Positions 1 through 64,000 of a DNA stretch of 64,000 bases are shown here, piece by piece. Position 1 is the first letter of the stretch; each line of letters begins with the position of its first letter. The translations under genes were made by a program, and so were the position numbers. Location of the stretch: the NCBI GenBank assembly GCA_963713605.1, contig CAVQMO010000001.1, positions 640,001-704,000 of the forward strand, in the 5' to 3' direction. The DNA comes from an uncultured Nitrososphaerales archaeon. GTDB lineage: Archaea > Thermoproteota > Nitrososphaeria > Nitrososphaerales > Nitrososphaeraceae. Below the pieces are notes generated by a model that had not been told where the DNA came from, did no database searches, and saw nothing but the letters and a program-made list of their open reading frames with translations.

Positions 1-132
1 GATTATACTCAGAGATTGACAGATATGATAGATAAGGTAAAGGAGATGGAAAAAAACAATGTATCCCCAACTGAGCCTGTCCAAACTTCGGCCTCAATTT
101 CGAATAACGTAAATACCGACTCGTTGGAATGA
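1..132 (+). CDS. 3' end of an unidentified CDS upstream of ureE (partial)
   Basis: Open frame from base 1: DYTQRLTDMIDKVKEMEKNN...TDSLE*, stop at 130-132, 29 nt before ureE. Confidence 0.55.
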   Translation, partial: DYTQRLTDMIDKVKEMEKNNVSPTEPVQTSASISNNVNTDSLE

Positions 133-161
133 AACAGAGGTACAGGGAAAGGTAGAGCAAA

Positions 162-695
162 TTGACAATGCTAACTATCGATCGTATTATTGGTAATATA
201 TACAACGATGATCATTTAATGGCTACTTTTAAGGGGTTTGTTTCAAAACAGCAAGATGAAACTTTTCTGATTAGTAGAACAGAATCTCAGAGACAACGAA
301 TGAGAAAAGTCTCAAATAAAGGAACAGACATCGCTTTGAACTTTCATTCTGGCAGCCAGCATCTGAGACATGGCGATGTACTTCTCTTAAATGATAACCA
401 AATTGTAGTTGTTGAAATAGAACCAGAAAATGTACTACAAGTAGAGATCCTTAAAGATACATTTATAGGCAATACTGAAAGTCTAATTCAAATTCCTGTT
501 CAAATTGGCCATACAATTGGAAATCTTCATAGACCAATCCGACTTGATGGGTCTAGAATATATTTCCCAATTCAGTCCCAATCTGAAATTGAGATGTTTA
601 GAAAATTGTTTCATCCCTTGCATCACCATATAGAGATCCAAAGTAAAAAGATTGTTTTTGAACCCAACGAGACCATGAATGTGCATGAGCATTAG
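162..695 (+). CDS. ureE: Urease accessory protein UreE
   Basis: RMRKVSNKGTDIAL..LRHGDVL N-domain, GHTIGNLH Ni-binding motif, C-terminal HEH; first of the ureEFGD cluster. Confidence 0.92.
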   Translation: MTMLTIDRIIGNIYNDDHLMATFKGFVSKQQDETFLISRTESQRQRMRKVSNKGTDIALNFHSGSQHLRHGDVLLLNDNQIVVVEIEPENVLQVEILKDTFIGNTESLIQIPVQIGHTIGNLHRPIRLDGSRIYFPIQSQSEIEMFRKLFHPLHHHIEIQSKKIVFEPNETMNVHEH

Positions 696-721
696 AAGAT
701 TAAGGAAATAGTGATTGATTT

Positions 722-1479
722 TTGAGCCATAAAAATAGGATCGAAAACACAGACCCCGAATTGAAGAATTATGATTTTGAACTGAGACCAGAGGATATAG
801 GGCTATTACAATTGTCAGATTCATTCTTTCCTACAGGGATGTACACAATGTCAAATGGACTAGAAGCTCTATTTTACGGTAACAGAAAGTCGATGAGCTA
901 ATCCGATGGACCTGCTCAGTCTCTTGAAGGTGTATATAGAGAATCAAATTGGGCCCGCTGATTGCACCGCATTGGGAGCTGCCTATGAACAGATTGTCAA
1001 AAACAATCTCCCTAAACTAATTGAGGTAGATAATATCATTTTTTCAATGAAGCTAATAGAAGAGATTAGAAATGCGTCATCTAGGTCAGGAACCCAATTG
1101 CTACGATGTGTAGGATCATTTGTCACTGAACATCCTATGATGAATGGCTACCTGAAAGCCGTTTCTTCAAAGAAAGCCACAGGTGTATTTCCGGTCGCCT
1201 TAGCAGTGTCAGCTCATAGCCTTGGGATCCCCAGAAATAAGGCTGCGCTAATCATGCTGTATGGATTCACAGTGAGTATGGTCGGAGCAGCCCTAAGACT
1301 GGGGGTGTTGCAACATTTTGACGGTCAGATGATCATACATCAATTGAGAAACACACTTGTGAGTACAGATTAGATCCAATATAGACAGACCATTGATAGG
1401 CATATGGCAATTTGCACCAGGTATAGATCTGATACAAATTTCACATGAGAATATGCAGTCAAAAATGTTTATAACCTAA
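722..1479 (+). CDS. ureF: Urease accessory protein UreF, two apparent frameshifts (~899, ~1368)
   Basis: LLQLSDSFFPTGMYTMSNGLE in the frame upstream of ORF 906-1373; tail IWQFAPGIDLIQISHENMQSKMFIT* in another frame ending 1479; TTG start at 722 is inferred. Confidence 0.9.
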
Positions 1480-1497
1480 ATCCTTAGTACAATTTTT

Positions 1498-2163
1498 ATG
1501 AGTTCTGAAAGGATCCCTCGTGTGGGAGTAGGTGGGCCAGTAGGTTCGGGGAAAACGATGCTCATAGAGCAAGTTGTACCACTTTTGTCTGCCAAAGGTT
1601 ACAATATTGGTATAATATCAAATGATGTTGTATCTAAGGAAGATGCAGATAGGATGAGGAAAAATTTGGCGACTGAGAGAGGCTTAATGCCGGAAGATCT
1701 CGTTATCGGTTTGGCTACAGGCGGATGTCCACATACAGCTGTTAGGGAAGACCCATCTATGAACTTGTCAGTAGTTGAAGAGATGGAAACTAAGCACGGG
1801 GATTTGGACCTGATTATAATAGAGAGTGGGGGAGACAATATTACAACTACATTTAGTCCTGCTCTAGCAGACTACTTTATTTATATAATAGATGTAACAG
1901 GCGGAGATAAATATCCAAGAAAAAGAGGGCTTGGAATTGAGACATGCGACCTACTGGTAATTAATAAGATCGATATTGCCCCGATCGTCGGGGCAGATCT
2001 GAGTATAATGGAGAGAGACGCTAAGATCGTCAGAGGAGACAAACCTTATGTTTTTGTCAATTCAAAGAAAGGACAAGGAGTTGAAGAAGTGGCAAATCAG
2101 ATTACAAAATACGTCCTCTTTGATCAGCCACCAAGAGCTATTACTCCAAAGGCGAATCGGTAA
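1498..2163 (+). CDS. ureG: Urease accessory GTPase UreG
   Basis: GGPVGSGKT P-loop, TGGCPH, ESGGDN and NKID motifs. Confidence 0.97.
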   Translation: MSSERIPRVGVGGPVGSGKTMLIEQVVPLLSAKGYNIGIISNDVVSKEDADRMRKNLATERGLMPEDLVIGLATGGCPHTAVREDPSMNLSVVEEMETKHGDLDLIIIESGGDNITTTFSPALADYFIYIIDVTGGDKYPRKRGLGIETCDLLVINKIDIAPIVGADLSIMERDAKIVRGDKPYVFVNSKKGQGVEEVANQITKYVLFDQPPRAITPKANR

Positions 2164-2231
2164 ATGCTTGTGAGGTAACGGTCGATAATACAACAATATG
2201 TTTCTTACTTAATACTGGGTGATTTTGTTCC

Positions 2232-3258
2232 GTGGCAAGTAACAACAAGCTAAATAGCTCTGGCAAGACATCTGACAGTTCAAATGAAAAGCTTGAGACT
2301 GGAATCCAAAATTCTAGCTCAGAAGATACTAGTTTACTAGATTTTTATATTCCATCGGATACTCCACCTGAGGTTCTTGCATATGGTTCAGAGCTACAGC
2401 AGCTAGGAGTAGGAAGAGCAGGAAAGCTAGGTGCGTTAACCTTAAAATTAGAATATGACGATGATCGAAGAAAAACTATAGTCAGGGATATATACACTAA
2501 GGTTCCGTTATATGCACAACGCGCCCTTTATCTGGAGGAATCTCTACCTTCAATGGCTTACATGTACATTATGTCTCCATCCGGGGGGATACTGCAGGGC
2601 GATAGATATAGGATGGACATATCTTTGTCCAAGGGTGCTAAAGCACATATCACTACCCAAGGTGCGACTAGGGTTTATCGAATGGAGCGGAACTATGCCA
2701 CTCAGATCATTAACATTGATCTGGGACCAGACTCCTATTTTGAATTTATCCCAGATCAAATCATTCCATACAGAAATTCAAGATTTTATCAAACTCTCAA
2801 AATGCGAGTGCATGATAGTGCTACGATGATTTACTCAGAGATGATTGTGCCGGGAAGGGTGGCTAGTGGTGAGTCTTTTGAATACGATATATGCTACATG
2901 AAGGCAGTTGGTTCGAACCAAGCTGATCAATTGAGATTTACCGACATTGCAATCCTAGAACCAAGGGAAAGGAACATTAGCCAATTGGGCCTGCTAAATA
3001 ATCGTTCCGTAATAGGGAGCGTATACCTGCTCTGCCCCACCTCCGTGGTAAAATCAATCAAAGAGGAAATAAATTCAACTTTGACAAACAATAGCGAAGT
3101 GTTGGCTGGCGCCTCGATCATGCCTTACAATTCGGGGATAATTGTGAGATTGTTAGGAGACGGAGCGAGTGCCTTAAGAGCGAGCGATTTTTGAAGTAGT
3201 TCGAATTACCAGGAAGACCATACTTAATGCGGAATTCAGCGGAATTAGAAAGGGATAA
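2232..3258 (+). CDS. ureD: Urease accessory protein UreD, apparent frameshift near 3183
   Basis: SPSGGILQGD, TTQGATRVY, PDQIIPY and PGRVASGESF motifs; natural C-terminus AIFEVVRITRKTILNAEFSGIRKG* lies in a shifted frame ending 3258. Confidence 0.92.
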
Positions 3259-3321
3259 TATGAAATCTACGATGCACCAAATTTGCAGGTCTTGTTACTC
3301 TCTCCATTTTCTGAACCAAAC

Positions 3322-3570
3322 CAAATTATCAGCTAAAGGAATGATGGGTGTTCAATGCTTGGCTCGTAGACGATAGTTGTGAAGGTTCAGGCTATCCACT
3401 TGTAATGGGAAAGGTTTAGGATACAGAAGATAGAAACCATAAGATACACACGAACACGAACATGGACAGATATTGTTGTGACCCAACAACCGTCTGATCC
3501 ACTCAGTTCGTTACCCTCATGGTCAAATTATGTTGCACAAACTTGGTTAGCATCGCCGTTTGGACAATAG
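3322..3570 (+). pseudogene. Degraded copy of the 3' part of the secreted-protein gene at 11444-11893
   Basis: Close nucleotide match (ttcaatgcttggctcg...ggctatccacttgtaatggga...cgtttggacaatag) to 11641-11893, with stops and deletions and no 5' half. Confidence 0.85.
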
Positions 3571-4455
3571 TTTAGACTGACGGTAGAAATCATCGAGTGC
3601 GCAGAATGAATTATTTAATTCATGTTACTTCTCTAGATTGCACATATTGGATTTTCATTGGTGTACGCGACTTCCTTTTCAGATAACTGAAAGGCTGGAG
3701 TAGAGCGACACTTTATTTAATCCTTTTTTGTTCGGCACGTTCTGACTCGGAACGAACATCTATTGCGATTTCCAAGTTATGAATAATTCAGCTCGATGAG
3801 CTTCTTGCGTTCACTGACATCAGAGTTTGTTTGCATTATCAGCAAAAAGAGCCTACTGTCGGTGCATTTTCATAGTTAGCTTTTAATCAAACAGAGTTTG
3901 CTACCGGATACCCTCGTACCTATCTGTACGAAAGAAAAAGTTTCAGTGACATTGTAGCCTTTCAGATTCGTGATAGACGTTAGTATTTCGCATTAACCTT
4001 TAAATCAGCTCTTGCAGGACAGGAACGTAAGTATTATCACACAGAAATCTCGTAACTTTATATTTTAGCTTTCGTAAGAAATAACAAACAATGTTATTTT
4101 GATATCGTATATGAGGATCTACCCCTGCTTTCGATAGTTACAATAGGCAACAATTGTGAAGTTCTATACCTCTTGCTGTTGCTAAAGCATGTAGTCAAAC
4201 AATTTTTGGAAATTTGGAAATTTGAGCAGATTATAAAACATCATTTGCTTAAAAATTATAATTTCTCCTATACCGAGAATAGACATTTCATTCTATCAAA
4301 TGTATCAGATGCCTTACCAGCTATGCAAAGGTTTTGGATGCTTCCTAAAAACCTACGCGCTGACATGACTTGTCATGATTTGAAATCGACGGTATGCATT
4401 GATAGTGGTGGGCCAAGTTCAGGAATCAGCGAGCCTGACATTTATTTATCTAGAA

Positions 4456-4833
4456 TCAAATGAATGCATGACCTATATATGATCCTTTAACATTCAAAAC
4501 AAAATCATGATCAGATAATGTCTTGAGAGCATCCAGTGATAATTTATGTTCAATTCTGTAAGATGTGCCATGATTATCTACATCCGGTACTTCCCCAATT
4601 TTGCTCCATACTAGATCTTTTACTGCTTGTGTATCCAATCCCTCTTTCGTAGTGACTCCAATAGAATACTTAGCGCCAGGGTCTTCCTGTTGGCGATTTA
4701 GAAAGTCTTCAATCAGCTTGAGATCTATTTTAGGAAGAATATTCTTGCAGCTTCTCTGAAATTCCTCATACTTTGTCTGTATATCCAGTGTTGGATCTTG
4801 CGTCTGGCTTACCATATACTGTTTTGGTATCAC
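4456..4833 (-). CDS. Hypothetical protein
   Basis: 125-aa ORF with globular protein-like composition; start uncertain. Confidence 0.65.
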   Translation of the reverse strand: MIPKQYMVSQTQDPTLDIQTKYEEFQRSCKNILPKIDLKLIEDFLNRQQEDPGAKYSIGVTTKEGLDTQAVKDLVWSKIGEVPDVDNHGTSYRIEHKLSLDALKTLSDHDFVLNVKGSYIGHAFI

Positions 4834-5083
4834 AACGACTATTTAAAAATGCTGTAAGGTGTAGTGTACTGTTAAAAATGCTGTACCATGACTAAGAATA
4901 AGAAAATAAGATCCTGTCCGAAAAAAATGCCGAAATCACTTACTGATTGTCTCCCACGGATTGCGATATGAAACATTGAATGTTGACTTCAAGCGAATGC
5001 AGGTCGAGGGTTAACTCTAAACGGATCACGGATATCACCGCTATCGTTAAATATTTAATAACTAGCCATTTTCTATACTAAGT

Positions 5084-5329
5084 ATGAAGATTATACAAAA
5101 CAATAGAGGCATGAGTACGAAAACAATTCAGGTTGTATTATTGACTTTTGTCATTGCCATTTCCTTTACACAAGCTGCAAATGTATATTCACAATCAGAT
5201 AATACTAGCTCATCAAGTGACATAAACATGTTTGATGAGCCTGCACAGATGCCCGCAAACGCAAGCAACGCTACCGCACCGGATAACATTACTGTCTTTG
5301 ACGAACCTGCCCCCACGCTAACGCCATAG
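5084..5329 (+). CDS. Small secreted protein with duplicated FDEPA motif
   Basis: Hydrophobic signal peptide (VVLLTFVIAISFTQA) followed by an acidic low-complexity region with NMFDEPA and TVFDEPA. Confidence 0.65.
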   Translation: MKIIQNNRGMSTKTIQVVLLTFVIAISFTQAANVYSQSDNTSSSSDINMFDEPAQMPANASNATAPDNITVFDEPAPTLTP

Positions 5330-5777
5330 TTAGATTCAGCTCTGCGAAACGACAGGATTGCCTTGATTCATGTGGCTGCATGATAGCGCTTAGATGGATT
5401 AGGCAAGATCATCTGTGCTTAGGAATCTATGTTTGTATCATTATTTTGATTACGATACTTAGTAGCGGTTACTAGTGGGTATTTGTACAATACTCGGCCC
5501 ATTTCTAGGACTGGAGTGTCTCGTGAACTATTGATATATCCGCTATTAGTGACACATCATTATCTTGGAAGCTGAAATTTCAACAATTGATTTGTGTAAA
5601 TACGAACTAGATATCAGAGAAACTAAGCGTTACCGAGAAACTAATTGTATCTCCTGCACTCTCCTTGTTATGGCATTCTACCCTCCACTTTAGCATTCAT
5701 ATGCAATAAATCTCCTGCTCAATTCTTGAACTTTTCACTCAGAAGACGGTCGGAAAAAGCATACAGGGCATTTCCCG

Positions 5778-5855
5778 GCAATGAGTAGCGGGGTTACATA
5801 TGTAAATGTGCTTACGCAGGAAAATCCTGATGGAGAGATTCGCGGACAGAACTAA
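5778..5855 (+). pseudogene. CHRD-domain C-terminal remnant
   Basis: Translates AMSSGVTYVNVLTQENPDGEIRGQN*, matching the CHRD YVNVHT..P.GEIRGQ signature; no upstream ORF. Confidence 0.7.
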
Positions 5856-5999
5856 CGTTCAAAGTATCAGGGGCCGATTGTGATGATATTCCATCAGTCA
5901 TTGATCTGGTGGTTTCCTTTAACCTGCTGCTGAACTATCAGACCACCGTAAACGTGATGGTCACGTTATGACCTTTATCTTGCCTGATAAAGTATGAAG

Positions 6000-6167
6000 C
6001 TATTTTTATGACTTCTGCAGTCTGAGCATCTACTTCTTTGTCTTTCATATCTTCCCCTGCTTGTCCGGACGATTCTGCTCGCTCCAGTTGGTGCTGTATC
6101 TCCTTCGTCTAATGTCTTGGCAGTGTCATTGATCATTTCTGTTCATTGAGATATTTAGATATTTTAC
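6000..6167 (-). pseudogene. Degraded paralog fragment of the gene at 9627-10112
   Basis: tctaatgtcttggcagtgtcattgatcatt...tagatattttac resembles 9766-9826; reading frame disrupted. Confidence 0.65.
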
Positions 6168-6168
6168 C

Positions 6169-6252
6169 TTGAGAGCCGCTATATTTGATGTTGTTCAAAT
6201 TGGTAGAAAGGCCATACTTAACGCTGAATTCAGCGGAATCAGAAAGGGGTGA
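6169..6252 (+). pseudogene. ureD: 3' remnant of a second ureD copy
   Basis: LRAAIFDVVQIGRKAILNAEFSGIRKG* versus the ureD tail AIFEVVRITRKTILNAEFSGIRKG*. Confidence 0.85.
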
Positions 6253-6344
6253 ATGAATCTTCTACTTTTTTCCTCTCGCGCTGTCGTTACAATATTATTT
6301 TATTATTATTGACTTTTCGTTCATTGGTGGTCTTTATAAGCGGG

Positions 6345-6871
6345 TTAACATCTGATACTTCCGATAGTACGTTTCTTCAAGCCTTTTGAGTTAATTCCAT
6401 CAGCGTCAGGATTGATACCTAATGGTGAAACGTACTCTCAGCGCCAGGATTGATACCTAATGGTGAAACGTACTCTCAGCGTAGAATCTTATCACGATCA
6501 ATGACGAACAATGCTCATTCAGTAACACCATCTTGTTTGCGATATACACCATAAGTGCATGCTAAGTTGCCTTTGGGCTCGAAATCGGAATGTAATGGAA
6601 AATGAAGTTTTCTATTTTTAGAAAAGGCAGTATAACACCAAACCCGGTGACTCATACTCCAAGACTCAGCGTTAAACTCGGAATTCAGGAAGAATCTCGG
6701 TACTACAGGGCAATCTGATCGCTGCAAGCATGCAACCAATCTGCAGGATAGAAAGCAAGGAGAGTGGGGCGACAGCGGAACTCGCGGAGAGTAATAGACT
6801 GTTCGGGGGTATTATGGAGGTCAAAATCAGGATGCAGGGTTACCGGCATTCATATCTTCCTGTGTTGTCAT
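6345..6871 (-). pseudogene. AhpC/TSA-family (AhpE-like) redoxin pseudogene
   Basis: Pieces across frames: APDFDLHNTPEQSITLREFR..LLAFYPADW..CSDQIAL, AFSKNRKLHFPL.SDFEPKG..YGVY, ALFVID, YVSPLGINPGA; multiple stops and indels. Confidence 0.8.
6400..6482. repeat. 38-bp tandem duplication inside the redoxin pseudogene
   Basis: tcagcg(t/c)caggattgatacctaatggtgaaacgtactc occurs twice plus a partial third start. Confidence 0.9.
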
Positions 6872-6888
6872 CGCACTAGGGCTCTTGT

Positions 6889-7755
6889 TTATATCATCTC
6901 CAGAGGCCCATCGTGGTCTGGCACGGGAAAGACGCGATCAATAGCCGCTACTTCCTCTTCGGTCAGTTCCCAGCCCACTCCGCCACTATTTTCTTTGGCA
7001 CGCTCTGGTCGGCTGGTCTTTGGAATAGTTAAGATGTTGGGTTTACGGGTCAGAAAGTTTAAGGTGACCTGACGTGGAGTGCGACCATGCCGCTTACCGA
7101 TCTCTACCAGTAACGCCCCGCCAGGGCTGTGTGGAGAAGGAAAATTACCGTGTCCGAATGGAGCATACCCGACAATTGCTATTTTCCGTTCAGTGCAATA
7201 TGGAAGCAAGCGACGTTCTATTCCACGATAACCAAGATGATAAAGCACCTGATCACACACCATTCTTTCATGGCGAAGTTCTCGCTCAGCAGCCTTTAAA
7301 TCTTCTACATCGAAATTGCTGACCCCGATGAACCTCACCATGCCCTCAGACACTGGCTTCTCCATTGCCCGCATCGTATCTCTTATAGGGTAACTACCTG
7401 GCCAGTGCAACATGTAGAGATCAAGCCAGTCTGTATTTAACCTCTTAAGGCTCCGTTCGCATGCCCTTAGTGTACCATCGTAGGAGGCGTTTGTAGGTAG
7501 AACCTTGCTAGCCAAGAAGACCTCATCGCGTCGTCCGTCGATAGCCTCAGCCACCATTTCCTCTACTCTTCCGTTGCCGTACATTTCTGCTGTATCGATA
7601 TGGGTAAGCCCCAAGTCAAGTCCTAGCCGCAGTCCTTCAATTGCAAGTCGCTCTGATTTGGTGCTCCCTTCAATCATCCATGTGCCTTGCCCAATCAAAG
7701 GTACTTTATCATTAGTCCAACCGAAACTACGCTTAAGCACATTCGTTCGCCTCAT
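6889..7755 (-). CDS. Aldo/keto reductase
   Basis: IGQGTW, HIDTAEMYG, FLASKV, DLYMLHWP, IGVSNF and IPKTS motifs. Confidence 0.95.
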   Translation of the reverse strand: MRRTNVLKRSFGWTNDKVPLIGQGTWMIEGSTKSERLAIEGLRLGLDLGLTHIDTAEMYGNGRVEEMVAEAIDGRRDEVFLASKVLPTNASYDGTLRACERSLKRLNTDWLDLYMLHWPGSYPIRDTMRAMEKPVSEGMVRFIGVSNFDVEDLKAAERELRHERMVCDQVLYHLGYRGIERRLLPYCTERKIAIVGYAPFGHGNFPSPHSPGGALLVEIGKRHGRTPRQVTLNFLTRKPNILTIPKTSRPERAKENSGGVGWELTEEEVAAIDRVFPVPDHDGPLEMI

Positions 7756-7900
7756 AGCCGTGACTTAGGTTCTTGAATTTTATATGATGTTCGTTATTTC
7801 CCTCCACCTTCATACGTCGAAGTCGCTCTGCGAGGTTAGAATAACTCATTACCGATACTGATCACAATTATTATTTAAGTAAATTGAGGATTAGCTCATT

Positions 7901-8194
7901 ATGAAATTTGCTAAACATATAGTTGTAGGCTCAATAAATTGAGATACGCTAATTTTCGCTCCCAAATTGCCAGAGGCGGGAGAGGAGGTTCAGATAAAAA
8001 AGATGTTAGAGGTACTTGAAGGAAAGGGTGCCAATGTTGCAATAGCTTCTTCCAGACTACTCGAAAAGAGGGATGTTGCCATTACCGGAGCATTGGGGAA
8101 GGATGATATTAGAGAAAAACAGGTTAGCATTCTTGAAAGTGAAGGTGTCGTCAAACTATATCTTTTATATTATCTTCATTTAGTAATGGATTAG
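7901..8194 (+). pseudogene. PfkB/ribokinase-family sugar kinase N-terminal remnant
   Basis: MKFAKHIVVGSIN*DT..PKLPEAGEEV...GKGANVAIASSRL...GALGKDD....LESEGV; in-frame TGA and truncation. Confidence 0.75.
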
Positions 8195-8534
8195 ATAGAT
8201 CAATAGAAGTAGCATTATCGTGCCATTAGTTTAGTATTAGACTAGGATAGCAAATTCAGGATCGAACGGTAATATAACATTGGATGGTATTCGTTCTTCT
8301 ATTAAGTGACTTTCTTAACACATAAATTCTAATAGTGTATAATACCAATTAAGAATTATATCCTAACAACTATATATAAGAAAATGATTATAACAACGGT
8401 CGGAATAAACAACTCTGCGGATCTTCAGTTTGATGCCAACACCTTTACAATATCGAATCTGGATGCTAATGAACTAATATCTCGTCTGAACACAAATTTG
8501 ATTACATATTTCGATCAAGAAGATTTCAGAATAT

Positions 8535-9419
8535 CTATAAGAATGACATAACACAAGAGTCTTCATAAGAAATGGAGATTAAACATTTAGAAAGTATAAG
8601 CGTCACACATAGCGAAGTTATAACCTTGTACCCATATTTTCTCATCATCGTTTTAACCTCTTCATCAGTCAGTTGGGAAAACTCCGCATAGAACTGCCCT
8701 ATAGACTGAAAAGACTGTGGAAAGTAAAGAACAATTACCTTATTGCAGATTCTCTCCAGGATTTCAACAACAGAATGGTTATTGTTTTCACTAGGAGAAT
8801 CAGATGAAGGTAAGTAGAAGGATCTAGGGGGAGGGTGAGGTGCAACGGGTACAGCTGTGATTATCTCCTTGCACTGTTGTTGTTTTTTTAGCCAATTTGC
8901 TGCCGATAATATCGTTGCTCCTGTTGCAATACCATCGTCTACCAATATTACTATCTTGTCTTTTAGCTTATAATCATATTCAGCGCTACCTCGATACTCT
9001 AGTAATCTACGGTATATTTCTTTTCTCTGAATCTCAATTTGTCGCCTTATATAATCCTCTCCTACTTCCAAGGTCATAATAATGCGTTCATTTGCATAAA
9101 AACTACCATCAGGCATAACCGCACCAATAGCTAATTCCGGATTGTCTGGGGCTCCTATTTTTCTCGAAACAATGATGTCAAGATCAGCGTGCAGCCTATC
9201 AGCTATGACATCACCAATTATCACGCCCCCTCTTGGAATTGCTAACACTACAATAGACTCATTGGATATTTGTTCACCTGTTCTTGCTTGTTCTTGTGCG
9301 AGCCATTGTTCAATTTCTGTAGCAAGTTGCTCACCCGCTTCTTTTCTGTTATGAAATAGAGGTGATGTCGGAAATGGATTAAAAGGTAGATGAGAAGACA
9401 TAGGATTTACTATTACCAT
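8535..9419 (-). CDS. Phosphoribosyltransferase family protein
   Basis: FHNRKEAGEQLA, VLAIPRGG, RKIGAPDNPELAIGA and VILVDDGIATGAT PRPP-binding motif. Confidence 0.9.
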   Translation of the reverse strand: MVIVNPMSSHLPFNPFPTSPLFHNRKEAGEQLATEIEQWLAQEQARTGEQISNESIVVLAIPRGGVIIGDVIADRLHADLDIIVSRKIGAPDNPELAIGAVMPDGSFYANERIIMTLEVGEDYIRRQIEIQRKEIYRRLLEYRGSAEYDYKLKDKIVILVDDGIATGATILSAANWLKKQQQCKEIITAVPVAPHPPPRSFYLPSSDSPSENNNHSVVEILERICNKVIVLYFPQSFQSIGQFYAEFSQLTDEEVKTMMRKYGYKVITSLCVTLILSKCLISISYEDSCVMSFL

Positions 9420-9626
9420 TTTAATAGTTGCTCAGACAAATATTTATTGATTATAAAATTTATTATCGTATGCACTAAGTCATCTTCGATTTGATATTAA
9501 TTTGCTTTGAAAGATTAATCGCAGCTACAAGTAAATTGAGCATTGCTTACAACTGAAAAGGGGACTACCCTAGAGGAATAACAAAAAAAGTTTTCCTGAT
9601 TAATATTTAGTTATACATATACCATT

Positions 9627-10112
9627 TTATCTATTGTCTTTTTTAGTTTTTACACGCTCTCTAGCTTTCTTTATTACTTCAGCCGTCTGAGGAGCTGCTT
9701 CTTTCAAATCTTCTACCGTTTGTCTAAATGATTCTGCTGCTTCATTTGCTGCTGCAACTGTTTCATCTAATGTCTTAGCAGTATCCTTGATCATTCCCCT
9801 TTCCTTGAGATCTCTAGATATTTTACTAATTTCTATTGTGGTATCTCTCATTGTAATAGTCGCTTCGTGAACAGCTGCAATCAACTCATCAATCGCTCCG
9901 CTCTCACGTAGAGCACGTACAGTATCTCTAATTTTTGCCGATATATCCCTTATCGTACTTGCAACGTTCTTTACTGAATCTATTTTTTGTTGGATATTCG
10001 GATCCACGGTTGACGCTGTTGTTGTAGTTGTGGTTGTTGTCGTATCATTGCTAATCTTATCAGGTGCTTCGCCCTCCTCTACAGGTTCTCTAGGGTAAGT
10101 CATTTCTATCAC
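9627..10112 (-). CDS. Hypothetical helical/coiled-coil protein with Thr run
   Basis: 161-aa ORF, amphipathic helical composition; degraded paralog at 6000-6167. Confidence 0.75.
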   Translation of the reverse strand: MIEMTYPREPVEEGEAPDKISNDTTTTTTTTTASTVDPNIQQKIDSVKNVASTIRDISAKIRDTVRALRESGAIDELIAAVHEATITMRDTTIEISKISRDLKERGMIKDTAKTLDETVAAANEAAESFRQTVEDLKEAAPQTAEVIKKARERVKTKKDNR

Positions 10113-10633
10113 TATTACGGCTATTACATTTATAAGGCATACGTTTACCTGTTGAATTTTGAAATATTCTTCATTTGAACCTAAGAAAGAACAAATGACA
10201 ACTAATAGCTCTCACGTTAAAGGCCAGCTCATTGAATGAGTGAGCGATAATAAAATGAGGCAAGAGAAAAATGGCTGCTAAGAAATTGCGTCGCATATTT
10301 CTACTTTATTCCTTGCTAAAGAAATCATAACATGAACACTTTTGCAGGTGTAAAGATTAGATCTAAAATTGGATACGGTGAAACAAGAGATTTGCAATGA
10401 AGTGGACAATTCTAATGCGTAGAACAGCAGGTACTATAGGTCAAATGGTACAACGATATTTGTTGTGCTTTATGATCGTCTGCCCGTCATTAAAATATTT
10501 CAACATGAACCTGCATGCAATTCAAAGAATCATTGTGACGGGTTTGTCTAATTGTCGCGGAATAGAATTTTTTATAATGGACCAAGTAACACATTTATAA
10601 TGCCCATACGAAGTCTCTTCAGTGAAATTATTC

Positions 10634-11051
10634 GTGAAAGGAAATGAAAAATTGACATTCGCAATAGCGATGGGTGTATTTTCTATTCTTGCGCTATCGA
10701 TCACACTTTCTCCGACCTTCAATTTGTTGGTGAAAGCTCAGGGTCAGAATGAATCAGGAATGTCTCAAGGAGTTCAGCAACAGACTTGTTGAACTTGCAA
10801 CAAAGGTTAAAGTTTTGGCCTCCAAAGCCGGTTTGAATCTGACTATCCCTCAAGGTGGTAATCTAACAGAAAAGATTCAAGCGCTCTCTGACTCGCCTGA
10901 ATTTAGCAACGTGTCGCAGCAAATATCTCAGCAATTATCACAACTTGGTATAAACGGATCAAATATCCAAAGCTTGAAGCAAGTGGCAGGCTCTGACTTT
11001 GGAGACCTTGTTCAGAAACTTCAAAACCTGACAAGTAGCCGCGGCGCCTAA
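10634..11051 (+). CDS. Secreted hypothetical protein, apparent frameshift near 10766
   Basis: Signal peptide MKGNEKLTFAIAMGVFSILALSITL.. from GTG 10634 joins ORF 10749-11051 after a one-base shift. Confidence 0.65.
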
Positions 11052-11060
11052 TAGACTGTA

Positions 11061-11090
11061 ATAGGCAGCGCGTTGCCTTGCCTATTTTTG
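11061..11090 (+). terminator. Hairpin plus T-tract after 11051
   Basis: ataggca...tgcctat inverted repeat running into tttt. Confidence 0.4.
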
Positions 11091-11443
11091 TTACCCTGAG
11101 GATTAATAGTCCTCGCCTGAATATCTTGTAGCGGTAATCATTTTTCTGGTGTTAGTTAACAAGGATACTCCTTTATGACTGTAAATCCATAGAACCGCAA
11201 ACATTCTCATTTGGTATTCTGCATCTTATACTCGTAGCTATTTTGAAAGCAAGATAGTTATACAAAATAATTATAATTCATTTCCACTCAGGTTGACTTT
11301 ACGCCGAGGATTTGCAGAAGTTTCTAAGCAGGCTCAGTGGTTCAATGGAATCGGAGAATAGACAGAATCTTAAAAATTTAAGAGTTAAAGATTTTAGTCA
11401 CTTGGCAAATACTATATATATAGCCTAAAAGTCTAAACAAAAT

Positions 11444-11893
11444 ATGCAAAAGGGTATCATTGCTATTACTCTAATAGCTGCTTTGGGCTTAGCACTAGCA
11501 CCGTCAGCATTAGCAAATGTTCAAGCGCAGGCGGAAAAAACCAAATGTCAGACCGGCGCTCTCATCGGATATGGAGGCACGGTATTTGGAGTTGCAAATG
11601 TTTGTACAAATGGTTATACAGTAAATGTTGATCTTGCAACAAATTATCAGCCAAAGGAAGGATGGGTGTTCAATGCTTGGCTCGTTGACGATAGTTATGA
11701 AGGTTCAGGCTATCCACTTGTAATGGGAAAAGTTTTGGATACAGGAACGTTGTCTTTTAATGAGATACAAACCAATGCACGAACATGGACAGATATTGTT
11801 GTGACCCAACAACCAGCTGATTCACTCAGTCCGTTACCCTCATGGTCAAATTCTGTTGCACAAACCTGGTTAGTACCACCGTTTGGACAATAG
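11444..11893 (+). CDS. Secreted protein, RskA C-terminal-like beta domain
   Basis: Signal peptide; VFNAWLVD....GYPLVMG...IVVTQQP pattern resembles the anti-sigma-K C-terminal domain; tatatata box about 25 nt upstream. Confidence 0.7.
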   Translation: MQKGIIAITLIAALGLALAPSALANVQAQAEKTKCQTGALIGYGGTVFGVANVCTNGYTVNVDLATNYQPKEGWVFNAWLVDDSYEGSGYPLVMGKVLDTGTLSFNEIQTNARTWTDIVVTQQPADSLSPLPSWSNSVAQTWLVPPFGQ

Positions 11894-12119
11894 TCTGGAC
11901 TGACGTTAAAGATCGTCTAACATACGGATGGAAAAATACTCCATCCAAGATTTTTTGAACTTCATCCTTATCAAACACTATTTTTAAGTGCCTATTGCCC
12001 AAACTGGAAAATGAGATTGCAATATTTTTCATGGTCTATTGTACTATTACAGAGGAGGAATAACAGAATGCTAATTTCTTCCATTACAGGACTTGAGACT
12101 AAAGTTCACTTCTAGCATA

Positions 12120-12450
12120 CTAGTTATCAGCGGGAGTGATATTCACTAAATTCTCGAGATCCAATACGGCTATCACGCCATCACCAGCTTCTCCAGTCCT
12201 GGCATTTTCCTTAATTGTCTTGATAACAAGTTCCAATTTATCGTCTGGTATGAATAATTCAAACTTGGCTAGAGGTATAAGATCATATGATACGGGTAGG
12301 CCTCTGTACCTCAAGTGGAATTTACTCTCCTTGCTCCATGCATCCGCATGAAGAATAATACCACCTACATTTAATTCCTTAAGCCGTTCCCTTACTTTGT
12401 GTAGCCGTTCAACACGTACGATTGCTTCGACCTTTTTCACTTCTTTTCAT
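12120..12450 (-). CDS. glnK: P-II family nitrogen regulator (divergent)
   Basis: KKVEAIVR, YRG, ARTGEAGDG motifs; directly downstream of amt. GTG start at 12440, or the ATG at 12450 overlapping the amt stop if there is one extra A. Confidence 0.85.
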
Positions 12451-13689
12451 ACTCCCCAATCATCGCCATACGCCGTTTCTCCCTGTTCCGTGATGTCAAG
12501 ACCAACTTCTTCTTCTACCTCTTTTACCCTTAGTCCCATAATCGCATTAATTACCTTCATAATGATTAGGGTCCCTCCAAATCCAAGCACTGCTGCTACG
12601 GCGACACCCAAGGCCTGGATCCCTAGTTGAACTGCGTTTCCATAAAGAAGACCGTTTGGACCGGAGGGATTAATTACATTACTTGCAACCAGACCTATGG
12701 CTAAAGATCCTATGATCCCCGTAATCCCATGAACGGAGCCTACATCCAGTGCATCATCCAACTTAAGGCGCTGCTTGAGAAGCAAGACCATATAGTAAGA
12801 CGCCAAACCCAGCACGATGCCAAGGAAGAATGCAGCCTGTGCGCTGATAAATCCTGAAGCTGGAGTAACTCCAGCCAATCCTGCTATAGCGCCGGTAATA
12901 GCCGCTGTGATATTTGGTTTCTCGGTTTTGCTTCTCCACGATAGTACAGATCCAGACCATAGCAGACGTGGCAGATGCAACCTGTGATACCAATAAAGTG
13001 TTGCCAGCCAGTGACCCTGCAGAGAGGGCACTGCCTGCATTAAACCCAAACCATCCGAACCATAACATGGCCGCGCCTATTACTGCCAGTGGAATATTGT
13101 GGGATACCATTATTGACCGTCCGAAATTTTTCCTTCTCCCTAACACGAGTGCGGCCGCGATGGCACCCATACCTGCACTTGTATGAATGACAATCCCCCC
13201 CGCAAAATCTACAACGCCGAGATCAGCAAGCCATCCTTTCCCCCAAACCCAATGAGCTAATGGGTAGTAGATGAAAATACTCCATGCTATAATAAATACA
13301 AAAAAGGCATTCCATGTCAACCTCTCAGCAAATGCACCGGTGATAAGCAGGGGAGTTATTACTGCAAACATCATCTGGTATGCCGCAAAGGAGACCCCAG
13401 GAATGCTCGGGGCATAATCAAGTGGCTCGTCAAAGGGTACGCCATTGAAGAATATCCATTCAAATCCACCAATAAATCCGCCATGGGAAGGAGCATAAAC
13501 TAAAGTAAATCCAATGACGAACCAGAGCACTGTAAGAATGGCCAGACCAGAAAAAGTCTGCATAAGAATTGAAAGCGAATTCTTGCTTCTAATCAATCCA
13601 GCCTCGAAAAAGCCTAGCGCGGGTATCATTAGCATAACTAGGGCAGTAGAAATAAGGACCCAAGAAGTGTCACCGGCGTCTATGGCCAA
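12447..13689 (-). CDS. amt: Ammonium transporter Amt, apparent frameshift near 12930
   Basis: GDTSWVLISTALV, QMMFAVITP, DFAGGIVIHTSAG, WFGWFGFNAGS, AGLAGVTPASG, DDALDVGSVHG; both pore His residues present; split across ORFs 12763-13689 and 12447-13049. Confidence 0.95.
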
Positions 13690-13897
13690 TATTTACCAAA
13701 TTGCTTTATCTATTATCTTGGGTTTGGAATAATAGATGGTGGTACATAGTAGGAGGAATCAATGTACGTCTTCGGCTTGAACTTTAATCAGGCGTTTAGT
13801 TCTACTTGAATTAGCATGTGTCTGATGTTAAGACTACTATCATGTTCACATTCCTTCTGCTTGCACGATTCTAATTCTATACTATCGCGTCTCTCAT

Positions 13898-14110
13898 TTA
13901 TGCCGTTATTGCAACAGGGCTAGACATAATCGCCTCCCCTTTTCTAATATCAGATATCGTCGTACTAATAAATTCCCAGAACTTCTTTTCGAATGAATGT
14001 GTTCTATAGGCTTCAATTCGCAGCAACTGGAACGGCGGCTATTCCGGCCGTGGCGGCAGCCGCTATGGCGGTTGGGACTACTATGTCTTTACCCCATGCA
14101 CCTGTTCGTA
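13898..14110 (-). pseudogene. 3' remnant paralogous to the gene at 60402-60867
   Basis: RTGAWGKDIVVPTAI..ATAGIAAVPVA..YRTHSFEKKFWEFI....SSPVAITA* matches the C-terminal half of 60402-60867. Confidence 0.8.
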
Positions 14111-14538
14111 TAGTTGTGAAGATCTGCACATTAAGTGAGGGTGACGTGTTCTTGTCTCATTAGATTCAATAAGGTTCAATCCCTTTTATACTTTTTAGAC
14201 TCGAAATATTTGACTTAATACTACTATCGACCCAGCACATTTTTAGAAATTTTAAAGCGCACCAAATATGTCACTGCACAATCAAAATGAGGACACAGCC
14301 TTCGCGGTTTGCTATCAGTGTTCATCAAAGTAAATTTATTGGGTCTCCATTCTCTCAAATTACACAGATGTCGTCGGTCTAAATTCTGTATTCTGTTGTT
14401 TCTTTGTAGGTATATGCACCTTGCCTTTGACCTTATGAAAGAACCATTCGCCTCTAGCCAAGGACATTGGCATACCTAATATCAAAAACTTATTATCCAG
14501 TACCAGGTACTCAAGATACATTATGTATGCATTAAAGA

Positions 14539-14925
14539 TTGCGAGTAGTAGTAGTAGCAGTAGTAGCAAGCATCTTCTTTAGTAGCTTGGCAGTAAGTAA
14601 CCTTTCCCTATTGGCTCAGGAAGCAACTCCCTCATTGGTAAAAGATGTATCAATACCGGCGAATGCAGCTACAATGGGAGACAAGGCATATTCACCTAAT
14701 CCAGTAGAAGTAAAGGTAGGAGGTGGAGTAACATGGTCCAACGATGACAGTCAAATTCATACGGCAACCTCTGGCAGTGCTGGTAGCGCAGATTCAGGAA
14801 GCGTATTTGACTCTAGTATTTTGTCCCCTGGTGCAACCTTCGATTTCGTCTTCGACACCGCAGGCACGTATGATTATTACTGTACTATGCATCCCCAAAT
14901 GGTCGGAACCGTCAATGTCTCTTAA
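14539..14925 (+). CDS. Plastocyanin/azurin-like cupredoxin (blue copper protein), secreted
   Basis: Signal peptide, WSNDDSQIHTATSG and YYCTMHPQMVG type-1 Cu ligands. Confidence 0.92.
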   Translation: MRVVVVAVVASIFFSSLAVSNLSLLAQEATPSLVKDVSIPANAATMGDKAYSPNPVEVKVGGGVTWSNDDSQIHTATSGSAGSADSGSVFDSSILSPGATFDFVFDTAGTYDYYCTMHPQMVGTVNVS

Positions 14926-15337
14926 TAATTCACTTCTCAAATTAGATCGAGTATGAGGGGGAAAGGAACAACAAACGTTAGCCATTGAATAAGTATTCCC
15001 TCGCGCATGATGACGAGCATAGGCAGAGGATATTTCGAACTTTTCTCACATTGATCTAGAACACTACTCTTTGAAGGCAGAATACAACAATTTGGAACAG
15101 AAGACGTAAGATGGCATGTTGCATTCTCTGACTCCTACACGTGTGCATATGATCTTGAGTAAGGAACATTATGCAGATAAGTAGTAGCAACTTTTCCTCA
15201 TAAAGATGGCATGAAGGGAAGACAGTAACATAGTGTAGTTGAGTATTATGTCTTTCTGATGATGATGATTTCAAATTTAGATACAATAGACTGTCTCAAA
15301 TGTAAGCTGTCAGATGACTATGATGGATATATTACGC

Positions 15338-15730
15338 TAGGTACAATGCTGCGACTCTTGGCAATATTATATCTGGGGGAGGCTTTCACGTTCTATCCAA
15401 AATAGATCAAGAATTTTTGAGCCGAAATCAGACTAAATATCCTGCAAATTATAAGAGTCATGGAGATGCATTATGTGGACATTGCAAACGGTATCCTCAT
15501 TCAACTTGACCTAATGCCGACAATCGAAGGAAAATTTTGAACCATAATAATGCTTGTAGGTATCGGAATTATGGTGCTTTCATATCAAGCCTTGCTTCAG
15601 GGTTAACACGATTCCAGAACAGTCTGAAATTTCAGAAAAGGACCCAAAAACAATATTAAAGATAAGATTGGTGAAGGGCGAGATTACAAAGGAGACATAA
15701 TTGGATCTGTTAGGACTACTGTCCGAGTGA
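15338..15730 (+). pseudogene. Potassium-channel/ion-transporter family remnant with SHOCT-like tail
   Basis: Fragments GTMLRLLAILYL, GDAL..TLQTVSS, IEGKI..IIMLVGIGI..AFISSLASGLTR, ILKIRLVKGEITKET.LDLLGLLSE*; many disruptions. Confidence 0.6.
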
Positions 15731-15827
15731 TACTAGCTGGATAATACTAAGATACCACGGTACCACTGGATTTGCACAGCTGCGCGAAGCACTGACTTCA
15801 GATCGGAAGTATGAGGTGAGGGACTTC

Positions 15828-16304
15828 TTAACCTGAAGGGTCACCCTCGAGCTCAGCACCAGCGACTATTGCCGATTGATTTCTTGAAGAACCGACAGCA
15901 TCTGGAGATTCTTCCGTCACTTCAATTAGATTATACAAACTCGCGTTTGTTATCTGCTGAGTGGCTGCCAGTTCGTCATCAACAAGCTGCCCAACGGCTA
16001 TGTCATCGCCCGTAGAATTGTCTACTAACCAAGCTACATATACGGTGCCATTAGTTGGTGAGTCACTCATGTCCACCTGCACTCTTAGCCCGTACCGATC
16101 TGGCCCAATACTGAATGTACCCGCATTATTTCCCCCGAAAGGCGCATTATCCTCTGCTTCGGTGAGATCACCACTTTTTTCCTCTTCTTCCTGTGCGGAT
16201 GTGGAAGTAACAGGTAGATTCCCATTCATGGTTGGCATCAATACTGTCAAGGCCAAAGCCGTAATGGTAATTGCCATAATCTTTAATACATTAATCTTCG
16301 CCAA
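15828..16304 (-). CDS. Secreted protein, RskA C-terminal-like beta domain
   Basis: Signal peptide; VYVAWLVD....IAVGQL...LIEVTEE, the same pattern as 11444-11893. Confidence 0.7.
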   Translation of the reverse strand: MAKINVLKIMAITITALALTVLMPTMNGNLPVTSTSAQEEEEKSGDLTEAEDNAPFGGNNAGTFSIGPDRYGLRVQVDMSDSPTNGTVYVAWLVDNSTGDDIAVGQLVDDELAATQQITNASLYNLIEVTEESPDAVGSSRNQSAIVAGAELEGDPSG

Positions 16305-16982
16305 AAGCCTTCTATTACTCTTAAATACCCGGGTAGAATATTAATTTTGCTACCCTAGAGTAATCTTTTAGGCAAGAGGTTGAATGAATTCTATAGCTGT
16401 TATGTCCTAAAGTGAAGTCTGTTTCGGCTCGGTAACAATGAGATGAAGATAACCATGACAGGGTGATACTTAAATGTGCTCTCGATAATACGGGTATTCC
16501 TGCTAGGCAATTACAAAGCACATCAAGAAAATCCAAAGCCAACGGGTATCGCAAGTCTCTAATCAGTTCGAGGAAGGTTAAACAACGAATACCATAGAAA
16601 TTGTGGGCAATACCTAAGGATTGCTAACTTTAAGAGCGACTATGAGATCTGCTTGAAATAGCGAAATAACATTCATTCATCAATGGATCTGAAGTTTATC
16701 TCCTTTAGGTAAGCGCTCACTCATTTTGGCCAGTCCCGTATCATGCCTTTCCTCTCTACCTCAATTTTGGTTCGGGGGAATGGGACCGAAGCCCGCTGCA
16801 CCATTTTTATCCTAGTGCCGAGCAAATTACTATCCTGTCTGCGTTTGCTTTTAATATGCGGGACATTAATAGCCACATTAACTTGCTTTGAAGATATTTG
16901 AATCTCTGGGATTACTAAAACTTGTTCCAACTGTTATATTGTCAAATATAAAGACGATAGTCACTGGAACGTGTAATTCACT

Positions 16983-18269
16983 ATGACAATTGAACCAGAC
17001 GTACCTTTGAAGATTGGCTATTACAAGCTGATGATCTATGCGGCACTGTTCGCCGCTTTATCCTCCCTGCTTACTGTGGGTTATATCACACTTTATAATC
17101 AAGGCATCAAGTTCTTTGAGCAAGTAAACCTAACTGTACTTAATATCAACATATGGCCACTAGTCTTGCTCACGGTTGCGGGGGTATTTGTCGGCCTTGT
17201 TATCAAGAGATTTGGTCAGAATGGAGGACTGGGAGTTGTCCAGAGTCAATATGCTCAGACTGGCCGAATCAATCCTCGCAAAGTGCCAAGCATTTTGCTT
17301 CAAGCATTCATATCGTTGTGGAGTGGAGCTCCAGTTGGTCCTGAAGGTCCTCTTACTTTTCTGACTGGAGGTTTCGGAACCTATCTTTCAGAACGACTCA
17401 AACTCAAGAAAGATGATGTTCAAGTACTTGTTTACAGTTCAATAGCGGGAGCATTCGGCGGCTTCTTTGGTTCACCCGTGATTGGAGCTGTTGGAGCCAT
17501 CGAGTACATGTTCATTAGAGAGCTGGATTTAGGTCGTCATTTGATTCCAGGCCTACTTGCTGGCGCTGTTGGATTTGGCGTCTACTCCGCAATACTACAG
17601 CAGTCATTTCTAGGAATTTACAGTTTCCCCGAATATGCGTCACCGCGCCTTGTTGATTTGTGGTGGGCTTTACTTGTAGGCATCATAGCTGGGTTTGGCG
17701 GAATTATGTTCAAGTTAATCTTCGGTATTGTTCACCGTGTATTTGCCCGGTTTGCCAAAAGACCGGTTGGCTTGGCAATCCTCGGTGGCATGGTCATAGG
17801 CCTCATCGGGACGTTTCTTCCATTGACTCTGTACTCTGGTCAGACTCAGTTGCTGCAAATTATCCATAACCCTGCCTCCTTTGGCATAGGACTTTTGCTT
17901 GTTATGGTTGTTGTTAAAGCACTCCTGACAAGCACATCATTTGCCACAGGATTGGAGGGTGGGCCTGTATTCCCGTTACTTTTCATGGGTGGTACGTTAG
18001 GGCTTGCGATTTCCAAGGGCTTCACATTCATTCCTGAAGGAGTGGCAGTGACCGTGGGGATGGCAGCCCTTGCGTGCGCTGTCTTCCCAATGCCTTTGAC
18101 GATATCTCTCTTACTCGGGCTTATGGGAGGACAAACAGATCTATTGCCGGTAATTGTTATTGGGGCAGTCATCGGTTTCATAGTATCGAAAGCGATCACG
18201 CCCCTACTTCCGAAACCTCATTCACAGTCGTCTGGTAATGAAGGAGGCAAGCAGCAAGTGTCAAAATAA
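16983..18269 (+). CDS. ClC-family (YfeO-like) chloride channel/transporter, no CBS domains
   Basis: Multi-TM protein with GAPVGPEGP (GxEGP), AGAFGGFFGSP and GLEGGPVFP ClC signatures. Confidence 0.88.
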   Translation: MTIEPDVPLKIGYYKLMIYAALFAALSSLLTVGYITLYNQGIKFFEQVNLTVLNINIWPLVLLTVAGVFVGLVIKRFGQNGGLGVVQSQYAQTGRINPRKVPSILLQAFISLWSGAPVGPEGPLTFLTGGFGTYLSERLKLKKDDVQVLVYSSIAGAFGGFFGSPVIGAVGAIEYMFIRELDLGRHLIPGLLAGAVGFGVYSAILQQSFLGIYSFPEYASPRLVDLWWALLVGIIAGFGGIMFKLIFGIVHRVFARFAKRPVGLAILGGMVIGLIGTFLPLTLYSGQTQLLQIIHNPASFGIGLLLVMVVVKALLTSTSFATGLEGGPVFPLLFMGGTLGLAISKGFTFIPEGVAVTVGMAALACAVFPMPLTISLLLGLMGGQTDLLPVIVIGAVIGFIVSKAITPLLPKPHSQSSGNEGGKQQVSK

Positions 18270-18283
18270 TTTTGTATTTGCAG

Positions 18284-18405
18284 GCATCGAAATAGAGTAG
18301 TTATCCTTGCTCCCTTTTGCACTTTGTTCAATCCTGACGCTGTAGGGAAACGTTATCGACTTAATTGTAGTAATAAGATTTACATTGTTCCCATCATCGC
18401 TGCTA
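18284..18405. repeat. Dispersed ~120-bp repeat, copy 1 (copy 2 at 44359-44467)
   Basis: gcatcgaa.tagagtagttatccttgctcccttttgcact...cgttatcgacttaattgtagtaataagatttacatt is shared. Confidence 0.85.
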
Positions 18406-18560
18406 TCATTATCTTCACTCGACTATGATTCATCGCGACTTAACTTATCTAGCATACTGTATCCTTCCAACAGATACTTATTTTTATCGAAAATTATCAT
18501 ATTAGTATGTGAATAACGATCTATGAGTTTCACGGTGAAGCACTGTATCAATTTGTTTAC

Positions 18561-18907
18561 ATGGGTGTTTACACATTAAGTGGCAAACCACGCTGGGCTT
18601 GTGCCCTATGTGGCATGTACTCGTCGCGCAAGTGCAGTGGAAGCGGCATATTAATAACTTACATGAGGGTTTAGGAAATATTGTTTCGTTCATTGATTAT
18701 GCTGCTAATCCTAATTACTTGCTTAAGCAGACCCCGACGGCAGCTCCTAGGACTAGGCCATTAGATGTTATGAAAGATGACACGTCTTCTTTGTTCCAAA
18801 AGGCGCCAGATGGTCAGTTCTCGCGAGCACTGCTGAGAATATTGAAGAGACTTACGACGAAAGATCTTGGTAATGAATTGAATAGTGGTGAATGTCCTCC
18901 TAGTTAG
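18561..18907 (+). pseudogene. C2H2-type zinc-finger protein, frameshifted near 18638
   Basis: WACALCGMYSSRK.S / KRHINNLHEGLGNIVSFIDY gives CxxC-x12-Hx4H across the shift. Confidence 0.65.
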
Positions 18908-18995
18908 TATAGAGACGATCCCCCATCTAATTTCTTTATTTAGAAATATCAGTACTTAATAAAAGTAGTATCTGTCTCTATGGCAGGCCGATTGT

Positions 18996-19140
18996 TCACA
19001 AGTCATCATGTGAATTTGTTTCTTTAACGAGCGATTCCTCTCCATTCTCTATGGCAGTCCGTAATGATATGATTAATTTGTTATGGCATGGATGGATAAC
19101 GACCACTCCATTTCGATACTCTAAAAGTTCCTTCTGCTGC
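18996..19140 (-). mobile_element. Terminase-large-subunit-like remnant A (C-terminal)
   Basis: KELLEYRNGVVVIHPCHNKLIISLRTAIENGEESLVKETNSHDDL aligns with NPTLHNLIVSLRTAV..LDKQQTSHHD at 36231-36467. Confidence 0.7.
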
Positions 19141-19668
19141 TTCAGAAGATAGTGATATCCTGTTATGATCTATGACGCCATTCGCCCGTGCGTGCTCCAA
19201 AGCTAAAAATTCCGTGGTCACTGTCAGTTGTCCATGTTACAGTTGCATTTCCCTCTGCAAAAATCCCGGTGTAAGTACAATCTTTAATGGGAGCGAAGTC
19301 TAGGTTGAGAGTTGCACTTAACATAACGCTTATTCCGATTAGTCCCTGAGGACATGACGTACGGCTGGGGGCACTTACGGCAAGTCGGCTTCGCATACAT
19401 ACGGCAATGATAATATTAGTATGGACATCACTGAAATTTAACGAGGAATCTAGGCAGATCAACGACATAACGCTATGCAAATCCTATTATAATACGCTAG
19501 CTGCTAATTACGAGAATCCTGGAGGATTGAGAGCTCATAGTGAATGATGTGATGTTCGTTGCACCCTTTTCTAAAAGCACGTAGACTCAAATGGATAGCG
19601 ACGTTCAAGGTAAATAGAAATTTCTTAACAATAAACCTTATTAAAATCTATGATAATCAACTTTTGGA

Positions 19669-20091
19669 TTGAATGTGTTCACAAACCTAAACATGTATTC
19701 TCTGGGTTTTAGTGCTTTGATAGTGCTTGCAGCCTTATTGATCACGCCAAATTACATGCTATCAGTTCATGCTCAGCTGGTCTATATGGATGAGGTTGTA
19801 GAAGTCAAGATTTCAAAGGGATCTTCAGCTATTAATAATACTCAATTCTATGCACCTCCTGAAGTTCAAGTAGCTGCTGGTAGCAGTATCAAATGGACCA
19901 ATGATGACAATGTCATTCATACGGTAACCCAAGGCAAGCCGTCAGAAGGTGCAAATTCTACAGGGTTTAATTCAGGTCCAATCCAGCCCGGGGGCACATA
20001 TGTGCACTTTTTTGATGAAAGCGGTGCAGTCGATTACTACTGCACTATCCATCCGCACATGATAGGAAAGGTTATTGTAAATCCGTACTGA
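19669..20091 (+). CDS. Plastocyanin/azurin-like cupredoxin, secreted
   Basis: WTNDDNVIHTVTQG and YYCTIHPHMIG type-1 Cu ligands, N-terminal signal/TM segment. Confidence 0.92.
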   Translation: MNVFTNLNMYSLGFSALIVLAALLITPNYMLSVHAQLVYMDEVVEVKISKGSSAINNTQFYAPPEVQVAAGSSIKWTNDDNVIHTVTQGKPSEGANSTGFNSGPIQPGGTYVHFFDESGAVDYYCTIHPHMIGKVIVNPY

Positions 20092-20409
20092 GTGGACACG
20101 ATAAAAAGTTCAAGGGGGGGAGAGAAATGAGTAAATTGTGAACTGCGGATTATATCTACTGGCTGGCACAGGCGAAATCATGTTAGACGCCGCTTCCAAT
20201 ACTTTGACTCAACTTTAGCAAATGCATGACCCCCTAACGAATATTCACAAATCAGTTGCAGACCTATGTTTGAAGGCCGCTGGTATGCAAATGGGAACTA
20301 CAAATCATCCAGCACATTGCGATTCGTCCATGATTTGGAACTAGGTTCACAATCCGCAACAATTTCTAGTTGTTGTATAAGAATATCTGGCACCTTCTCT
20401 GCATCCTGG

Positions 20410-20754
20410 ACAGATCCCTGATGTGGAAAGAGATGGGCCAGATGAAAAAGGCGAGGCTAACTGCTGGGGCAAGGTAACAAGTGACGCCGCAAATGATAAC
20501 GATGGTGATGGACTAGCACCTGGTGAGTTCGGTCAACACGCAGCAAATCCAACAGGTGATGATGACAACGACACGCCAAGGGAAGGAGTAGGAAACTAAT
20601 ATGAGGATCATCCAAGTGACCATGCTGACACCGTAGGTCCAAGGTTCGGCTCCGATGAAGAATGTACAAATGACTGGCACAACTTGGATCGATGGGAGAC
20701 CATTCAAACAATCCAAAAGGTGGCGATAATAATGACAGTACTCGTGGCGGTGTA
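20410..20754 (+). pseudogene. Disrupted small acidic His/Cys-containing protein
   Basis: ANCWGKVTSDAA...GEFGQHAANP...TPREGVGN*YEDHPSDHADTVG...C; in-frame TAA, no clean start. Confidence 0.45.
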
Positions 20755-20859
20755 GGAAATCAGGACGAAGATCTATAGAGGATTATTTTATCGTGATGGC
20801 AGCAGGGCCACTAACTCTCTTTTTTATGCATTTTTAATGGAATATGTCATGCAGGGTTT

Positions 20860-20941
20860 GGTGAAGGAATGCTAGATAAGGAATCATCTTCACATGATGA
20901 CCTCTGATTCATTCAGGATGTCGTTAATGTTTTGGCATTGA
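20860..20941 (+). mobile_element. Terminase-like remnant B (extreme C-terminus)
   Basis: GEGMLDKESSSHDDL.DSFRMSLMFWH*, same tail as remnants A, C, D and F. Confidence 0.75.
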
Positions 20942-20969
20942 AGAAAGGCTAAATATTCTGAGTGGTTGA

Positions 20970-21269
20970 ATGAATTTAGTTATGTCGGCCTCAGGGAGTT
21001 ATGTAGCCCCCGAAGAGAGGGAAAGAAGGCTACGCGAACTTGCTAATAGACTTATTGATGAAGAGCGAGTTGAACACGATACCGTGAGTCAAACAAAACG
21101 CGAGAATGCAAATATCAAGCAGGATTTGACCAGGGAGTTTTTGAAATTCATAAAGATTAGTGAAGAATGTGAAATGGATCGTGCCATATTAGAGGCAGTT
21201 GTTTACAAGAACATTGCTGAAGAAATACATACTGCTCTGAAAAAGTTTGATAATGTGGAAACCTGGTAA
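20970..21269 (+). CDS. Small hypothetical protein downstream of a terminase remnant (similar to 47217-47513)
   Basis: 99-aa ORF; YVAPEERERRLRELANRL and IAEEIHTALKKFD resemble segments of 47217-47513. Confidence 0.65.
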   Translation: MNLVMSASGSYVAPEERERRLRELANRLIDEERVEHDTVSQTKRENANIKQDLTREFLKFIKISEECEMDRAILEAVVYKNIAEEIHTALKKFDNVETW

Positions 21270-21303
21270 GGGATTACAAGAAGTTTTAGAAAAAGGTAAG
21301 AAA

Positions 21304-21522
21304 ATGAAATGGAAGATAAATGAATTGACACAAATGTCAGGGAAGGGAGGCATATGCGGTATAGTAAATTGCTTCAACAAGCCTGCTGAGCCAACCACTC
21401 AATGTAAAAAATGCACCAATTATTACTGTTCAGAACATTTTCCCTCTCACCTTGACATATTACCAGACGGGGACTTTGAGTACGCTAGTTCAAATGAAGG
21501 TCTAGAACGCTCTATGGATTGA
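21304..21522 (+). CDS. Small zinc-binding protein (AN1/B-box-like Cys/His pattern)
   Basis: C-x4-C...CKKC...YC.EH...H; ATG at 21304 preferred over the ORF-track start at 21247. Confidence 0.65.
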   Translation: MKWKINELTQMSGKGGICGIVNCFNKPAEPTTQCKKCTNYYCSEHFPSHLDILPDGDFEYASSNEGLERSMD

Positions 21523-21523
21523 C

Positions 21524-21575
21524 GTTACTAGTTCAAGAGCAACAAAGTCCTAAGCGTGAAATCGCTTGCGATATG
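21524..21575 (+). repeat. Dispersed GTTACTAGTT...palindrome repeat, copy 1
   Basis: gttactagttcaagagcaacaaagtcctaagcgtgaaatcgcttgcgatatg. Confidence 0.75.
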
Positions 21576-21683
21576 ATGCGATTTGTGGGGCTTTTTAAAC
21601 CGCTTATTGATGCTAGAATGATTATAGATAGGATTTGCTATGTGAAGCTAGTACTCTAGATAGTCTTTTTAAGAAATCAGTAC

Positions 21684-22340
21684 ATGTATTACTTTGCATT
21701 GAATATGAAAGAACATTATTTGGTGATGAAACGCTGTGAATTCAAGACTGCAATGGCGCTACTCTTCAGTTCTCTATGCTTGTTCACTTCTGGGCCAGCA
21801 GGCTTTTTGTCAGTTGCAGTAGCACAAGAAGAAGTCGAGTCTATTCCTGGGAGTAATTTGGAAGCTGTCCGCTGTGAGCCAATGACGGGTAATGTTACTC
21901 TTCCTTCTGCAAAAGAGGACGTTCTTCCACCTAACATGTATGTGATCTACGGAGATAGAACATATCAAGGAGAGCTGTCGCAATCCAAATACAGAGAAGG
22001 TGAAACATTTGGCAATCTTGACATTCTTCCAGAAAATGTTAGTTCAGATCTCCCAGCTGAGGCTGTAGAGATAATAAAAGATACGTGCGCACAGTTCGTT
22101 GTAGTGGGAACTCCTAGGACCTTGCCACCTGATAGTCTGGATATATCTGCCTACGCGATTAATGGCACTTCTGTTGCTGTGCTAAATGCTACGGAAGAGG
22201 ATGCAAGTACATTTAGAATTAACTTGCCCATAGGAACATACGTACTTTTGACTTCAGCTACTTGGATTCCCTCCTCTGCAAACGAATATGTCACCGGCTA
22301 TGTGATATACAAATTTCTAGCTAATGTCACTGAGAAGTAA
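21684..22340 (+). CDS. Secreted hypothetical protein
   Basis: 218-aa ORF with signal-peptide-like segment and beta-rich mature region; start uncertain. Confidence 0.7.
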   Translation: MYYFALNMKEHYLVMKRCEFKTAMALLFSSLCLFTSGPAGFLSVAVAQEEVESIPGSNLEAVRCEPMTGNVTLPSAKEDVLPPNMYVIYGDRTYQGELSQSKYREGETFGNLDILPENVSSDLPAEAVEIIKDTCAQFVVVGTPRTLPPDSLDISAYAINGTSVAVLNATEEDASTFRINLPIGTYVLLTSATWIPSSANEYVTGYVIYKFLANVTEK

Positions 22341-22509
22341 GAGTGTTGGAGCTAGTAAGATTCTATACGAATTAGATAGACAGGTTATGCATTTGGCACC
22401 GGTTGAGTTGATAACAAAGCTGTGGAGGCAGGACTAGTCTATCGCACCGATTTATTTTTCGAAACGGCAATTTAAGCTCAAAAACATTCTGGGGTGACAG
22501 ATTCTTTCT

Positions 22510-22576
22510 CTGCCTGCGAATTTCGGTCAGGGTTTGCTTGCATAGGTACGTTGATATAGATAACCCCATTGTTTAC
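22510..22576 (-). pseudogene. Second CHRD-domain C-terminal remnant
   Basis: VNNGVIYINVPMQANPD-EIRRQ, a degenerate YVNVHT..NP.GEIRGQ. Confidence 0.5.
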
Positions 22577-22837
22577 GTCGGATACTAGGTCTGATATCTC
22601 TTTAAATTCCACTTGCAATTAGCCTTGAACGTACATTAGACAATTGAATTAATGATTAGACTAATAAATTTGTGCGTGCCACCCGAAAGGAACGAAAATG
22701 TTTCAATTGATGAAGATTCCAACAAATTATATGATACTGAATGCCAGCAACAGAAGAGCCTTTCAAGAGAATTTTATCTGCTTCATTTATAGAAGAGACT
22801 TTCAACGAATACAGATTCGCGGATTCTGGAAAAGTGA

Positions 22838-24335
22838 TTATTTTCCAGACAATTCTCTTCTTATTCTGGCAAGTACATCTTTCATCTGTTCCTTAGTTTC
22901 TTGGTATCCATCTTGAATTAACTGTTGGATTGTAGTTTTTGAAAAGTCAAATGTCTTATTTGAAATAGTGTGACTGTCATTCTTTCGGTTCAAACGAACA
23001 ACAAAATCAACATCTACGTTAGCCTTAATTAAATCCTCAAACCTAAAATGCTTCCCAGTGGCAAGATAGACTGCCTTGGTTTCTTCCTTCAGAGTCTTTT
23101 GCAGGACCTCTTTGCTCACACCATTTTCTTCGGCTAATTTAATGAGAGTTTTGGCTAGGCTTATGAAATCAGACACTAGAACTGCAACATTCTCGTCAAA
23201 GGCTGTTCGGTCATGGAATATGATATCATTCTTTCTATCAACAACACCGTCATAATCTGAAGGAAGGTAATCTTGTTTGGCTGGATGAAGATTTATTATG
23301 CCGTATCTCAGTCTGGGTATGTTCTCTTCTAGTTTCCTCACTTTATGCCAATATTCCCGATGAGCAAGTACGGTCTGTCTTAGTGGAGTATTAACTAATA
23401 GCCCACCATCCCAGAAACTGCGTAAGCTCGCTATTGCCATTCGTAGAAGAAGAAGAAGGCCTAATATTGTCTCCAGTATCTGCGTTGTCGTCTTGCGCTT
23501 CACCGACCAAAACACGGTTTTCCACATTTAGTCTAGTATAGTCATAATTTACCGGAACTGAACAGCTTGCCAAGACGAAATCTGCCTTAATGCCATCGTC
23601 GTATCTTATGACATGTTCATATCCCTCTGTATTCTCCTGATCATTCTCGGAACGACCAAATTTCACTCTACCGTATTTCCCATATTCTGATTTCCTAGTT
23701 CCATCCTCTTTTTCATAACTATCAAAAACCACAGGCGTAAGCTCCTGTACATCCACAGCAACTAGCAAGAGCCTTGGTTCGTTATTTTCGTAGCTTGTGG
23801 AAATAGGAAATTTTGCAAACTTTTCTAGGCTTTCCTTTAATGGTCTGTTGTCATAGATGTACCACGTATTTGATGGATCAAAAAACCTATGGTCTAGCAA
23901 GGGCGTCTTAGGTACAAATACGTTAGGAACTCCCTTCAAAATAAATTCCTTAGTGCTGAAATATCTTCTGGCTGATTCTCCAGATGCAATTCGTCTATCT
24001 AATTTACGCCAAGAATCCCAGTATGAGGTAAAGTAGGGAATGTTTTCAACAGATGGTTGTGTAGAAAGGTATTCCCAAAAATCGACAAGCCTTTCACTTG
24101 ATCCTTCCCATGTTTTATTTTCCTTTACATAGCTTACCAATAAAGCGGCATTTATCGCGCCTATTGACGTTCCAGATACGATATGAAATATTGGCTCGTT
24201 TTCCCTGCCTTCTGTTCTAAAGTATGCTGAAAGATCCTCATTGATAGCTTTGTAAGCACCTGCTTCATATGCACCAAGCGAACCCCCTCCTTGAAATATT
24301 AGAGCTCTGTTGACGCTGGGTTTCATAAATCTCAT
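22838..24335 (-). CDS. Patatin-like phospholipase, apparent frameshift near 23435
   Basis: QGGGSLGAY, GTSIG nucleophile elbow and FWDGG catalytic Asp, split over ORFs 23391-24335 and 22838-23527; colinear with 38556-40064. Confidence 0.92.
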
Positions 24336-24773
24336 TCACACCATCTGGTATATTTATTATTGTAATGTGGTCACACCGTATGCGGGTACGGGACGTTTCA
24401 AGCATAACATGGGTTCGACTAAACTTAATGCTATTTCATATGCAATATAGAGAATGGAGTAGCAAAGTGGAATAACGTTTCCGCATCAGTTACCACTCTT
24501 AATTTGAAATAATGTGTATATACCCTCGCAGCTAATAATTATTACATGAGGATCCTATGTCGACATTACATGTGATGCGACAGTAGCATTGGCTCACGTC
24601 TATCGGCACGAGATTCACAGTTCATCAGCGGAGAAAAGTTGCAATTGATTAACGAAATCGATACTAAATAGCATATGACGTAAACCAGATAATGGAGACT
24701 CATGAAAAAATTTCATACCATATTAGCAAGTACTAAAGTGCGATCACTACAATCCATGATATCACCGTCTACC

Positions 24774-24834
<61 letters not shown>

Positions 24835-25054
24835 CTCAACAATCATTACTACTCTAGAGTATCCTTGCACTCTAAAGCCTTTTCCCCAATCTTTCATTAC
24901 CTTTGTAATCCAAAACTGTTCTTCGTAAAAGGAGCACCTAAAATGGTTACAGCATTGAATAGTTAATGGCTGCCAGTAGAACAATACATTAGGATACTGC
25001 AAAGGAGAATGTGTGCTAAGAGCATAAGTAGAAGAAGTCCTTTACCAATAACTG

Positions 25055-25552
25055 TTGACTCACCCAGACTTACCTTTTCTGCAGTCAGATAGAATAATAT
25101 TCAAACTATATGCCTGCGAAGAGCATTTGAAGAACATAAAAAATATTAAGTTTCAACATGGAGATCTCTTATCGAAAAATGCACGAATAAGCGCTGAGAT
25201 GGAAATAGACTCCTTGGTTTCACAAATGATTGGAACCTTTGATTCTCTCCTATTTAGGATAATTGATAGGTTTCAGTTATCCGGCATTCCAAGTGATAAA
25301 ATTAATATAGTGAAAGTAATTAGCGTGCTATCTGCTGAAAGTAAGAAAATTGAACTGGCAAACGAATTAGAGAAAGCAAATAGGGAAGGCAACTGGTATT
25401 GGATGATAAACCATTTAAGAAATTATTCATTGCATGGTTCATTACTTTCGGCAGATGCATCTCTGGACGTTATTCCATATTTTGAGCAGGCTCTGGTTCA
25501 GCTTAAGGATTTCATTAATATTGTCAAAATAAAGGAACCGATATTGCAGTGA
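25055..25552 (+). CDS. Hypothetical all-alpha protein with HEPN-like Rx4H motif
   Basis: 165 aa, helical, C-terminal LRNYSLH. Confidence 0.6.
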   Translation: MTHPDLPFLQSDRIIFKLYACEEHLKNIKNIKFQHGDLLSKNARISAEMEIDSLVSQMIGTFDSLLFRIIDRFQLSGIPSDKINIVKVISVLSAESKKIELANELEKANREGNWYWMINHLRNYSLHGSLLSADASLDVIPYFEQALVQLKDFINIVKIKEPILQ

Positions 25553-25832
25553 ATGCATAACGCTAACCTCTCTGATTGGAGAATATAGAGATCAGCATCT
25601 TAGTATACGTATATTGATTCAATATTCCTATCATTATGAGCTGGGCATTTTTGGTATAAGAAATCATCGCCTTGCAAATAGTGATCTTGATCCTAGTTTC
25701 ATAGCATTAGTGTCAGGATGAATAATCGTGGGGTAAGTCCACAGGGCCCAGAAGTTTCTATCTCGCTTTTAGATGTAATTAATGATACCAGTTTGCAAAC
25801 AAATTGATCTGCATCAAAGCAGATTGGCTTGA

Positions 25833-26738
25833 TTACCTGCCATCAAAAGAGATCTCCTGCCTATGCCTAATGAATCGAAGGAAAATGAAAATGAATGGCA
25901 AAGAAGCCGAACCATACGCAATTTGAATGGGTAACTTGGAATTTAGCGCCAATCCTAGAACTAAGTACATCGTAAACATAACGCAAATGATACCCATAAC
26001 AACATACTCCCTTGTTATCAAAAGAAATCTGTCTACATCAAAATGACGGTAGTGAGTTGAATGGTGGATAACTGGCATTATGAACATAACTGTTGCTACC
26101 GTTACCGCATAAAGTGCTGCCAAGAGGATCATGCTATCAGAAAATTGAAAGTATGATGGAGGGCTCACTGCGATATTCAAGAGAAAACCAAAAAAAATTG
26201 AAGAAGCTGCTCCTAATATTTGACCCCAACGCAAACCCGCACCCACTTTATCATAGGGCTCAGTAGATGAACTTTTAGTGAGATTAGTGGGAGCATACCT
26301 ATAGAATCGAATGAAAATAAAGATGAAAGGTAAGGAAGCTAAACCATATGCAATCTCATTTGGTAGCTTGGAATGTAGCGCCAATCCTAGACCTAAGTAC
26401 ATTGCAACCATTATGCAAAAAATACCTATCAAAGTGTACTTCTTGATTTTTAAAAGGAATTTCTCCACATCAAACTGACGATAGTGAATGAGATGATAGA
26501 TAACTGGTATTACGAACATAACTGTTGCTACTGTCATTGCATATAGTGCTGCCAAGAGGATTATGCTATCAGAAAATTGAAAGTATGATGGAGGGTTCAC
26601 CGCGATATTCAGGAGAAAACCAAAAAAAATTGAAGAAGCTGCTCCTAATATTTGACTCCAGCGCAAAGATCCACCGACTCTATCATAGGGCTCAGTAGAA
26701 GACCGTTTTATGGGATCGTCATCCGCTTGAGATGGCAT
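25833..26738 (-). CDS. Membrane protein with two tandem ~150-aa domains (DUF6328-like)
   Basis: SSTEPYD.VG..LRW.QILGAASSIFFGFLLNIAV.PPSYFQFSDS occurs twice. Confidence 0.85.
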   Translation of the reverse strand: MPSQADDDPIKRSSTEPYDRVGGSLRWSQILGAASSIFFGFLLNIAVNPPSYFQFSDSIILLAALYAMTVATVMFVIPVIYHLIHYRQFDVEKFLLKIKKYTLIGIFCIMVAMYLGLGLALHSKLPNEIAYGLASLPFIFIFIRFYRYAPTNLTKSSSTEPYDKVGAGLRWGQILGAASSIFFGFLLNIAVSPPSYFQFSDSMILLAALYAVTVATVMFIMPVIHHSTHYRHFDVDRFLLITREYVVMGIICVMFTMYLVLGLALNSKLPIQIAYGSASLPFIFIFLRFIRHRQEISFDGR

Positions 26739-26985
26739 TCGAGGATACCGTGTCTATTATATGATAACAATATAAACCATGATAAATGTGAATTCTTGCT
26801 TTCCTAGCGAAAGCAACTGATTTTTTTCAAGCTAATAATGCAATCACTCTACTTGTGTATTATTAATTTTACAGTGTAAGATTGAAATAATTCTGCGTTG
26901 TGGCTATGCCCAAATTTTCAAGATAAGGAAAGTTCTGTTTTGTACCTCTAGGAAATCTAACTTCTAATAACTTTCTGGTTGTGTA

Positions 26986-27439
26986 TTAGTGTGTTTTTTT
27001 GAAGAATAGAAGGAAAATAAAGATGAATGGCAAAGAAGCCAAACCATATGCAATCTGTATTGGTAGCTTAGAATTCATCGCCAATCCTAGACCTAAGTAC
27101 ATCGCAACCATTAAGCAAAAAATACCTAACATAGCATACTCCTTCGTTGTCAAAAGAAATCTCTCTACATCTAACTGGTGATAATGAGTCGAATGGTGGA
27201 TAACTGGCATTAAGAACATAGCTGTTGCTACTGCTACTGCATAAAGTGTCTGCCAAGAGGATTATGCTATCAGAAAAATGAAAGTATGATGGAGGGTTCA
27301 TTGAAATATGTAGGAGAAAACCAAAAAAAATTGAAGAGGCTGGTATCAATACAATCACCCAATCTAGATTGGAAGCAACCCTAGAATAGCGTTCAGTGGA
27401 TGAACGTTTTACAGGATCATCATCTGATCTAGAAGACAT
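26986..27439 (-). CDS. Single-domain paralog of 25833-26738, apparent frameshift near 27250
   Basis: ASSIFFGFLLHISMNPPSYFHFSDSIILLA / FLMPVIHHSTHY...SKLPIQIAYGLASLPF. Confidence 0.8.
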
Positions 27440-27897
27440 TCGAGGATATTCTAACTTAAATGTGCTATTTAAACTTGAGATAGAAATTCACTTGCTTCCC
27501 GATCGGAACTAGTATAGTTATGGTCAATTTTGATGTCAAGGACAGTAAGTTCCATAACGGTCTATATCAAACCATCTTGCTCGTGAAAAACTGCAATGGT
27601 AGCGAAGATTTCGTACTTTATAGGCCGCCTAATAGCGGATATGTATGTAGCAGTCCTTCTATAGTACACTCTTTTTCTGTATTCTATCCACGCCCCATAG
27701 GAATAACAAATATCCTCCGGAAAATTGATTGCCTTTGCCTCAATTAGACATTCAATTGTGCCAAGCCCATTACGTTGCCAATTAGCAGAATATTCTTAAT
27801 TTGTTTCTAGTTAATTCGTTCGCATTTTACTACATTTCCATATTCTGTTTCAGACTCTTCATCTATATCCACTAGTTTATAATCTTCAGCTAGGATA

Positions 27898-28431
27898 CTA
27901 CAGACAAGTCAATCCACAGTTAAGAGATCTTTGGTTAGAGTATGTTCGATTGGAAGTGTAGCCGGAAGGGTCTGATGCAATACTGTTTGTACTAATCTCG
28001 AATCCATTGGTCGCATTTGAAGGGTATTCTATAGACGCTAAATCGCCGCTAACCATATTGTAGGTGTCTTGTCGGTTCCGTACTACAAAAGATTGCTCGG
28101 TTCCCGTCGGCCCCAACGCTGATACATCCCATGTACCTATCGTTGCTGCTACTGTATGGTCACTTCCTTTTCTGACGAGAACCTCAAACGCTAGTTTGTC
28201 AGCAAAGCTTCAGGCCATAAGGTCTTTGTATTGTTTGCTGTCAGGTGGAAAGGATTCAAAGATTTCATACACTTTATCTGCTATCCCTGATTCTTCGACT
28301 GTCAACTCATGGTCTGATATTACAGTTAGTATTTTGTTCTTTGTTTCTTCTGACGTGCCAGCAGGCCAGGCATATACTACATTAACAATGCCTACTATCA
28401 ACGGTATTTCAACAATAAGTATAGTTGACAT
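27898..28431 (-). pseudogene. Secreted hypothetical protein interrupted by one in-frame TGA (28210-28212)
   Basis: ORFs 28210-28431 and 27898-28116 are in the same frame with open sequence between; N-terminal hydrophobic signal. Confidence 0.5.
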
Positions 28432-28908
28432 TTATTAGTAGTCTATTGTAGAACGTTCAAAGGTTTAAGTTATACTATATGATACTACTACGTCCTTCAG
28501 CCGCATCCTTTTCATGTTCTTAGGACTTAAGTTAGTCGTTTCTTACTCTACATCCTCTTCGTATATGTCTTCAGGCGCGCCTAGACCCCATCCAGGTCTA
28601 AAGTCATTTGTGACCGTATCCTGCAGGTGCTCCTTAAGTTCGAATCTAGGTCTGTTGACGTCGATGGAAACGACATGATTAACCTTGATACCAATATTGG
28701 GGTTTTGTCTTAGTTCAATCAGACGACGGCCAAGAGAAGTTCTAGAGTTTTATCCCGTAGAGTGTCCAGAGTGATTTGGAGATTAGTTGCTTGTGCAGGA
28801 GATTCAAAATATGAATGAAAGTAATGCCACTAATTATTTAACTGGCATCGGAGCGCATGGGATTCCAATAATATCTAACAATCAGAGTTTAGCAGTGGAC
28901 CTTATAGA

Positions 28909-29223
28909 TTACATTTTTGATAACAGGTCTGCCTTGAGTTTCTGGAACTCCTCGTCAGATAATATTCCTTTTTGGTGCAGATCAGCATATTTCTGCAACT
29001 TTTGAGTGACATCTTCCTGCTGTGGTTGGGGTTGGGATTGAGGTTGTTGATTTTGTTGCTGCATGGCTTCTATTTGCTTTTGCTGTGCTTCTATCTGTTG
29101 TTGTGATGCTTGTTGTTGAGCTTGTGCTGCCTGAGCCTGTTGTTGCTCCTGAGCACCAGCGCGACTTCTGGCTACGTGTGCTCCTACAGCTGCTGCTGCC
29201 CATCTTCCTCTCATAACCTTCAA
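28909..29223 (-). CDS. Gln-rich SHOCT-domain protein
   Basis: C-terminal QKLQKYADLHQKGILSDEEFQKLKADLL SHOCT motif. Confidence 0.88.
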   Translation of the reverse strand: MKVMRGRWAAAAVGAHVARSRAGAQEQQQAQAAQAQQQASQQQIEAQQKQIEAMQQQNQQPQSQPQPQQEDVTQKLQKYADLHQKGILSDEEFQKLKADLLSKM

Positions 29224-29758
29224 TAGAGTATATGTAGTTAATATACTTTCAAAATGGAAATTTTAGTATGTCAGTTATGGTTTAACTCCTTGGGCCTCTT
29301 CCACTTGGCCCAGGCGTTGGAGCGGGTCGACATATTCGGGTCGGCTGAGGCGATACACCATTCTCTGCACTCACGCATTTAACGGTTGACAAGTGAAATC
29401 AGCAAACCAAAAACAGGTTGGCCAGTCATCATCATTCAACCTATTCCATTTCCATTTCCATTTCTGTCAGTCACTTAGACAGTAAAAAAAGAAGGGTTTA
29501 GTTTGCGGCGATTAAAGCGTTGGTTCCTTGAGTGCCAAAGCTAAGATGTAATACCTGCGGAGCACTGGTATTCGCTAATGGTTTGCTATCACAAAACATA
29601 ATCCGGTCTCATTGATTATAATCCAGAAGATGCTGACAACATATGAATATTCAATATACACTATGCATATGCTGAACAAGGACAAGAATCAGCCTTACCC
29701 CATCTTGTCTGTAATTAAAAGTTTATCTTTAGGCGGATTAGTAATTAAGAATGAAAAA

Positions 29759-30517
29759 TTGTTTAAAGTCATTTTGCCTTCAGGCCGTACCGTGGCACCT
29801 GCATTGATAGTTGTAGATATGCAGAATGGTTTCGTGTCAAAGGGAGGATCGTATGATAAAATTGGTATGAACACCTCTCTGTATAGAGAGATTATTCCAA
29901 AGCTTAAGGATTTAATTGAATTCTGCAGGAGTATGGGTATTCCTGTCTTTTACACCGAAGCAGTAAAGGAGGAAAGTGGCATTGACATTCTTACAAACGT
30001 CCATAACATCTTACCCAAATCAAGACAGGAGAGATTGAAAGTACCCATATGTATTAGAGGTACTTGGGATGGAGTAACAATCGATGAACTAAAACCTAAA
30101 GAGAAAGATCCTGTAATTATAAAACGAAGGGATGGTGCTTTCCTAGATACAGATTTCCGGATTATGCTTCAGAGTCAGGGCATTAATCTCTTGGTATTTA
30201 CTGGAATTGATACTTCTATTTGTGTAGAGACTTCATTAAGGGATGGATTTAACTTAGGTTACGATGTGATGATAATATCTGATGCTACGGCGTCCGGGGA
30301 CAAGAGACATTATGAAACAACTCTGGAAAGAGTAAGAGATTACTATGGATTAGTAATGAATACTGAGAAGTTTAAAGAAGCGGTCGGGAAACTAGATAAA
30401 ATGCGAAAGGGTGAAGCCAAAGCCTTTATGGAGTCACAAGAACAAGCCGAAGCCTTTTTAGAGGAATTTAATTTACTAGACCCTAGGAAATTTGCTGCTG
30501 AACAAGTCAACCTTTAG
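29759..30517 (+). CDS. Isochorismatase-family cysteine hydrolase (amidohydrolase)
   Basis: VVDMQNGF (Asp), IIKRR (Lys), GIDTSICVETSLRDG (Cys) triad; start set at TTG 29759 by comparison with paralog 48655-49425. Confidence 0.92.
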   Translation: MFKVILPSGRTVAPALIVVDMQNGFVSKGGSYDKIGMNTSLYREIIPKLKDLIEFCRSMGIPVFYTEAVKEESGIDILTNVHNILPKSRQERLKVPICIRGTWDGVTIDELKPKEKDPVIIKRRDGAFLDTDFRIMLQSQGINLLVFTGIDTSICVETSLRDGFNLGYDVMIISDATASGDKRHYETTLERVRDYYGLVMNTEKFKEAVGKLDKMRKGEAKAFMESQEQAEAFLEEFNLLDPRKFAAEQVNL

Positions 30518-30666
30518 AATAAGTTAGTAGTGGTAGCCGGTCGAATTACGTAATCGAATGGTTTATCTTCACTTCGAGTTGGTTTACTTGTTTACTACCA
30601 AGTTAAGATAACTAGATTTCTCCACTATATGTAGGCATTAAAGGTCTGGCAATAACCTCTATGGCA

Positions 30667-30779
30667 ATGCTTGCACACGCAAAAGAACTTTTAGAACATC
30701 GAAATGGAATGATCGCTAAGAGGCTACCTGTATTGATGACTTGTTTGATTCATTCAGATTGTCGTTGATGTTCTGGCAT
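30667..30779 (+). mobile_element. Terminase-like remnant C (C-terminal, internally deleted)
   Basis: MLAHAKELLEHRNGMIA / EATCIDDLFDSFRLSLMFWH. Confidence 0.7.
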
Positions 30780-30782
30780 CGA

Positions 30783-31112
30783 CTACTTCTGCTTGGCTCC
30801 TTCGAGGAATGCTCGGGGATCAAAGATCACCTTAACCGAACTTATTTTCCTATCGTCATCGACATGATACCACACGCACACAAGTTGAGAATTCAACTCG
30901 TGGAGAATGCAGACATCGTTGCTATCTGCGAACTCCTTCTTGATGTCGAATTTGACTAACTGCCCAGTCTCGTACAGGTGTAGATTATATTTCAGGTATG
31001 GTTCAGCCCTATCGAACGAATTAAGAGGCGACACGTACGATACATTATCCTTCAAATAGCCTCTGGCCGATTGAAAGTCTCGGCGCTCCGTAGCCTCTGT
31101 GAACTCCAGCAC
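30783..31112 (-). CDS. SnoaL/NTF2-like protein
   Basis: F.EA.ERRDFQSARGYLKDNVSYVSPL...ISSVKVIFDPR pattern; open frame extends further upstream, start uncertain. Confidence 0.8.
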   Translation of the reverse strand: MLEFTEATERRDFQSARGYLKDNVSYVSPLNSFDRAEPYLKYNLHLYETGQLVKFDIKKEFADSNDVCILHELNSQLVCVWYHVDDDRKISSVKVIFDPRAFLEGAKQK

Positions 31113-31189
31113 GATATCCCTTGCACTTTTTACAGAAGATTCAATCTTTTGCGTAGCATTCCTTCGGTAGCATTGAATTTATCCTTAGG

Positions 31190-31280
31190 GGAAGTAGTAC
31201 TTCCAGAATCGGACATCTTTATTACTAATTATAATGCAATAGAGGAAGTAGTACTTCCAGAATCGGACATCTTTATTACT
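31190..31280. repeat. 37-bp direct repeat (period 54) containing palindrome GGAAGTA-G-TACTTCC
   Basis: ggaagtagtacttccagaatcggacatctttattact at 31190-31226 and 31244-31280. Confidence 0.9.
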
Positions 31281-31581
31281 TTCACATGCAATGCGTAATG
31301 CGTAATCCTGATATGTGACAGGAAACGCTCCCTGGACAAAGAAGCAACTAGTCATGACGATCTCATGGATGCCTTTCGGATGTCTCTGCTGTTCTGGCAC
31401 TAAAAAAAGACGCGTGAGGTTTGTCCAGTGGACGTTTGGCTGCTGCAACTGTAACATTTTCTGCTGGTGAAGAAATCGGCATTTATACCTCGATATTTGT
31501 AATTTACAGTGGTGTTTCCAACGATACTCCGTTTTTTTCATTGTGGATACTAGACAACTTTATTAGTTCTACACTTGTAAC

Positions 31582-32759
31582 ATGGCGATAACTTTGTCTA
31601 AACCGCCTCGCTCTGGCCGGTCCAATTTCTATCATGACCTCGTAACTGTAGATTTTCATCAATCACAGATCAAATGGGGTGTAAAGTTTGCTACATTATT
31701 AATAATTCCAATAGTATTAGGGCTGATCACTGGCCATGTTGCTGAGGCATCTTATATCTGTTTCACAGCAGCGTTTGTGCTGGCAGCAGATCAGCTTCGT
31801 TCTAATGGTCCACGAACACGCTTCCTGCTGATAGTTTCCATACTATACGCATTAATTTTCGCCATCGGCATGGTCATAAGCATAAGCAGTAACCTTGTAG
31901 TACCGCTCTGTGGCCTTGGATTATTCATCATATCATTCTTCGCGGTATATCCAAAAACGTTCGGGCTCGTGCTTTTTGCCGGCTTAATGTTTATCATTGC
32001 AATTGCGTCTCAAGGTGTTACCCTCAGCTCTAGTTGGCCAGAGCTTCTTGCTAATTTTTGTAGGTGGACTGTGGGCTACAGTAGGTGGCATCATCTTTCT
32101 GCCCCGTAAAACCACGAAGCAACAACGTACTGTAACAGCAGATCCTATCCAAGAACAGCCTCAACCTCATGACCTGGCAAGACAGATTCAGACCTCTGAC
32201 AAGCAATCTATCCATTCACTCTCAATATTTCCAATATTCATTCGTTTTTGCGATTACAGGTGCAATTGGCATGCTGATTGTTCAATGGTTTAAGCTACCT
32301 GATGGAGACTGGGTTTTGGCGACCGTAGTAGCAATATTAGCCCCAGCATTTACTGATATTGCTCTTACTCTTAAGAGAGGGCAGGAGGAAGTCTACCAGG
32401 AGGGACTCTTAAAAGTTGTCCACCGTATTATAGGTACTATCATAGGTGCGGTAACCATCCTGATAATAATTGATAATGTTCATAACATATGGTTACTGTC
32501 TTTAATATTATTCGTTTACTTAAGCGCTTACCTCTCATTCGTAAAGATAAAGAACTACGCCTTTAAGACGATCTTTACGGCCGGTATGGCACTTCTTTTC
32601 CTTGAAATCATACACCCAGCACCAGACCCGACAGCTGTATCTTTAGAAAGGATCCAGAACGTTTTCATAGGTTGCCTTCTCTCCCTAGGTGCAACTAGCA
32701 TTTGGATCGCATTCTCTCGGAAGAAATCTAACTTACCTTTAGGGCGTAAAGGGGAATGA
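31582..32759 (+). CDS. FUSC-family membrane protein, two apparent frameshifts (~32020, ~32170)
   Basis: Hydrophobic N-terminal helices and FUSC-like W...TV.AIL.P....HRIIGTIIG...ERIQNVFIGCLL across three overlapping ORFs. Confidence 0.78.
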
Positions 32760-32946
32760 AACTTGGTTCTATTTTAGACGGTTCAAAAGAAAACGATGGC
32801 AATAACGATTAACTTGTTAGCGAATCATCAAAAGAGATCAAGAGAAACAATGTACAACCATACTTAACATATTACACTGCCTGGATAGATCAGTTTTTGA
32901 CTGTACCATTTTTTAGGTACCCAAACAAATCAGGGATAAGGTAATA

Positions 32947-33057
32947 ATGAAGTTGTTGTCGCTCGCTTGTCTGTCAGATAGGCATGAGTATTGTTCCCTT
33001 AGTTTTGCCGGCGGTACTGGTTGTCAATGCAACTGTCATCCTAAGAATCAGTATTAA
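32947..33057 (+). CDS. 36-aa Cys/His-rich microprotein
   Basis: MKLLSLACLSDRHEYCSLSFAGGTGCQCNCHPKNQY*; below the ORF-track cutoff. Confidence 0.55.
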   Translation: MKLLSLACLSDRHEYCSLSFAGGTGCQCNCHPKNQY

Positions 33058-33075
33058 AAAAAGATGGAAGTCTAG

Positions 33076-33125
33076 GTTACTAGTTAGAGTAACAAACTCT
33101 CACGAATGATATCGCTTGCGATATC
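33076..33125 (+). repeat. Dispersed GTTACTAGTT...palindrome repeat, copy 2
   Basis: gttactagttagagtaacaaactctcacgaat followed by perfect GATATCGC-TT-GCGATATC at 33108-33125. Confidence 0.75.
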
Positions 33126-33140
33126 CTTTGATACATAAGG

Positions 33141-33439
33141 AGCCTAGACAAGGAAATGACTTCATACAGTGATTGCTTTGGTTCTTTCAGATTGTCTTTG
33201 AGTAGGTTGAACGAGAATACAACCTCAGGTACTTAGGTAAGGTTGGCAACGTATTCCACACGCTAGACATAGAGGCAGCAATATGTACGGAGGGCAAGGA
33301 AATGACGGACATCTACAAGTACCATGGTAGGAAGAAGCATGGGAATAGATGTGATCTGGGGGATACTTCGAAGTTTGTCATTGTCATTACCCAATACAGA
33401 AACAGAAAGGTGGAAGTATTCTATGCAGAGAGCTTCGAG
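33141..33439 (+). mobile_element. Terminase-like remnant D (C-terminal piece followed by a mid-gene piece)
   Basis: SLDKEMTSYSDCFGSFRLSL then EREYNLRYLGKVGNVFHTLDIEAAICT...GRSMGIDV.WGDTSKF.IVITQYRN, near-identical to part of 36573-37076. Confidence 0.85.
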
Positions 33440-33521
33440 CCTACTGAATGGCTATAGAGGTACTGTGATCTGGTAACGTTTATAACGCGGGTTAGTAATA
33501 AATTAGGATGAAAAGGCGATC

Positions 33522-34154
33522 ATGAAGGAAGTATTCAATGTTATGAATTTCATAAGGTGCCCGTATGAAGCATTGCCAAAGGATAACCCAGATACTTATG
33601 TAATGAGGCCTAGACCTTTGAAGGGTACATTGTTTGTCTCATTTGATAATCTTGGTTTCCTATCAGGACAAGTAAGGGTTAGAGGGAAAGGTAAGGGTGA
33701 ATATCCTTTTCATTATTTGGAAATGATAGACCATGTTTTTGGCAAGGAAGTAAATACTATTGAGGTTTGCAGTGGTGGTGTTAATGGAGGATGCTTCACG
33801 GTAGATATCAATCCGAGAACAAATCCTCAGATTGTCGATGATGGTTAGACTCTGGCTAAAATTCCAAATGATACCTTTAATCGATGGAGATGTGACCCTC
33901 CTTACAACAAAGATACAGCGAGAAAAATGTACGGAACTGATTTACCAAAGTCAATCAGATTGCTTGAGGCAGGGGCAAGAGTCTGTAAAAAGTATTCTCT
34001 ATTGTTCTTGCTATTGGGTCCTGTAAACTATCAATGGCATCCTAAAGGAACAAGGAGAATTGCTTACATTGACATGACTGTGGTTCCTCATCACAGTTAT
34101 GCTACTTTTAAAAGGCTACGACTTACTATCACCGCATCTCTATGTCTATCCTGA
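33522..34154 (+). pseudogene. Amino-methyltransferase (N6-A/N4-C, DPPY type) with one in-frame TAG at 33846-33848
   Basis: IEVCSGG..TVDIN SAM-binding-like segment, then read-through WRCDPPYN; ORFs 33522-33848 and 33927-34154 share a frame. Confidence 0.72.
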
Positions 34155-34271
34155 TCTTCTGGCTCGAAAAGATGTGATTCATACTTTCCGGATCTAGTCC
34201 AATTCGACCATGGTATGCTCATGCTTACGTACAACATCTCTTAAGTAGTGAGTCGCTCAAAATAAGTCATC

Positions 34272-35003
34272 ATGCAAAATGCTCCCAGAGCAACTTACAT
34301 CATGAAAGAAATGGTAAAGCACCTTTTTCACTTGGTATTAATCAATGCTCTATCCTTATTCGTTGTTCGCAAAAGAACAAAATCAGGGGCAGAGTACAAT
34401 AACAAGTTAATTGGACAGCCGACTAACTACTTTAAATCTAGCGCCGCCGTCATCGGCATGTTGTTTGATGTTACTGCAATTTTGATTGTAATTGCATTCG
34501 ACGTAAACAGAGACATAATGACAGTAATTGCTGCTGTATTCATTTGTATTGGGACGGGGCGACAGATCTTTGCCTCGGCACTGGATCTCGTAACAACGAA
34601 CCTGAACGCCTTCTTGTCATCTTGGGCATCAACTCTTCTATTGCTTGCAAGAAATAGGCTGATGGTGACGACGACAGATTGGCGTTCCATAGAAAGGCGA
34701 ATCGAGCTGATACTCATGAGCAGGGGGCTTGAGTATAATTTGCCTGTTAAATTTGATGGGGTAAAACCAGAATCTCAGCAAAAATTATTAGAGTACTTGG
34801 ATGAGCATAAATGGGAGTTAGAGTATCAACAGGCTATTACAGATGATGATTCTAGCTGCCTTGCATTTTTTGAGTACGCAACTAAACAGATGAGAAAGAA
34901 GTTGCAGATATATGGTGAACTGGAAGACCTACAGCAAAGTAGTGGAGGCGTTAACGCAATAATCCTGATAGCAGTGGGAACGTTGATTTGGTTAATTTCA
35001 TAG
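34272..35003 (+). CDS. Hypothetical membrane protein (paralog of 44827-45312)
   Basis: N- and C-terminal TM segments; real start may be ATG 34458, just downstream of a tttaaat TATA-like box. Confidence 0.7.
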   Translation: MQNAPRATYIMKEMVKHLFHLVLINALSLFVVRKRTKSGAEYNNKLIGQPTNYFKSSAAVIGMLFDVTAILIVIAFDVNRDIMTVIAAVFICIGTGRQIFASALDLVTTNLNAFLSSWASTLLLLARNRLMVTTTDWRSIERRIELILMSRGLEYNLPVKFDGVKPESQQKLLEYLDEHKWELEYQQAITDDDSSCLAFFEYATKQMRKKLQIYGELEDLQQSSGGVNAIILIAVGTLIWLIS

Positions 35004-35038
35004 TTTTGGCACTAATGGCAGTTCTCACCAGATACTGT

Positions 35039-35262
35039 TTAGAGTATATGAGATAACGTGCGATCGCTGTGCTCTAGCATCTGCTTACAGTGTGAAAGTA
35101 TGTTCTTGTGCTGCTTACTAAACGGTACAGTAATCACAAACATGTTCTGTTGTAAGAACCGCAGATCGTATACTGATGGATAGTTTTTCTTGTAAAATGA
35201 TATCTGTTGCTCATAGTTGGTATCCTCATCTACACTATCCTTCAATACCCTGATAAAGGAAC
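35039..35262 (-). mobile_element. Terminase-like remnant E (nuclease-domain segment)
   Basis: SFIRVLKDSVDEDTNYEQQI...MFVITVPFSKQHKNILSHCKQMLEH bridges DGANPEVIRELK (remnant F) and MLAHAKELLEH (remnant C). Confidence 0.65.
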
Positions 35263-35612
35263 GTCCATGTACCGAAGTCTGCGGGTGCATCTGCGTTGTA
35301 TACTGACTGTTCCATCCATTTAGCCCGCCTTCTATGCTCCTAGCATCATAGCCTTTCTCAGAGAGGATCTTGGCAGCGCCCATAGACCTATTGCCATGTC
35401 CACAAAATGTAACTATTTGTTTGTCTTTTGGAATCTGTTTTAATATCTCAGGAGAGGACAAATCGCCTATCGGAATTACAGGGGTATCGAGATACCTGTC
35501 ATAGGAAACTTTCATCCAAAATAAAAATATCTTCTCCGCTGTCTATCTTTTTCTTTAGTTCTGTAGGTTTCAGTTGATGATTATCGTTATCCTTGTCATT
35601 CCCAGAAGTCAT
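35039..35612 (-). CDS. Rhodanese-like protein, disrupted near 35517, with a terminase fragment in frame at its 3' end
   Basis: LKPTELKKKIDSGEDIFI / IPKDKQIVTFCGHGNRS..AA.IL..GY.ARSIEGGLNGW. Confidence 0.75.
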
Positions 35613-35676
35613 TTTCAGGAGTAGAGTTCAGTAGGAGCCTGGACTATTTAAATAGCCTCAAAGGGTAGCGTGGCTA

Positions 35677-35823
35677 CCAGGGAAAGGTACTGGTCTTGGA
35701 TTGAGTATAAGTCATCGGATCATCAATGAGTCGCACCGAGGAGACATACAAGTATATTCTAAACCAGGAGAGACTCGTTTTCAGGTTCGCCTGCCTATCA
35801 TTTACAAAAAGTTCGAGGGTTAA
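35677..35823 (+). pseudogene. Histidine-kinase HATPase_c C-terminal remnant
   Basis: PGKGTGLGLSISHRIINESHRGDIQVYSKPGETRFQVRLP, G2 box and terminal strands; no upstream ORF. Confidence 0.8.
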
Positions 35824-36061
35824 CTGGAAAAGGAAAAATGTCACAATCAGAAGGCTATTACGAACAAGTACAAGCGATAATAAAGAAATACCTAAGCAAC
35901 ATAACTTGGGAGAAAATATGCGCTGAATTAAATAATTTGAATACTCCATTTAGTGATCAAGAACTGACCGAGAACGAGTGTGGAATGGATTATAAAAGAG
36001 ATACAATGGAGAATATCGCATGGAGATCGGTTTCTACATTCGATTTAGTTCGAATAATGAA

Positions 36062-36202
36062 CTAAGAATAAACATCTATGTCCTCATCTTTTGCATGCAG
36101 ACAGTCAATCATTTTTGAAGTAAGTGCATGCGCAGCATAAAACGCTAATAGAGCAAAATATCCTATAACTATTATACTAATAAGTTTAGCCATTCGACTC
36201 AT
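36062..36202 (-). CDS. 46-aa single-TM microprotein downstream of remnant F
   Basis: MSRMAKLISIIVIGYFALLAFYAAHALTSKMIDCLHAKDEDIDVYS*. Confidence 0.4.
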   Translation of the reverse strand: MSRMAKLISIIVIGYFALLAFYAAHALTSKMIDCLHAKDEDIDVYS

Positions 36203-36230
36203 ATTTCCAGAGGTACATTTTTAGTTACTT

Positions 36231-37170
36231 CTAATGGGTTACACGATGACACCATTGACCTATTATCAGGAATTGTTTTTTTGGAAGTTCATAATTACAT
36301 AAAGCAAGCCTAAACGAATCCAAGGTGTCATGATGTGATGTCTGCTGCTTGTCCAGCTTCCAATCATCTATCACAACTGCTGTTCTTAGTGATACGATGA
36401 GATTGTGCAAGGTTGGGTTTATCTTAATGAATCTCTTAGACATTAACGTATAAGTCCACTGTAGCATCTGTCTATGTCTTTTCTGGAAGTTGATTGGTAT
36501 TATCTGCCAACTGTTGCTGCTTCGTAAACCCCAGATCTTCTGCCTCCATAATAGTCGTGATACTCTCCTATTCTATTTTTTCAGCTCTCTTATTACCTCT
36601 GGGTTCGCACCGTCCACGTATATTTTAGTACAGTGGTGCCTCTGCTTTAGCTGCATGATTTGATTGATGATCTCGTTCATCAACGGTTTCTCGAAGACTT
36701 CTATTTTGTTGTTCCTGTATTGAGTAATAACGATGGCAAACTTTGATGTATCTCCCCAAGCCACATCAATACCCATGCTTCTTCCTATCATTGTACTTTC
36801 AGACCAGGCTATCATTTCTTTTCCTTCTTCTTGAGTGCATATGGCTGCTTCAATATCCAGAGTATGGAAGACATTGCCAACCTTTCCCAGGTATTTTAGA
36901 TTGTATTCCCTTTCAAATGATGGTGATTTCTGTGCTAGAGCTATCTCTTCCCTTGTGTAGATCTTGTTTGTGCCATATGTATAATCTAGGAATAACCGTT
37001 TGTATAAACAGGTATTCTCTGGTTCTCTTTCTATCTTTTCAAATAGACCTTCAGGAGCGTTAGGCGTTGACACCATAACAATCCAAGGATTGCTCTTGGC
37101 AATGTATCTCTCCGATACGTCTCGTGCATCTTGCTGCTGCCCTGGTGGAAAGAAATCAGCCTCATCCTCC
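36231..37170 (-). mobile_element. Terminase-large-subunit-like remnant F (Walker B to C-terminus)
   Basis: DEADFF (Walker B), VSTPN (motif III), FEREY, MGIDVAWG and IYVDGANP (RNase H-like nuclease), SHHDTLDSFRLA; frameshifted near 36570, N-terminus missing. Confidence 0.82.
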
Positions 37171-37341
37171 TATGACAATGACTGGTATAAAGTCGGCCTA
37201 TCTGCAATGCCGCTGAGGCGCTGACGCTTGTTGTAATAGTTGCATTTGCTTCTCTGATTGTATGTCATGTTCTACAGCATGCATTCTCAAACAATCCTTG
37301 AAAAGATTGAGGTATGCAATTAAACAAGAAAAATTGAATTT

Positions 37342-38115
37342 CTACTTTTCCGAAATGGCTTCTTTTCCTTCGATAATTAGATTGTATCGAATGAGTATCC
37401 TTCTATTTATTCCTATTAAAAGGCCTACAGAAACCATTAATAGCATATCAAATGCTATGGTAATAAGTACTGCTGTAGAATTATCAACATAAATTAGCCC
37501 ATGTCTAGCTCGCGTAAACAAGCTGCCAATAAACAAGACAGATATTATGATGCGTGATACTGTTCCTATCACATACACAAGATGAATATGTGTTCCGCCC
37601 GTTGCATAAATAGAACCAGACTTTGATTCCTTCCAGAACGACATGAGACGATTTGAACGTAAATAAGAATAATGCTGTAAACCAAAAAACAAAAGCAGAT
37701 AGGGAATAAGATACAAAATTGGAACGCCAAGATTATAAAATGAATCAAAGATAACAATAGAGCTTAAAACTAGATAGAAAATAGACTCAACTATAATCTT
37801 TGACTTTGTTACTATTTTTCCATGTTTAGTCCATTTTAGTCTGGTGAAAATTACGATTGCGATTACTATGCTATACAATGTAATTCTACCCATATCGACT
37901 CCATATGGTGCTATAGACTCTTGTGCATCTGATAGGCGAAGTTTAGTAGTATCAATATTGTAAATGGTAAAAGCATGTGCACCTTGTAATGTGGAGAGAA
38001 TAGTGAAAATAGTGGGTATAGTTAACACAAGTACTGTAGTCCAGTTTTCCGTACAGACACTATACTGCTTTCTTATTATTAGATTACACCTTATTTTAAA
38101 ACTAGTATCTTCCAA
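37342..38115 (-). CDS. Hypothetical multi-TM membrane protein
   Basis: About six hydrophobic segments; start uncertain. Confidence 0.7.
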   Translation of the reverse strand: MEDTSFKIRCNLIIRKQYSVCTENWTTVLVLTIPTIFTILSTLQGAHAFTIYNIDTTKLRLSDAQESIAPYGVDMGRITLYSIVIAIVIFTRLKWTKHGKIVTKSKIIVESIFYLVLSSIVIFDSFYNLGVPILYLIPYLLLFFGLQHYSYLRSNRLMSFWKESKSGSIYATGGTHIHLVYVIGTVSRIIISVLFIGSLFTRARHGLIYVDNSTAVLITIAFDMLLMVSVGLLIGINRRILIRYNLIIEGKEAISEK

Positions 38116-38555
38116 TTTTAGAGTTTCTACTCGGTATTGAACTAGGCATACCCAGACTCAGAAACTTTAAAAATTAATGATTTTATCTTCACAAATACAC
38201 TAGGTTGTTAGCAGCTTTCTCTTTATCGTAGCCTTAAACGCGAATAAATCGATAGCCAGATTAAAACTGGTCTAAATGTGACAAACTCAGTTTGTTGGTC
38301 TTTTATTTTCAAGTTAGAGAATCCTATTTGAGTATTAAGGAATAGATTTAAGTCATCAGTGTCACTTTGCAAATTGACCAACTAACTAATATCGTGCTGG
38401 AATTAATTTCTTCGCAAAGCCCAACCTGTGATACAGCTGCGAATTAATATTTTCAAAAATCCCGCCCACCGCTAGTTTAAGCACATAGTCTGCGCTAATT
38501 TTATCCAACACAGTATTGTAGATTTCAAAAAATTACTATATACCAGACAATTCTC

Positions 38556-40064
38556 TTAATCAGACACGTAATTCTTTTCTCTGTTAATTTTTCTTAACCT
38601 GGCAAGTACTTCTTCCAATTGTTCTTTAGTTTCCTGGTATCCATCTTGAATTAACTGCTGGATTGTAGTTTTTGAAAAGTCAAATGTTTTATTTGCAATA
38701 GTATTACTGTCGTTCTTTCGCTGGAATCGAACAACAAATTCAATGTCGACGGCGATCGTTAATAAATCCTCAAACCTCCAACGCTTACCAGTGGCAAGAT
38801 AAACAGCATTGGTTTCTTCCTCTAGATTCTTTTGGATGACCTCTTTGCTCACACCATTTTCTTCGGCTAATTTAATAAGAGATTTGGCTAACTTTATAAA
38901 ATCAGCCACAAGAACTGCAACATTTTCATCATATCGTGTTCTGTCATGGAATATAATGTCATTCTTTCTGTCAACGACACCGTCGTAGTCAGATGGAAGA
39001 TTATCGTGTGTGCCCGGATGGAGATTTATTATGACGTATCTCAGTTTAGGTATGTCATCTTTTACTTTCTTCACTTGATGCCAATAATCCCTATGAGCGA
39101 GTATAGTCTGTCTTAGTGGAGTATTAGCTAATAATCCACCATCCCAGAAACTGCGTAAGCTGCTATTGGCATTCGAAGAAGCGGAAGGCCTATTATTATC
39201 CCCACCACCTGCATTGAAGCCTTGCTCTCCATCTACCAAGGTACGGCTTTCCACATTTAGTCTAGTGTAGTCATAATTTACTGGAACTGAACAGCTTGCT
39301 AAAACGAAGTCTGACTTAATCCCATCGTCGTATCTTATAACATATTCATGTCCCTCAATGTTCTCATGATCTTTCTCAGAACTACCAAATTTCACTCTAC
39401 CGTATCTCCCATACTCTGTCTTCCTGGTTCCATCCTCCTGTTCGTAGCTATCAAAAACCACAGGATAGCCTGCTACTTGCACATCCACAGCAACTAGCAA
39501 GAGCCTTGGTTCATTATTTTCGAGGCTTGTGGAAATAGGAAATTTTGCAAACTTCTCCAGGCTCTCTCTTAATGGTTTGTTGTCATAGGTATACCAAGTA
39601 TTAGAAGGATCAAAAAACTTATTGTCGAACACAGGTGTTTTAGGTACAAATACGTTTGGAACTCCCATAAAAATAGATTCCTTAGTGCCAAAATATCTTC
39701 TGGCAGATTCTCCAGAAGCAATTCGTCTATCCAATCTGCGCCAAGAATCCCAGTAGGACGTAAGGTATGGTATGTTATCAACAGATGGTTGTGTAGAAAG
39801 ATATTCCCAAAAATCGACAAGCCTTTCAGCAGACCCCTCCCACGTTTTATTTTCCTTTACATAACTTACCAATAAAGTAGCATTTATAGCGCCTATTGAC
39901 GTTCCAGAGATGATATGAAATAGCGGCTCATTTCCCCATTCTGATCTGACGTATGCTAAAAGATCTTCATTGAGAGCTTTGTAAGCACCTGCTTCATATG
40001 CACCAAGCGAACCTCCTCCTTGAAGTATTAAAGCTCGGTTGATGTTATGTTTCATAAATCTCAT
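38556..40064 (-). CDS. Patatin-like phospholipase (intact)
   Basis: QGGGSLGAY, GTSIG, FWDGGLLANTP motifs. Confidence 0.95.
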   Translation of the reverse strand: MRFMKHNINRALILQGGGSLGAYEAGAYKALNEDLLAYVRSEWGNEPLFHIISGTSIGAINATLLVSYVKENKTWEGSAERLVDFWEYLSTQPSVDNIPYLTSYWDSWRRLDRRIASGESARRYFGTKESIFMGVPNVFVPKTPVFDNKFFDPSNTWYTYDNKPLRESLEKFAKFPISTSLENNEPRLLLVAVDVQVAGYPVVFDSYEQEDGTRKTEYGRYGRVKFGSSEKDHENIEGHEYVIRYDDGIKSDFVLASCSVPVNYDYTRLNVESRTLVDGEQGFNAGGGDNNRPSASSNANSSLRSFWDGGLLANTPLRQTILAHRDYWHQVKKVKDDIPKLRYVIINLHPGTHDNLPSDYDGVVDRKNDIIFHDRTRYDENVAVLVADFIKLAKSLIKLAEENGVSKEVIQKNLEEETNAVYLATGKRWRFEDLLTIAVDIEFVVRFQRKNDSNTIANKTFDFSKTTIQQLIQDGYQETKEQLEEVLARLRKINREKNYVSD

Positions 40065-40315
40065 TCACACCATCTGGTAGATTCGTTATTGTGAGGACTG
40101 CCGTATGCGTGTACAAGATGTATCATGCACAATATAGGTTCGGCTAAATTTAATGCTATCTCGACCTAAATGATTGGGAAGTATTCTGGTCCAATCCTGC
40201 TTCAATATTGCCTTAATCGTGGAGACACTCCAGATTCTTTAGTAATCCCTTTTTAGATTTAGTAATCCCTTTTTACCTAACCTTTCCCTTTTTCAGCTAG
40301 TGCTATGATGACAGA

Positions 40316-41025
40316 TCACCCTTATTCCCTATCATCTTTCGTGTAATGTACCAGACGGTAACAATGGAAACATAAAGTCCCGTTAATGTTGATCCAACGA
40401 TCATCGCGATTGCTCCTACGATTCTCCCTTCAGGCTAGGCCCGAACGTAGCACCAGACGCCATCTGGATGACATACCAAAATGATTCGCCTATAGTTTTT
40501 ATGGATGAATGCGTACTCCAACGTTCTGCATCATAAAATACGAGTGCGATCACATGAAACGCCATGAGGATATGCAATGTTTTACTGGTTCCAAGAATAT
40601 TCAAATCATCCTTAACAACGAATCTAACTAAGTACAATACAATATTCCTAATGCTCTGAACATTATACCTAGCGTGGCTCCAGCAAGCGGGGCTCCAGTG
40701 AATATCATCTCTGGTAAAATGAAAGCGAAAATCGGTGTAGCTATAGGGATTATAAACCAATTATTTAAGATATATCTCCATCCCTGTTTCGATTTTTTCA
40801 ATCGTCCATGGAAATCATATATATAAGAGTAACAACAAATGCATCAAAAACTAAAACGGTAATGATTTTCGAAATTTGAAACTGAATGTAGATGACTATA
40901 CAGAAACTAGCAGAATAACATCTACCAAACAGAGAAAACTATTTAAGATTTCAAGTCTCTTGCCTGACATCAGCTTTTCACCTAACTTTAAGTTATAGGC
41001 CTTAGCGGTCTGTTTTGTTGTCCAT
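40316..41025 (-). pseudogene. Ion-transport/potassium-channel family pseudogene
   Basis: Fragments GRLKKSKQGWRYILNNWF, GIMFRALGIL, IKTIGESFWYVIQMASGATFGP, RIVGAIAMIVG..LTGLYVS in shifting frames. Confidence 0.6.
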
Positions 41026-41796
41026 TATTTTTAGTCAAGTGCCGCAGGACAAGATGTTTCAAAGACAAATACTTGATGCATTATATTCCACAGATACGTT
41101 ACATGCAGTCTCCCCGTTGTTACAACAATCATCTCTGGTCTTTGGGAATGATGAGGACTACAAAAACGTAAAACAGAAAAGATCAGTAGGAACATGCCGG
41201 CAAAAGAGACTTCGCGAAAACTCTCTCTAGATGAAAGAGCTTAATTCTAGAATGCACATTACCGAATGTAGTATAGATCTTATGGAAGTGCCAAGAAATC
41301 TGGTGCACATGTTGTTGTGATGGTAGATTATGACTAACTTGGACTATATATCGCATCAGAAACCCCAACTGATACAAGAAGGGTCTGATTCTTCCTGCGG
41401 GACAAAAATCGATGAGAATTATTGCTCCACTCATACTAACTATCTTGCTCTAACTTCGAGTAGTTACCCCATCTTTTAGATTATCAACCAATAGATAACG
41501 TGCCTTCGAAAAGATGAATTATGCAATCCTCGTTGTTACCATTTTGGCGAGCTCAGCCTCGCTTAAATTAGAATACGATTCTCCACTTAAGTCTGTTGTT
41601 GAATTCGATAGTTCAATCTCTACATCTTCTATTGCGAATTTTTCGATAACATGGATTATGTCCATTAGGTTGATACCACCACTATACTGCCATTTGCTAA
41701 CGGAGGTTCAATTGTGACTGCCTTTCGTAAGGAACGGCGAAACATTGTTAAGTGAAGACGAGGAGCTTTCACTGATTGAAACTAGTGTATATTTGA

Positions 41797-44063
41797 ATGG
41801 CTAATACAGCATCGAAAATCTCGGTTTCCAGGCGTATCCTGTTTTTTGGAATTGTTGTCGTAACCACCATCACAACTTCTATTATTATCTTTGCCAACGT
41901 AGAAGCTAGGGAATACTATTCGCATTGGATAATTAGTATCGGTGCATCCGCGACGGCAATTTTGGCCTTTTTAATCATATATCAGCAAAAAAAGTATCAC
42001 GGACTGATCGAGAAAGCTGACCTTGCTCTTGTAATAGCCTTAGGGCTATCACTCTGTGCAGAAACCCTTTGGGCAATTTATGAGATAGTACTGGAGGTAG
42101 TGCCACCGGTTCCGTCGTTAGCAGATGCATTATCTCTATCTGCTTATGCTTCATTGGGATATTATGTTTTTTCAACGTATCTTAGATATCACAAGCAATT
42201 TCATTTTACTCATATAACTACGGTTGCTGCTATAATTGCGAGTGCGATATTTCTTACCTATATAATTTCGCAGACTCTGAATTTTGCCGATTTTTCATCC
42301 TATAGAGAGGTCGCCATTTTCTCAGTAATCATAGCGTATCCGATTCTTGATGCAATCATCATTGTGCCAGCTTTCCTGATTGTAGTTAATTACAAGAAGG
42401 AACCTCATTGGTTTACGCCATGGATCTTCAAGTCGGCTGGAATTTTCGTCGTCGCAATCGCAGATAGTTGGTTTGCGTTGTTCGTTGTTACGTCAATGAC
42501 CAACGAATTATGGCCATCAACAATGATCTTTGCAGCCCATAATGTAATCATTGCTGCCGGTTTACTTTGGACCGTGGTATCTCTAGCCGCACTCGTACGA
42601 ATCCGAATCTCACTAATTCAGATAGTCCAAATTTTGAGGAAAGTAGTGCACAACAGTACGACATCAATAATTCTAAACTAAATAGTTCCAAGTCCAGCAG
42701 CAGGATGTCCAGTTATATAATTTTCTTTACTCTAACTGCATTATCAGTCTTATCTATTGCGTTAATCGTGCTAAATCTATTTCCGTCTGTATTATCGATT
42801 TGGTCGCAAGATCACCAACTAACTTTTTTTGCATCGTCTGATAATACCGTAGGAACGCAGAAAAAGTCATCGGCTGACGATTCAGTAAAAATCGGTGCTC
42901 TCCTGCCGCTAAGTGGAGTAAGTGCTTCATCAGGAAAATCCACTGAAACTGCACTAGTTAAAGCATTTGAGGATGTTAATGCATATTTCTCGGATACCAA
43001 TTCGAGCGTTCGCTTCGACTTAGTAATACAAGATACAGAATCAGACCCAGCAACAAGTCTCGAAAAGTTGAAATTGTTAGCAAAGAATGACATTGGGATA
43101 GTAATAGGTCCCGCAACCAGCGCAGACGTGGAAGCAATTAAAGACTACGCTGATAAAAATGACATTATAGTCATGAGCCATTCTAGTACTGCGCCATCGC
43201 TTGCAATTGAAGGAGATAATATATTTAGGTTCGTTCCTGATGATCTGGGCCAGGCTAAAGCAATCGCAAGAGAAATGTGGAGCCAGGATATAAGAATGGT
43301 AATCCCTTTCTGGAGGGATGACATTTACGGCCATGAACTAATGCAAGCAGTCAGAGCCAATTTTCAGAAATTGGGAGGTGAGTTTGATAAATATTCTGAT
43401 AAAACTGGCTACGCACCGCGGACTGGACAGTTGGCCGCCAGCTTACATAGAATCAATTTTGTTATGTGGGATAATGCTTTGAAATTGTTAGAAAAAAGGG
43501 TTGAGAATGCATTGTCAAGATACCCTCCAGACAAAATTGGAGTGTATATGGTTTCTCTTGATGAAGTGACCCCCATATTTATTCAGGCATACAACCATCC
43601 GGTACTATCTAAGGTAAAGTGGTACGGAAGCGATGGAACTGCGCTCAACGAGAAGCTCATCAGGAATCGCGAATCTGCCCTCTTTGCAGTCAATACCTCA
43701 TTTAGCAATCCTATCTATAGTTTGCAAAATGGGAATTACGAGAAACTTAGCGAGTTATTAGAAGATATTCGATCACATGTACATGTTACCCCGTCACCCT
43801 ATTCCGCTGTCGCATATGATGCGTTCTGGGTCGCAGCTTTGGCAGAGAACGTTAGTATACACAACGACGGAAATGACACCTCAATTGAAGGTCTCAAGGC
43901 AGCTATAATGAATTCTGCAAATTCGTATTTTGGAGTTACTGGCAATACTACTCTCAACAGGGTGGGCGATAGGGCTGAGGGCAAGTACGATTACTGGAAA
44001 GTAGGAGCCATACCTGTTGAAGGTAGGGCACCGAGTTTTACTTGGACAAAGGCGCCTAATTAG
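41797..44063 (+). CDS. Multi-TM sensor-like domain plus type-1 periplasmic-binding (LivK/Venus-flytrap) domain; one gene if the shift near 42580 is an error
   Basis: ORF 41797-42681 has about 8 TMs; ORF 42567-44063 has a TM then KIGALLPLSG, VIGPATS, SHSSTAPSLA..DNIFRFVPDD, AYDAFW, GVTGNTTLN..GDR; the two ORFs overlap by 115 nt. Confidence 0.8.
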
Positions 44064-44358
44064 AGAATATGCAGGAAGATGAACTTGTTATTTCTTGACT
44101 GGATCACATGGAACATCTGAGTTGCGAGCGTCATCTGAGTGGAATCAGTACTAAAAGAATTCCTACGATCGGGATTATTGTCTTCACTAATATTCACCAA
44201 AACTCACTATACGATTACATCCTAATAAAATAGAATACAAATGCTGCCTGTTACAGAAGCTCATTCATGCTCCAGGAAAGTTGATTACATAATTCGCCAC
44301 ATCTAAAGTTAGAAAAAGAGATTTTTAATCAGTTCTGCTTTCTATGAAGTCACTACTT

Positions 44359-44467
44359 GCATCGAAGTAGAGTAGTTATCCTTGCTCCCTTTTGCACTCT
44401 GGTCAATCCTGAGCGTTATCGACTTAATTGTAGTAATAAGATTTACATTATTCTCATCATCGTTGCT
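44359..44467. repeat. Dispersed ~120-bp repeat, copy 2 (copy 1 at 18284-18405)
   Basis: Direct sequence match with a short internal deletion. Confidence 0.85.
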
Positions 44468-44826
44468 GGCTCGTAAGGATCATATGATTCAAACTTTTTC
44501 GGATCTAGTCCAATTCAATCATGATACGTCATCCCATGCTTACATACAACATCTTTTTAAGAAGTATGTAGCCGAAAATAAACCATCGTGCAAAATGCTT
44601 CCGGAGTAATTTTCATCGTGAAAGAGATGGTAAAGCACCTTATTAACTTGCTATTTGTCAATGCACTCTTCATATTCGTTGTTCGCAAAAGAACAAAATC
44701 AGGAGCAGAGTACAATATCAAGTTAATTGGACAGCCGACTAACTACTTTAAATTTAGCGCCCCATCATCGGCATATCGTTTGCGGTTATTGCAATATTAA
44801 TTGTATTTGTATTCACTCAAAACGTA

Positions 44827-45312
44827 ATGATAGTAATTGCTGCTGTATTCATTTCTCTTGGGACGGGGCGACAGATCTTTGCCTCGGCACTGGATGTCGT
44901 AACAACGAACCTGAACGCCTTTTTGTCGTCTTGGACATCAACTCTTCTATTGCTTGCAAAGAACATGCCGATGGTGACAACGACAGATTGGCGTTCCATA
45001 GAAAGGCGAATCGAGGTGATACTCATGAGCAGGGGGCTTGAGTATAATTTGCCTGCTAAACTTGATGCGGTAAAACCAGAATCTCGGCAAATATTATTAG
45101 AGTATCTGGATGAGCACAAATGGGAGTTAGAATGTCAACAGGCTATTACAGATGATGATTCTAGTTGCCATGCATTTGTCCAATACGCAGCCAAACAGAT
45201 GAGAGAAAAATTTCAGATATATGATGAACTGGAAGAACTACAGGAAAGAAGTGGAGGCGTTAACGCAGTAATCCTGATAGCATTGGGAACGTTGGTTTGG
45301 TTAATTTCATAG
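44827..45312 (+). CDS. Paralog of 34272-35003, 5' part disrupted
   Basis: GTGRQIFASALD..TTNLNAFLSSW...TTTDWRSIERRIE shared; duplicated DNA spans about 44466-45318 versus 34160-35010. Confidence 0.7.
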   Translation: MIVIAAVFISLGTGRQIFASALDVVTTNLNAFLSSWTSTLLLLAKNMPMVTTTDWRSIERRIEVILMSRGLEYNLPAKLDAVKPESRQILLEYLDEHKWELECQQAITDDDSSCHAFVQYAAKQMREKFQIYDELEELQERSGGVNAVILIALGTLVWLIS

Positions 45313-45329
45313 TTTTGTATTACGGCTGT

Positions 45330-45443
45330 AGACGGCTGGAGCATGTAGGTCTCCAGCTCGTCAATGATTTCGTCGCTCTCGGCTTCGTCGAAGCCCTCGA
45401 TGTAGAGGATCTGGCCGCCCAGTTTCCGGATGCACGCGGCCTT
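45330..45443 (-). pseudogene. High-GC TauD/TfdA dioxygenase-like fragment
   Basis: RVHPETGR / ILYIEGFDEAESDEIIDELETYMLQP; GC-rich codons unlike the flanks. Confidence 0.6.
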
Positions 45444-45493
45444 AGATCAGGAGTAGTGATAGATAGTCGGCTGAAGTGTCTGCTCCCAACCGA

Positions 45494-45524
45494 CTCACGA
45501 CTTTGTTACTCTTGAACTAGTAAC
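45494..45524 (-). repeat. Dispersed GTTACTAGTT repeat, copy 3 (no palindrome)
   Basis: Reverse complement reads gttactagttcaagagtaacaaagtcgtgag. Confidence 0.75.
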
Positions 45525-45789
45525 TACCAACTAACTAATACCAGAACTGAAGAAACATTACCCCCATTACTCATCGTCAACCCTAAATCTCCCCGCCATC
45601 GTATAGTTTCAGGGCGATGGCCATCGGCGCAGAAAATAATTTCGGCATGTTTATCAACGCCGGTTAGCATGGAGTGATTCATATAATGCAGTTACAAGCC
45701 CCTTACTCAAAAGAAACTACAGATCAGACTAATTCTGTTTGTAGAGGTATTAGACATCAATATTAGAGACACAGCAAATGGAGATGTCG

Positions 45790-47051
45790 ATGAGTAGTGG
45801 CGCAGAAGAATCGGCATTGAAAGGCAGGCTATTATAGGCTAATGCTCTATGCAGGGTTATTCGGTGGTCTTTCCTCTCTTATAACTACTGGATACATCAC
45901 ACTCTACAACCAGGGTGTCAACTTTTTGGGCAGCATAGCGTATTCCTATTTAACATTAACTTTTGGCCGCTTATTCTGTTGGGAGTAGCCGGTGTTTTCA
46001 TTGGCCTTGTCATCAAGTTCGTTGGGCAGCATCGGAGGACTGGGAGTTGCTCAAACCCAATACGCGCAGACCGGTGGCCTCAACTACCGTAACCTACCAA
46101 GTATCCTTCTTCAAGGATTTATAGCATTATGGAGTGGTGCAGCAGTTGGTCCGGTGGGAACGCTTGTTTTTCTTGCAGGTGGATTAGGTACCTTTGTCTC
46201 CGAACGACTTAAGCTTCAGAAGGACGACATACAAGTATTAACTTACAGTGCCATTGCAGGGGCACTTGGCGGTTTCTTTGGATCTCCGATACATTGGAGC
46301 CGTTTATGCAGTCGAATACATGTTGATCAAGGAGCTGAAATTGGTATCGTCACCTCATCCCTGGGCTCATAGCAGGAGCTGTGGGTTATGGTGTCTACTT
46401 TGCGATTTTACATACGTCATTTCTAGGTGTATACAGCTTCCCTGACTTTGCCTCCCTTCGTGTAGTCGACCTGGTCTGGGCATTGCTGGTGGGAATGATT
46501 GCGGCACTAATCGGGACCTTGTTCAAGTTGGTATTCGGACTTGTCCATCGTGTTTTTGGCCGACTTAACAAGAGACCAGTCATCCTTGCCATCATAGGCG
46601 GCTTATCATTGGCTTGATTGGTTCATTTCTTCCACTAACACTTTACTCTGGCCAGCACCAGTTGCTAGAAATCATTCGAAACCCGGCTTCATTTGGTATA
46701 GGGATACTACTGCTGATGATGCTGGTAAAGATTTTACTTACAGGTACATCGTTTGCTACAGGATTTGAAGGGGATCCAATGTTTCCATTACTATTTATAG
46801 GAGGTACGCTAGGACAGGTCCTATCAGAAATTCTAACATTCATTCCACAGGGTGTGGGTGTACTTGCAGGTATGGCAGGTGTCGCATGTGCTTTCCTCCC
46901 GATTCCCTTATCAGTTGCTCTCCTACTGGGGTTATTCGGAGGACAGACTGACCTAATACCAGTCATTGTCATTGGAGCAGTAACAGGTTTCATTGTGTCC
47001 AAGGCACTCACCCCACTGCTTCCCAAACAGCCAGGTAGTAACAAACAATGA
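45790..47051 (+). pseudogene. ClC-family paralog of 16983-18269 with several frameshifts
   Basis: Colinear pieces in ORFs 45992, 46248, 46381 and 46614; GPEGP is replaced by GPVGT. Confidence 0.8.
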
Positions 47052-47216
47052 TATTGAGTGACGACGTGGCATGAACCTTTAAAGCAGTAAGTCTCCAACT
47101 ACAGTAACATCCATTCTAGATATAACTACCATTACAAGATTACGATATCTAAGAACATAACTAACCATCTAGATGCAACAGTTAGTCGGCATAATCTTAT
47201 ATTGATGAATAAAGTT

Positions 47217-47513
47217 TCAATATTGGCGACACAGTATCCGTAAGAATGGGTGAAACATTACCTCTACAGCCTCTCGTCTTTTCGCCTCCAGCGTTTTCAA
47301 GACATTATTTATTGCCTCTGCTATAAGCCTATGACCTTCTGCGTTGCCTACTTGGTCGCCATGGAAATAGCCCTCAGCCAATGCTGCTTGCCTATAGAAC
47401 TCTAGTGATAAATATCCCATAGTGTGTGTCATATCCGAACGGTTGATATTGTCGAGGAGATCGCCCAAATTTCTAAGTCTCTTTTCTCTCTTATCCGCCG
47501 GCTTGTAAGACAT
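47217..47513 (-). CDS. Small hypothetical protein similar to 20970-21269
   Basis: MSYKPADKREKRLRNLGDLL...HRLIAEAINNVLKTLE; own ATG at 47513. Confidence 0.6.
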   Translation of the reverse strand: MSYKPADKREKRLRNLGDLLDNINRSDMTHTMGYLSLEFYRQAALAEGYFHGDQVGNAEGHRLIAEAINNVLKTLEAKRREAVEVMFHPFLRILCRQY

Positions 47514-47549
47514 AGCAATCACTATCCAATATTCAAATGTTGCAATATT

Positions 47550-47975
47550 TATTGTTAGAAACAGGCTCTTCAGTCGCTTGATTAGTTCGATGGCTAACTC
47601 GATGCGGGGGCCTGTAACTATACACATCTGTGATCCTTTCAGATTATCATCCCGTAAGCATAACCACGACATATAACGTAGCATCAACTCAGTAATGCCT
47701 AATCCAGTAAGCTTTCTTTATCCATACCTGCTTGTGATTCTGTAGTGTGTACTATACTGGCTTTTCGTAATCGAATAATGGATAAGGTTGACCATTCTTT
47801 TGATATGATATGGTTTAGCGTTCTGATATCTTGTGGATTATACCAGTTATAGAATGGCAAACCTTTCAGTAGTTCAAACTGCCCTAATGTTGAACTACCA
47901 GGCTTTTGGTCGTACTTATCTAGTATCTTTCCAATCCTATTACATTAATCAATATTCTCTCACGTTTCTGACATG
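47550..47975 (-). mobile_element. Terminase-like remnant G (N-terminal ATPase part)
   Basis: LKGLPFYNW, PLFDYEK, HKQVWIKKA/TGLGITE (variant Walker A), MCIVTGPRIELAIELIKRLKSLF. Confidence 0.72.
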
Positions 47976-48464
47976 GATATAGAACCTAACAAGTCAGAGA
48001 AGAATATTGTCACCATTTCGATAGCTTGGTATCAATCTGATACAGCAGTACCCAAGCGATTTTACTGACTATGGGTACTCATAGTAGCCACCGGTAAGTA
48101 CAATACTGTCGCGTTCGGAATCGGGTACTAACGTCTCCACCTTCTCTCGCTTTTTGTGCTCTGGAGTAACCATTCGGTCAGTCTGATACATACGTACCAT
48201 CTCAGGTATTTCTTTTCTTCTTGTATGTCTTGTATGTCATTTATTTCTGATGAAAGATATCTCTTCCGAGACGACGAGAATGCAAAATGTAAATAAATTT
48301 CGTACTGCACCCAACATGGAGTTTGGACTATCTGAGTTGGAGTTATTCACCTTTTTACCTTAAACCATAAAGACTATTTTATTGCACAGGAATTGAAAAT
48401 CCCTTTCCGGAGTTTGCTGGAATGAAACGAGAGATTTAGTGTGGCTGCTTGAAGAATCGAATGA

Positions 48465-48541
48465 AAATGGCCTTGAGATTGACAATGGGTGAGATCACTA
48501 AGGAGACGTATTTAGATCTGCTAAGGCTGTTGTCTGAGTAA
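48465..48541 (+). pseudogene. Remnant matching the tail of the 15338-15730 channel remnant
   Basis: LRLTMGEITKETYLDLLRLLSE* versus IRLVKGEITKET.LDLLGLLSE*. Confidence 0.55.
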
Positions 48542-48654
48542 CAATAATAGACGATACTAAGTCATCATTATGTGTCTACGGTAAGAAGATTGAGAAACTT
48601 ATCATGAATATCTACTCATCAATTAACCGGAGATACACGCTACTTGATATGAAG

Positions 48655-49425
48655 TCAAGCTGCCTGCTCAGGCGCTACGACTCTAAAATCTCTAAAGTCA
48701 AGTAATCCAAATTCACTAATGAAATTGTCTATTACTTGCTTGTACTCATTCAGGTCGAGGCCCTTCTCAAGCCTTCCTCTGTTGAGGTTTGTAATCATCT
48801 TAGTGAATCTTTCCAAGTTCATCGCCAATCCATAGTAGTCTCGCACCCTTGCTAATGTCGTTTCATAGTGGCTTTTCATGCCTGAAGCAGTAGCGTCCGA
48901 AACTAACACGATGTCATAGCCCAGATTGAATGCATCTCTGATTGAAGTTTCTACGCATATCGAAGTGTCAACCCCACAAAAGATTAGGACATTAATACCA
49001 ACACTTTGTAGCCATACTCTGAGCTCTGTATCTTGAAATGCTGAATCTCTCCTTTTTATAATTACATGATCGCCTTCGTCTTCTTTGGGCTTTAACTCAT
49101 CAATCGTTTGAGCATCCCATGTTCCCCTCACGCAAATCGGTATCTTCAATCTTTCTTCCCTGGACTTGGGTAAAAGTGTGTGAATTTTGGTCAGGAGATC
49201 TATCCCACTTGCTTCCCTAACTGATTCAGTATAGAATACCGGTATATCTAAAGATTTGCAAAAGTCAATAAGCTCCCTAACTTTAGGAATAATCTCTCTA
49301 TATAATGGTGTGTTCATTCCTAGTTTGTCGTATGATCCCTCTTTAGCTACGAATCCATTCTGCATATCGACTACTACGAGACCTAAATTAATCTTAGCAG
49401 CCCCGCCGAGTTGGACTTCGAACAT
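48655..49425 (-). CDS. Isochorismatase-family cysteine hydrolase (paralog of 29759-30517)
   Basis: VVDMQNGF, IIKRRDSAF, GVDTSICVETSIRDA. Confidence 0.93.
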   Translation of the reverse strand: MFEVQLGGAAKINLGLVVVDMQNGFVAKEGSYDKLGMNTPLYREIIPKVRELIDFCKSLDIPVFYTESVREASGIDLLTKIHTLLPKSREERLKIPICVRGTWDAQTIDELKPKEDEGDHVIIKRRDSAFQDTELRVWLQSVGINVLIFCGVDTSICVETSIRDAFNLGYDIVLVSDATASGMKSHYETTLARVRDYYGLAMNLERFTKMITNLNRGRLEKGLDLNEYKQVIDNFISEFGLLDFRDFRVVAPEQAA

Positions 49426-50665
49426 ATTACGATATATTCGATGTGTTGTAAATAAACATGTCTGTTATTTTGAACTAATGTAAGATGCATAATGATCGTA
49501 TTAATTAGACATAGACCTGTCTATACCTTAGGGAGACGTATATAATCACGACAAAACTATGATGAAATGCTTTGCTTCTTCGTTAGGCAAGGACGGAAAA
49601 CACTGCATGGTGACATCATCTTTTTAATAATACAAGTACTTTAGAATAATATATCTGGTCGTGAAGCCTGTCAAGTTAGAACCAAGGGGATGGTTTGGAG
49701 TCTGGTACACCGGTGACAGGATTGAGTCTTATCCTCAATATTAATACTAAACCCGCTCTAATTGGTATTGTCTCAAAAATAGGTATCGAGGATTTCTTTC
49801 AATGTACCTTTCGAAAGTTGTACTTCTTTTCTGTTTGCTATGCAGTACTACTCCTCTGAAGGATTTCATTTTGTCCTCTCATTAGAGACTATAATTTATG
49901 TTTAGCATAGATGGAACTGCCATTTTTAGATTGAAAATGATATCCTTTGGAGGTAAGCAGGAACCTCAAAGGTAACGATGTACTGCACCTTAGCGGTCAG
50001 ATTCGTATTAAATCGCATGTGGATAAAGTAGGGTACTTACGAAAGAAATTCATTCCGTGGCGAAGGATTAACAAAGGTATTGCTTAACGTTCATCACATG
50101 ATATTTTTATCACTGGTTCACTTTCTAGCACGTCATCGGTCTTTTATTGTATAGGTTCAAGTGGATTTGAGAAAGCCCAAACTCTTTAGATACGGACGGG
50201 GCATAGTGATAGATACCTAGAAGACTTAGATGGAATGTAGACTCAAAAAAAGAGCCTGGAAAGTTTGATTCTGATTATTTGTTAAGATGGTGAAAGCCGT
50301 GGAGGTTGCCACACCAGAATGGAAGGAAATCTGTGATATTGATCACTATATAAGATGGAAGACCGGTTAACTAGAAATTAGTCGGGATCTTCTAGTTCCA
50401 TCAGTTCTAACTATGATGCTGTCAAAGATAGAGATGACAAGCAAAGGAACGGATAGTTCAAACGATAAAAAAACACCTTGGTGTCTACTTCATAAGGATA
50501 TGTGCGATATATCGCAGGTAGGAGAGAACGGACTCGACTCTCAAAGGTAGAAGTGAATATATAGGCAGTTTTAGTTACGCTGCACCATTCATAGTATTTT
50601 GTAACTGGCTTAATATTTGCAACTAAGTGTAACCTTATAAAGGTCACATAAAAACAGATAATATA

Positions 50666-51253
50666 TTGCAAACGACCGAGTCTCAGCCTTGGCTTAGGAT
50701 ACTTCAGATCGTTTTAGGCGGAATATGCATACTGTTATCTCTCGTTATTTTAGCATACATTGGTCCCGCATTATTGACAATTATTTTGATTCTTTCGGTG
50801 ATTTTGCTAATCGTCGGAATTGAGAGGATAGCTGTTGGGATAGCTATGCCGACATCTTCCAGAGGATCACGCTACGCTAATATTGGAATTGGTCTGCTAG
50901 TAATAGCCTTTTCTATTGTACTTATGCAATTCCCAGTATTCACATCAGCGATTTTAGTTGTTCTGGCTGCAATCGCCTTACTCATAAATGGTATTGCGAG
51001 GATAATACAGGGTATATCATCCAAGTCTTCAGCTTCATCAAGAGCTTTTCGTATAGGCGTAGGAATTCTCAGTGTTGCAGTATCTATTTTAGTTATAGCA
51101 CAACCAATATCATTCGGGTTGGTTCTATTCGCTATTATGATTTCTATTGCATTTCTAATAAGCGGAATAGAGATGATGGTATTGGGAATATCTGGCAGAG
51201 AACGGTACTCGAAGATCTATCACTTCGGCTTAAACAGGAAGTTAGCTATCTGA
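50666..51253 (+). CDS. HdeD/DUF308-like membrane protein
   Basis: Six TMs in three repeated hairpins with LLIVGIERI / LLINGIARI / FLISGIEMM. Confidence 0.82.
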   Translation: MQTTESQPWLRILQIVLGGICILLSLVILAYIGPALLTIILILSVILLIVGIERIAVGIAMPTSSRGSRYANIGIGLLVIAFSIVLMQFPVFTSAILVVLAAIALLINGIARIIQGISSKSSASSRAFRIGVGILSVAVSILVIAQPISFGLVLFAIMISIAFLISGIEMMVLGISGRERYSKIYHFGLNRKLAI

Positions 51254-51315
51254 ATTTGTAATGGCATTACAACTTTTTATAAGACTTCAGAGAATCCATA
51301 TTGCTCTTGTTATTC

Positions 51316-52833
51316 TCACGTGATGTCTTTGACTGTTAACGGCGTCATCTTAGTAGCAAGGTGTTTCATTCTGATACCTAGGAACACAGATGCAATTGCC
51401 ATTACAACTCCCATCCCAAACACAATGTTAAACGCGACTGGACTTGGATAACTTCCCTCAACATTATCAACGGTAATAGAGACCGTAACAGATGTTAGAA
51501 TTACAGTTGTGATAACTGGACCTATTGCACCTCCTACAATTCTCATCATATTTGTAATAGCTGAGGAAATTCCAGTGTATTCTCTAGGTGAAAATGAAAT
51601 AATCGTGTTAATAAATGTGGTTGGTAATAGTGCTCCAGCGATACCAAATAAGAAGAGTGCACCATTAATAGATTGTGATGTCGAATGGAATAACAAAAGC
51701 AACAAAAATGAAACAGCGGCAATTACAATGCCAGGTACCAGCAACTTCAAATTGAGTCCTCTTCTTTTTGCTATAATCAACCCGAAAATTGGCCCAAAGA
51801 TCATCATTGATAGTCCAAATGCCAACTGTAGAAATCCCACTTTGTCTGGTTCTAGTCCTAACCCTGATGGGGAAGGAGCAGCTCCCAACTGCGGAATGCC
51901 TGTAATAACGAAATACTGTAAAATACCGAACATCAACATTGTGATGTTTCCAATAAAAATAACTGGATGAAAAACTAACTTCAAGTTAACCAATGGATAT
52001 TTTACTCGCTTTTCCACAATTAGGAAAAGCACAAGAAAGATAACTCCGATGGCGAGAGGAACTATAAACGCTATTGGATTAGTGGCAATTGATCCACTGG
52101 ATGTTATTGCTATGAGAAAACTGACGAGGGTCACAGCCATCGTTATAATACCTATAAAGTCTATCCGTTGCTTTCTAGCCTGCTTCTCAGAGTTAGTAGG
52201 AATATCAACATGATCATGCTCGTGTATCTTCTTACTTTCATCGGCGTGAATGAACCTCCAGCATGCAAGTGACAAAATTACTGCAATAGGAGCGCAAAAG
52301 TAGAAATTGGCTTGCCAACCTGCGCCAGCAGCTACTATAGGTCCTAACACGGCTCCTAGCGCCATGCCCCCAGAATAGGCGGCGAGATATATACTTAAGC
52401 CAATAGGAAATTTGCTTTTCGGGAACTGATCTCTTATTAATTTAGTTGAAATCGGGGTACTAGCTATTGCTACTCCTTGAAGTGCCCTAATGGCAATGAG
52501 GGTGGATATGTCATCTGCAAATGGTGCCAAGATAGTTCCCACAGTAAAACATGCCATCATAATCATTAGCATTTTCTTGGCTCCAACAAGGTCTGACAAC
52601 CTTCCCATTATGACTGTCATAACAGCTCCTGTAACCATGTATGCTGTCATCACCCACGATGAAAGAGCTTCGGATATTTGAAATTCTTCAGCTATAGCTG
52701 GAATAGCCGGTGCCATGGCAGTATTAAGAAAGAGAAACATCACAATAGTACACGCTAATAATAAAAGTGTTTTCCACGCATTAAATGATATTTGTTCTGC
52801 AGGAGGAGGTCTGGTATCGGCAGTCGTAGACAA
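51316..52833 (-). CDS. MFS transporter (14-TM DHA2-like)
   Basis: PAIPAIAEEF, WVMTAYM, GRLSDLVGAKK motif A, RALQG, IDFIG. Confidence 0.93.
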   Translation of the reverse strand: MSTTADTRPPPAEQISFNAWKTLLLLACTIVMFLFLNTAMAPAIPAIAEEFQISEALSSWVMTAYMVTGAVMTVIMGRLSDLVGAKKMLMIMMACFTVGTILAPFADDISTLIAIRALQGVAIASTPISTKLIRDQFPKSKFPIGLSIYLAAYSGGMALGAVLGPIVAAGAGWQANFYFCAPIAVILSLACWRFIHADESKKIHEHDHVDIPTNSEKQARKQRIDFIGIITMAVTLVSFLIAITSSGSIATNPIAFIVPLAIGVIFLVLFLIVEKRVKYPLVNLKLVFHPVIFIGNITMLMFGILQYFVITGIPQLGAAPSPSGLGLEPDKVGFLQLAFGLSMMIFGPIFGLIIAKRRGLNLKLLVPGIVIAAVSFLLLLLFHSTSQSINGALFLFGIAGALLPTTFINTIISFSPREYTGISSAITNMMRIVGGAIGPVITTVILTSVTVSITVDNVEGSYPSPVAFNIVFGMGVVMAIASVFLGIRMKHLATKMTPLTVKDIT

Positions 52834-53094
52834 TTGGCACTATCAACACTTACAAGTATTTAAGATTAAATTCAGATGATTTCAGATGATATCCATCGGT
52901 TCTCGGCTGGTAGTACTAACCTGGAGATATATACATAGTCCTGCCTGACATTCAACAAGTATTTTTTAGATCCCAAATCGAAACTTAATTGATACTTTCT
53001 TTTCCCTTGATACTCACCATCTTAATTCTCCAGTCTTTGTGAGCTCTGAGCCACTACTCTTATCGGTATTAGAGTAATTTTCGCACGGCATGAC

Positions 53095-53365
53095 TGATGA
53101 ATTTCCCGTACTCTGTTTTTCTTGATCAGTCTTCCTTAGGATAGCTGTCAAATGTAATTGGAATACCATCTGCGACATCAACTGCCACCAGTGGGAGCCT
53201 TGTGTGGTGGCTATTGGAAATTTTGCAAACCGTTCTTCGTTACTATAGCGATACCAGGTATTATCTGAATCATAAAATTTACTGTCACGTGTAGGTCCAT
53301 GGGGATAAAACACAGTTGGTACTCCAAATATTGCAAACTCTTTAGCTGAAAAGTACCTTCTTCGG
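53095..53365 (-). pseudogene. Internal fragment of a fourth patatin-like gene
   Basis: RRYFSAKEFAIFGVPTVF...NTWYRYS..ERFAKFPIAT / VAVDVADG...FDSY..ED.SRKTEYG. Confidence 0.85.
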
Positions 53366-53436
53366 CTTGGATAGTTGACATCCAAAAGTAAAACTAGCAC
53401 AATAGGTCTAGACCGGTTTTAATTTTAGGCTGTGGC

Positions 53437-53910
53437 TCAAGAATGCCTGACAATATCATGCCTACTTTTAACTATCATTAGGACGTACGAGGCCGCAACA
53501 GGAATAAGAAGCAAGAACGCAACATTTAGAACTGGATCGTTTAATGCACCAGATAACAGAGCATTAGTGATGTATCGTACGAGTATAACTGTGACAGGAA
53601 CAATTAGTGCAAAATAAGCAATTAGATAGAGTCTCTTCGTAAAGACAGAAAGTTTGTGTTCCTGTCCAATATACAGACCAAAGATTACAAATGCCAATCC
53701 CATCATGAAGACAATAATGGTCAGGTTTAGCTGGATGATACTTCCTTGTCTTGATTGTTCCAAAAGCTCAATTATGGTATCAAGACGATCTGCTGTCTCT
53801 CCACTCGTGTCTTGACCAAACACTGCTTGCTGGGCACAAACGGCACAACCCATATCGAACGGTGTAAGTAAAAGCAACAGCAAAGTAATCTTCAAATGAA
53901 TCGAAAACAA
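53437..53910 (-). CDS. Hypothetical membrane protein (paralog at 63832-64000)
   Basis: Signal-like N-terminus plus three TMs. Confidence 0.7.
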   Translation of the reverse strand: MFSIHLKITLLLLLLTPFDMGCAVCAQQAVFGQDTSGETADRLDTIIELLEQSRQGSIIQLNLTIIVFMMGLAFVIFGLYIGQEHKLSVFTKRLYLIAYFALIVPVTVILVRYITNALLSGALNDPVLNVAFLLLIPVAASYVLMIVKSRHDIVRHS

Positions 53911-54282
53911 TCGAAATGACTATTTGGATGAGCGATAATTAAATCTATCAGACTCTGGCTCTATCAAGTCTAGACCAAGCCAAGTTTAATGGCCAGTAGA
54001 AAAGAATATTCATTACGATGAAAATAAATAGAAATCCTAAATATTATTGAGTTATTAATTATCCCATTCCCGGCAAAGGTAGACCGGACGAACGGAAGAG
54101 AATCAAGACGTAACTGAGTATATTTCTAGCAAAATACCTCTTACTGACCGTGACAACTGTCGCACCCAATATTATCTTAATACTTTCATACTTGACCAAA
54201 TAATCCCCTGACAAATTTAACTTCAGCAGATCGGCCTGAGTTAAAGCAGAATATAATAAGGTCATCTTCCAACTCAGTTCAT

Positions 54283-55681
54283 ATGGGAAAGCTACAGAAT
54301 AGCCAAAGAGCATTAGTCTTACAAGGTGGAGGCTCACTTGGTGCATATGAAGCAGGAGCCTACCAAGCATTATATGAAAGAATCACCAAAATAGACAGAG
54401 AAAAAGGAATAAGAGATAAACCATTTTCAGACGTTGTGGCAGGAACATCAATAGGTGCGATAAATGCTGCAATAATCGTAAGCTACGTAGCAGAAAATAA
54501 TACATGGGAAGGCTCTTCAGAAAGATTAAATGAGTTCTGGGAGTATTTGTCAAAGGAATCTCCATTAGATCAGATTCCAGCGTTTACAGCTTGGTGGGAT
54601 TATTTACACAACAACATAAACTCTGGTATTGCCTCTGGGGAGGCTGCAAGAAGATATTACTCAGCAAAGCAATTTGCGATTACAGGAGTACCTACAGTCT
54701 TTTCCCCTCTAATCCCACAATTTGATACTAGGTTTTTTGATTCGCAAAATATATGGTATCGTTTTGACAGCGAACCATTAAAAAGAAGTTTAGAGAGATT
54801 CGCAAAATTTCCAATAGCAACAAGTTTCGATGGGAAATCATCGTTGCCCCAACCAAGGCTCATCCTCATGAGTGTTGACGTTGCAGAAGGAGTTGCTGTA
54901 GCATTTGACAGTTACGAAACGGAAGATGGTTCCAGAAAATCTGAGTATGGAAAATATATTACACAAAACGGGAAAGAAGTAGGACTTCAACATATCATAA
55001 GATATAATGATGGAATTACATCAGAGCAAGTTATTGCAAGTGCGTCGGTGCCTATCAATTATAGCTATACCCCTTTAGAGGTTGAAAGTTACAATAGCAA
55101 TACAGCTGAACTATGAGAAGAATATCCGTTACTTCTGGGATGGGGGAATAATGAGTAACACTCCGTTAACACAACTTGTTCAACTACACCGTCTTTATTG
55201 GCTCAAAGTAAAGGGTTTAACAGACACTGTTCCAAAGTTAGAAATATGTATAGTCAACGTTCATCCAGTTAAACAAGATACAATTCCTTGGGATCATGAT
55301 GGTGTTACAAACAGAAGTAGTGATATAACCTATTCAGACAGAACACGACGGGAGCAACAAGCTTTATTACTTGTATCAGACTACGTCGACCTGGCAAGGA
55401 AATTAATAAAGATTGCAAAAGATCATGGGGCAAAAGATGAGATCATAAATAATTTGTTAAACAGTAACACTTTGAATCATGGCTTAGCAATGAAATCTAG
55501 AAAATATTCGGATATCCTTATAGGACAATTTGAAATAGGAAAAGTAGTACGAATAAACCGCAAGAATGATGAAAATACTATATCAAATAAAATATTTGAC
55601 TTTTCGCCCAAGACAATTGAGCACTTAAGAGAAAGTGGATATAGCAATACTATGGATCTTAGTGACGTGGAATTTAGTTGA
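54283..55681 (+). CDS. Patatin-like phospholipase, apparent frameshift near 55105
   Basis: QGGGSLGAY and GTSIG in 54283-55116; FWDGGIMSNTP and NKIFDFS in 55082-55681. Confidence 0.92.
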
Positions 55682-56455
55682 ACTACTAAACACATAACAA
55701 TATTCACGCGTTAGATTCGGTCAAAAGGTGCAAGAGCAATTAAGTAGTAGTAGTGGTCTGGATATTATAAGCATATGTGACAAAGCCCTGATTTGAAAAA
55801 CTTAGGGTTATCTTACTTACCCCAGTCATAAGTATTTCACTGGATGGCTGATCAATCATGTTTATTCTATTAGTCAATGATTCAGGGAGTTGATTGCTTT
55901 TTTGCTGTCAACTGTCATGTCTGAGCGGACAAGATGTGTAACCGACCGCGTATCGCCAGTACCGTTGCGTATACTCCTTGATTGTGTCAATCAGAGGTGT
56001 GAGTAGAGGCTTCGGGACCAAAGGTACTCTGGATCTAACAAATTGAATTCCATTACAAATGCTTCGAATTCTTCTGAAATATTATATATATCATTTTCGC
56101 CCTTTCTTAACTTGTCCAGATTATTTATAGCTCTTTTCGTTCACTATCCATCACTAATCTGGAGCAGAGAGCAGAGAGTGCATGGAAGTCGGAAACTCGT
56201 ATTCAATTTTAGTAGATTCTAAAAATAGGTACTTAGCAAAGAAAAGAGAAGTTACTTATCTTCAGTCCTTAGGTTTTATAGTCTATCTATCTAGTACCTC
56301 ATATAATATTCCTACGAGCAGAGTCACGATCGGAGTCAATTGTCGCAGTAAAGGTGGTTTGGATCTTCATAGTGTAATGTCAAGAACTAGCAATGATTAA
56401 ATCCAAGCCTAGAATACGTATTTTGTGGCTGAAGGCGAGCTGACTAGTAACTTTC

Positions 56456-57661
56456 ATGCTCAGCATTAGCCTATTACTAATTATTATCTCTGCAGTACGC
56501 CGTTACACTAGAAACTTTATCATACCCGGTGTAACTTTTCTGATGTTCCTTGGAGCAATCTTGGCAGCTGCTCCTATTGTTGGTTTTGAAGTAGACGAAT
56601 TCTACAATTTCATTGAAGGATTACCGGAAATAATACTATTTGTTATTATCCCTATTTTGATCTTTGATTCCGGACGCAAGTTGAAAATTGTACAGATCAA
56701 AAAAGAAGCTATACCAATAGGTTTCTTTGCAATTATAGGAGTAATATTAACTATCATAATTATAGGGATTGCAGTCAATGGCGTATTTCAGATTCCATTT
56801 ATTGATGCCTTGCTTCTTGGGGCTATTTTGGCTGCTACCGATCCTGTAGCCGTGGGTGTTATATTTAAGAAATTTCCAATTCCGCATAAGTTGAATATAA
56901 TTATTGAAGGTGAGTCTTTGTTTAACGATGCAACGGGAGTTATCTCCTTTAACGTAATCAGAGGGATAATCTTTTCGGGAGTTGCATTTTCACTACTTGA
57001 TGCGTCTATCTCTTTTATCTGGTCAATGGTTGGTGCAATTGCTCTTGGTACGGCAATAGGATGGGTTGGTGGAAAAGTTCTCGATAAGTGGAAGGCTGAT
57101 GAGTATGTCGATTTCACCTTTTCCTTAGGCCTGGCCATCAGTGGCTATATAATAGCGGACCACTTCCTGCATGTTTCTGGAGTAGTTACCACTTTGTTTA
57201 CTGCATTGCTACTCATTACTAAACACAAAGAGATTTCTACCGGTGTTAGAAAACTGTTTCATAAATACTGGGACTATTTAGGTTTCGTAACAAATAGTAT
57301 TCTGTTTTTCCTTATAGGAATTCCTTTGCTTGCTGTAGGAACAGCTGAAAGTATTGGGTATCCACTAATTCTCATCCTAGTAGCTCCATTTGCCATAATG
57401 ATGATGTCTAGAGCTGTTGTAGTATACGGTGGAAGTACTTTTTTAAGAATCTTTAGAGTAAAAATTCCTCTCAAATGGCAGAACGTTCTTACCCTTGGTG
57501 GGATAAGAGGAGGCATGACAGTAGCATTGGTTCTGTCACTTTCAGCAGAATATGAATTCAAGGATCTATTTATCAGTTTGATCATACCCCTAATTGCGAT
57601 TAATCTATTAGTAAATCCTATTTTATTGAATCAGTATCTGAAAAAATCGAAAATCACATAG
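56456..57661 (+). CDS. CPA1-family Na+/H+ antiporter (NhaP-like)
   Basis: LAATDPVAV, IEGESLFNDATG, HVSGV, GGIRGG motifs. Confidence 0.93.
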   Translation: MLSISLLLIIISAVRRYTRNFIIPGVTFLMFLGAILAAAPIVGFEVDEFYNFIEGLPEIILFVIIPILIFDSGRKLKIVQIKKEAIPIGFFAIIGVILTIIIIGIAVNGVFQIPFIDALLLGAILAATDPVAVGVIFKKFPIPHKLNIIIEGESLFNDATGVISFNVIRGIIFSGVAFSLLDASISFIWSMVGAIALGTAIGWVGGKVLDKWKADEYVDFTFSLGLAISGYIIADHFLHVSGVVTTLFTALLLITKHKEISTGVRKLFHKYWDYLGFVTNSILFFLIGIPLLAVGTAESIGYPLILILVAPFAIMMMSRAVVVYGGSTFLRIFRVKIPLKWQNVLTLGGIRGGMTVALVLSLSAEYEFKDLFISLIIPLIAINLLVNPILLNQYLKKSKIT

Positions 57662-58307
57662 TCAATTGAGTAGCCATATCCTTTCAACTGACTAATGTAT
57701 ATTAGGTGGGAACCTTACTTGCATTCTTGGAACTTAGCTGATACAGAACAAACCAGCTCTTTAGAAAATTAGATGTTGATCCTAGGAGGAATAGTATAGT
57801 TAGCAGTACTGATTTTATGAGTATCAAGGATTTCTTTAGATCAATTTCCTCTTCCAAAGGATCTCCTTCTACAGAAAATGACTATGGATAGTCTTCAGTC
57901 CGAGAGGCATATCCCATTTTAGCTTGGTTTATTGAGTAGAGTTATTACATTAATCAACATAGAGAAGTCGAATAGGAATTGAGAATCTTAAATTGAAAAT
58001 TAACTACATCTTTTAGTTTGTGAAGTTTAATAATAAAAATTATGTCTTAAGATGCCTTGAATGACAGTGAGGATCTGCATGAGATTCAAAATCATCCCCA
58101 TTTGTCTGTAGAATTCACTATAATATTCTCAAAATAAAAGCCAAAGAAATCTGGACGATAACCCTCTATGTTTGCATATATTGGAGCTGTAGGAACGAGA
58201 AGTCAAAAAATAGCTACACATGGAATAGCAGTGGTATAATCAAAAACCGAACTACAAATTCGGTGTATATAAGAAAGCTTAATTACTTCACTCGGGGAAT
58301 ATGGCTT

Positions 58308-58697
58308 ATGACTACTTCAGAAGAAAAAGCAAGCGATCAGAAGGTTAAGGAACAGAGTGACGAGCTGAGGGCAAAGTATCCCATCTTTACTGCCATTCTA
58401 GAAAGGATTCCAGATATGGATTTGAAAGAAGTCGTTAGTATATTAGGACTAGTTGATCCTGTAAGGTCGGTATTGAAGACCCATGCTACGAGATTGGCTT
58501 TCATAGGGGAGGATAAGGAGCTTGATCAAATGATTGAAGATGGGATTAATAAGTTGAGGACAAAATACGCTACACTGGCCGGTATCCTAGAAAGAATCCA
58601 TAAAATGGATCTAAAAGAGACCGCAATAGGATTGTTAGGAATTGATGCAATGGAGTCACTGCTAAAGCTTAGGATGCTAGTGATTCTGGCATCCTAA
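58308..58697 (+). CDS. Hypothetical protein with internal duplication
   Basis: LRAKYPIFTAILERIPDMDLKE and LRTKYATLAGILERIHKMDLKE. Confidence 0.75.
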   Translation: MTTSEEKASDQKVKEQSDELRAKYPIFTAILERIPDMDLKEVVSILGLVDPVRSVLKTHATRLAFIGEDKELDQMIEDGINKLRTKYATLAGILERIHKMDLKETAIGLLGIDAMESLLKLRMLVILAS

Positions 58698-59674
58698 TCC
58701 TCTTTACCAAGCGTCTTTACCAAGGATTTTTAAAAGATCACTTATATTCAATATTAGCTTAACTCCAAGTCATTAGTTTAGTTGGCAGTCCTAATATAGA
58801 ATTGTAGGGACTAAGCCATCAATTCATTCACGATTAGTTCAACAGATGCAGTAGCCTCTCTCTACTACTAAAGATATATTGTCGCAGCCATGGACATGTT
58901 GTCCACCTTCCTCTTTCGTGCTAGCTGTAACAAGATCCACAACGACAAATATGCCACTATATCGCCGTTCAAGAACGAGTAGTAGAAAACAGTAGCTGAG
59001 TGTTGAACTGCAGTTTTGGTAAAAGTATTCAATACAGTTCGCTGATGTCAAAAAATTGGATTTGACAATGTCTACAAAAGCACTTTCTACGTCAGAATAT
59101 CTGCTTATATCTAATCGACCAATTATGGCAGTCATGTCTACTTTTGAAGTATGTCGATAGTTCAGATTGAATGATCATAAATGTAATTTATCATGTAAAA
59201 GAATTACAAAGGGCTAAAGAATACATTTGTAATGTTACCAACGACTTGCCTTTTTGATCTTCTAGATATTATTGATTACTATAGTCTAATCAAATATGCT
59301 TTCAGGACATGCTCCGTCTGTTGTTACATAGTTAGTCTGATGCTGAAATCTGGCTTTGATTTTTCAATATGAGAGGTCCCATCATTTGGCTCTGAAATAT
59401 TGTTGTTAGCATTTATCACATTCTTCTCACGTCTCTTTATATCAAAGTGTATCCTAGGATAAAAGTAACCTAGGATAAAAGATTTATGATTTCCTTAGAT
59501 TGGTGATATAAATCAAGGATTGACGGGTGAGGGATGCATAAGTATAGGTGTCTAAAATATAATTTAAAACAAATCTCTTTGCTATCTGAATAAAAGGGAA
59601 AAGCTTCTTTGGAATGCTTGGAGCGGTCACGTTCAAGTTGTAAATCAAATTCAAGAACAAGTTATCAGGTGCAT

Positions 59675-59959
59675 CTAGTCTGTGGGCAAATTCTGTTTAA
59701 GTTCATTTGCTGATACATCTGGTTGTGTAAGAGCATCTCCTAATCCCGCCATCATCTGTCTAGTACTATTATCTATAGCCAAAGTTCTGTTCTCTGAAAA
59801 AGCGGTCATTTGCTGACCTGCTCTTGTCAAATTAACTGCTAGCGAGTCTAATTTACTTGAAGCCATTTGTAACTCTGACCTTGCTCCAGAGATATTTCCA
59901 GTGCTAACGGTAGTAGCCAAACTGGGCCTAAAGATGTAAAGTGGTGAAAAAACCACCAT
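59675..59959 (-). CDS. Possible secreted hypothetical protein (may be truncated)
   Basis: 94-aa ORF, helical, N-glycosylation-type sequons. Confidence 0.45.
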   Translation of the reverse strand: MVVFSPLYIFRPSLATTVSTGNISGARSELQMASSKLDSLAVNLTRAGQQMTAFSENRTLAIDNSTRQMMAGLGDALTQPDVSANELKQNLPTD

Positions 59960-60401
59960 GGATAGAATTAGGAGGCTTCCAATTGAAGTGGCAGACTTAG
60001 AAAGAGGCTTAGAATTCTAGATACAGGCTCTTAAAAAGAATCTAGTAAAAAATAAGGGATTACTGACCGAATGGTGATAAAGTCGGTACTACTCAGGGCT
60101 TAACGGAGAGCGCCGGTCGAGACTATTTCAGACGTCATTTGAATATTGCCAATGAAAAAGGGAGAGGCTTAACTTTGGAATACCACACAACTTGATAGGA
60201 TAAAAAGAATCTTTAGTGGCATCCAACTTTGCTATAAACGTGACCCATGAAAAGTAATTGATTTGCAAGGGCCAAAAGAAGTATCTGAAAGTTAAATTTG
60301 AATTAGTCACTTGATATTTTTTAAGATTTGTTGTATAAGTTTATAAATTTCAAAGAGCTTAATTGGACTGTATAAAGGTATAATAGGGACGTTCGAGAGA
60401 G

Positions 60402-60867
60402 GTGGTTATGAGACAAGAACACGTAACTTTGAAAAACGTAGAGGTCGAACGACTTTTTGAACTCATCAAGAAACATTTGCAGGAAATAAAGCTAGATATT
60501 ATTCATGAAGAGACGGCTGCTTCCACTGCTTCCACTGCTTCCGGCTATTGGAACTTGAAGGCGCATAAAGGTAGCAAAGGTAGTATAGTTGTGGGTAATA
60601 TAAGAGATGTAGAAGTAATGATAAGCGGAACCAAGGGTAACTACGACCTAGTTCTAAGAACTGGTGCATGGGGTAAAGACATAATCGTACCAACAGCCAT
60701 ATGGGGAGTCGCGACAGCAGGATTAGTCTGTTGTTCCAGTAGCTCTAGCTGAAATTTACAGGGCGCATGCATTTGAAAAGCATTTCTGGGATTTTATTAG
60801 AGAAAAGACCGCTGAAATTAGCGATGGAAAGGCAGAAGTTTCTAGTCCAGTAACAGTGACGCCCTGA
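60402..60867 (+). CDS. Hypothetical protein, apparent frameshift near 60728
   Basis: LRTGAWGKDIIVPTAI continues in a shifted frame as VPVALAEIYRAHAFEKHFWDFI...SSPVTVTP*, supported by paralog remnant 13898-14110. Confidence 0.75.
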
Positions 60868-61186
60868 GTGAAATTATAGAGATAAAGGTATTAAGATGCG
60901 AGACAGGACTGGATATTTTTTCTGAGTCTTTAAAATTTTTCTTCATACATAGAAGGTTTCAACTCAAGACTAGCCGGGCTATCGTTAAAATTTCCGAAAT
61001 GTAAGTGGTTTACGCCCGAGATTTTTAATCCCACGACTGGAACGTTCTGTCAATAACAATACCCACTGGAAGAACGTTTTTGCAAACCTTCTGACACTAA
61101 ATTCAGACTATGGAGGATAAAGCAACAAGGGTTAGAGGCGTTAAAAGGTCAGCACCTCGAATAATATACTCCTAATATATTCAGGC

Positions 61187-61248
61187 GTTACTAGTTCAGT
61201 GTATCAAAGTCTTGAGCGTGAAAGTGTCAAGATATCACAAGCGATATT
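61187..61248 (+). repeat. Dispersed GTTACTAGTT...palindrome repeat, copy 4
   Basis: gttactagttcagtgtatcaaagtcttgagcgtgaaa...gatatcac-aa-gcgatatt. Confidence 0.72.
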
Positions 61249-61441
61249 CTCTATTTTAGAGTATATAGAGGATTATGATACCCGGTCTCTATAGGTCTAC
61301 TCTGGCAGTAGACGCCAAGCGTAGTATTCCACCTTGGCTTCCTGGTTGCTATTCTTGTCGTTGTCGCTTTCCCTTATGAACTCTAAAGTTGGAACCAATT
61401 TTCCCAATTCTTGTTTATATACTAGTGTTACCCATCGGCAC

Positions 61442-61744
61442 ATGATGAAAAACAATATTGTAATAGGAATAGTTGTTGCCATGGCTTTGGGCTCTGTCAT
61501 AACAGGTAGCACCCTTACAGCGGTATCAGCGCAAGGGAACATGACTGCAGGTGGCGGTGGGAACATGACTGCAGGTGGCGGTGGGAACATGACTGCAGGT
61601 GGCGGGGACATAGTACAGCAGTTAAAGTCAGCCGCTGTCACAGCAAAACTCATAGACAATAAGAAAATGTTTATAATCGCCTGCCTGCCGGAGATGACAG
61701 ATCCAGATACCCAGTGCTCAGTTGCCAACCTAGAACTGCGATAA
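61442..61744 (+). CDS. Small secreted protein with (GNMTAGGG)x3
   Basis: Signal peptide MMKNNIVIGIVVAMALG; C-terminal Cys pair. Confidence 0.75.
   Translation: MMKNNIVIGIVVAMALGSVITGSTLTAVSAQGNMTAGGGGNMTAGGGGNMTAGGGDIVQQLKSAAVTAKLIDNKKMFIIACLPEMTDPDTQCSVANLELR
61535..61606. repeat. 24-bp coding tandem repeat x3
   Basis: gggaacatgactgcaggtggcgg(t/g) x3. Confidence 0.95.
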
Positions 61745-62124
61745 ATGAATGAGTTTTAGAGGATAAGGGTCAAAGAGGAAACCCTACCTTCATCTTTTTT
61801 ATTTTTATTTGGTTTTTGTTGTTGTTCTTCTAGGTACCTTACTCCTTACTCCTTTAATCAGATTGAAGTATCGGATACCTTACATTGTTACAGTGAAACA
61901 CAAATCCATTTCATAGGTAGAGATATTGTACATATTGGTACTTATTCTGTTTATACAGGTTTCTTATATTATAGTTCCCCAACATTGTTGCATCTCTTGT
62001 CCTATTCTCGAAAATTAATCACAAGCTGTTCTGAAAGTCGTTACCAAAGGGAATACAAGTAATTGTCAATATGAGCTGTTTTTTTTAGCCCGCTCGCCTT
62101 CTAACTTCTAAGCTGAGAACAGAT

Positions 62125-62345
62125 TCACCTAAAGTATGTACACAATTTTGGCAATGAATCTTCTGAATCTAATCTTCAAGAGTTAGTATATTGCCAAAAG
62201 ACAATCAGGAAACAGAAATATTAAGACCTAAACAATGTCCTAACTGTAACGAACCCAATAGACCAGATCAGAAATTCTGTCAAATGTAAGATGGTACTAA
62301 CTTATGATGCCTATTGCGAAACGATTGAAGAAAAACAAATTAAGG
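62125..62345 (+). mobile_element. Tyrosine integrase C-terminal remnant with zinc ribbon
   Basis: PKYVHNFGNESSES (region of the catalytic Tyr)...LRPKQCPNCNEPNRPDQKFC.KCKMVLTYDAY; frameshifted, catalytic core absent. Confidence 0.68.
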
Positions 62346-62349
62346 CTAA

Positions 62350-62580
62350 ATGGGAAGATCAAAATTAATGCCTGAAAAGGAAGTCTATCCGATAAGAAAT
62401 TGTGCAGGCTGCGGCGATCCTATTTTTTTGGATAAAGGCAACTACATACAATTTGTCAGTACAAGTCAAATAAAATGGTATACACACAAAGATTGTTTTA
62501 CTAAAAGTTTGAATAGAGGGCTAAGTGATTGGCTAGAGATAGAGATGAACTCCTACTTTAGAAGGATGGAAGTACACTAA
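62350..62580 (+). CDS. Small CxxC...HxxC zinc-binding protein
   Basis: CAGCGDPI...YTHKDC; follows the integrase remnant. Confidence 0.6.
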   Translation: MGRSKLMPEKEVYPIRNCAGCGDPIFLDKGNYIQFVSTSQIKWYTHKDCFTKSLNRGLSDWLEIEMNSYFRRMEVH

Positions 62581-62625
62581 GCCTTTTTCCTTCTCTTTAA
62601 TAGATTTCTCCAAGAAAGGGGGTTA

Positions 62626-62823
62626 ATGAGTAAGCCACCAATAGTAGCCAAAGAAATACAGATTTGTCATAATGGCATAATTTTTACAATTCAAGTTACA
62701 TTAATTGAAGCAGGTACTCAAGTACCTCCATCATCACCACAATCTGTTGATACTTTAAAAATTGTTAATGTCGTCACTTCAGCAGCAGACGGTGATAACA
62801 AAGGGGAAAATATGCTCTTGTAA
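62626..62823 (+). CDS. Small hypothetical protein
   Basis: 65-aa ORF preceded by a purine-rich tract. Confidence 0.45.
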   Translation: MSKPPIVAKEIQICHNGIIFTIQVTLIEAGTQVPPSSPQSVDTLKIVNVVTSAADGDNKGENMLL

Positions 62824-63061
62824 TGAAGATTTAACAGTTGGTAAGAGCTTGCAATCTGGACAATAAAATAAACGAAAAGAAGGGAAGGCCAGTAAAAAAG
62901 CATTCAGAATCTTATTGCCACGTGCGAATGCAGCAATAATATGATTTTGAATAAACTGGCTCATCCACAAACTTGTGAGGCTAATTTATCTCATCTCCTC
63001 ATAGTAGACATATTACCGGTTTCCTGTCAACAGCTATATAGTTTATATCCCTCCTCAAAAA

Positions 63062-63796
63062 TTGGTTTATTTATTGATCGCTGGATCAAAAAGCAACTAT
63101 CTGCTGGAAATTGTTGGCACATTCATCCTGGTTTACGCTATTTGTTCAGCAGCTACTGTATATTCTGGGACCAACAAACTGCTTGGAATAGTTGGCCTCG
63201 GACAGCTCGGAATGATTGGAATAGGTTTGGTTCATGCTTTTGCTTTAGTTGCAATAGTTTATGCTATAGCATATCGCACTGGAGGTCAGGTTAATCCAGC
63301 TGTTACAATAGCGTTGCTAGTAACAGGAAAACTGCGTGCAAAAGAAGCGACACTGTATATTGCGTGCCAAATATTAGGGGCTGTTATCGCTGCCGCTGTA
63401 GTATATTCAATGTTTGGAAGCGATATGGCTGCTAGTGTCACGCTTCCTGCGGATGATAATGTTACTCGAGCGTTTATATTGGAAACTGTTATGACATTTA
63501 CTCTTGTATATGTAGTATTAACAACAACTTCATCCAAAAATTATAAGATAGCGTCATTAGCCGGAGTGGCAATAGGATTTACCCTTGGATTTAATGTAAT
63601 ATTGGGAGGTTCCATAAGTGGCGGATCTTTAAATCCAGCACGTTCATTTGGTCCTGCACTAATTGTTGGAAACTTTGACTATCAATGGATTTACTGGATA
63701 GCTCCTATTCTTGGAGGACTAATAGCAGCCGGGGTGTATAGGGGATTACATAAAGACTTAGACTTACCATCGCCTCCAAATGATAAATTGACATAA
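63062..63796 (+). CDS. MIP family channel (aquaporin)
   Basis: GGQVNPAVT and GGSLNPARSFGP NPA boxes, WIYWIAP. Confidence 0.95.
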   Translation: MVYLLIAGSKSNYLLEIVGTFILVYAICSAATVYSGTNKLLGIVGLGQLGMIGIGLVHAFALVAIVYAIAYRTGGQVNPAVTIALLVTGKLRAKEATLYIACQILGAVIAAAVVYSMFGSDMAASVTLPADDNVTRAFILETVMTFTLVYVVLTTTSSKNYKIASLAGVAIGFTLGFNVILGGSISGGSLNPARSFGPALIVGNFDYQWIYWIAPILGGLIAAGVYRGLHKDLDLPSPPNDKLT

Positions 63797-63831
63797 GAGT
63801 GCTAACTTCTTTGATTATTATTGGCAGTATC

Positions 63832-64000
63832 TCAAGAACGTCTGACAATATCGTGCCTACTTTTGAGTATCATTAGGACGTATGAGGCCGTAACAGGAAT
63901 AATAAGTAAGAACGCAACATTGAGAACTTGATCGTTTAAAGTGCCAGTTAACAGAGCACTGAAGATATATCTTACGAGAATAACAGTGATAGGAACGATA
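63832..64000 (-). CDS. 3' part of a paralog of 53437-53910 (runs off the window)
   Basis: Nucleotide match to 53437-53600; ends SRHDIVRRS*. Confidence 0.75.
   Translation of the reverse strand, partial: IVPITVILVRYIFSALLTGTLNDQVLNVAFLLIIPVTASYVLMILKSRHDIVRRS

Follow-up and report, generated by a model that had tools for sequence, protein, structure and literature searches.

The window, by which we mean the whole stretch of 64,000 nucleotides analysed here, contains nine pieces of a gene for a large terminase (terL), six of which include the end of the gene. On the minus strand lies a subtype-B 3' tail (ending ...FWH) with a damaged end (18998..19134; nhmmer E 3e-20, tail profile E 1e-14), and on the plus strand DNA profiles place a second subtype-B tail, with its stop codon and one frame change, at 20858..20940. 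A subtype-B 3' piece with an internal deletion occupies 30667..30782 (+; start set by eye, tail profile 30706-30779, E 2e-12) and is followed by a convergent SnoaL-like gene (30783-31112, a weak Pfam match), while a further subtype-B tail at 31321..31404 (+) is in frame through its stop (tail profile E 9e-19). At 33139..33439 (+) the DNA profiles recognise a subtype-B tail (33139-33200) that abuts a fragment from the middle of a subtype-A terL (33207-33439), and at 35039..35515 (-) a chimeric open reading frame joins a rhodanese-like domain in frame with a subtype-B terL nuclease piece (35064-35263, E 4e-37). The largest remnant, at 36267..37167 (-), is a subtype-A terL running from Walker B to the end of the gene (about residues 183-486), with small indels and one internal stop, and it matches an intact relative at 81%. 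The remaining piece is a 5' remnant (about residues 1-140) at 47533..47975 (-; DNA profile 47533-47932), which is fused to a small gene (47235-47531) with three further copies in the genome.

The original prediction had named at least seven scattered terminase-like remnants, and DNA profiles find terL-derived sequence at all seven listed places, on both strands, although the list had overlooked the tail at 31321 (+). The motifs DEADFF, VSTPN, GID..WG, DGANP and ..D..DSFR were there as described, but the Walker A, given as KKATGLG.TE, does not occur in a single frame: in the window a frame change near 47713 divides it into KKA and TGLGITE, and intact relatives read KKATGLG[IV]T. The C-terminal tails are indeed diverged but number six, not five. 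Because the tails are only 53-71% identical to each other (15 pairs) and two overlapping mid-gene pieces 74% identical, the window pieces come from different copies, as had been supposed.

Cargo genes and repeated DNA accompany the remnants. Behind the 31321 tail stands a FUSC-family membrane gene (31582..32759, +), split in the assembly, and this tail with its cargo (31332-32775) shares 80% identity with G000 C10:222655-224101, where the FUSC-family gene comes after a near-full-length terS-terL. A cargo gene without assigned function (34272..35003, +) is convergent with the 35064 terL piece and has copies of 87-89% identity at window positions 44466-45317, at C3:82032-82896 and at C10:546662-547474, the last two adjoining other terL tails. 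DNA immediately downstream of the 18998 tail (18454..18780) is repeated at five further genome sites, and repeated DNA with small ORFs lies downstream of the 20858 tail (20918..21564, +); its 21314-21564 part recurs at six further sites, at least four of them about 2 kb or less from a tail. Judged by their position among the terL remnants, the window's paralog pairs (span 16983..49425) are likely cargo too: CLC channels (16983-18269 and 45827-47051), patatins (22838-24335 and 38556-40064) and isochorismatases (29612-30517 and 48655-49425), along with DUF6328 repeats (25833-27439).

That the pieces stem from one shattered copy, or from faulty assembly or binning, is refuted for the truncations and has next to no probability left: 16 of 44 host-like genes in the assembly do carry a frame change or stop, the bin (87% complete) has 4.5% contamination and some exact tail duplicates share flanks, but the tails are only 53-71% alike and differ at synonymous sites, a window tail has a match in 11 of the 13 genus genomes, and two window junctions are spanned by contigs of two independent soil studies, namely the stop-codon junction of the largest remnant (36010-36414, one difference) and the upstream junction of the 33139 tail (33053-33203, no difference). 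The assembly probably carries indel errors, and some frameshifts in the long terL copies may be of this kind. Every terL profile gave zero matches on the reversed genome. Pfam, PHROG and NCBIfam all left the window fragments unrecognised, and NCBIfam also left two intact proteins of the family unrecognised. A search of sequencing runs returned no run with half of the query words and no RNA dataset among the matches listed.

The family protein is a large terminase (TerL). Four of four intact relatives match phrog_2 of PHROG (E 1e-15 to 1e-22), and a structural model (pLDDT 85) compared by Foldseek matches, across both domains, T4 gp17, Sf6 gp2, HK97 and D6E (E 2e-19 to 1e-11; best T4 gp17, 1.9e-19), with a whole-chain TM of only about 0.37; a sequence-only search of the PDB gave no match. 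Model, fold and phrog_2 point to an N-terminal P-loop ATPase followed by a C-terminal RNase H-like nuclease. A helicase identity was considered on a sub-cut-off Pfam DEAD match and is overruled by PHROG and the fold. Nine of nine intact proteins keep K-x-[TR]-G-x-G and DE[AS]D unchanged, and likewise the aspartates 316, 372, 470 and 473, which by analogy we take to be the nuclease catalytic set. The variant Walker A is common to the family and to capsid-encoding viruses; the nearest viral TerLs are 29-46% identical. Intact terL is under purifying selection (pS 0.69-0.94 vs pN 0.11-0.34; nine genes, 36 pairs).

In the intact relatives from Nitrososphaeraceae, which lie in small integrative elements rather than in proviruses, terL has an HTH gene immediately upstream and is accompanied by a tyrosine integrase (L025, L036 and L038) and often by a primase or replication gene (D5-like in L038, a PriX domain in L029; an 884-aa gene of L025 without family match resembles a primase by eye only), while the genes after the terL stop vary. 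The position of the HTH gene directly before terL and its architecture fit a small terminase (TerS), a protein in which an HTH domain is combined with a helical oligomerisation hairpin. The best PDB matches of its model are the G20c/P74-26 small terminases, weakly (E 0.17-0.34), its profile matches genes upstream of viral terL with a probability of 42%, and PHROG TerS families do not match it; we regard it as a putative TerS. Across 78 family loci, many of them contigs too short to show an integrase and from kin genomes that are not independent, we counted 38 TerS-like genes, 15 integrases, 10 replication genes, no capsid and no portal. No convincing att pair was found for any intact element in a repeat search.

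The predicted lack of capsid and portal genes around the terminase is borne out: neither has a match anywhere in the 87%-complete genome, in any of 25 family genomes (controls match in 4 and 3 of 16 other-family genomes) or among 72 scanned neighbour genes. Some neighbours match PHROG 'head and packaging' families and were left out of the virion-gene count: a TerL-family stretch of 68 residues and a gene of a protease family in L090, and a transposase of L143 with a TerS match. Searches with phrog_9232 and an L043 capsid candidate matched nothing, controls included, and are hence uninformative. It is very improbable, and largely refuted, that the remnants derive from ordinary tailed proviruses or a gene transfer agent, as has been proposed for NitKor-E1. 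TerL relatives do sit in genuine viruses that have capsid or portal genes, proviruses can be lost in MAG binning, and a quick tree, whose deep branches are weak and which contains long-branch joins, places two cellular TerLs among viral ones (L038 with L043/L078, L015 with L040/L041); against this stand some 120 terL segments without one capsid or portal match in the same genome, the selection on a capsid-less terL, and subtypes A and B in clades of their own without viruses (SH 99 and 100). The original prediction had left satellite-like, GTA-like and non-packaging elements as options, of which the satellite-like one fits best and the GTA-like one is unsupported because head and tail genes were not found.

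Repeated insertion and decay had been inferred for this region, but the pattern is not confined to it and extends across the whole genome and the genus. In the 4.1-Mb genome there are 120 terL segments, of which 85 reach the 3' end and 8 the 5' end, and no intact terL was found in it; a tail-specific search gives 112 gene ends. This polarisation to terL 3' ends in co-oriented stacks, absent from the earlier account, is no artefact of the profiles, as equal-length profiles built from relatives alone match 7 times for Walker A, 5 for Walker B, 5-11 for DGANP and 35 (A) or 87 (B) for the tail. Over about 330 nt going upstream the matches fall steeply, from 87 tails to 5, a drop that might call for a more specific mechanism. 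Tails cluster (49 close pairs vs 14 expected) and face the same way in 41 of 49 neighbours less than 5 kb apart vs 15 of 32 more than 20 kb apart. The ORF that comes first after a tail is on the same strand for 53 of the 112, convergent for 53 and missing for 6, so that its orientation is uninformative. Homology among tails ends at the stop codon, and the DNA beyond is mostly different (88 classes for 112 tails). Subtype-B remnants have a median length of 99 nt and subtype-A remnants of 234 nt, a difference that would be expected were B the earlier wave. An intronless tRNA stands 5 kb or less from only 7 of the 112 tails; in G000 a tRNA-Met has an integrase and eight att-like repeats elsewhere, and a tRNA-Lys locus combines an integrase remnant with six co-oriented tails, between which no att fragments were found. 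At four loci integrase stubs, 5' or internal, lie 650 bp or less from a terL 3' piece, the 5' bias of integrase remnants being mild (9 vs 4). Named records of isolate TH5895 also contain these terL pieces.

The relatives show the same arrangement. In 48 relative loci, extra tails downstream of terL number 14 on the same strand and 1 on the opposite one (283 kb), and upstream 1 and 1 (212 kb); L035 has two whole terL in tandem, and elsewhere a B tail comes about 130 nt after a subtype-A terL. Our literature search, with most subscription papers and supplements outside its scope, found no description of multi-copy terL remnants in these archaea. What is new relative to the literature found is the genome-wide polarised scar field and its tie to duplication-rich regions.

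We propose, with a probability of roughly 0.6, that the remnants are the scars of many independent capsid-less terS-terL elements that were likely packaged by a helper virus and likely stacked by tandem insertion and loss of their cores; that such elements inserted and decayed is, taken alone, highly likely. In this mechanism the HTH gene product would act as TerS, and the TerS-TerL complex would dock onto the portal of a putative helper virus, so that element DNA enters helper capsids. A new element would land beside an old one, through re-use of an att site or recombination in terL, to give core-terL-cargo-core-terL-cargo. Deletions would then take out the inner core from integrase to terL, and because they would halt before retained cargo, terL 3' ends and integrase 5' ends would survive. 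Live elements may carry such tail-cargo stacks onward, multiplying tails and cargo paralogs alike. Packaging by a helper, which we consider probable, remains inferred because no family element was found among viral contigs, a negative that is weak because the collection is one selected for virus-like genes.

The same elements could have decayed in the same way with a TerS-TerL that packages nothing and instead interferes with viral packaging, or cuts DNA in replication or transfer. This is unlikely. It would suit the negative among viral contigs and elements without their own portal, and in known PICIs TerS alone is described as sufficient (de Sousa 2023, PMC10085698); it sits poorly with ATPase and nuclease motifs conserved as in capsid-encoding relatives, with a gene order that mirrors that of capsid-encoding viruses, and with a gene in the L130 element that is homologous to a putative head protease gene of viruses.

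We also think it improbable that the terL 3' end is a dedicated recombination target, at which incoming DNA would restore terL with a new end and displace the former tail, along with its cargo, in the downstream direction. Such a target would account for same-strand tails stacked behind intact terL, for homology that stops at the stop codon before so many downstream classes, for the steep tail excess and for one cargo adjoining different tail alleles; moreover, the parts of Krupovic 2019 (PMC6563490) available to us describe 14 elements of thaumarchaea inserted in protein genes at their 3'-distal portions, with att sites down to 8 bp, and insertion into other elements. Tail lengths, however, are continuous from 57 to about 250 nt without a fixed 5' edge, whole tandem copies and integrase-to-terL junctions occur, and in 15 distinct in-frame tails (chosen by that pattern and so biased toward a codon signal) the third codon position is free to vary (0.28/0.12/0.46), and a shared RNA structure is not predicted. 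The same features speak against an integron-like cassette array, in which a fixed recombination site would be expected at each boundary.

Expansion of Nitrososphaerales genomes has been ascribed mainly to duplication, with g_TH5895 among the strongest cases (Sheridan et al. 2020, PMC7603488), in an article whose main text, as available to us, does not contain the word 'virus'. Near tails 45% of ORFs have a close paralog vs 21% elsewhere, and terL match density follows estimated genome size (rho 0.78 in 14 genus genomes, kin that are not independent). If decay to tail plus cargo is true, it would offer a mechanism by which duplicated genes come to enlarge these genomes, and a directly testable one because the tails are countable, oriented markers. 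More tentatively, it is possible, though less likely than not, that satellites of head-tail viruses with a complete terminase are a main driver of genome expansion in soil ammonia-oxidising archaea, with the terL 3' end as a landing pad at which arriving elements would insert gene cassettes in the manner of an integron, the roughly 110 tails each as one delivery of cargo, and much of the 'duplication' as re-import of paralogs by satellites. The family speaks against the published view of a non-viral terminase as a relic, and if its members are satellites, it would bring satellites of head-tail viruses to archaea, for which Zhou et al. (bioRxiv 10.1101/2025.02.15.638363), in the part available, treat only satellites of spindle-shaped viruses.

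Compared by published description, the elements resemble in gene content NitKor-E1 of Ca. Nitrosopumilus koreensis AR1, a cryptic integrated element that was described as enigmatic, a single case and likely a relic (Krupovic et al. 2019, PMC6563490): TerS, here putative, precedes TerL, with a tyrosine integrase, no other head-tail gene and an ammonia-oxidising host, but the family described here is multi-copy, under purifying selection and has left more than 100 polarised remnants in one genome. PICIs and SaPIs, as portrayed in PMC10085698, share the integrase, a regulator, the primase-replicase and a TerS-like gene, as well as accessory genes placed behind the packaging gene and the lack of virion genes, whereas our elements have their own conserved TerL, no recognised capsid-morphogenesis gene, an archaeal host and a putative helper. 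The cf-PICIs encode both TerS and TerL (de Sousa et al. 2023, PMC10085698) but also, by that account, capsid and head-tail joining genes, of which no capsid or portal was found here. In archaea, pSSVx, pSSVi and SRCEs likewise combine a replication module with an incomplete morphogenesis module, as outlined by Zhou et al., but they involve spindle-shaped viruses and AAA+ ATPases, not head-tail terminases. Prochlorococcus tycheposons, as far as their preprint was available (Hackl et al., bioRxiv 10.1101/2020.12.28.424599), join integrase, replication module and cargo, and their tandem tRNA insertion leaves partial tRNA copies and remodels genomic islands; theirs is a TerS or capsid gene, the PICI-like ones being cargo-free, whereas here TerL is followed by cargo, and the lasting mark is the tail of a protein gene instead of a partial tRNA.

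The scar field of terL remnants in the studied genome (G000; 4.09 Mb in 15 contigs, 87% complete), which consists mostly of gene 3' ends or "tails", is real. Six-frame motif and tblastn searches recovered terminase-like sequence at all seven places in the window (C1:640001-704000) named in the original prediction, which had overlooked a piece at 31321-31402. Searching with DNA profiles of relatives delimits eight terL segments there, and the tail profile brings the total to nine by adding a piece at 33139-33200. The variant Walker A (KKATGLG.TE) claimed for the window is present as motif sequence but not in a single frame, as a frame change splits it. Six gene ends are only 53-71% identical over 15 pairs, and therefore are not pieces of one gene, in accordance with the claim of several independent copies. 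Two window junctions are bridged by contigs of independent soil studies, one tail with its FUSC gene shares 80% identity with a nearly complete terS-terL-FUSC unit on contig C10, of which it is a shortened form, and one gene of the cargo (the genes after the terL stop) adjoins different tail alleles at three loci. Separately, a rhodanese-like domain is fused in frame to a terL nuclease piece at 35039-35515 (minus strand), judging by sequence a possible new chimeric gene; repeats at 61572-62749, 91-99% identical to other contigs, are possibly insertion-sequence remnants; and a third, broken patatin copy lies at 53093-55344, with a related block on contig C12 (43148-44678).

The protein is a large terminase, as proposed. 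All four intact proteins tested match PHROG phrog_2, and an AlphaFold model of one (pLDDT 85) matches the T4 gp17, Sf6 gp2, HK97 and D6E terminases. Among 41 genomes searched, matches occur in 21 of 24 other family genomes, several with open frames of ~490-516 aa, and in none of 16 from other families; named records with relatives are Nitrososphaeraceae/Nitrososphaerales MAGs. Relatives at 29-46% identity are found in 45 viral contigs, and 30 genes picked from nine such contigs gave capsid matches in four, portal in one and minor-head in two. The Walker A KKATGLGIT is common to these viruses and the element family, and since capsid-encoding relatives carry it too, this unusual motif is compatible with packaging. 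The host genus has two nuclease-domain subtypes, A, whose sequence ends in CNYELPK, and B, whose sequence ends in FWH; in a quick tree of 52 rows with weak deep branches, each is a virus-free clade. The TerL of one relative's locus (L037, genome G016) groups with viral TerLs, and among the paralogous genes that come after it one gives a weak head/attachment PHROG match; this locus could represent another kind of element or what remains of a provirus.

At intact loci an HTH gene of 150-180 aa lies directly upstream of terL, a tyrosine integrase is present, often alongside a gene for a primase or for replication, and the genes beyond the terL stop are unrelated. The place of its gene, its architecture and its top matches, though weak, to the TerS of G20c/P74-26 make the HTH protein a probable TerS. 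Of 78 family loci searched by tblastn, many of them short, 38 gave a match to the HTH gene, 15 to integrase, 10 to a replication gene, one to a putative head protease and none to a capsid or portal gene; PHROG searches of 72 neighbors from 24 hand-picked loci likewise gave no capsid, portal or tail gene. Capsid and portal profiles of the closest viruses match 0 of 25 family genomes, and 4 and 3, respectively, of 16 other-family genomes. In nine intact terL genes synonymous sites are saturated and replacement sites conserved, which argues against a relic. We infer packaging by a helper virus; no element was seen in the viral contigs searched. In the capsid-less element at L130:1256-2931, terL and integrase are separated by two genes, of which the second matches the putative head-protease gene of related viruses and is, from sequence, a candidate helper-interference gene. 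Other loci of relatives carry a cysteine-rich gene, often after terL (L087:5257-5883, L097:1323-1772, L115:11444-12091, L142:11503-11985, L038:10089-10547), in a position corresponding to that of a small cysteine-rich gene of viruses L043 and L079; a 1792-aa gene with DNA polymerase PHROG matches upstream of terS-terL (L115:3474-8849), with a second terS-terL in tandem at that locus; and cargo with helicase-nuclease and unknown PHROG families that looks like a restriction/defence cluster (L090:11532-20580).

Copies are scattered genome-wide, with 120 non-overlapping terL segments, of which 85 extend to the 3' end and 8 to the 5' end, and no matches in the reversed genome. Equal-length profiles uphold this 3' bias, and tail profiles find 126 ends with a cut-off of E 0.01 and 112 with one of E 0.001, versus 20 terS and 24 integrase segments. 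Homology between tails ends at the terL stop codon, beyond which 88 classes of downstream sequence, 74 of them unique, are distinguished among the 112 tails. Differences among in-frame tails are mostly at third codon positions, so the tails stem from different alleles that were functional when captured. Matches to one window tail occur in 11 of 13 host-genus genomes and in 7 of the 107 genomes sampled from the rest of the family. Tails are clustered, with 49 pairs no more than 5 kb apart where 14 would be expected, and 41 of these 49 share an orientation, compared with 15 of 32 at distances over 20 kb; co-oriented runs comprise as many as eight tails. More remnants than chance predicts have a tail within 10 kb, namely 19 of 20 for terS (5.6 by chance) and 14 of 24 for integrase (6.7 by chance). 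Coding density around tails is 0.47 versus 0.61 elsewhere, and 186 of 415 ORFs there have a close paralog versus 657 of 3133. The assembly probably has indel errors, as 16 of 44 host-like genes tested genome-wide look broken by a frame change or stop, and such errors are probably what splits many host-type genes in the window (e.g. 12447-13689, 22838-24335, 31582-32759), real decay being possible. The near-whole terL copy at C10:221244-222725 may be less damaged than its sequence reads, and the copy at C10:9769-11339 has 10 frame-changing gaps, but assembly errors cannot account for the terL truncations.

Every stage of the proposed stack formation is visible. Locus L035 carries a tandem pair of whole terL genes, of which the upstream copy has its HTH gene; an A-type terL has a B tail ~130 nt behind it; four G000 loci have an integrase stub ≤650 bp from a terL 3' piece; and a tRNA-Lys has six co-oriented tails. 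Outside the window, at C10:850575-890642, a tyrosine integrase comes after a tRNA-Met; the tRNA 3' end and adjoining bases recur five times downstream on C10, as far as 932 kb, a sixth time at 1020 kb, and also on C12 and C13 (eight in total). This region is a tandem-integration island holding several tails. Across 48 of the 78 loci, which were hand-chosen because their long terL runs to its end and which are not mutually independent, extra tails occur 14 times downstream in the same orientation as terL, once downstream in the opposite one and twice upstream. In G000, 12 of 24 integrase segments are followed within 10 kb by a terL piece in the same orientation, versus two by one in the opposite orientation. 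We propose that a new element would insert in tandem by att re-use, or recombine in terL, and that the inner core would then be deleted with cargo retained, the likely explanation of the tail-plus-cargo stacks. Subtype B remnants are shorter than A (median 99 versus 234 nt) and so read as if older. A dedicated landing site in terL for incoming DNA is less likely, as tails have no fixed boundaries. The genome also has two Ku (non-homologous end-joining) genes (C10:420787-421377 and C11:9462-10028) and one fragment; speculatively, these could supply non-homologous joins.

By gene content, the element would work like a PICI or a tycheposon. It lies outside the PICIs because it carries its own TerL, and outside cf-PICIs, proviruses and GTAs because no capsid or portal was found in it or beside terL. 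A published precedent, NitKor-E1, is called a likely relic (PMC6563490), and the literature searched, as far as accessible, yielded no description of a terL scar field. The element type has precedent, and what sets it apart is that its footprint is hundred-fold, polarised and linked to DNA rich in paralogs, which makes the cause of the genome expansion noted for soil Nitrososphaerales (PMC7603488) directly testable.
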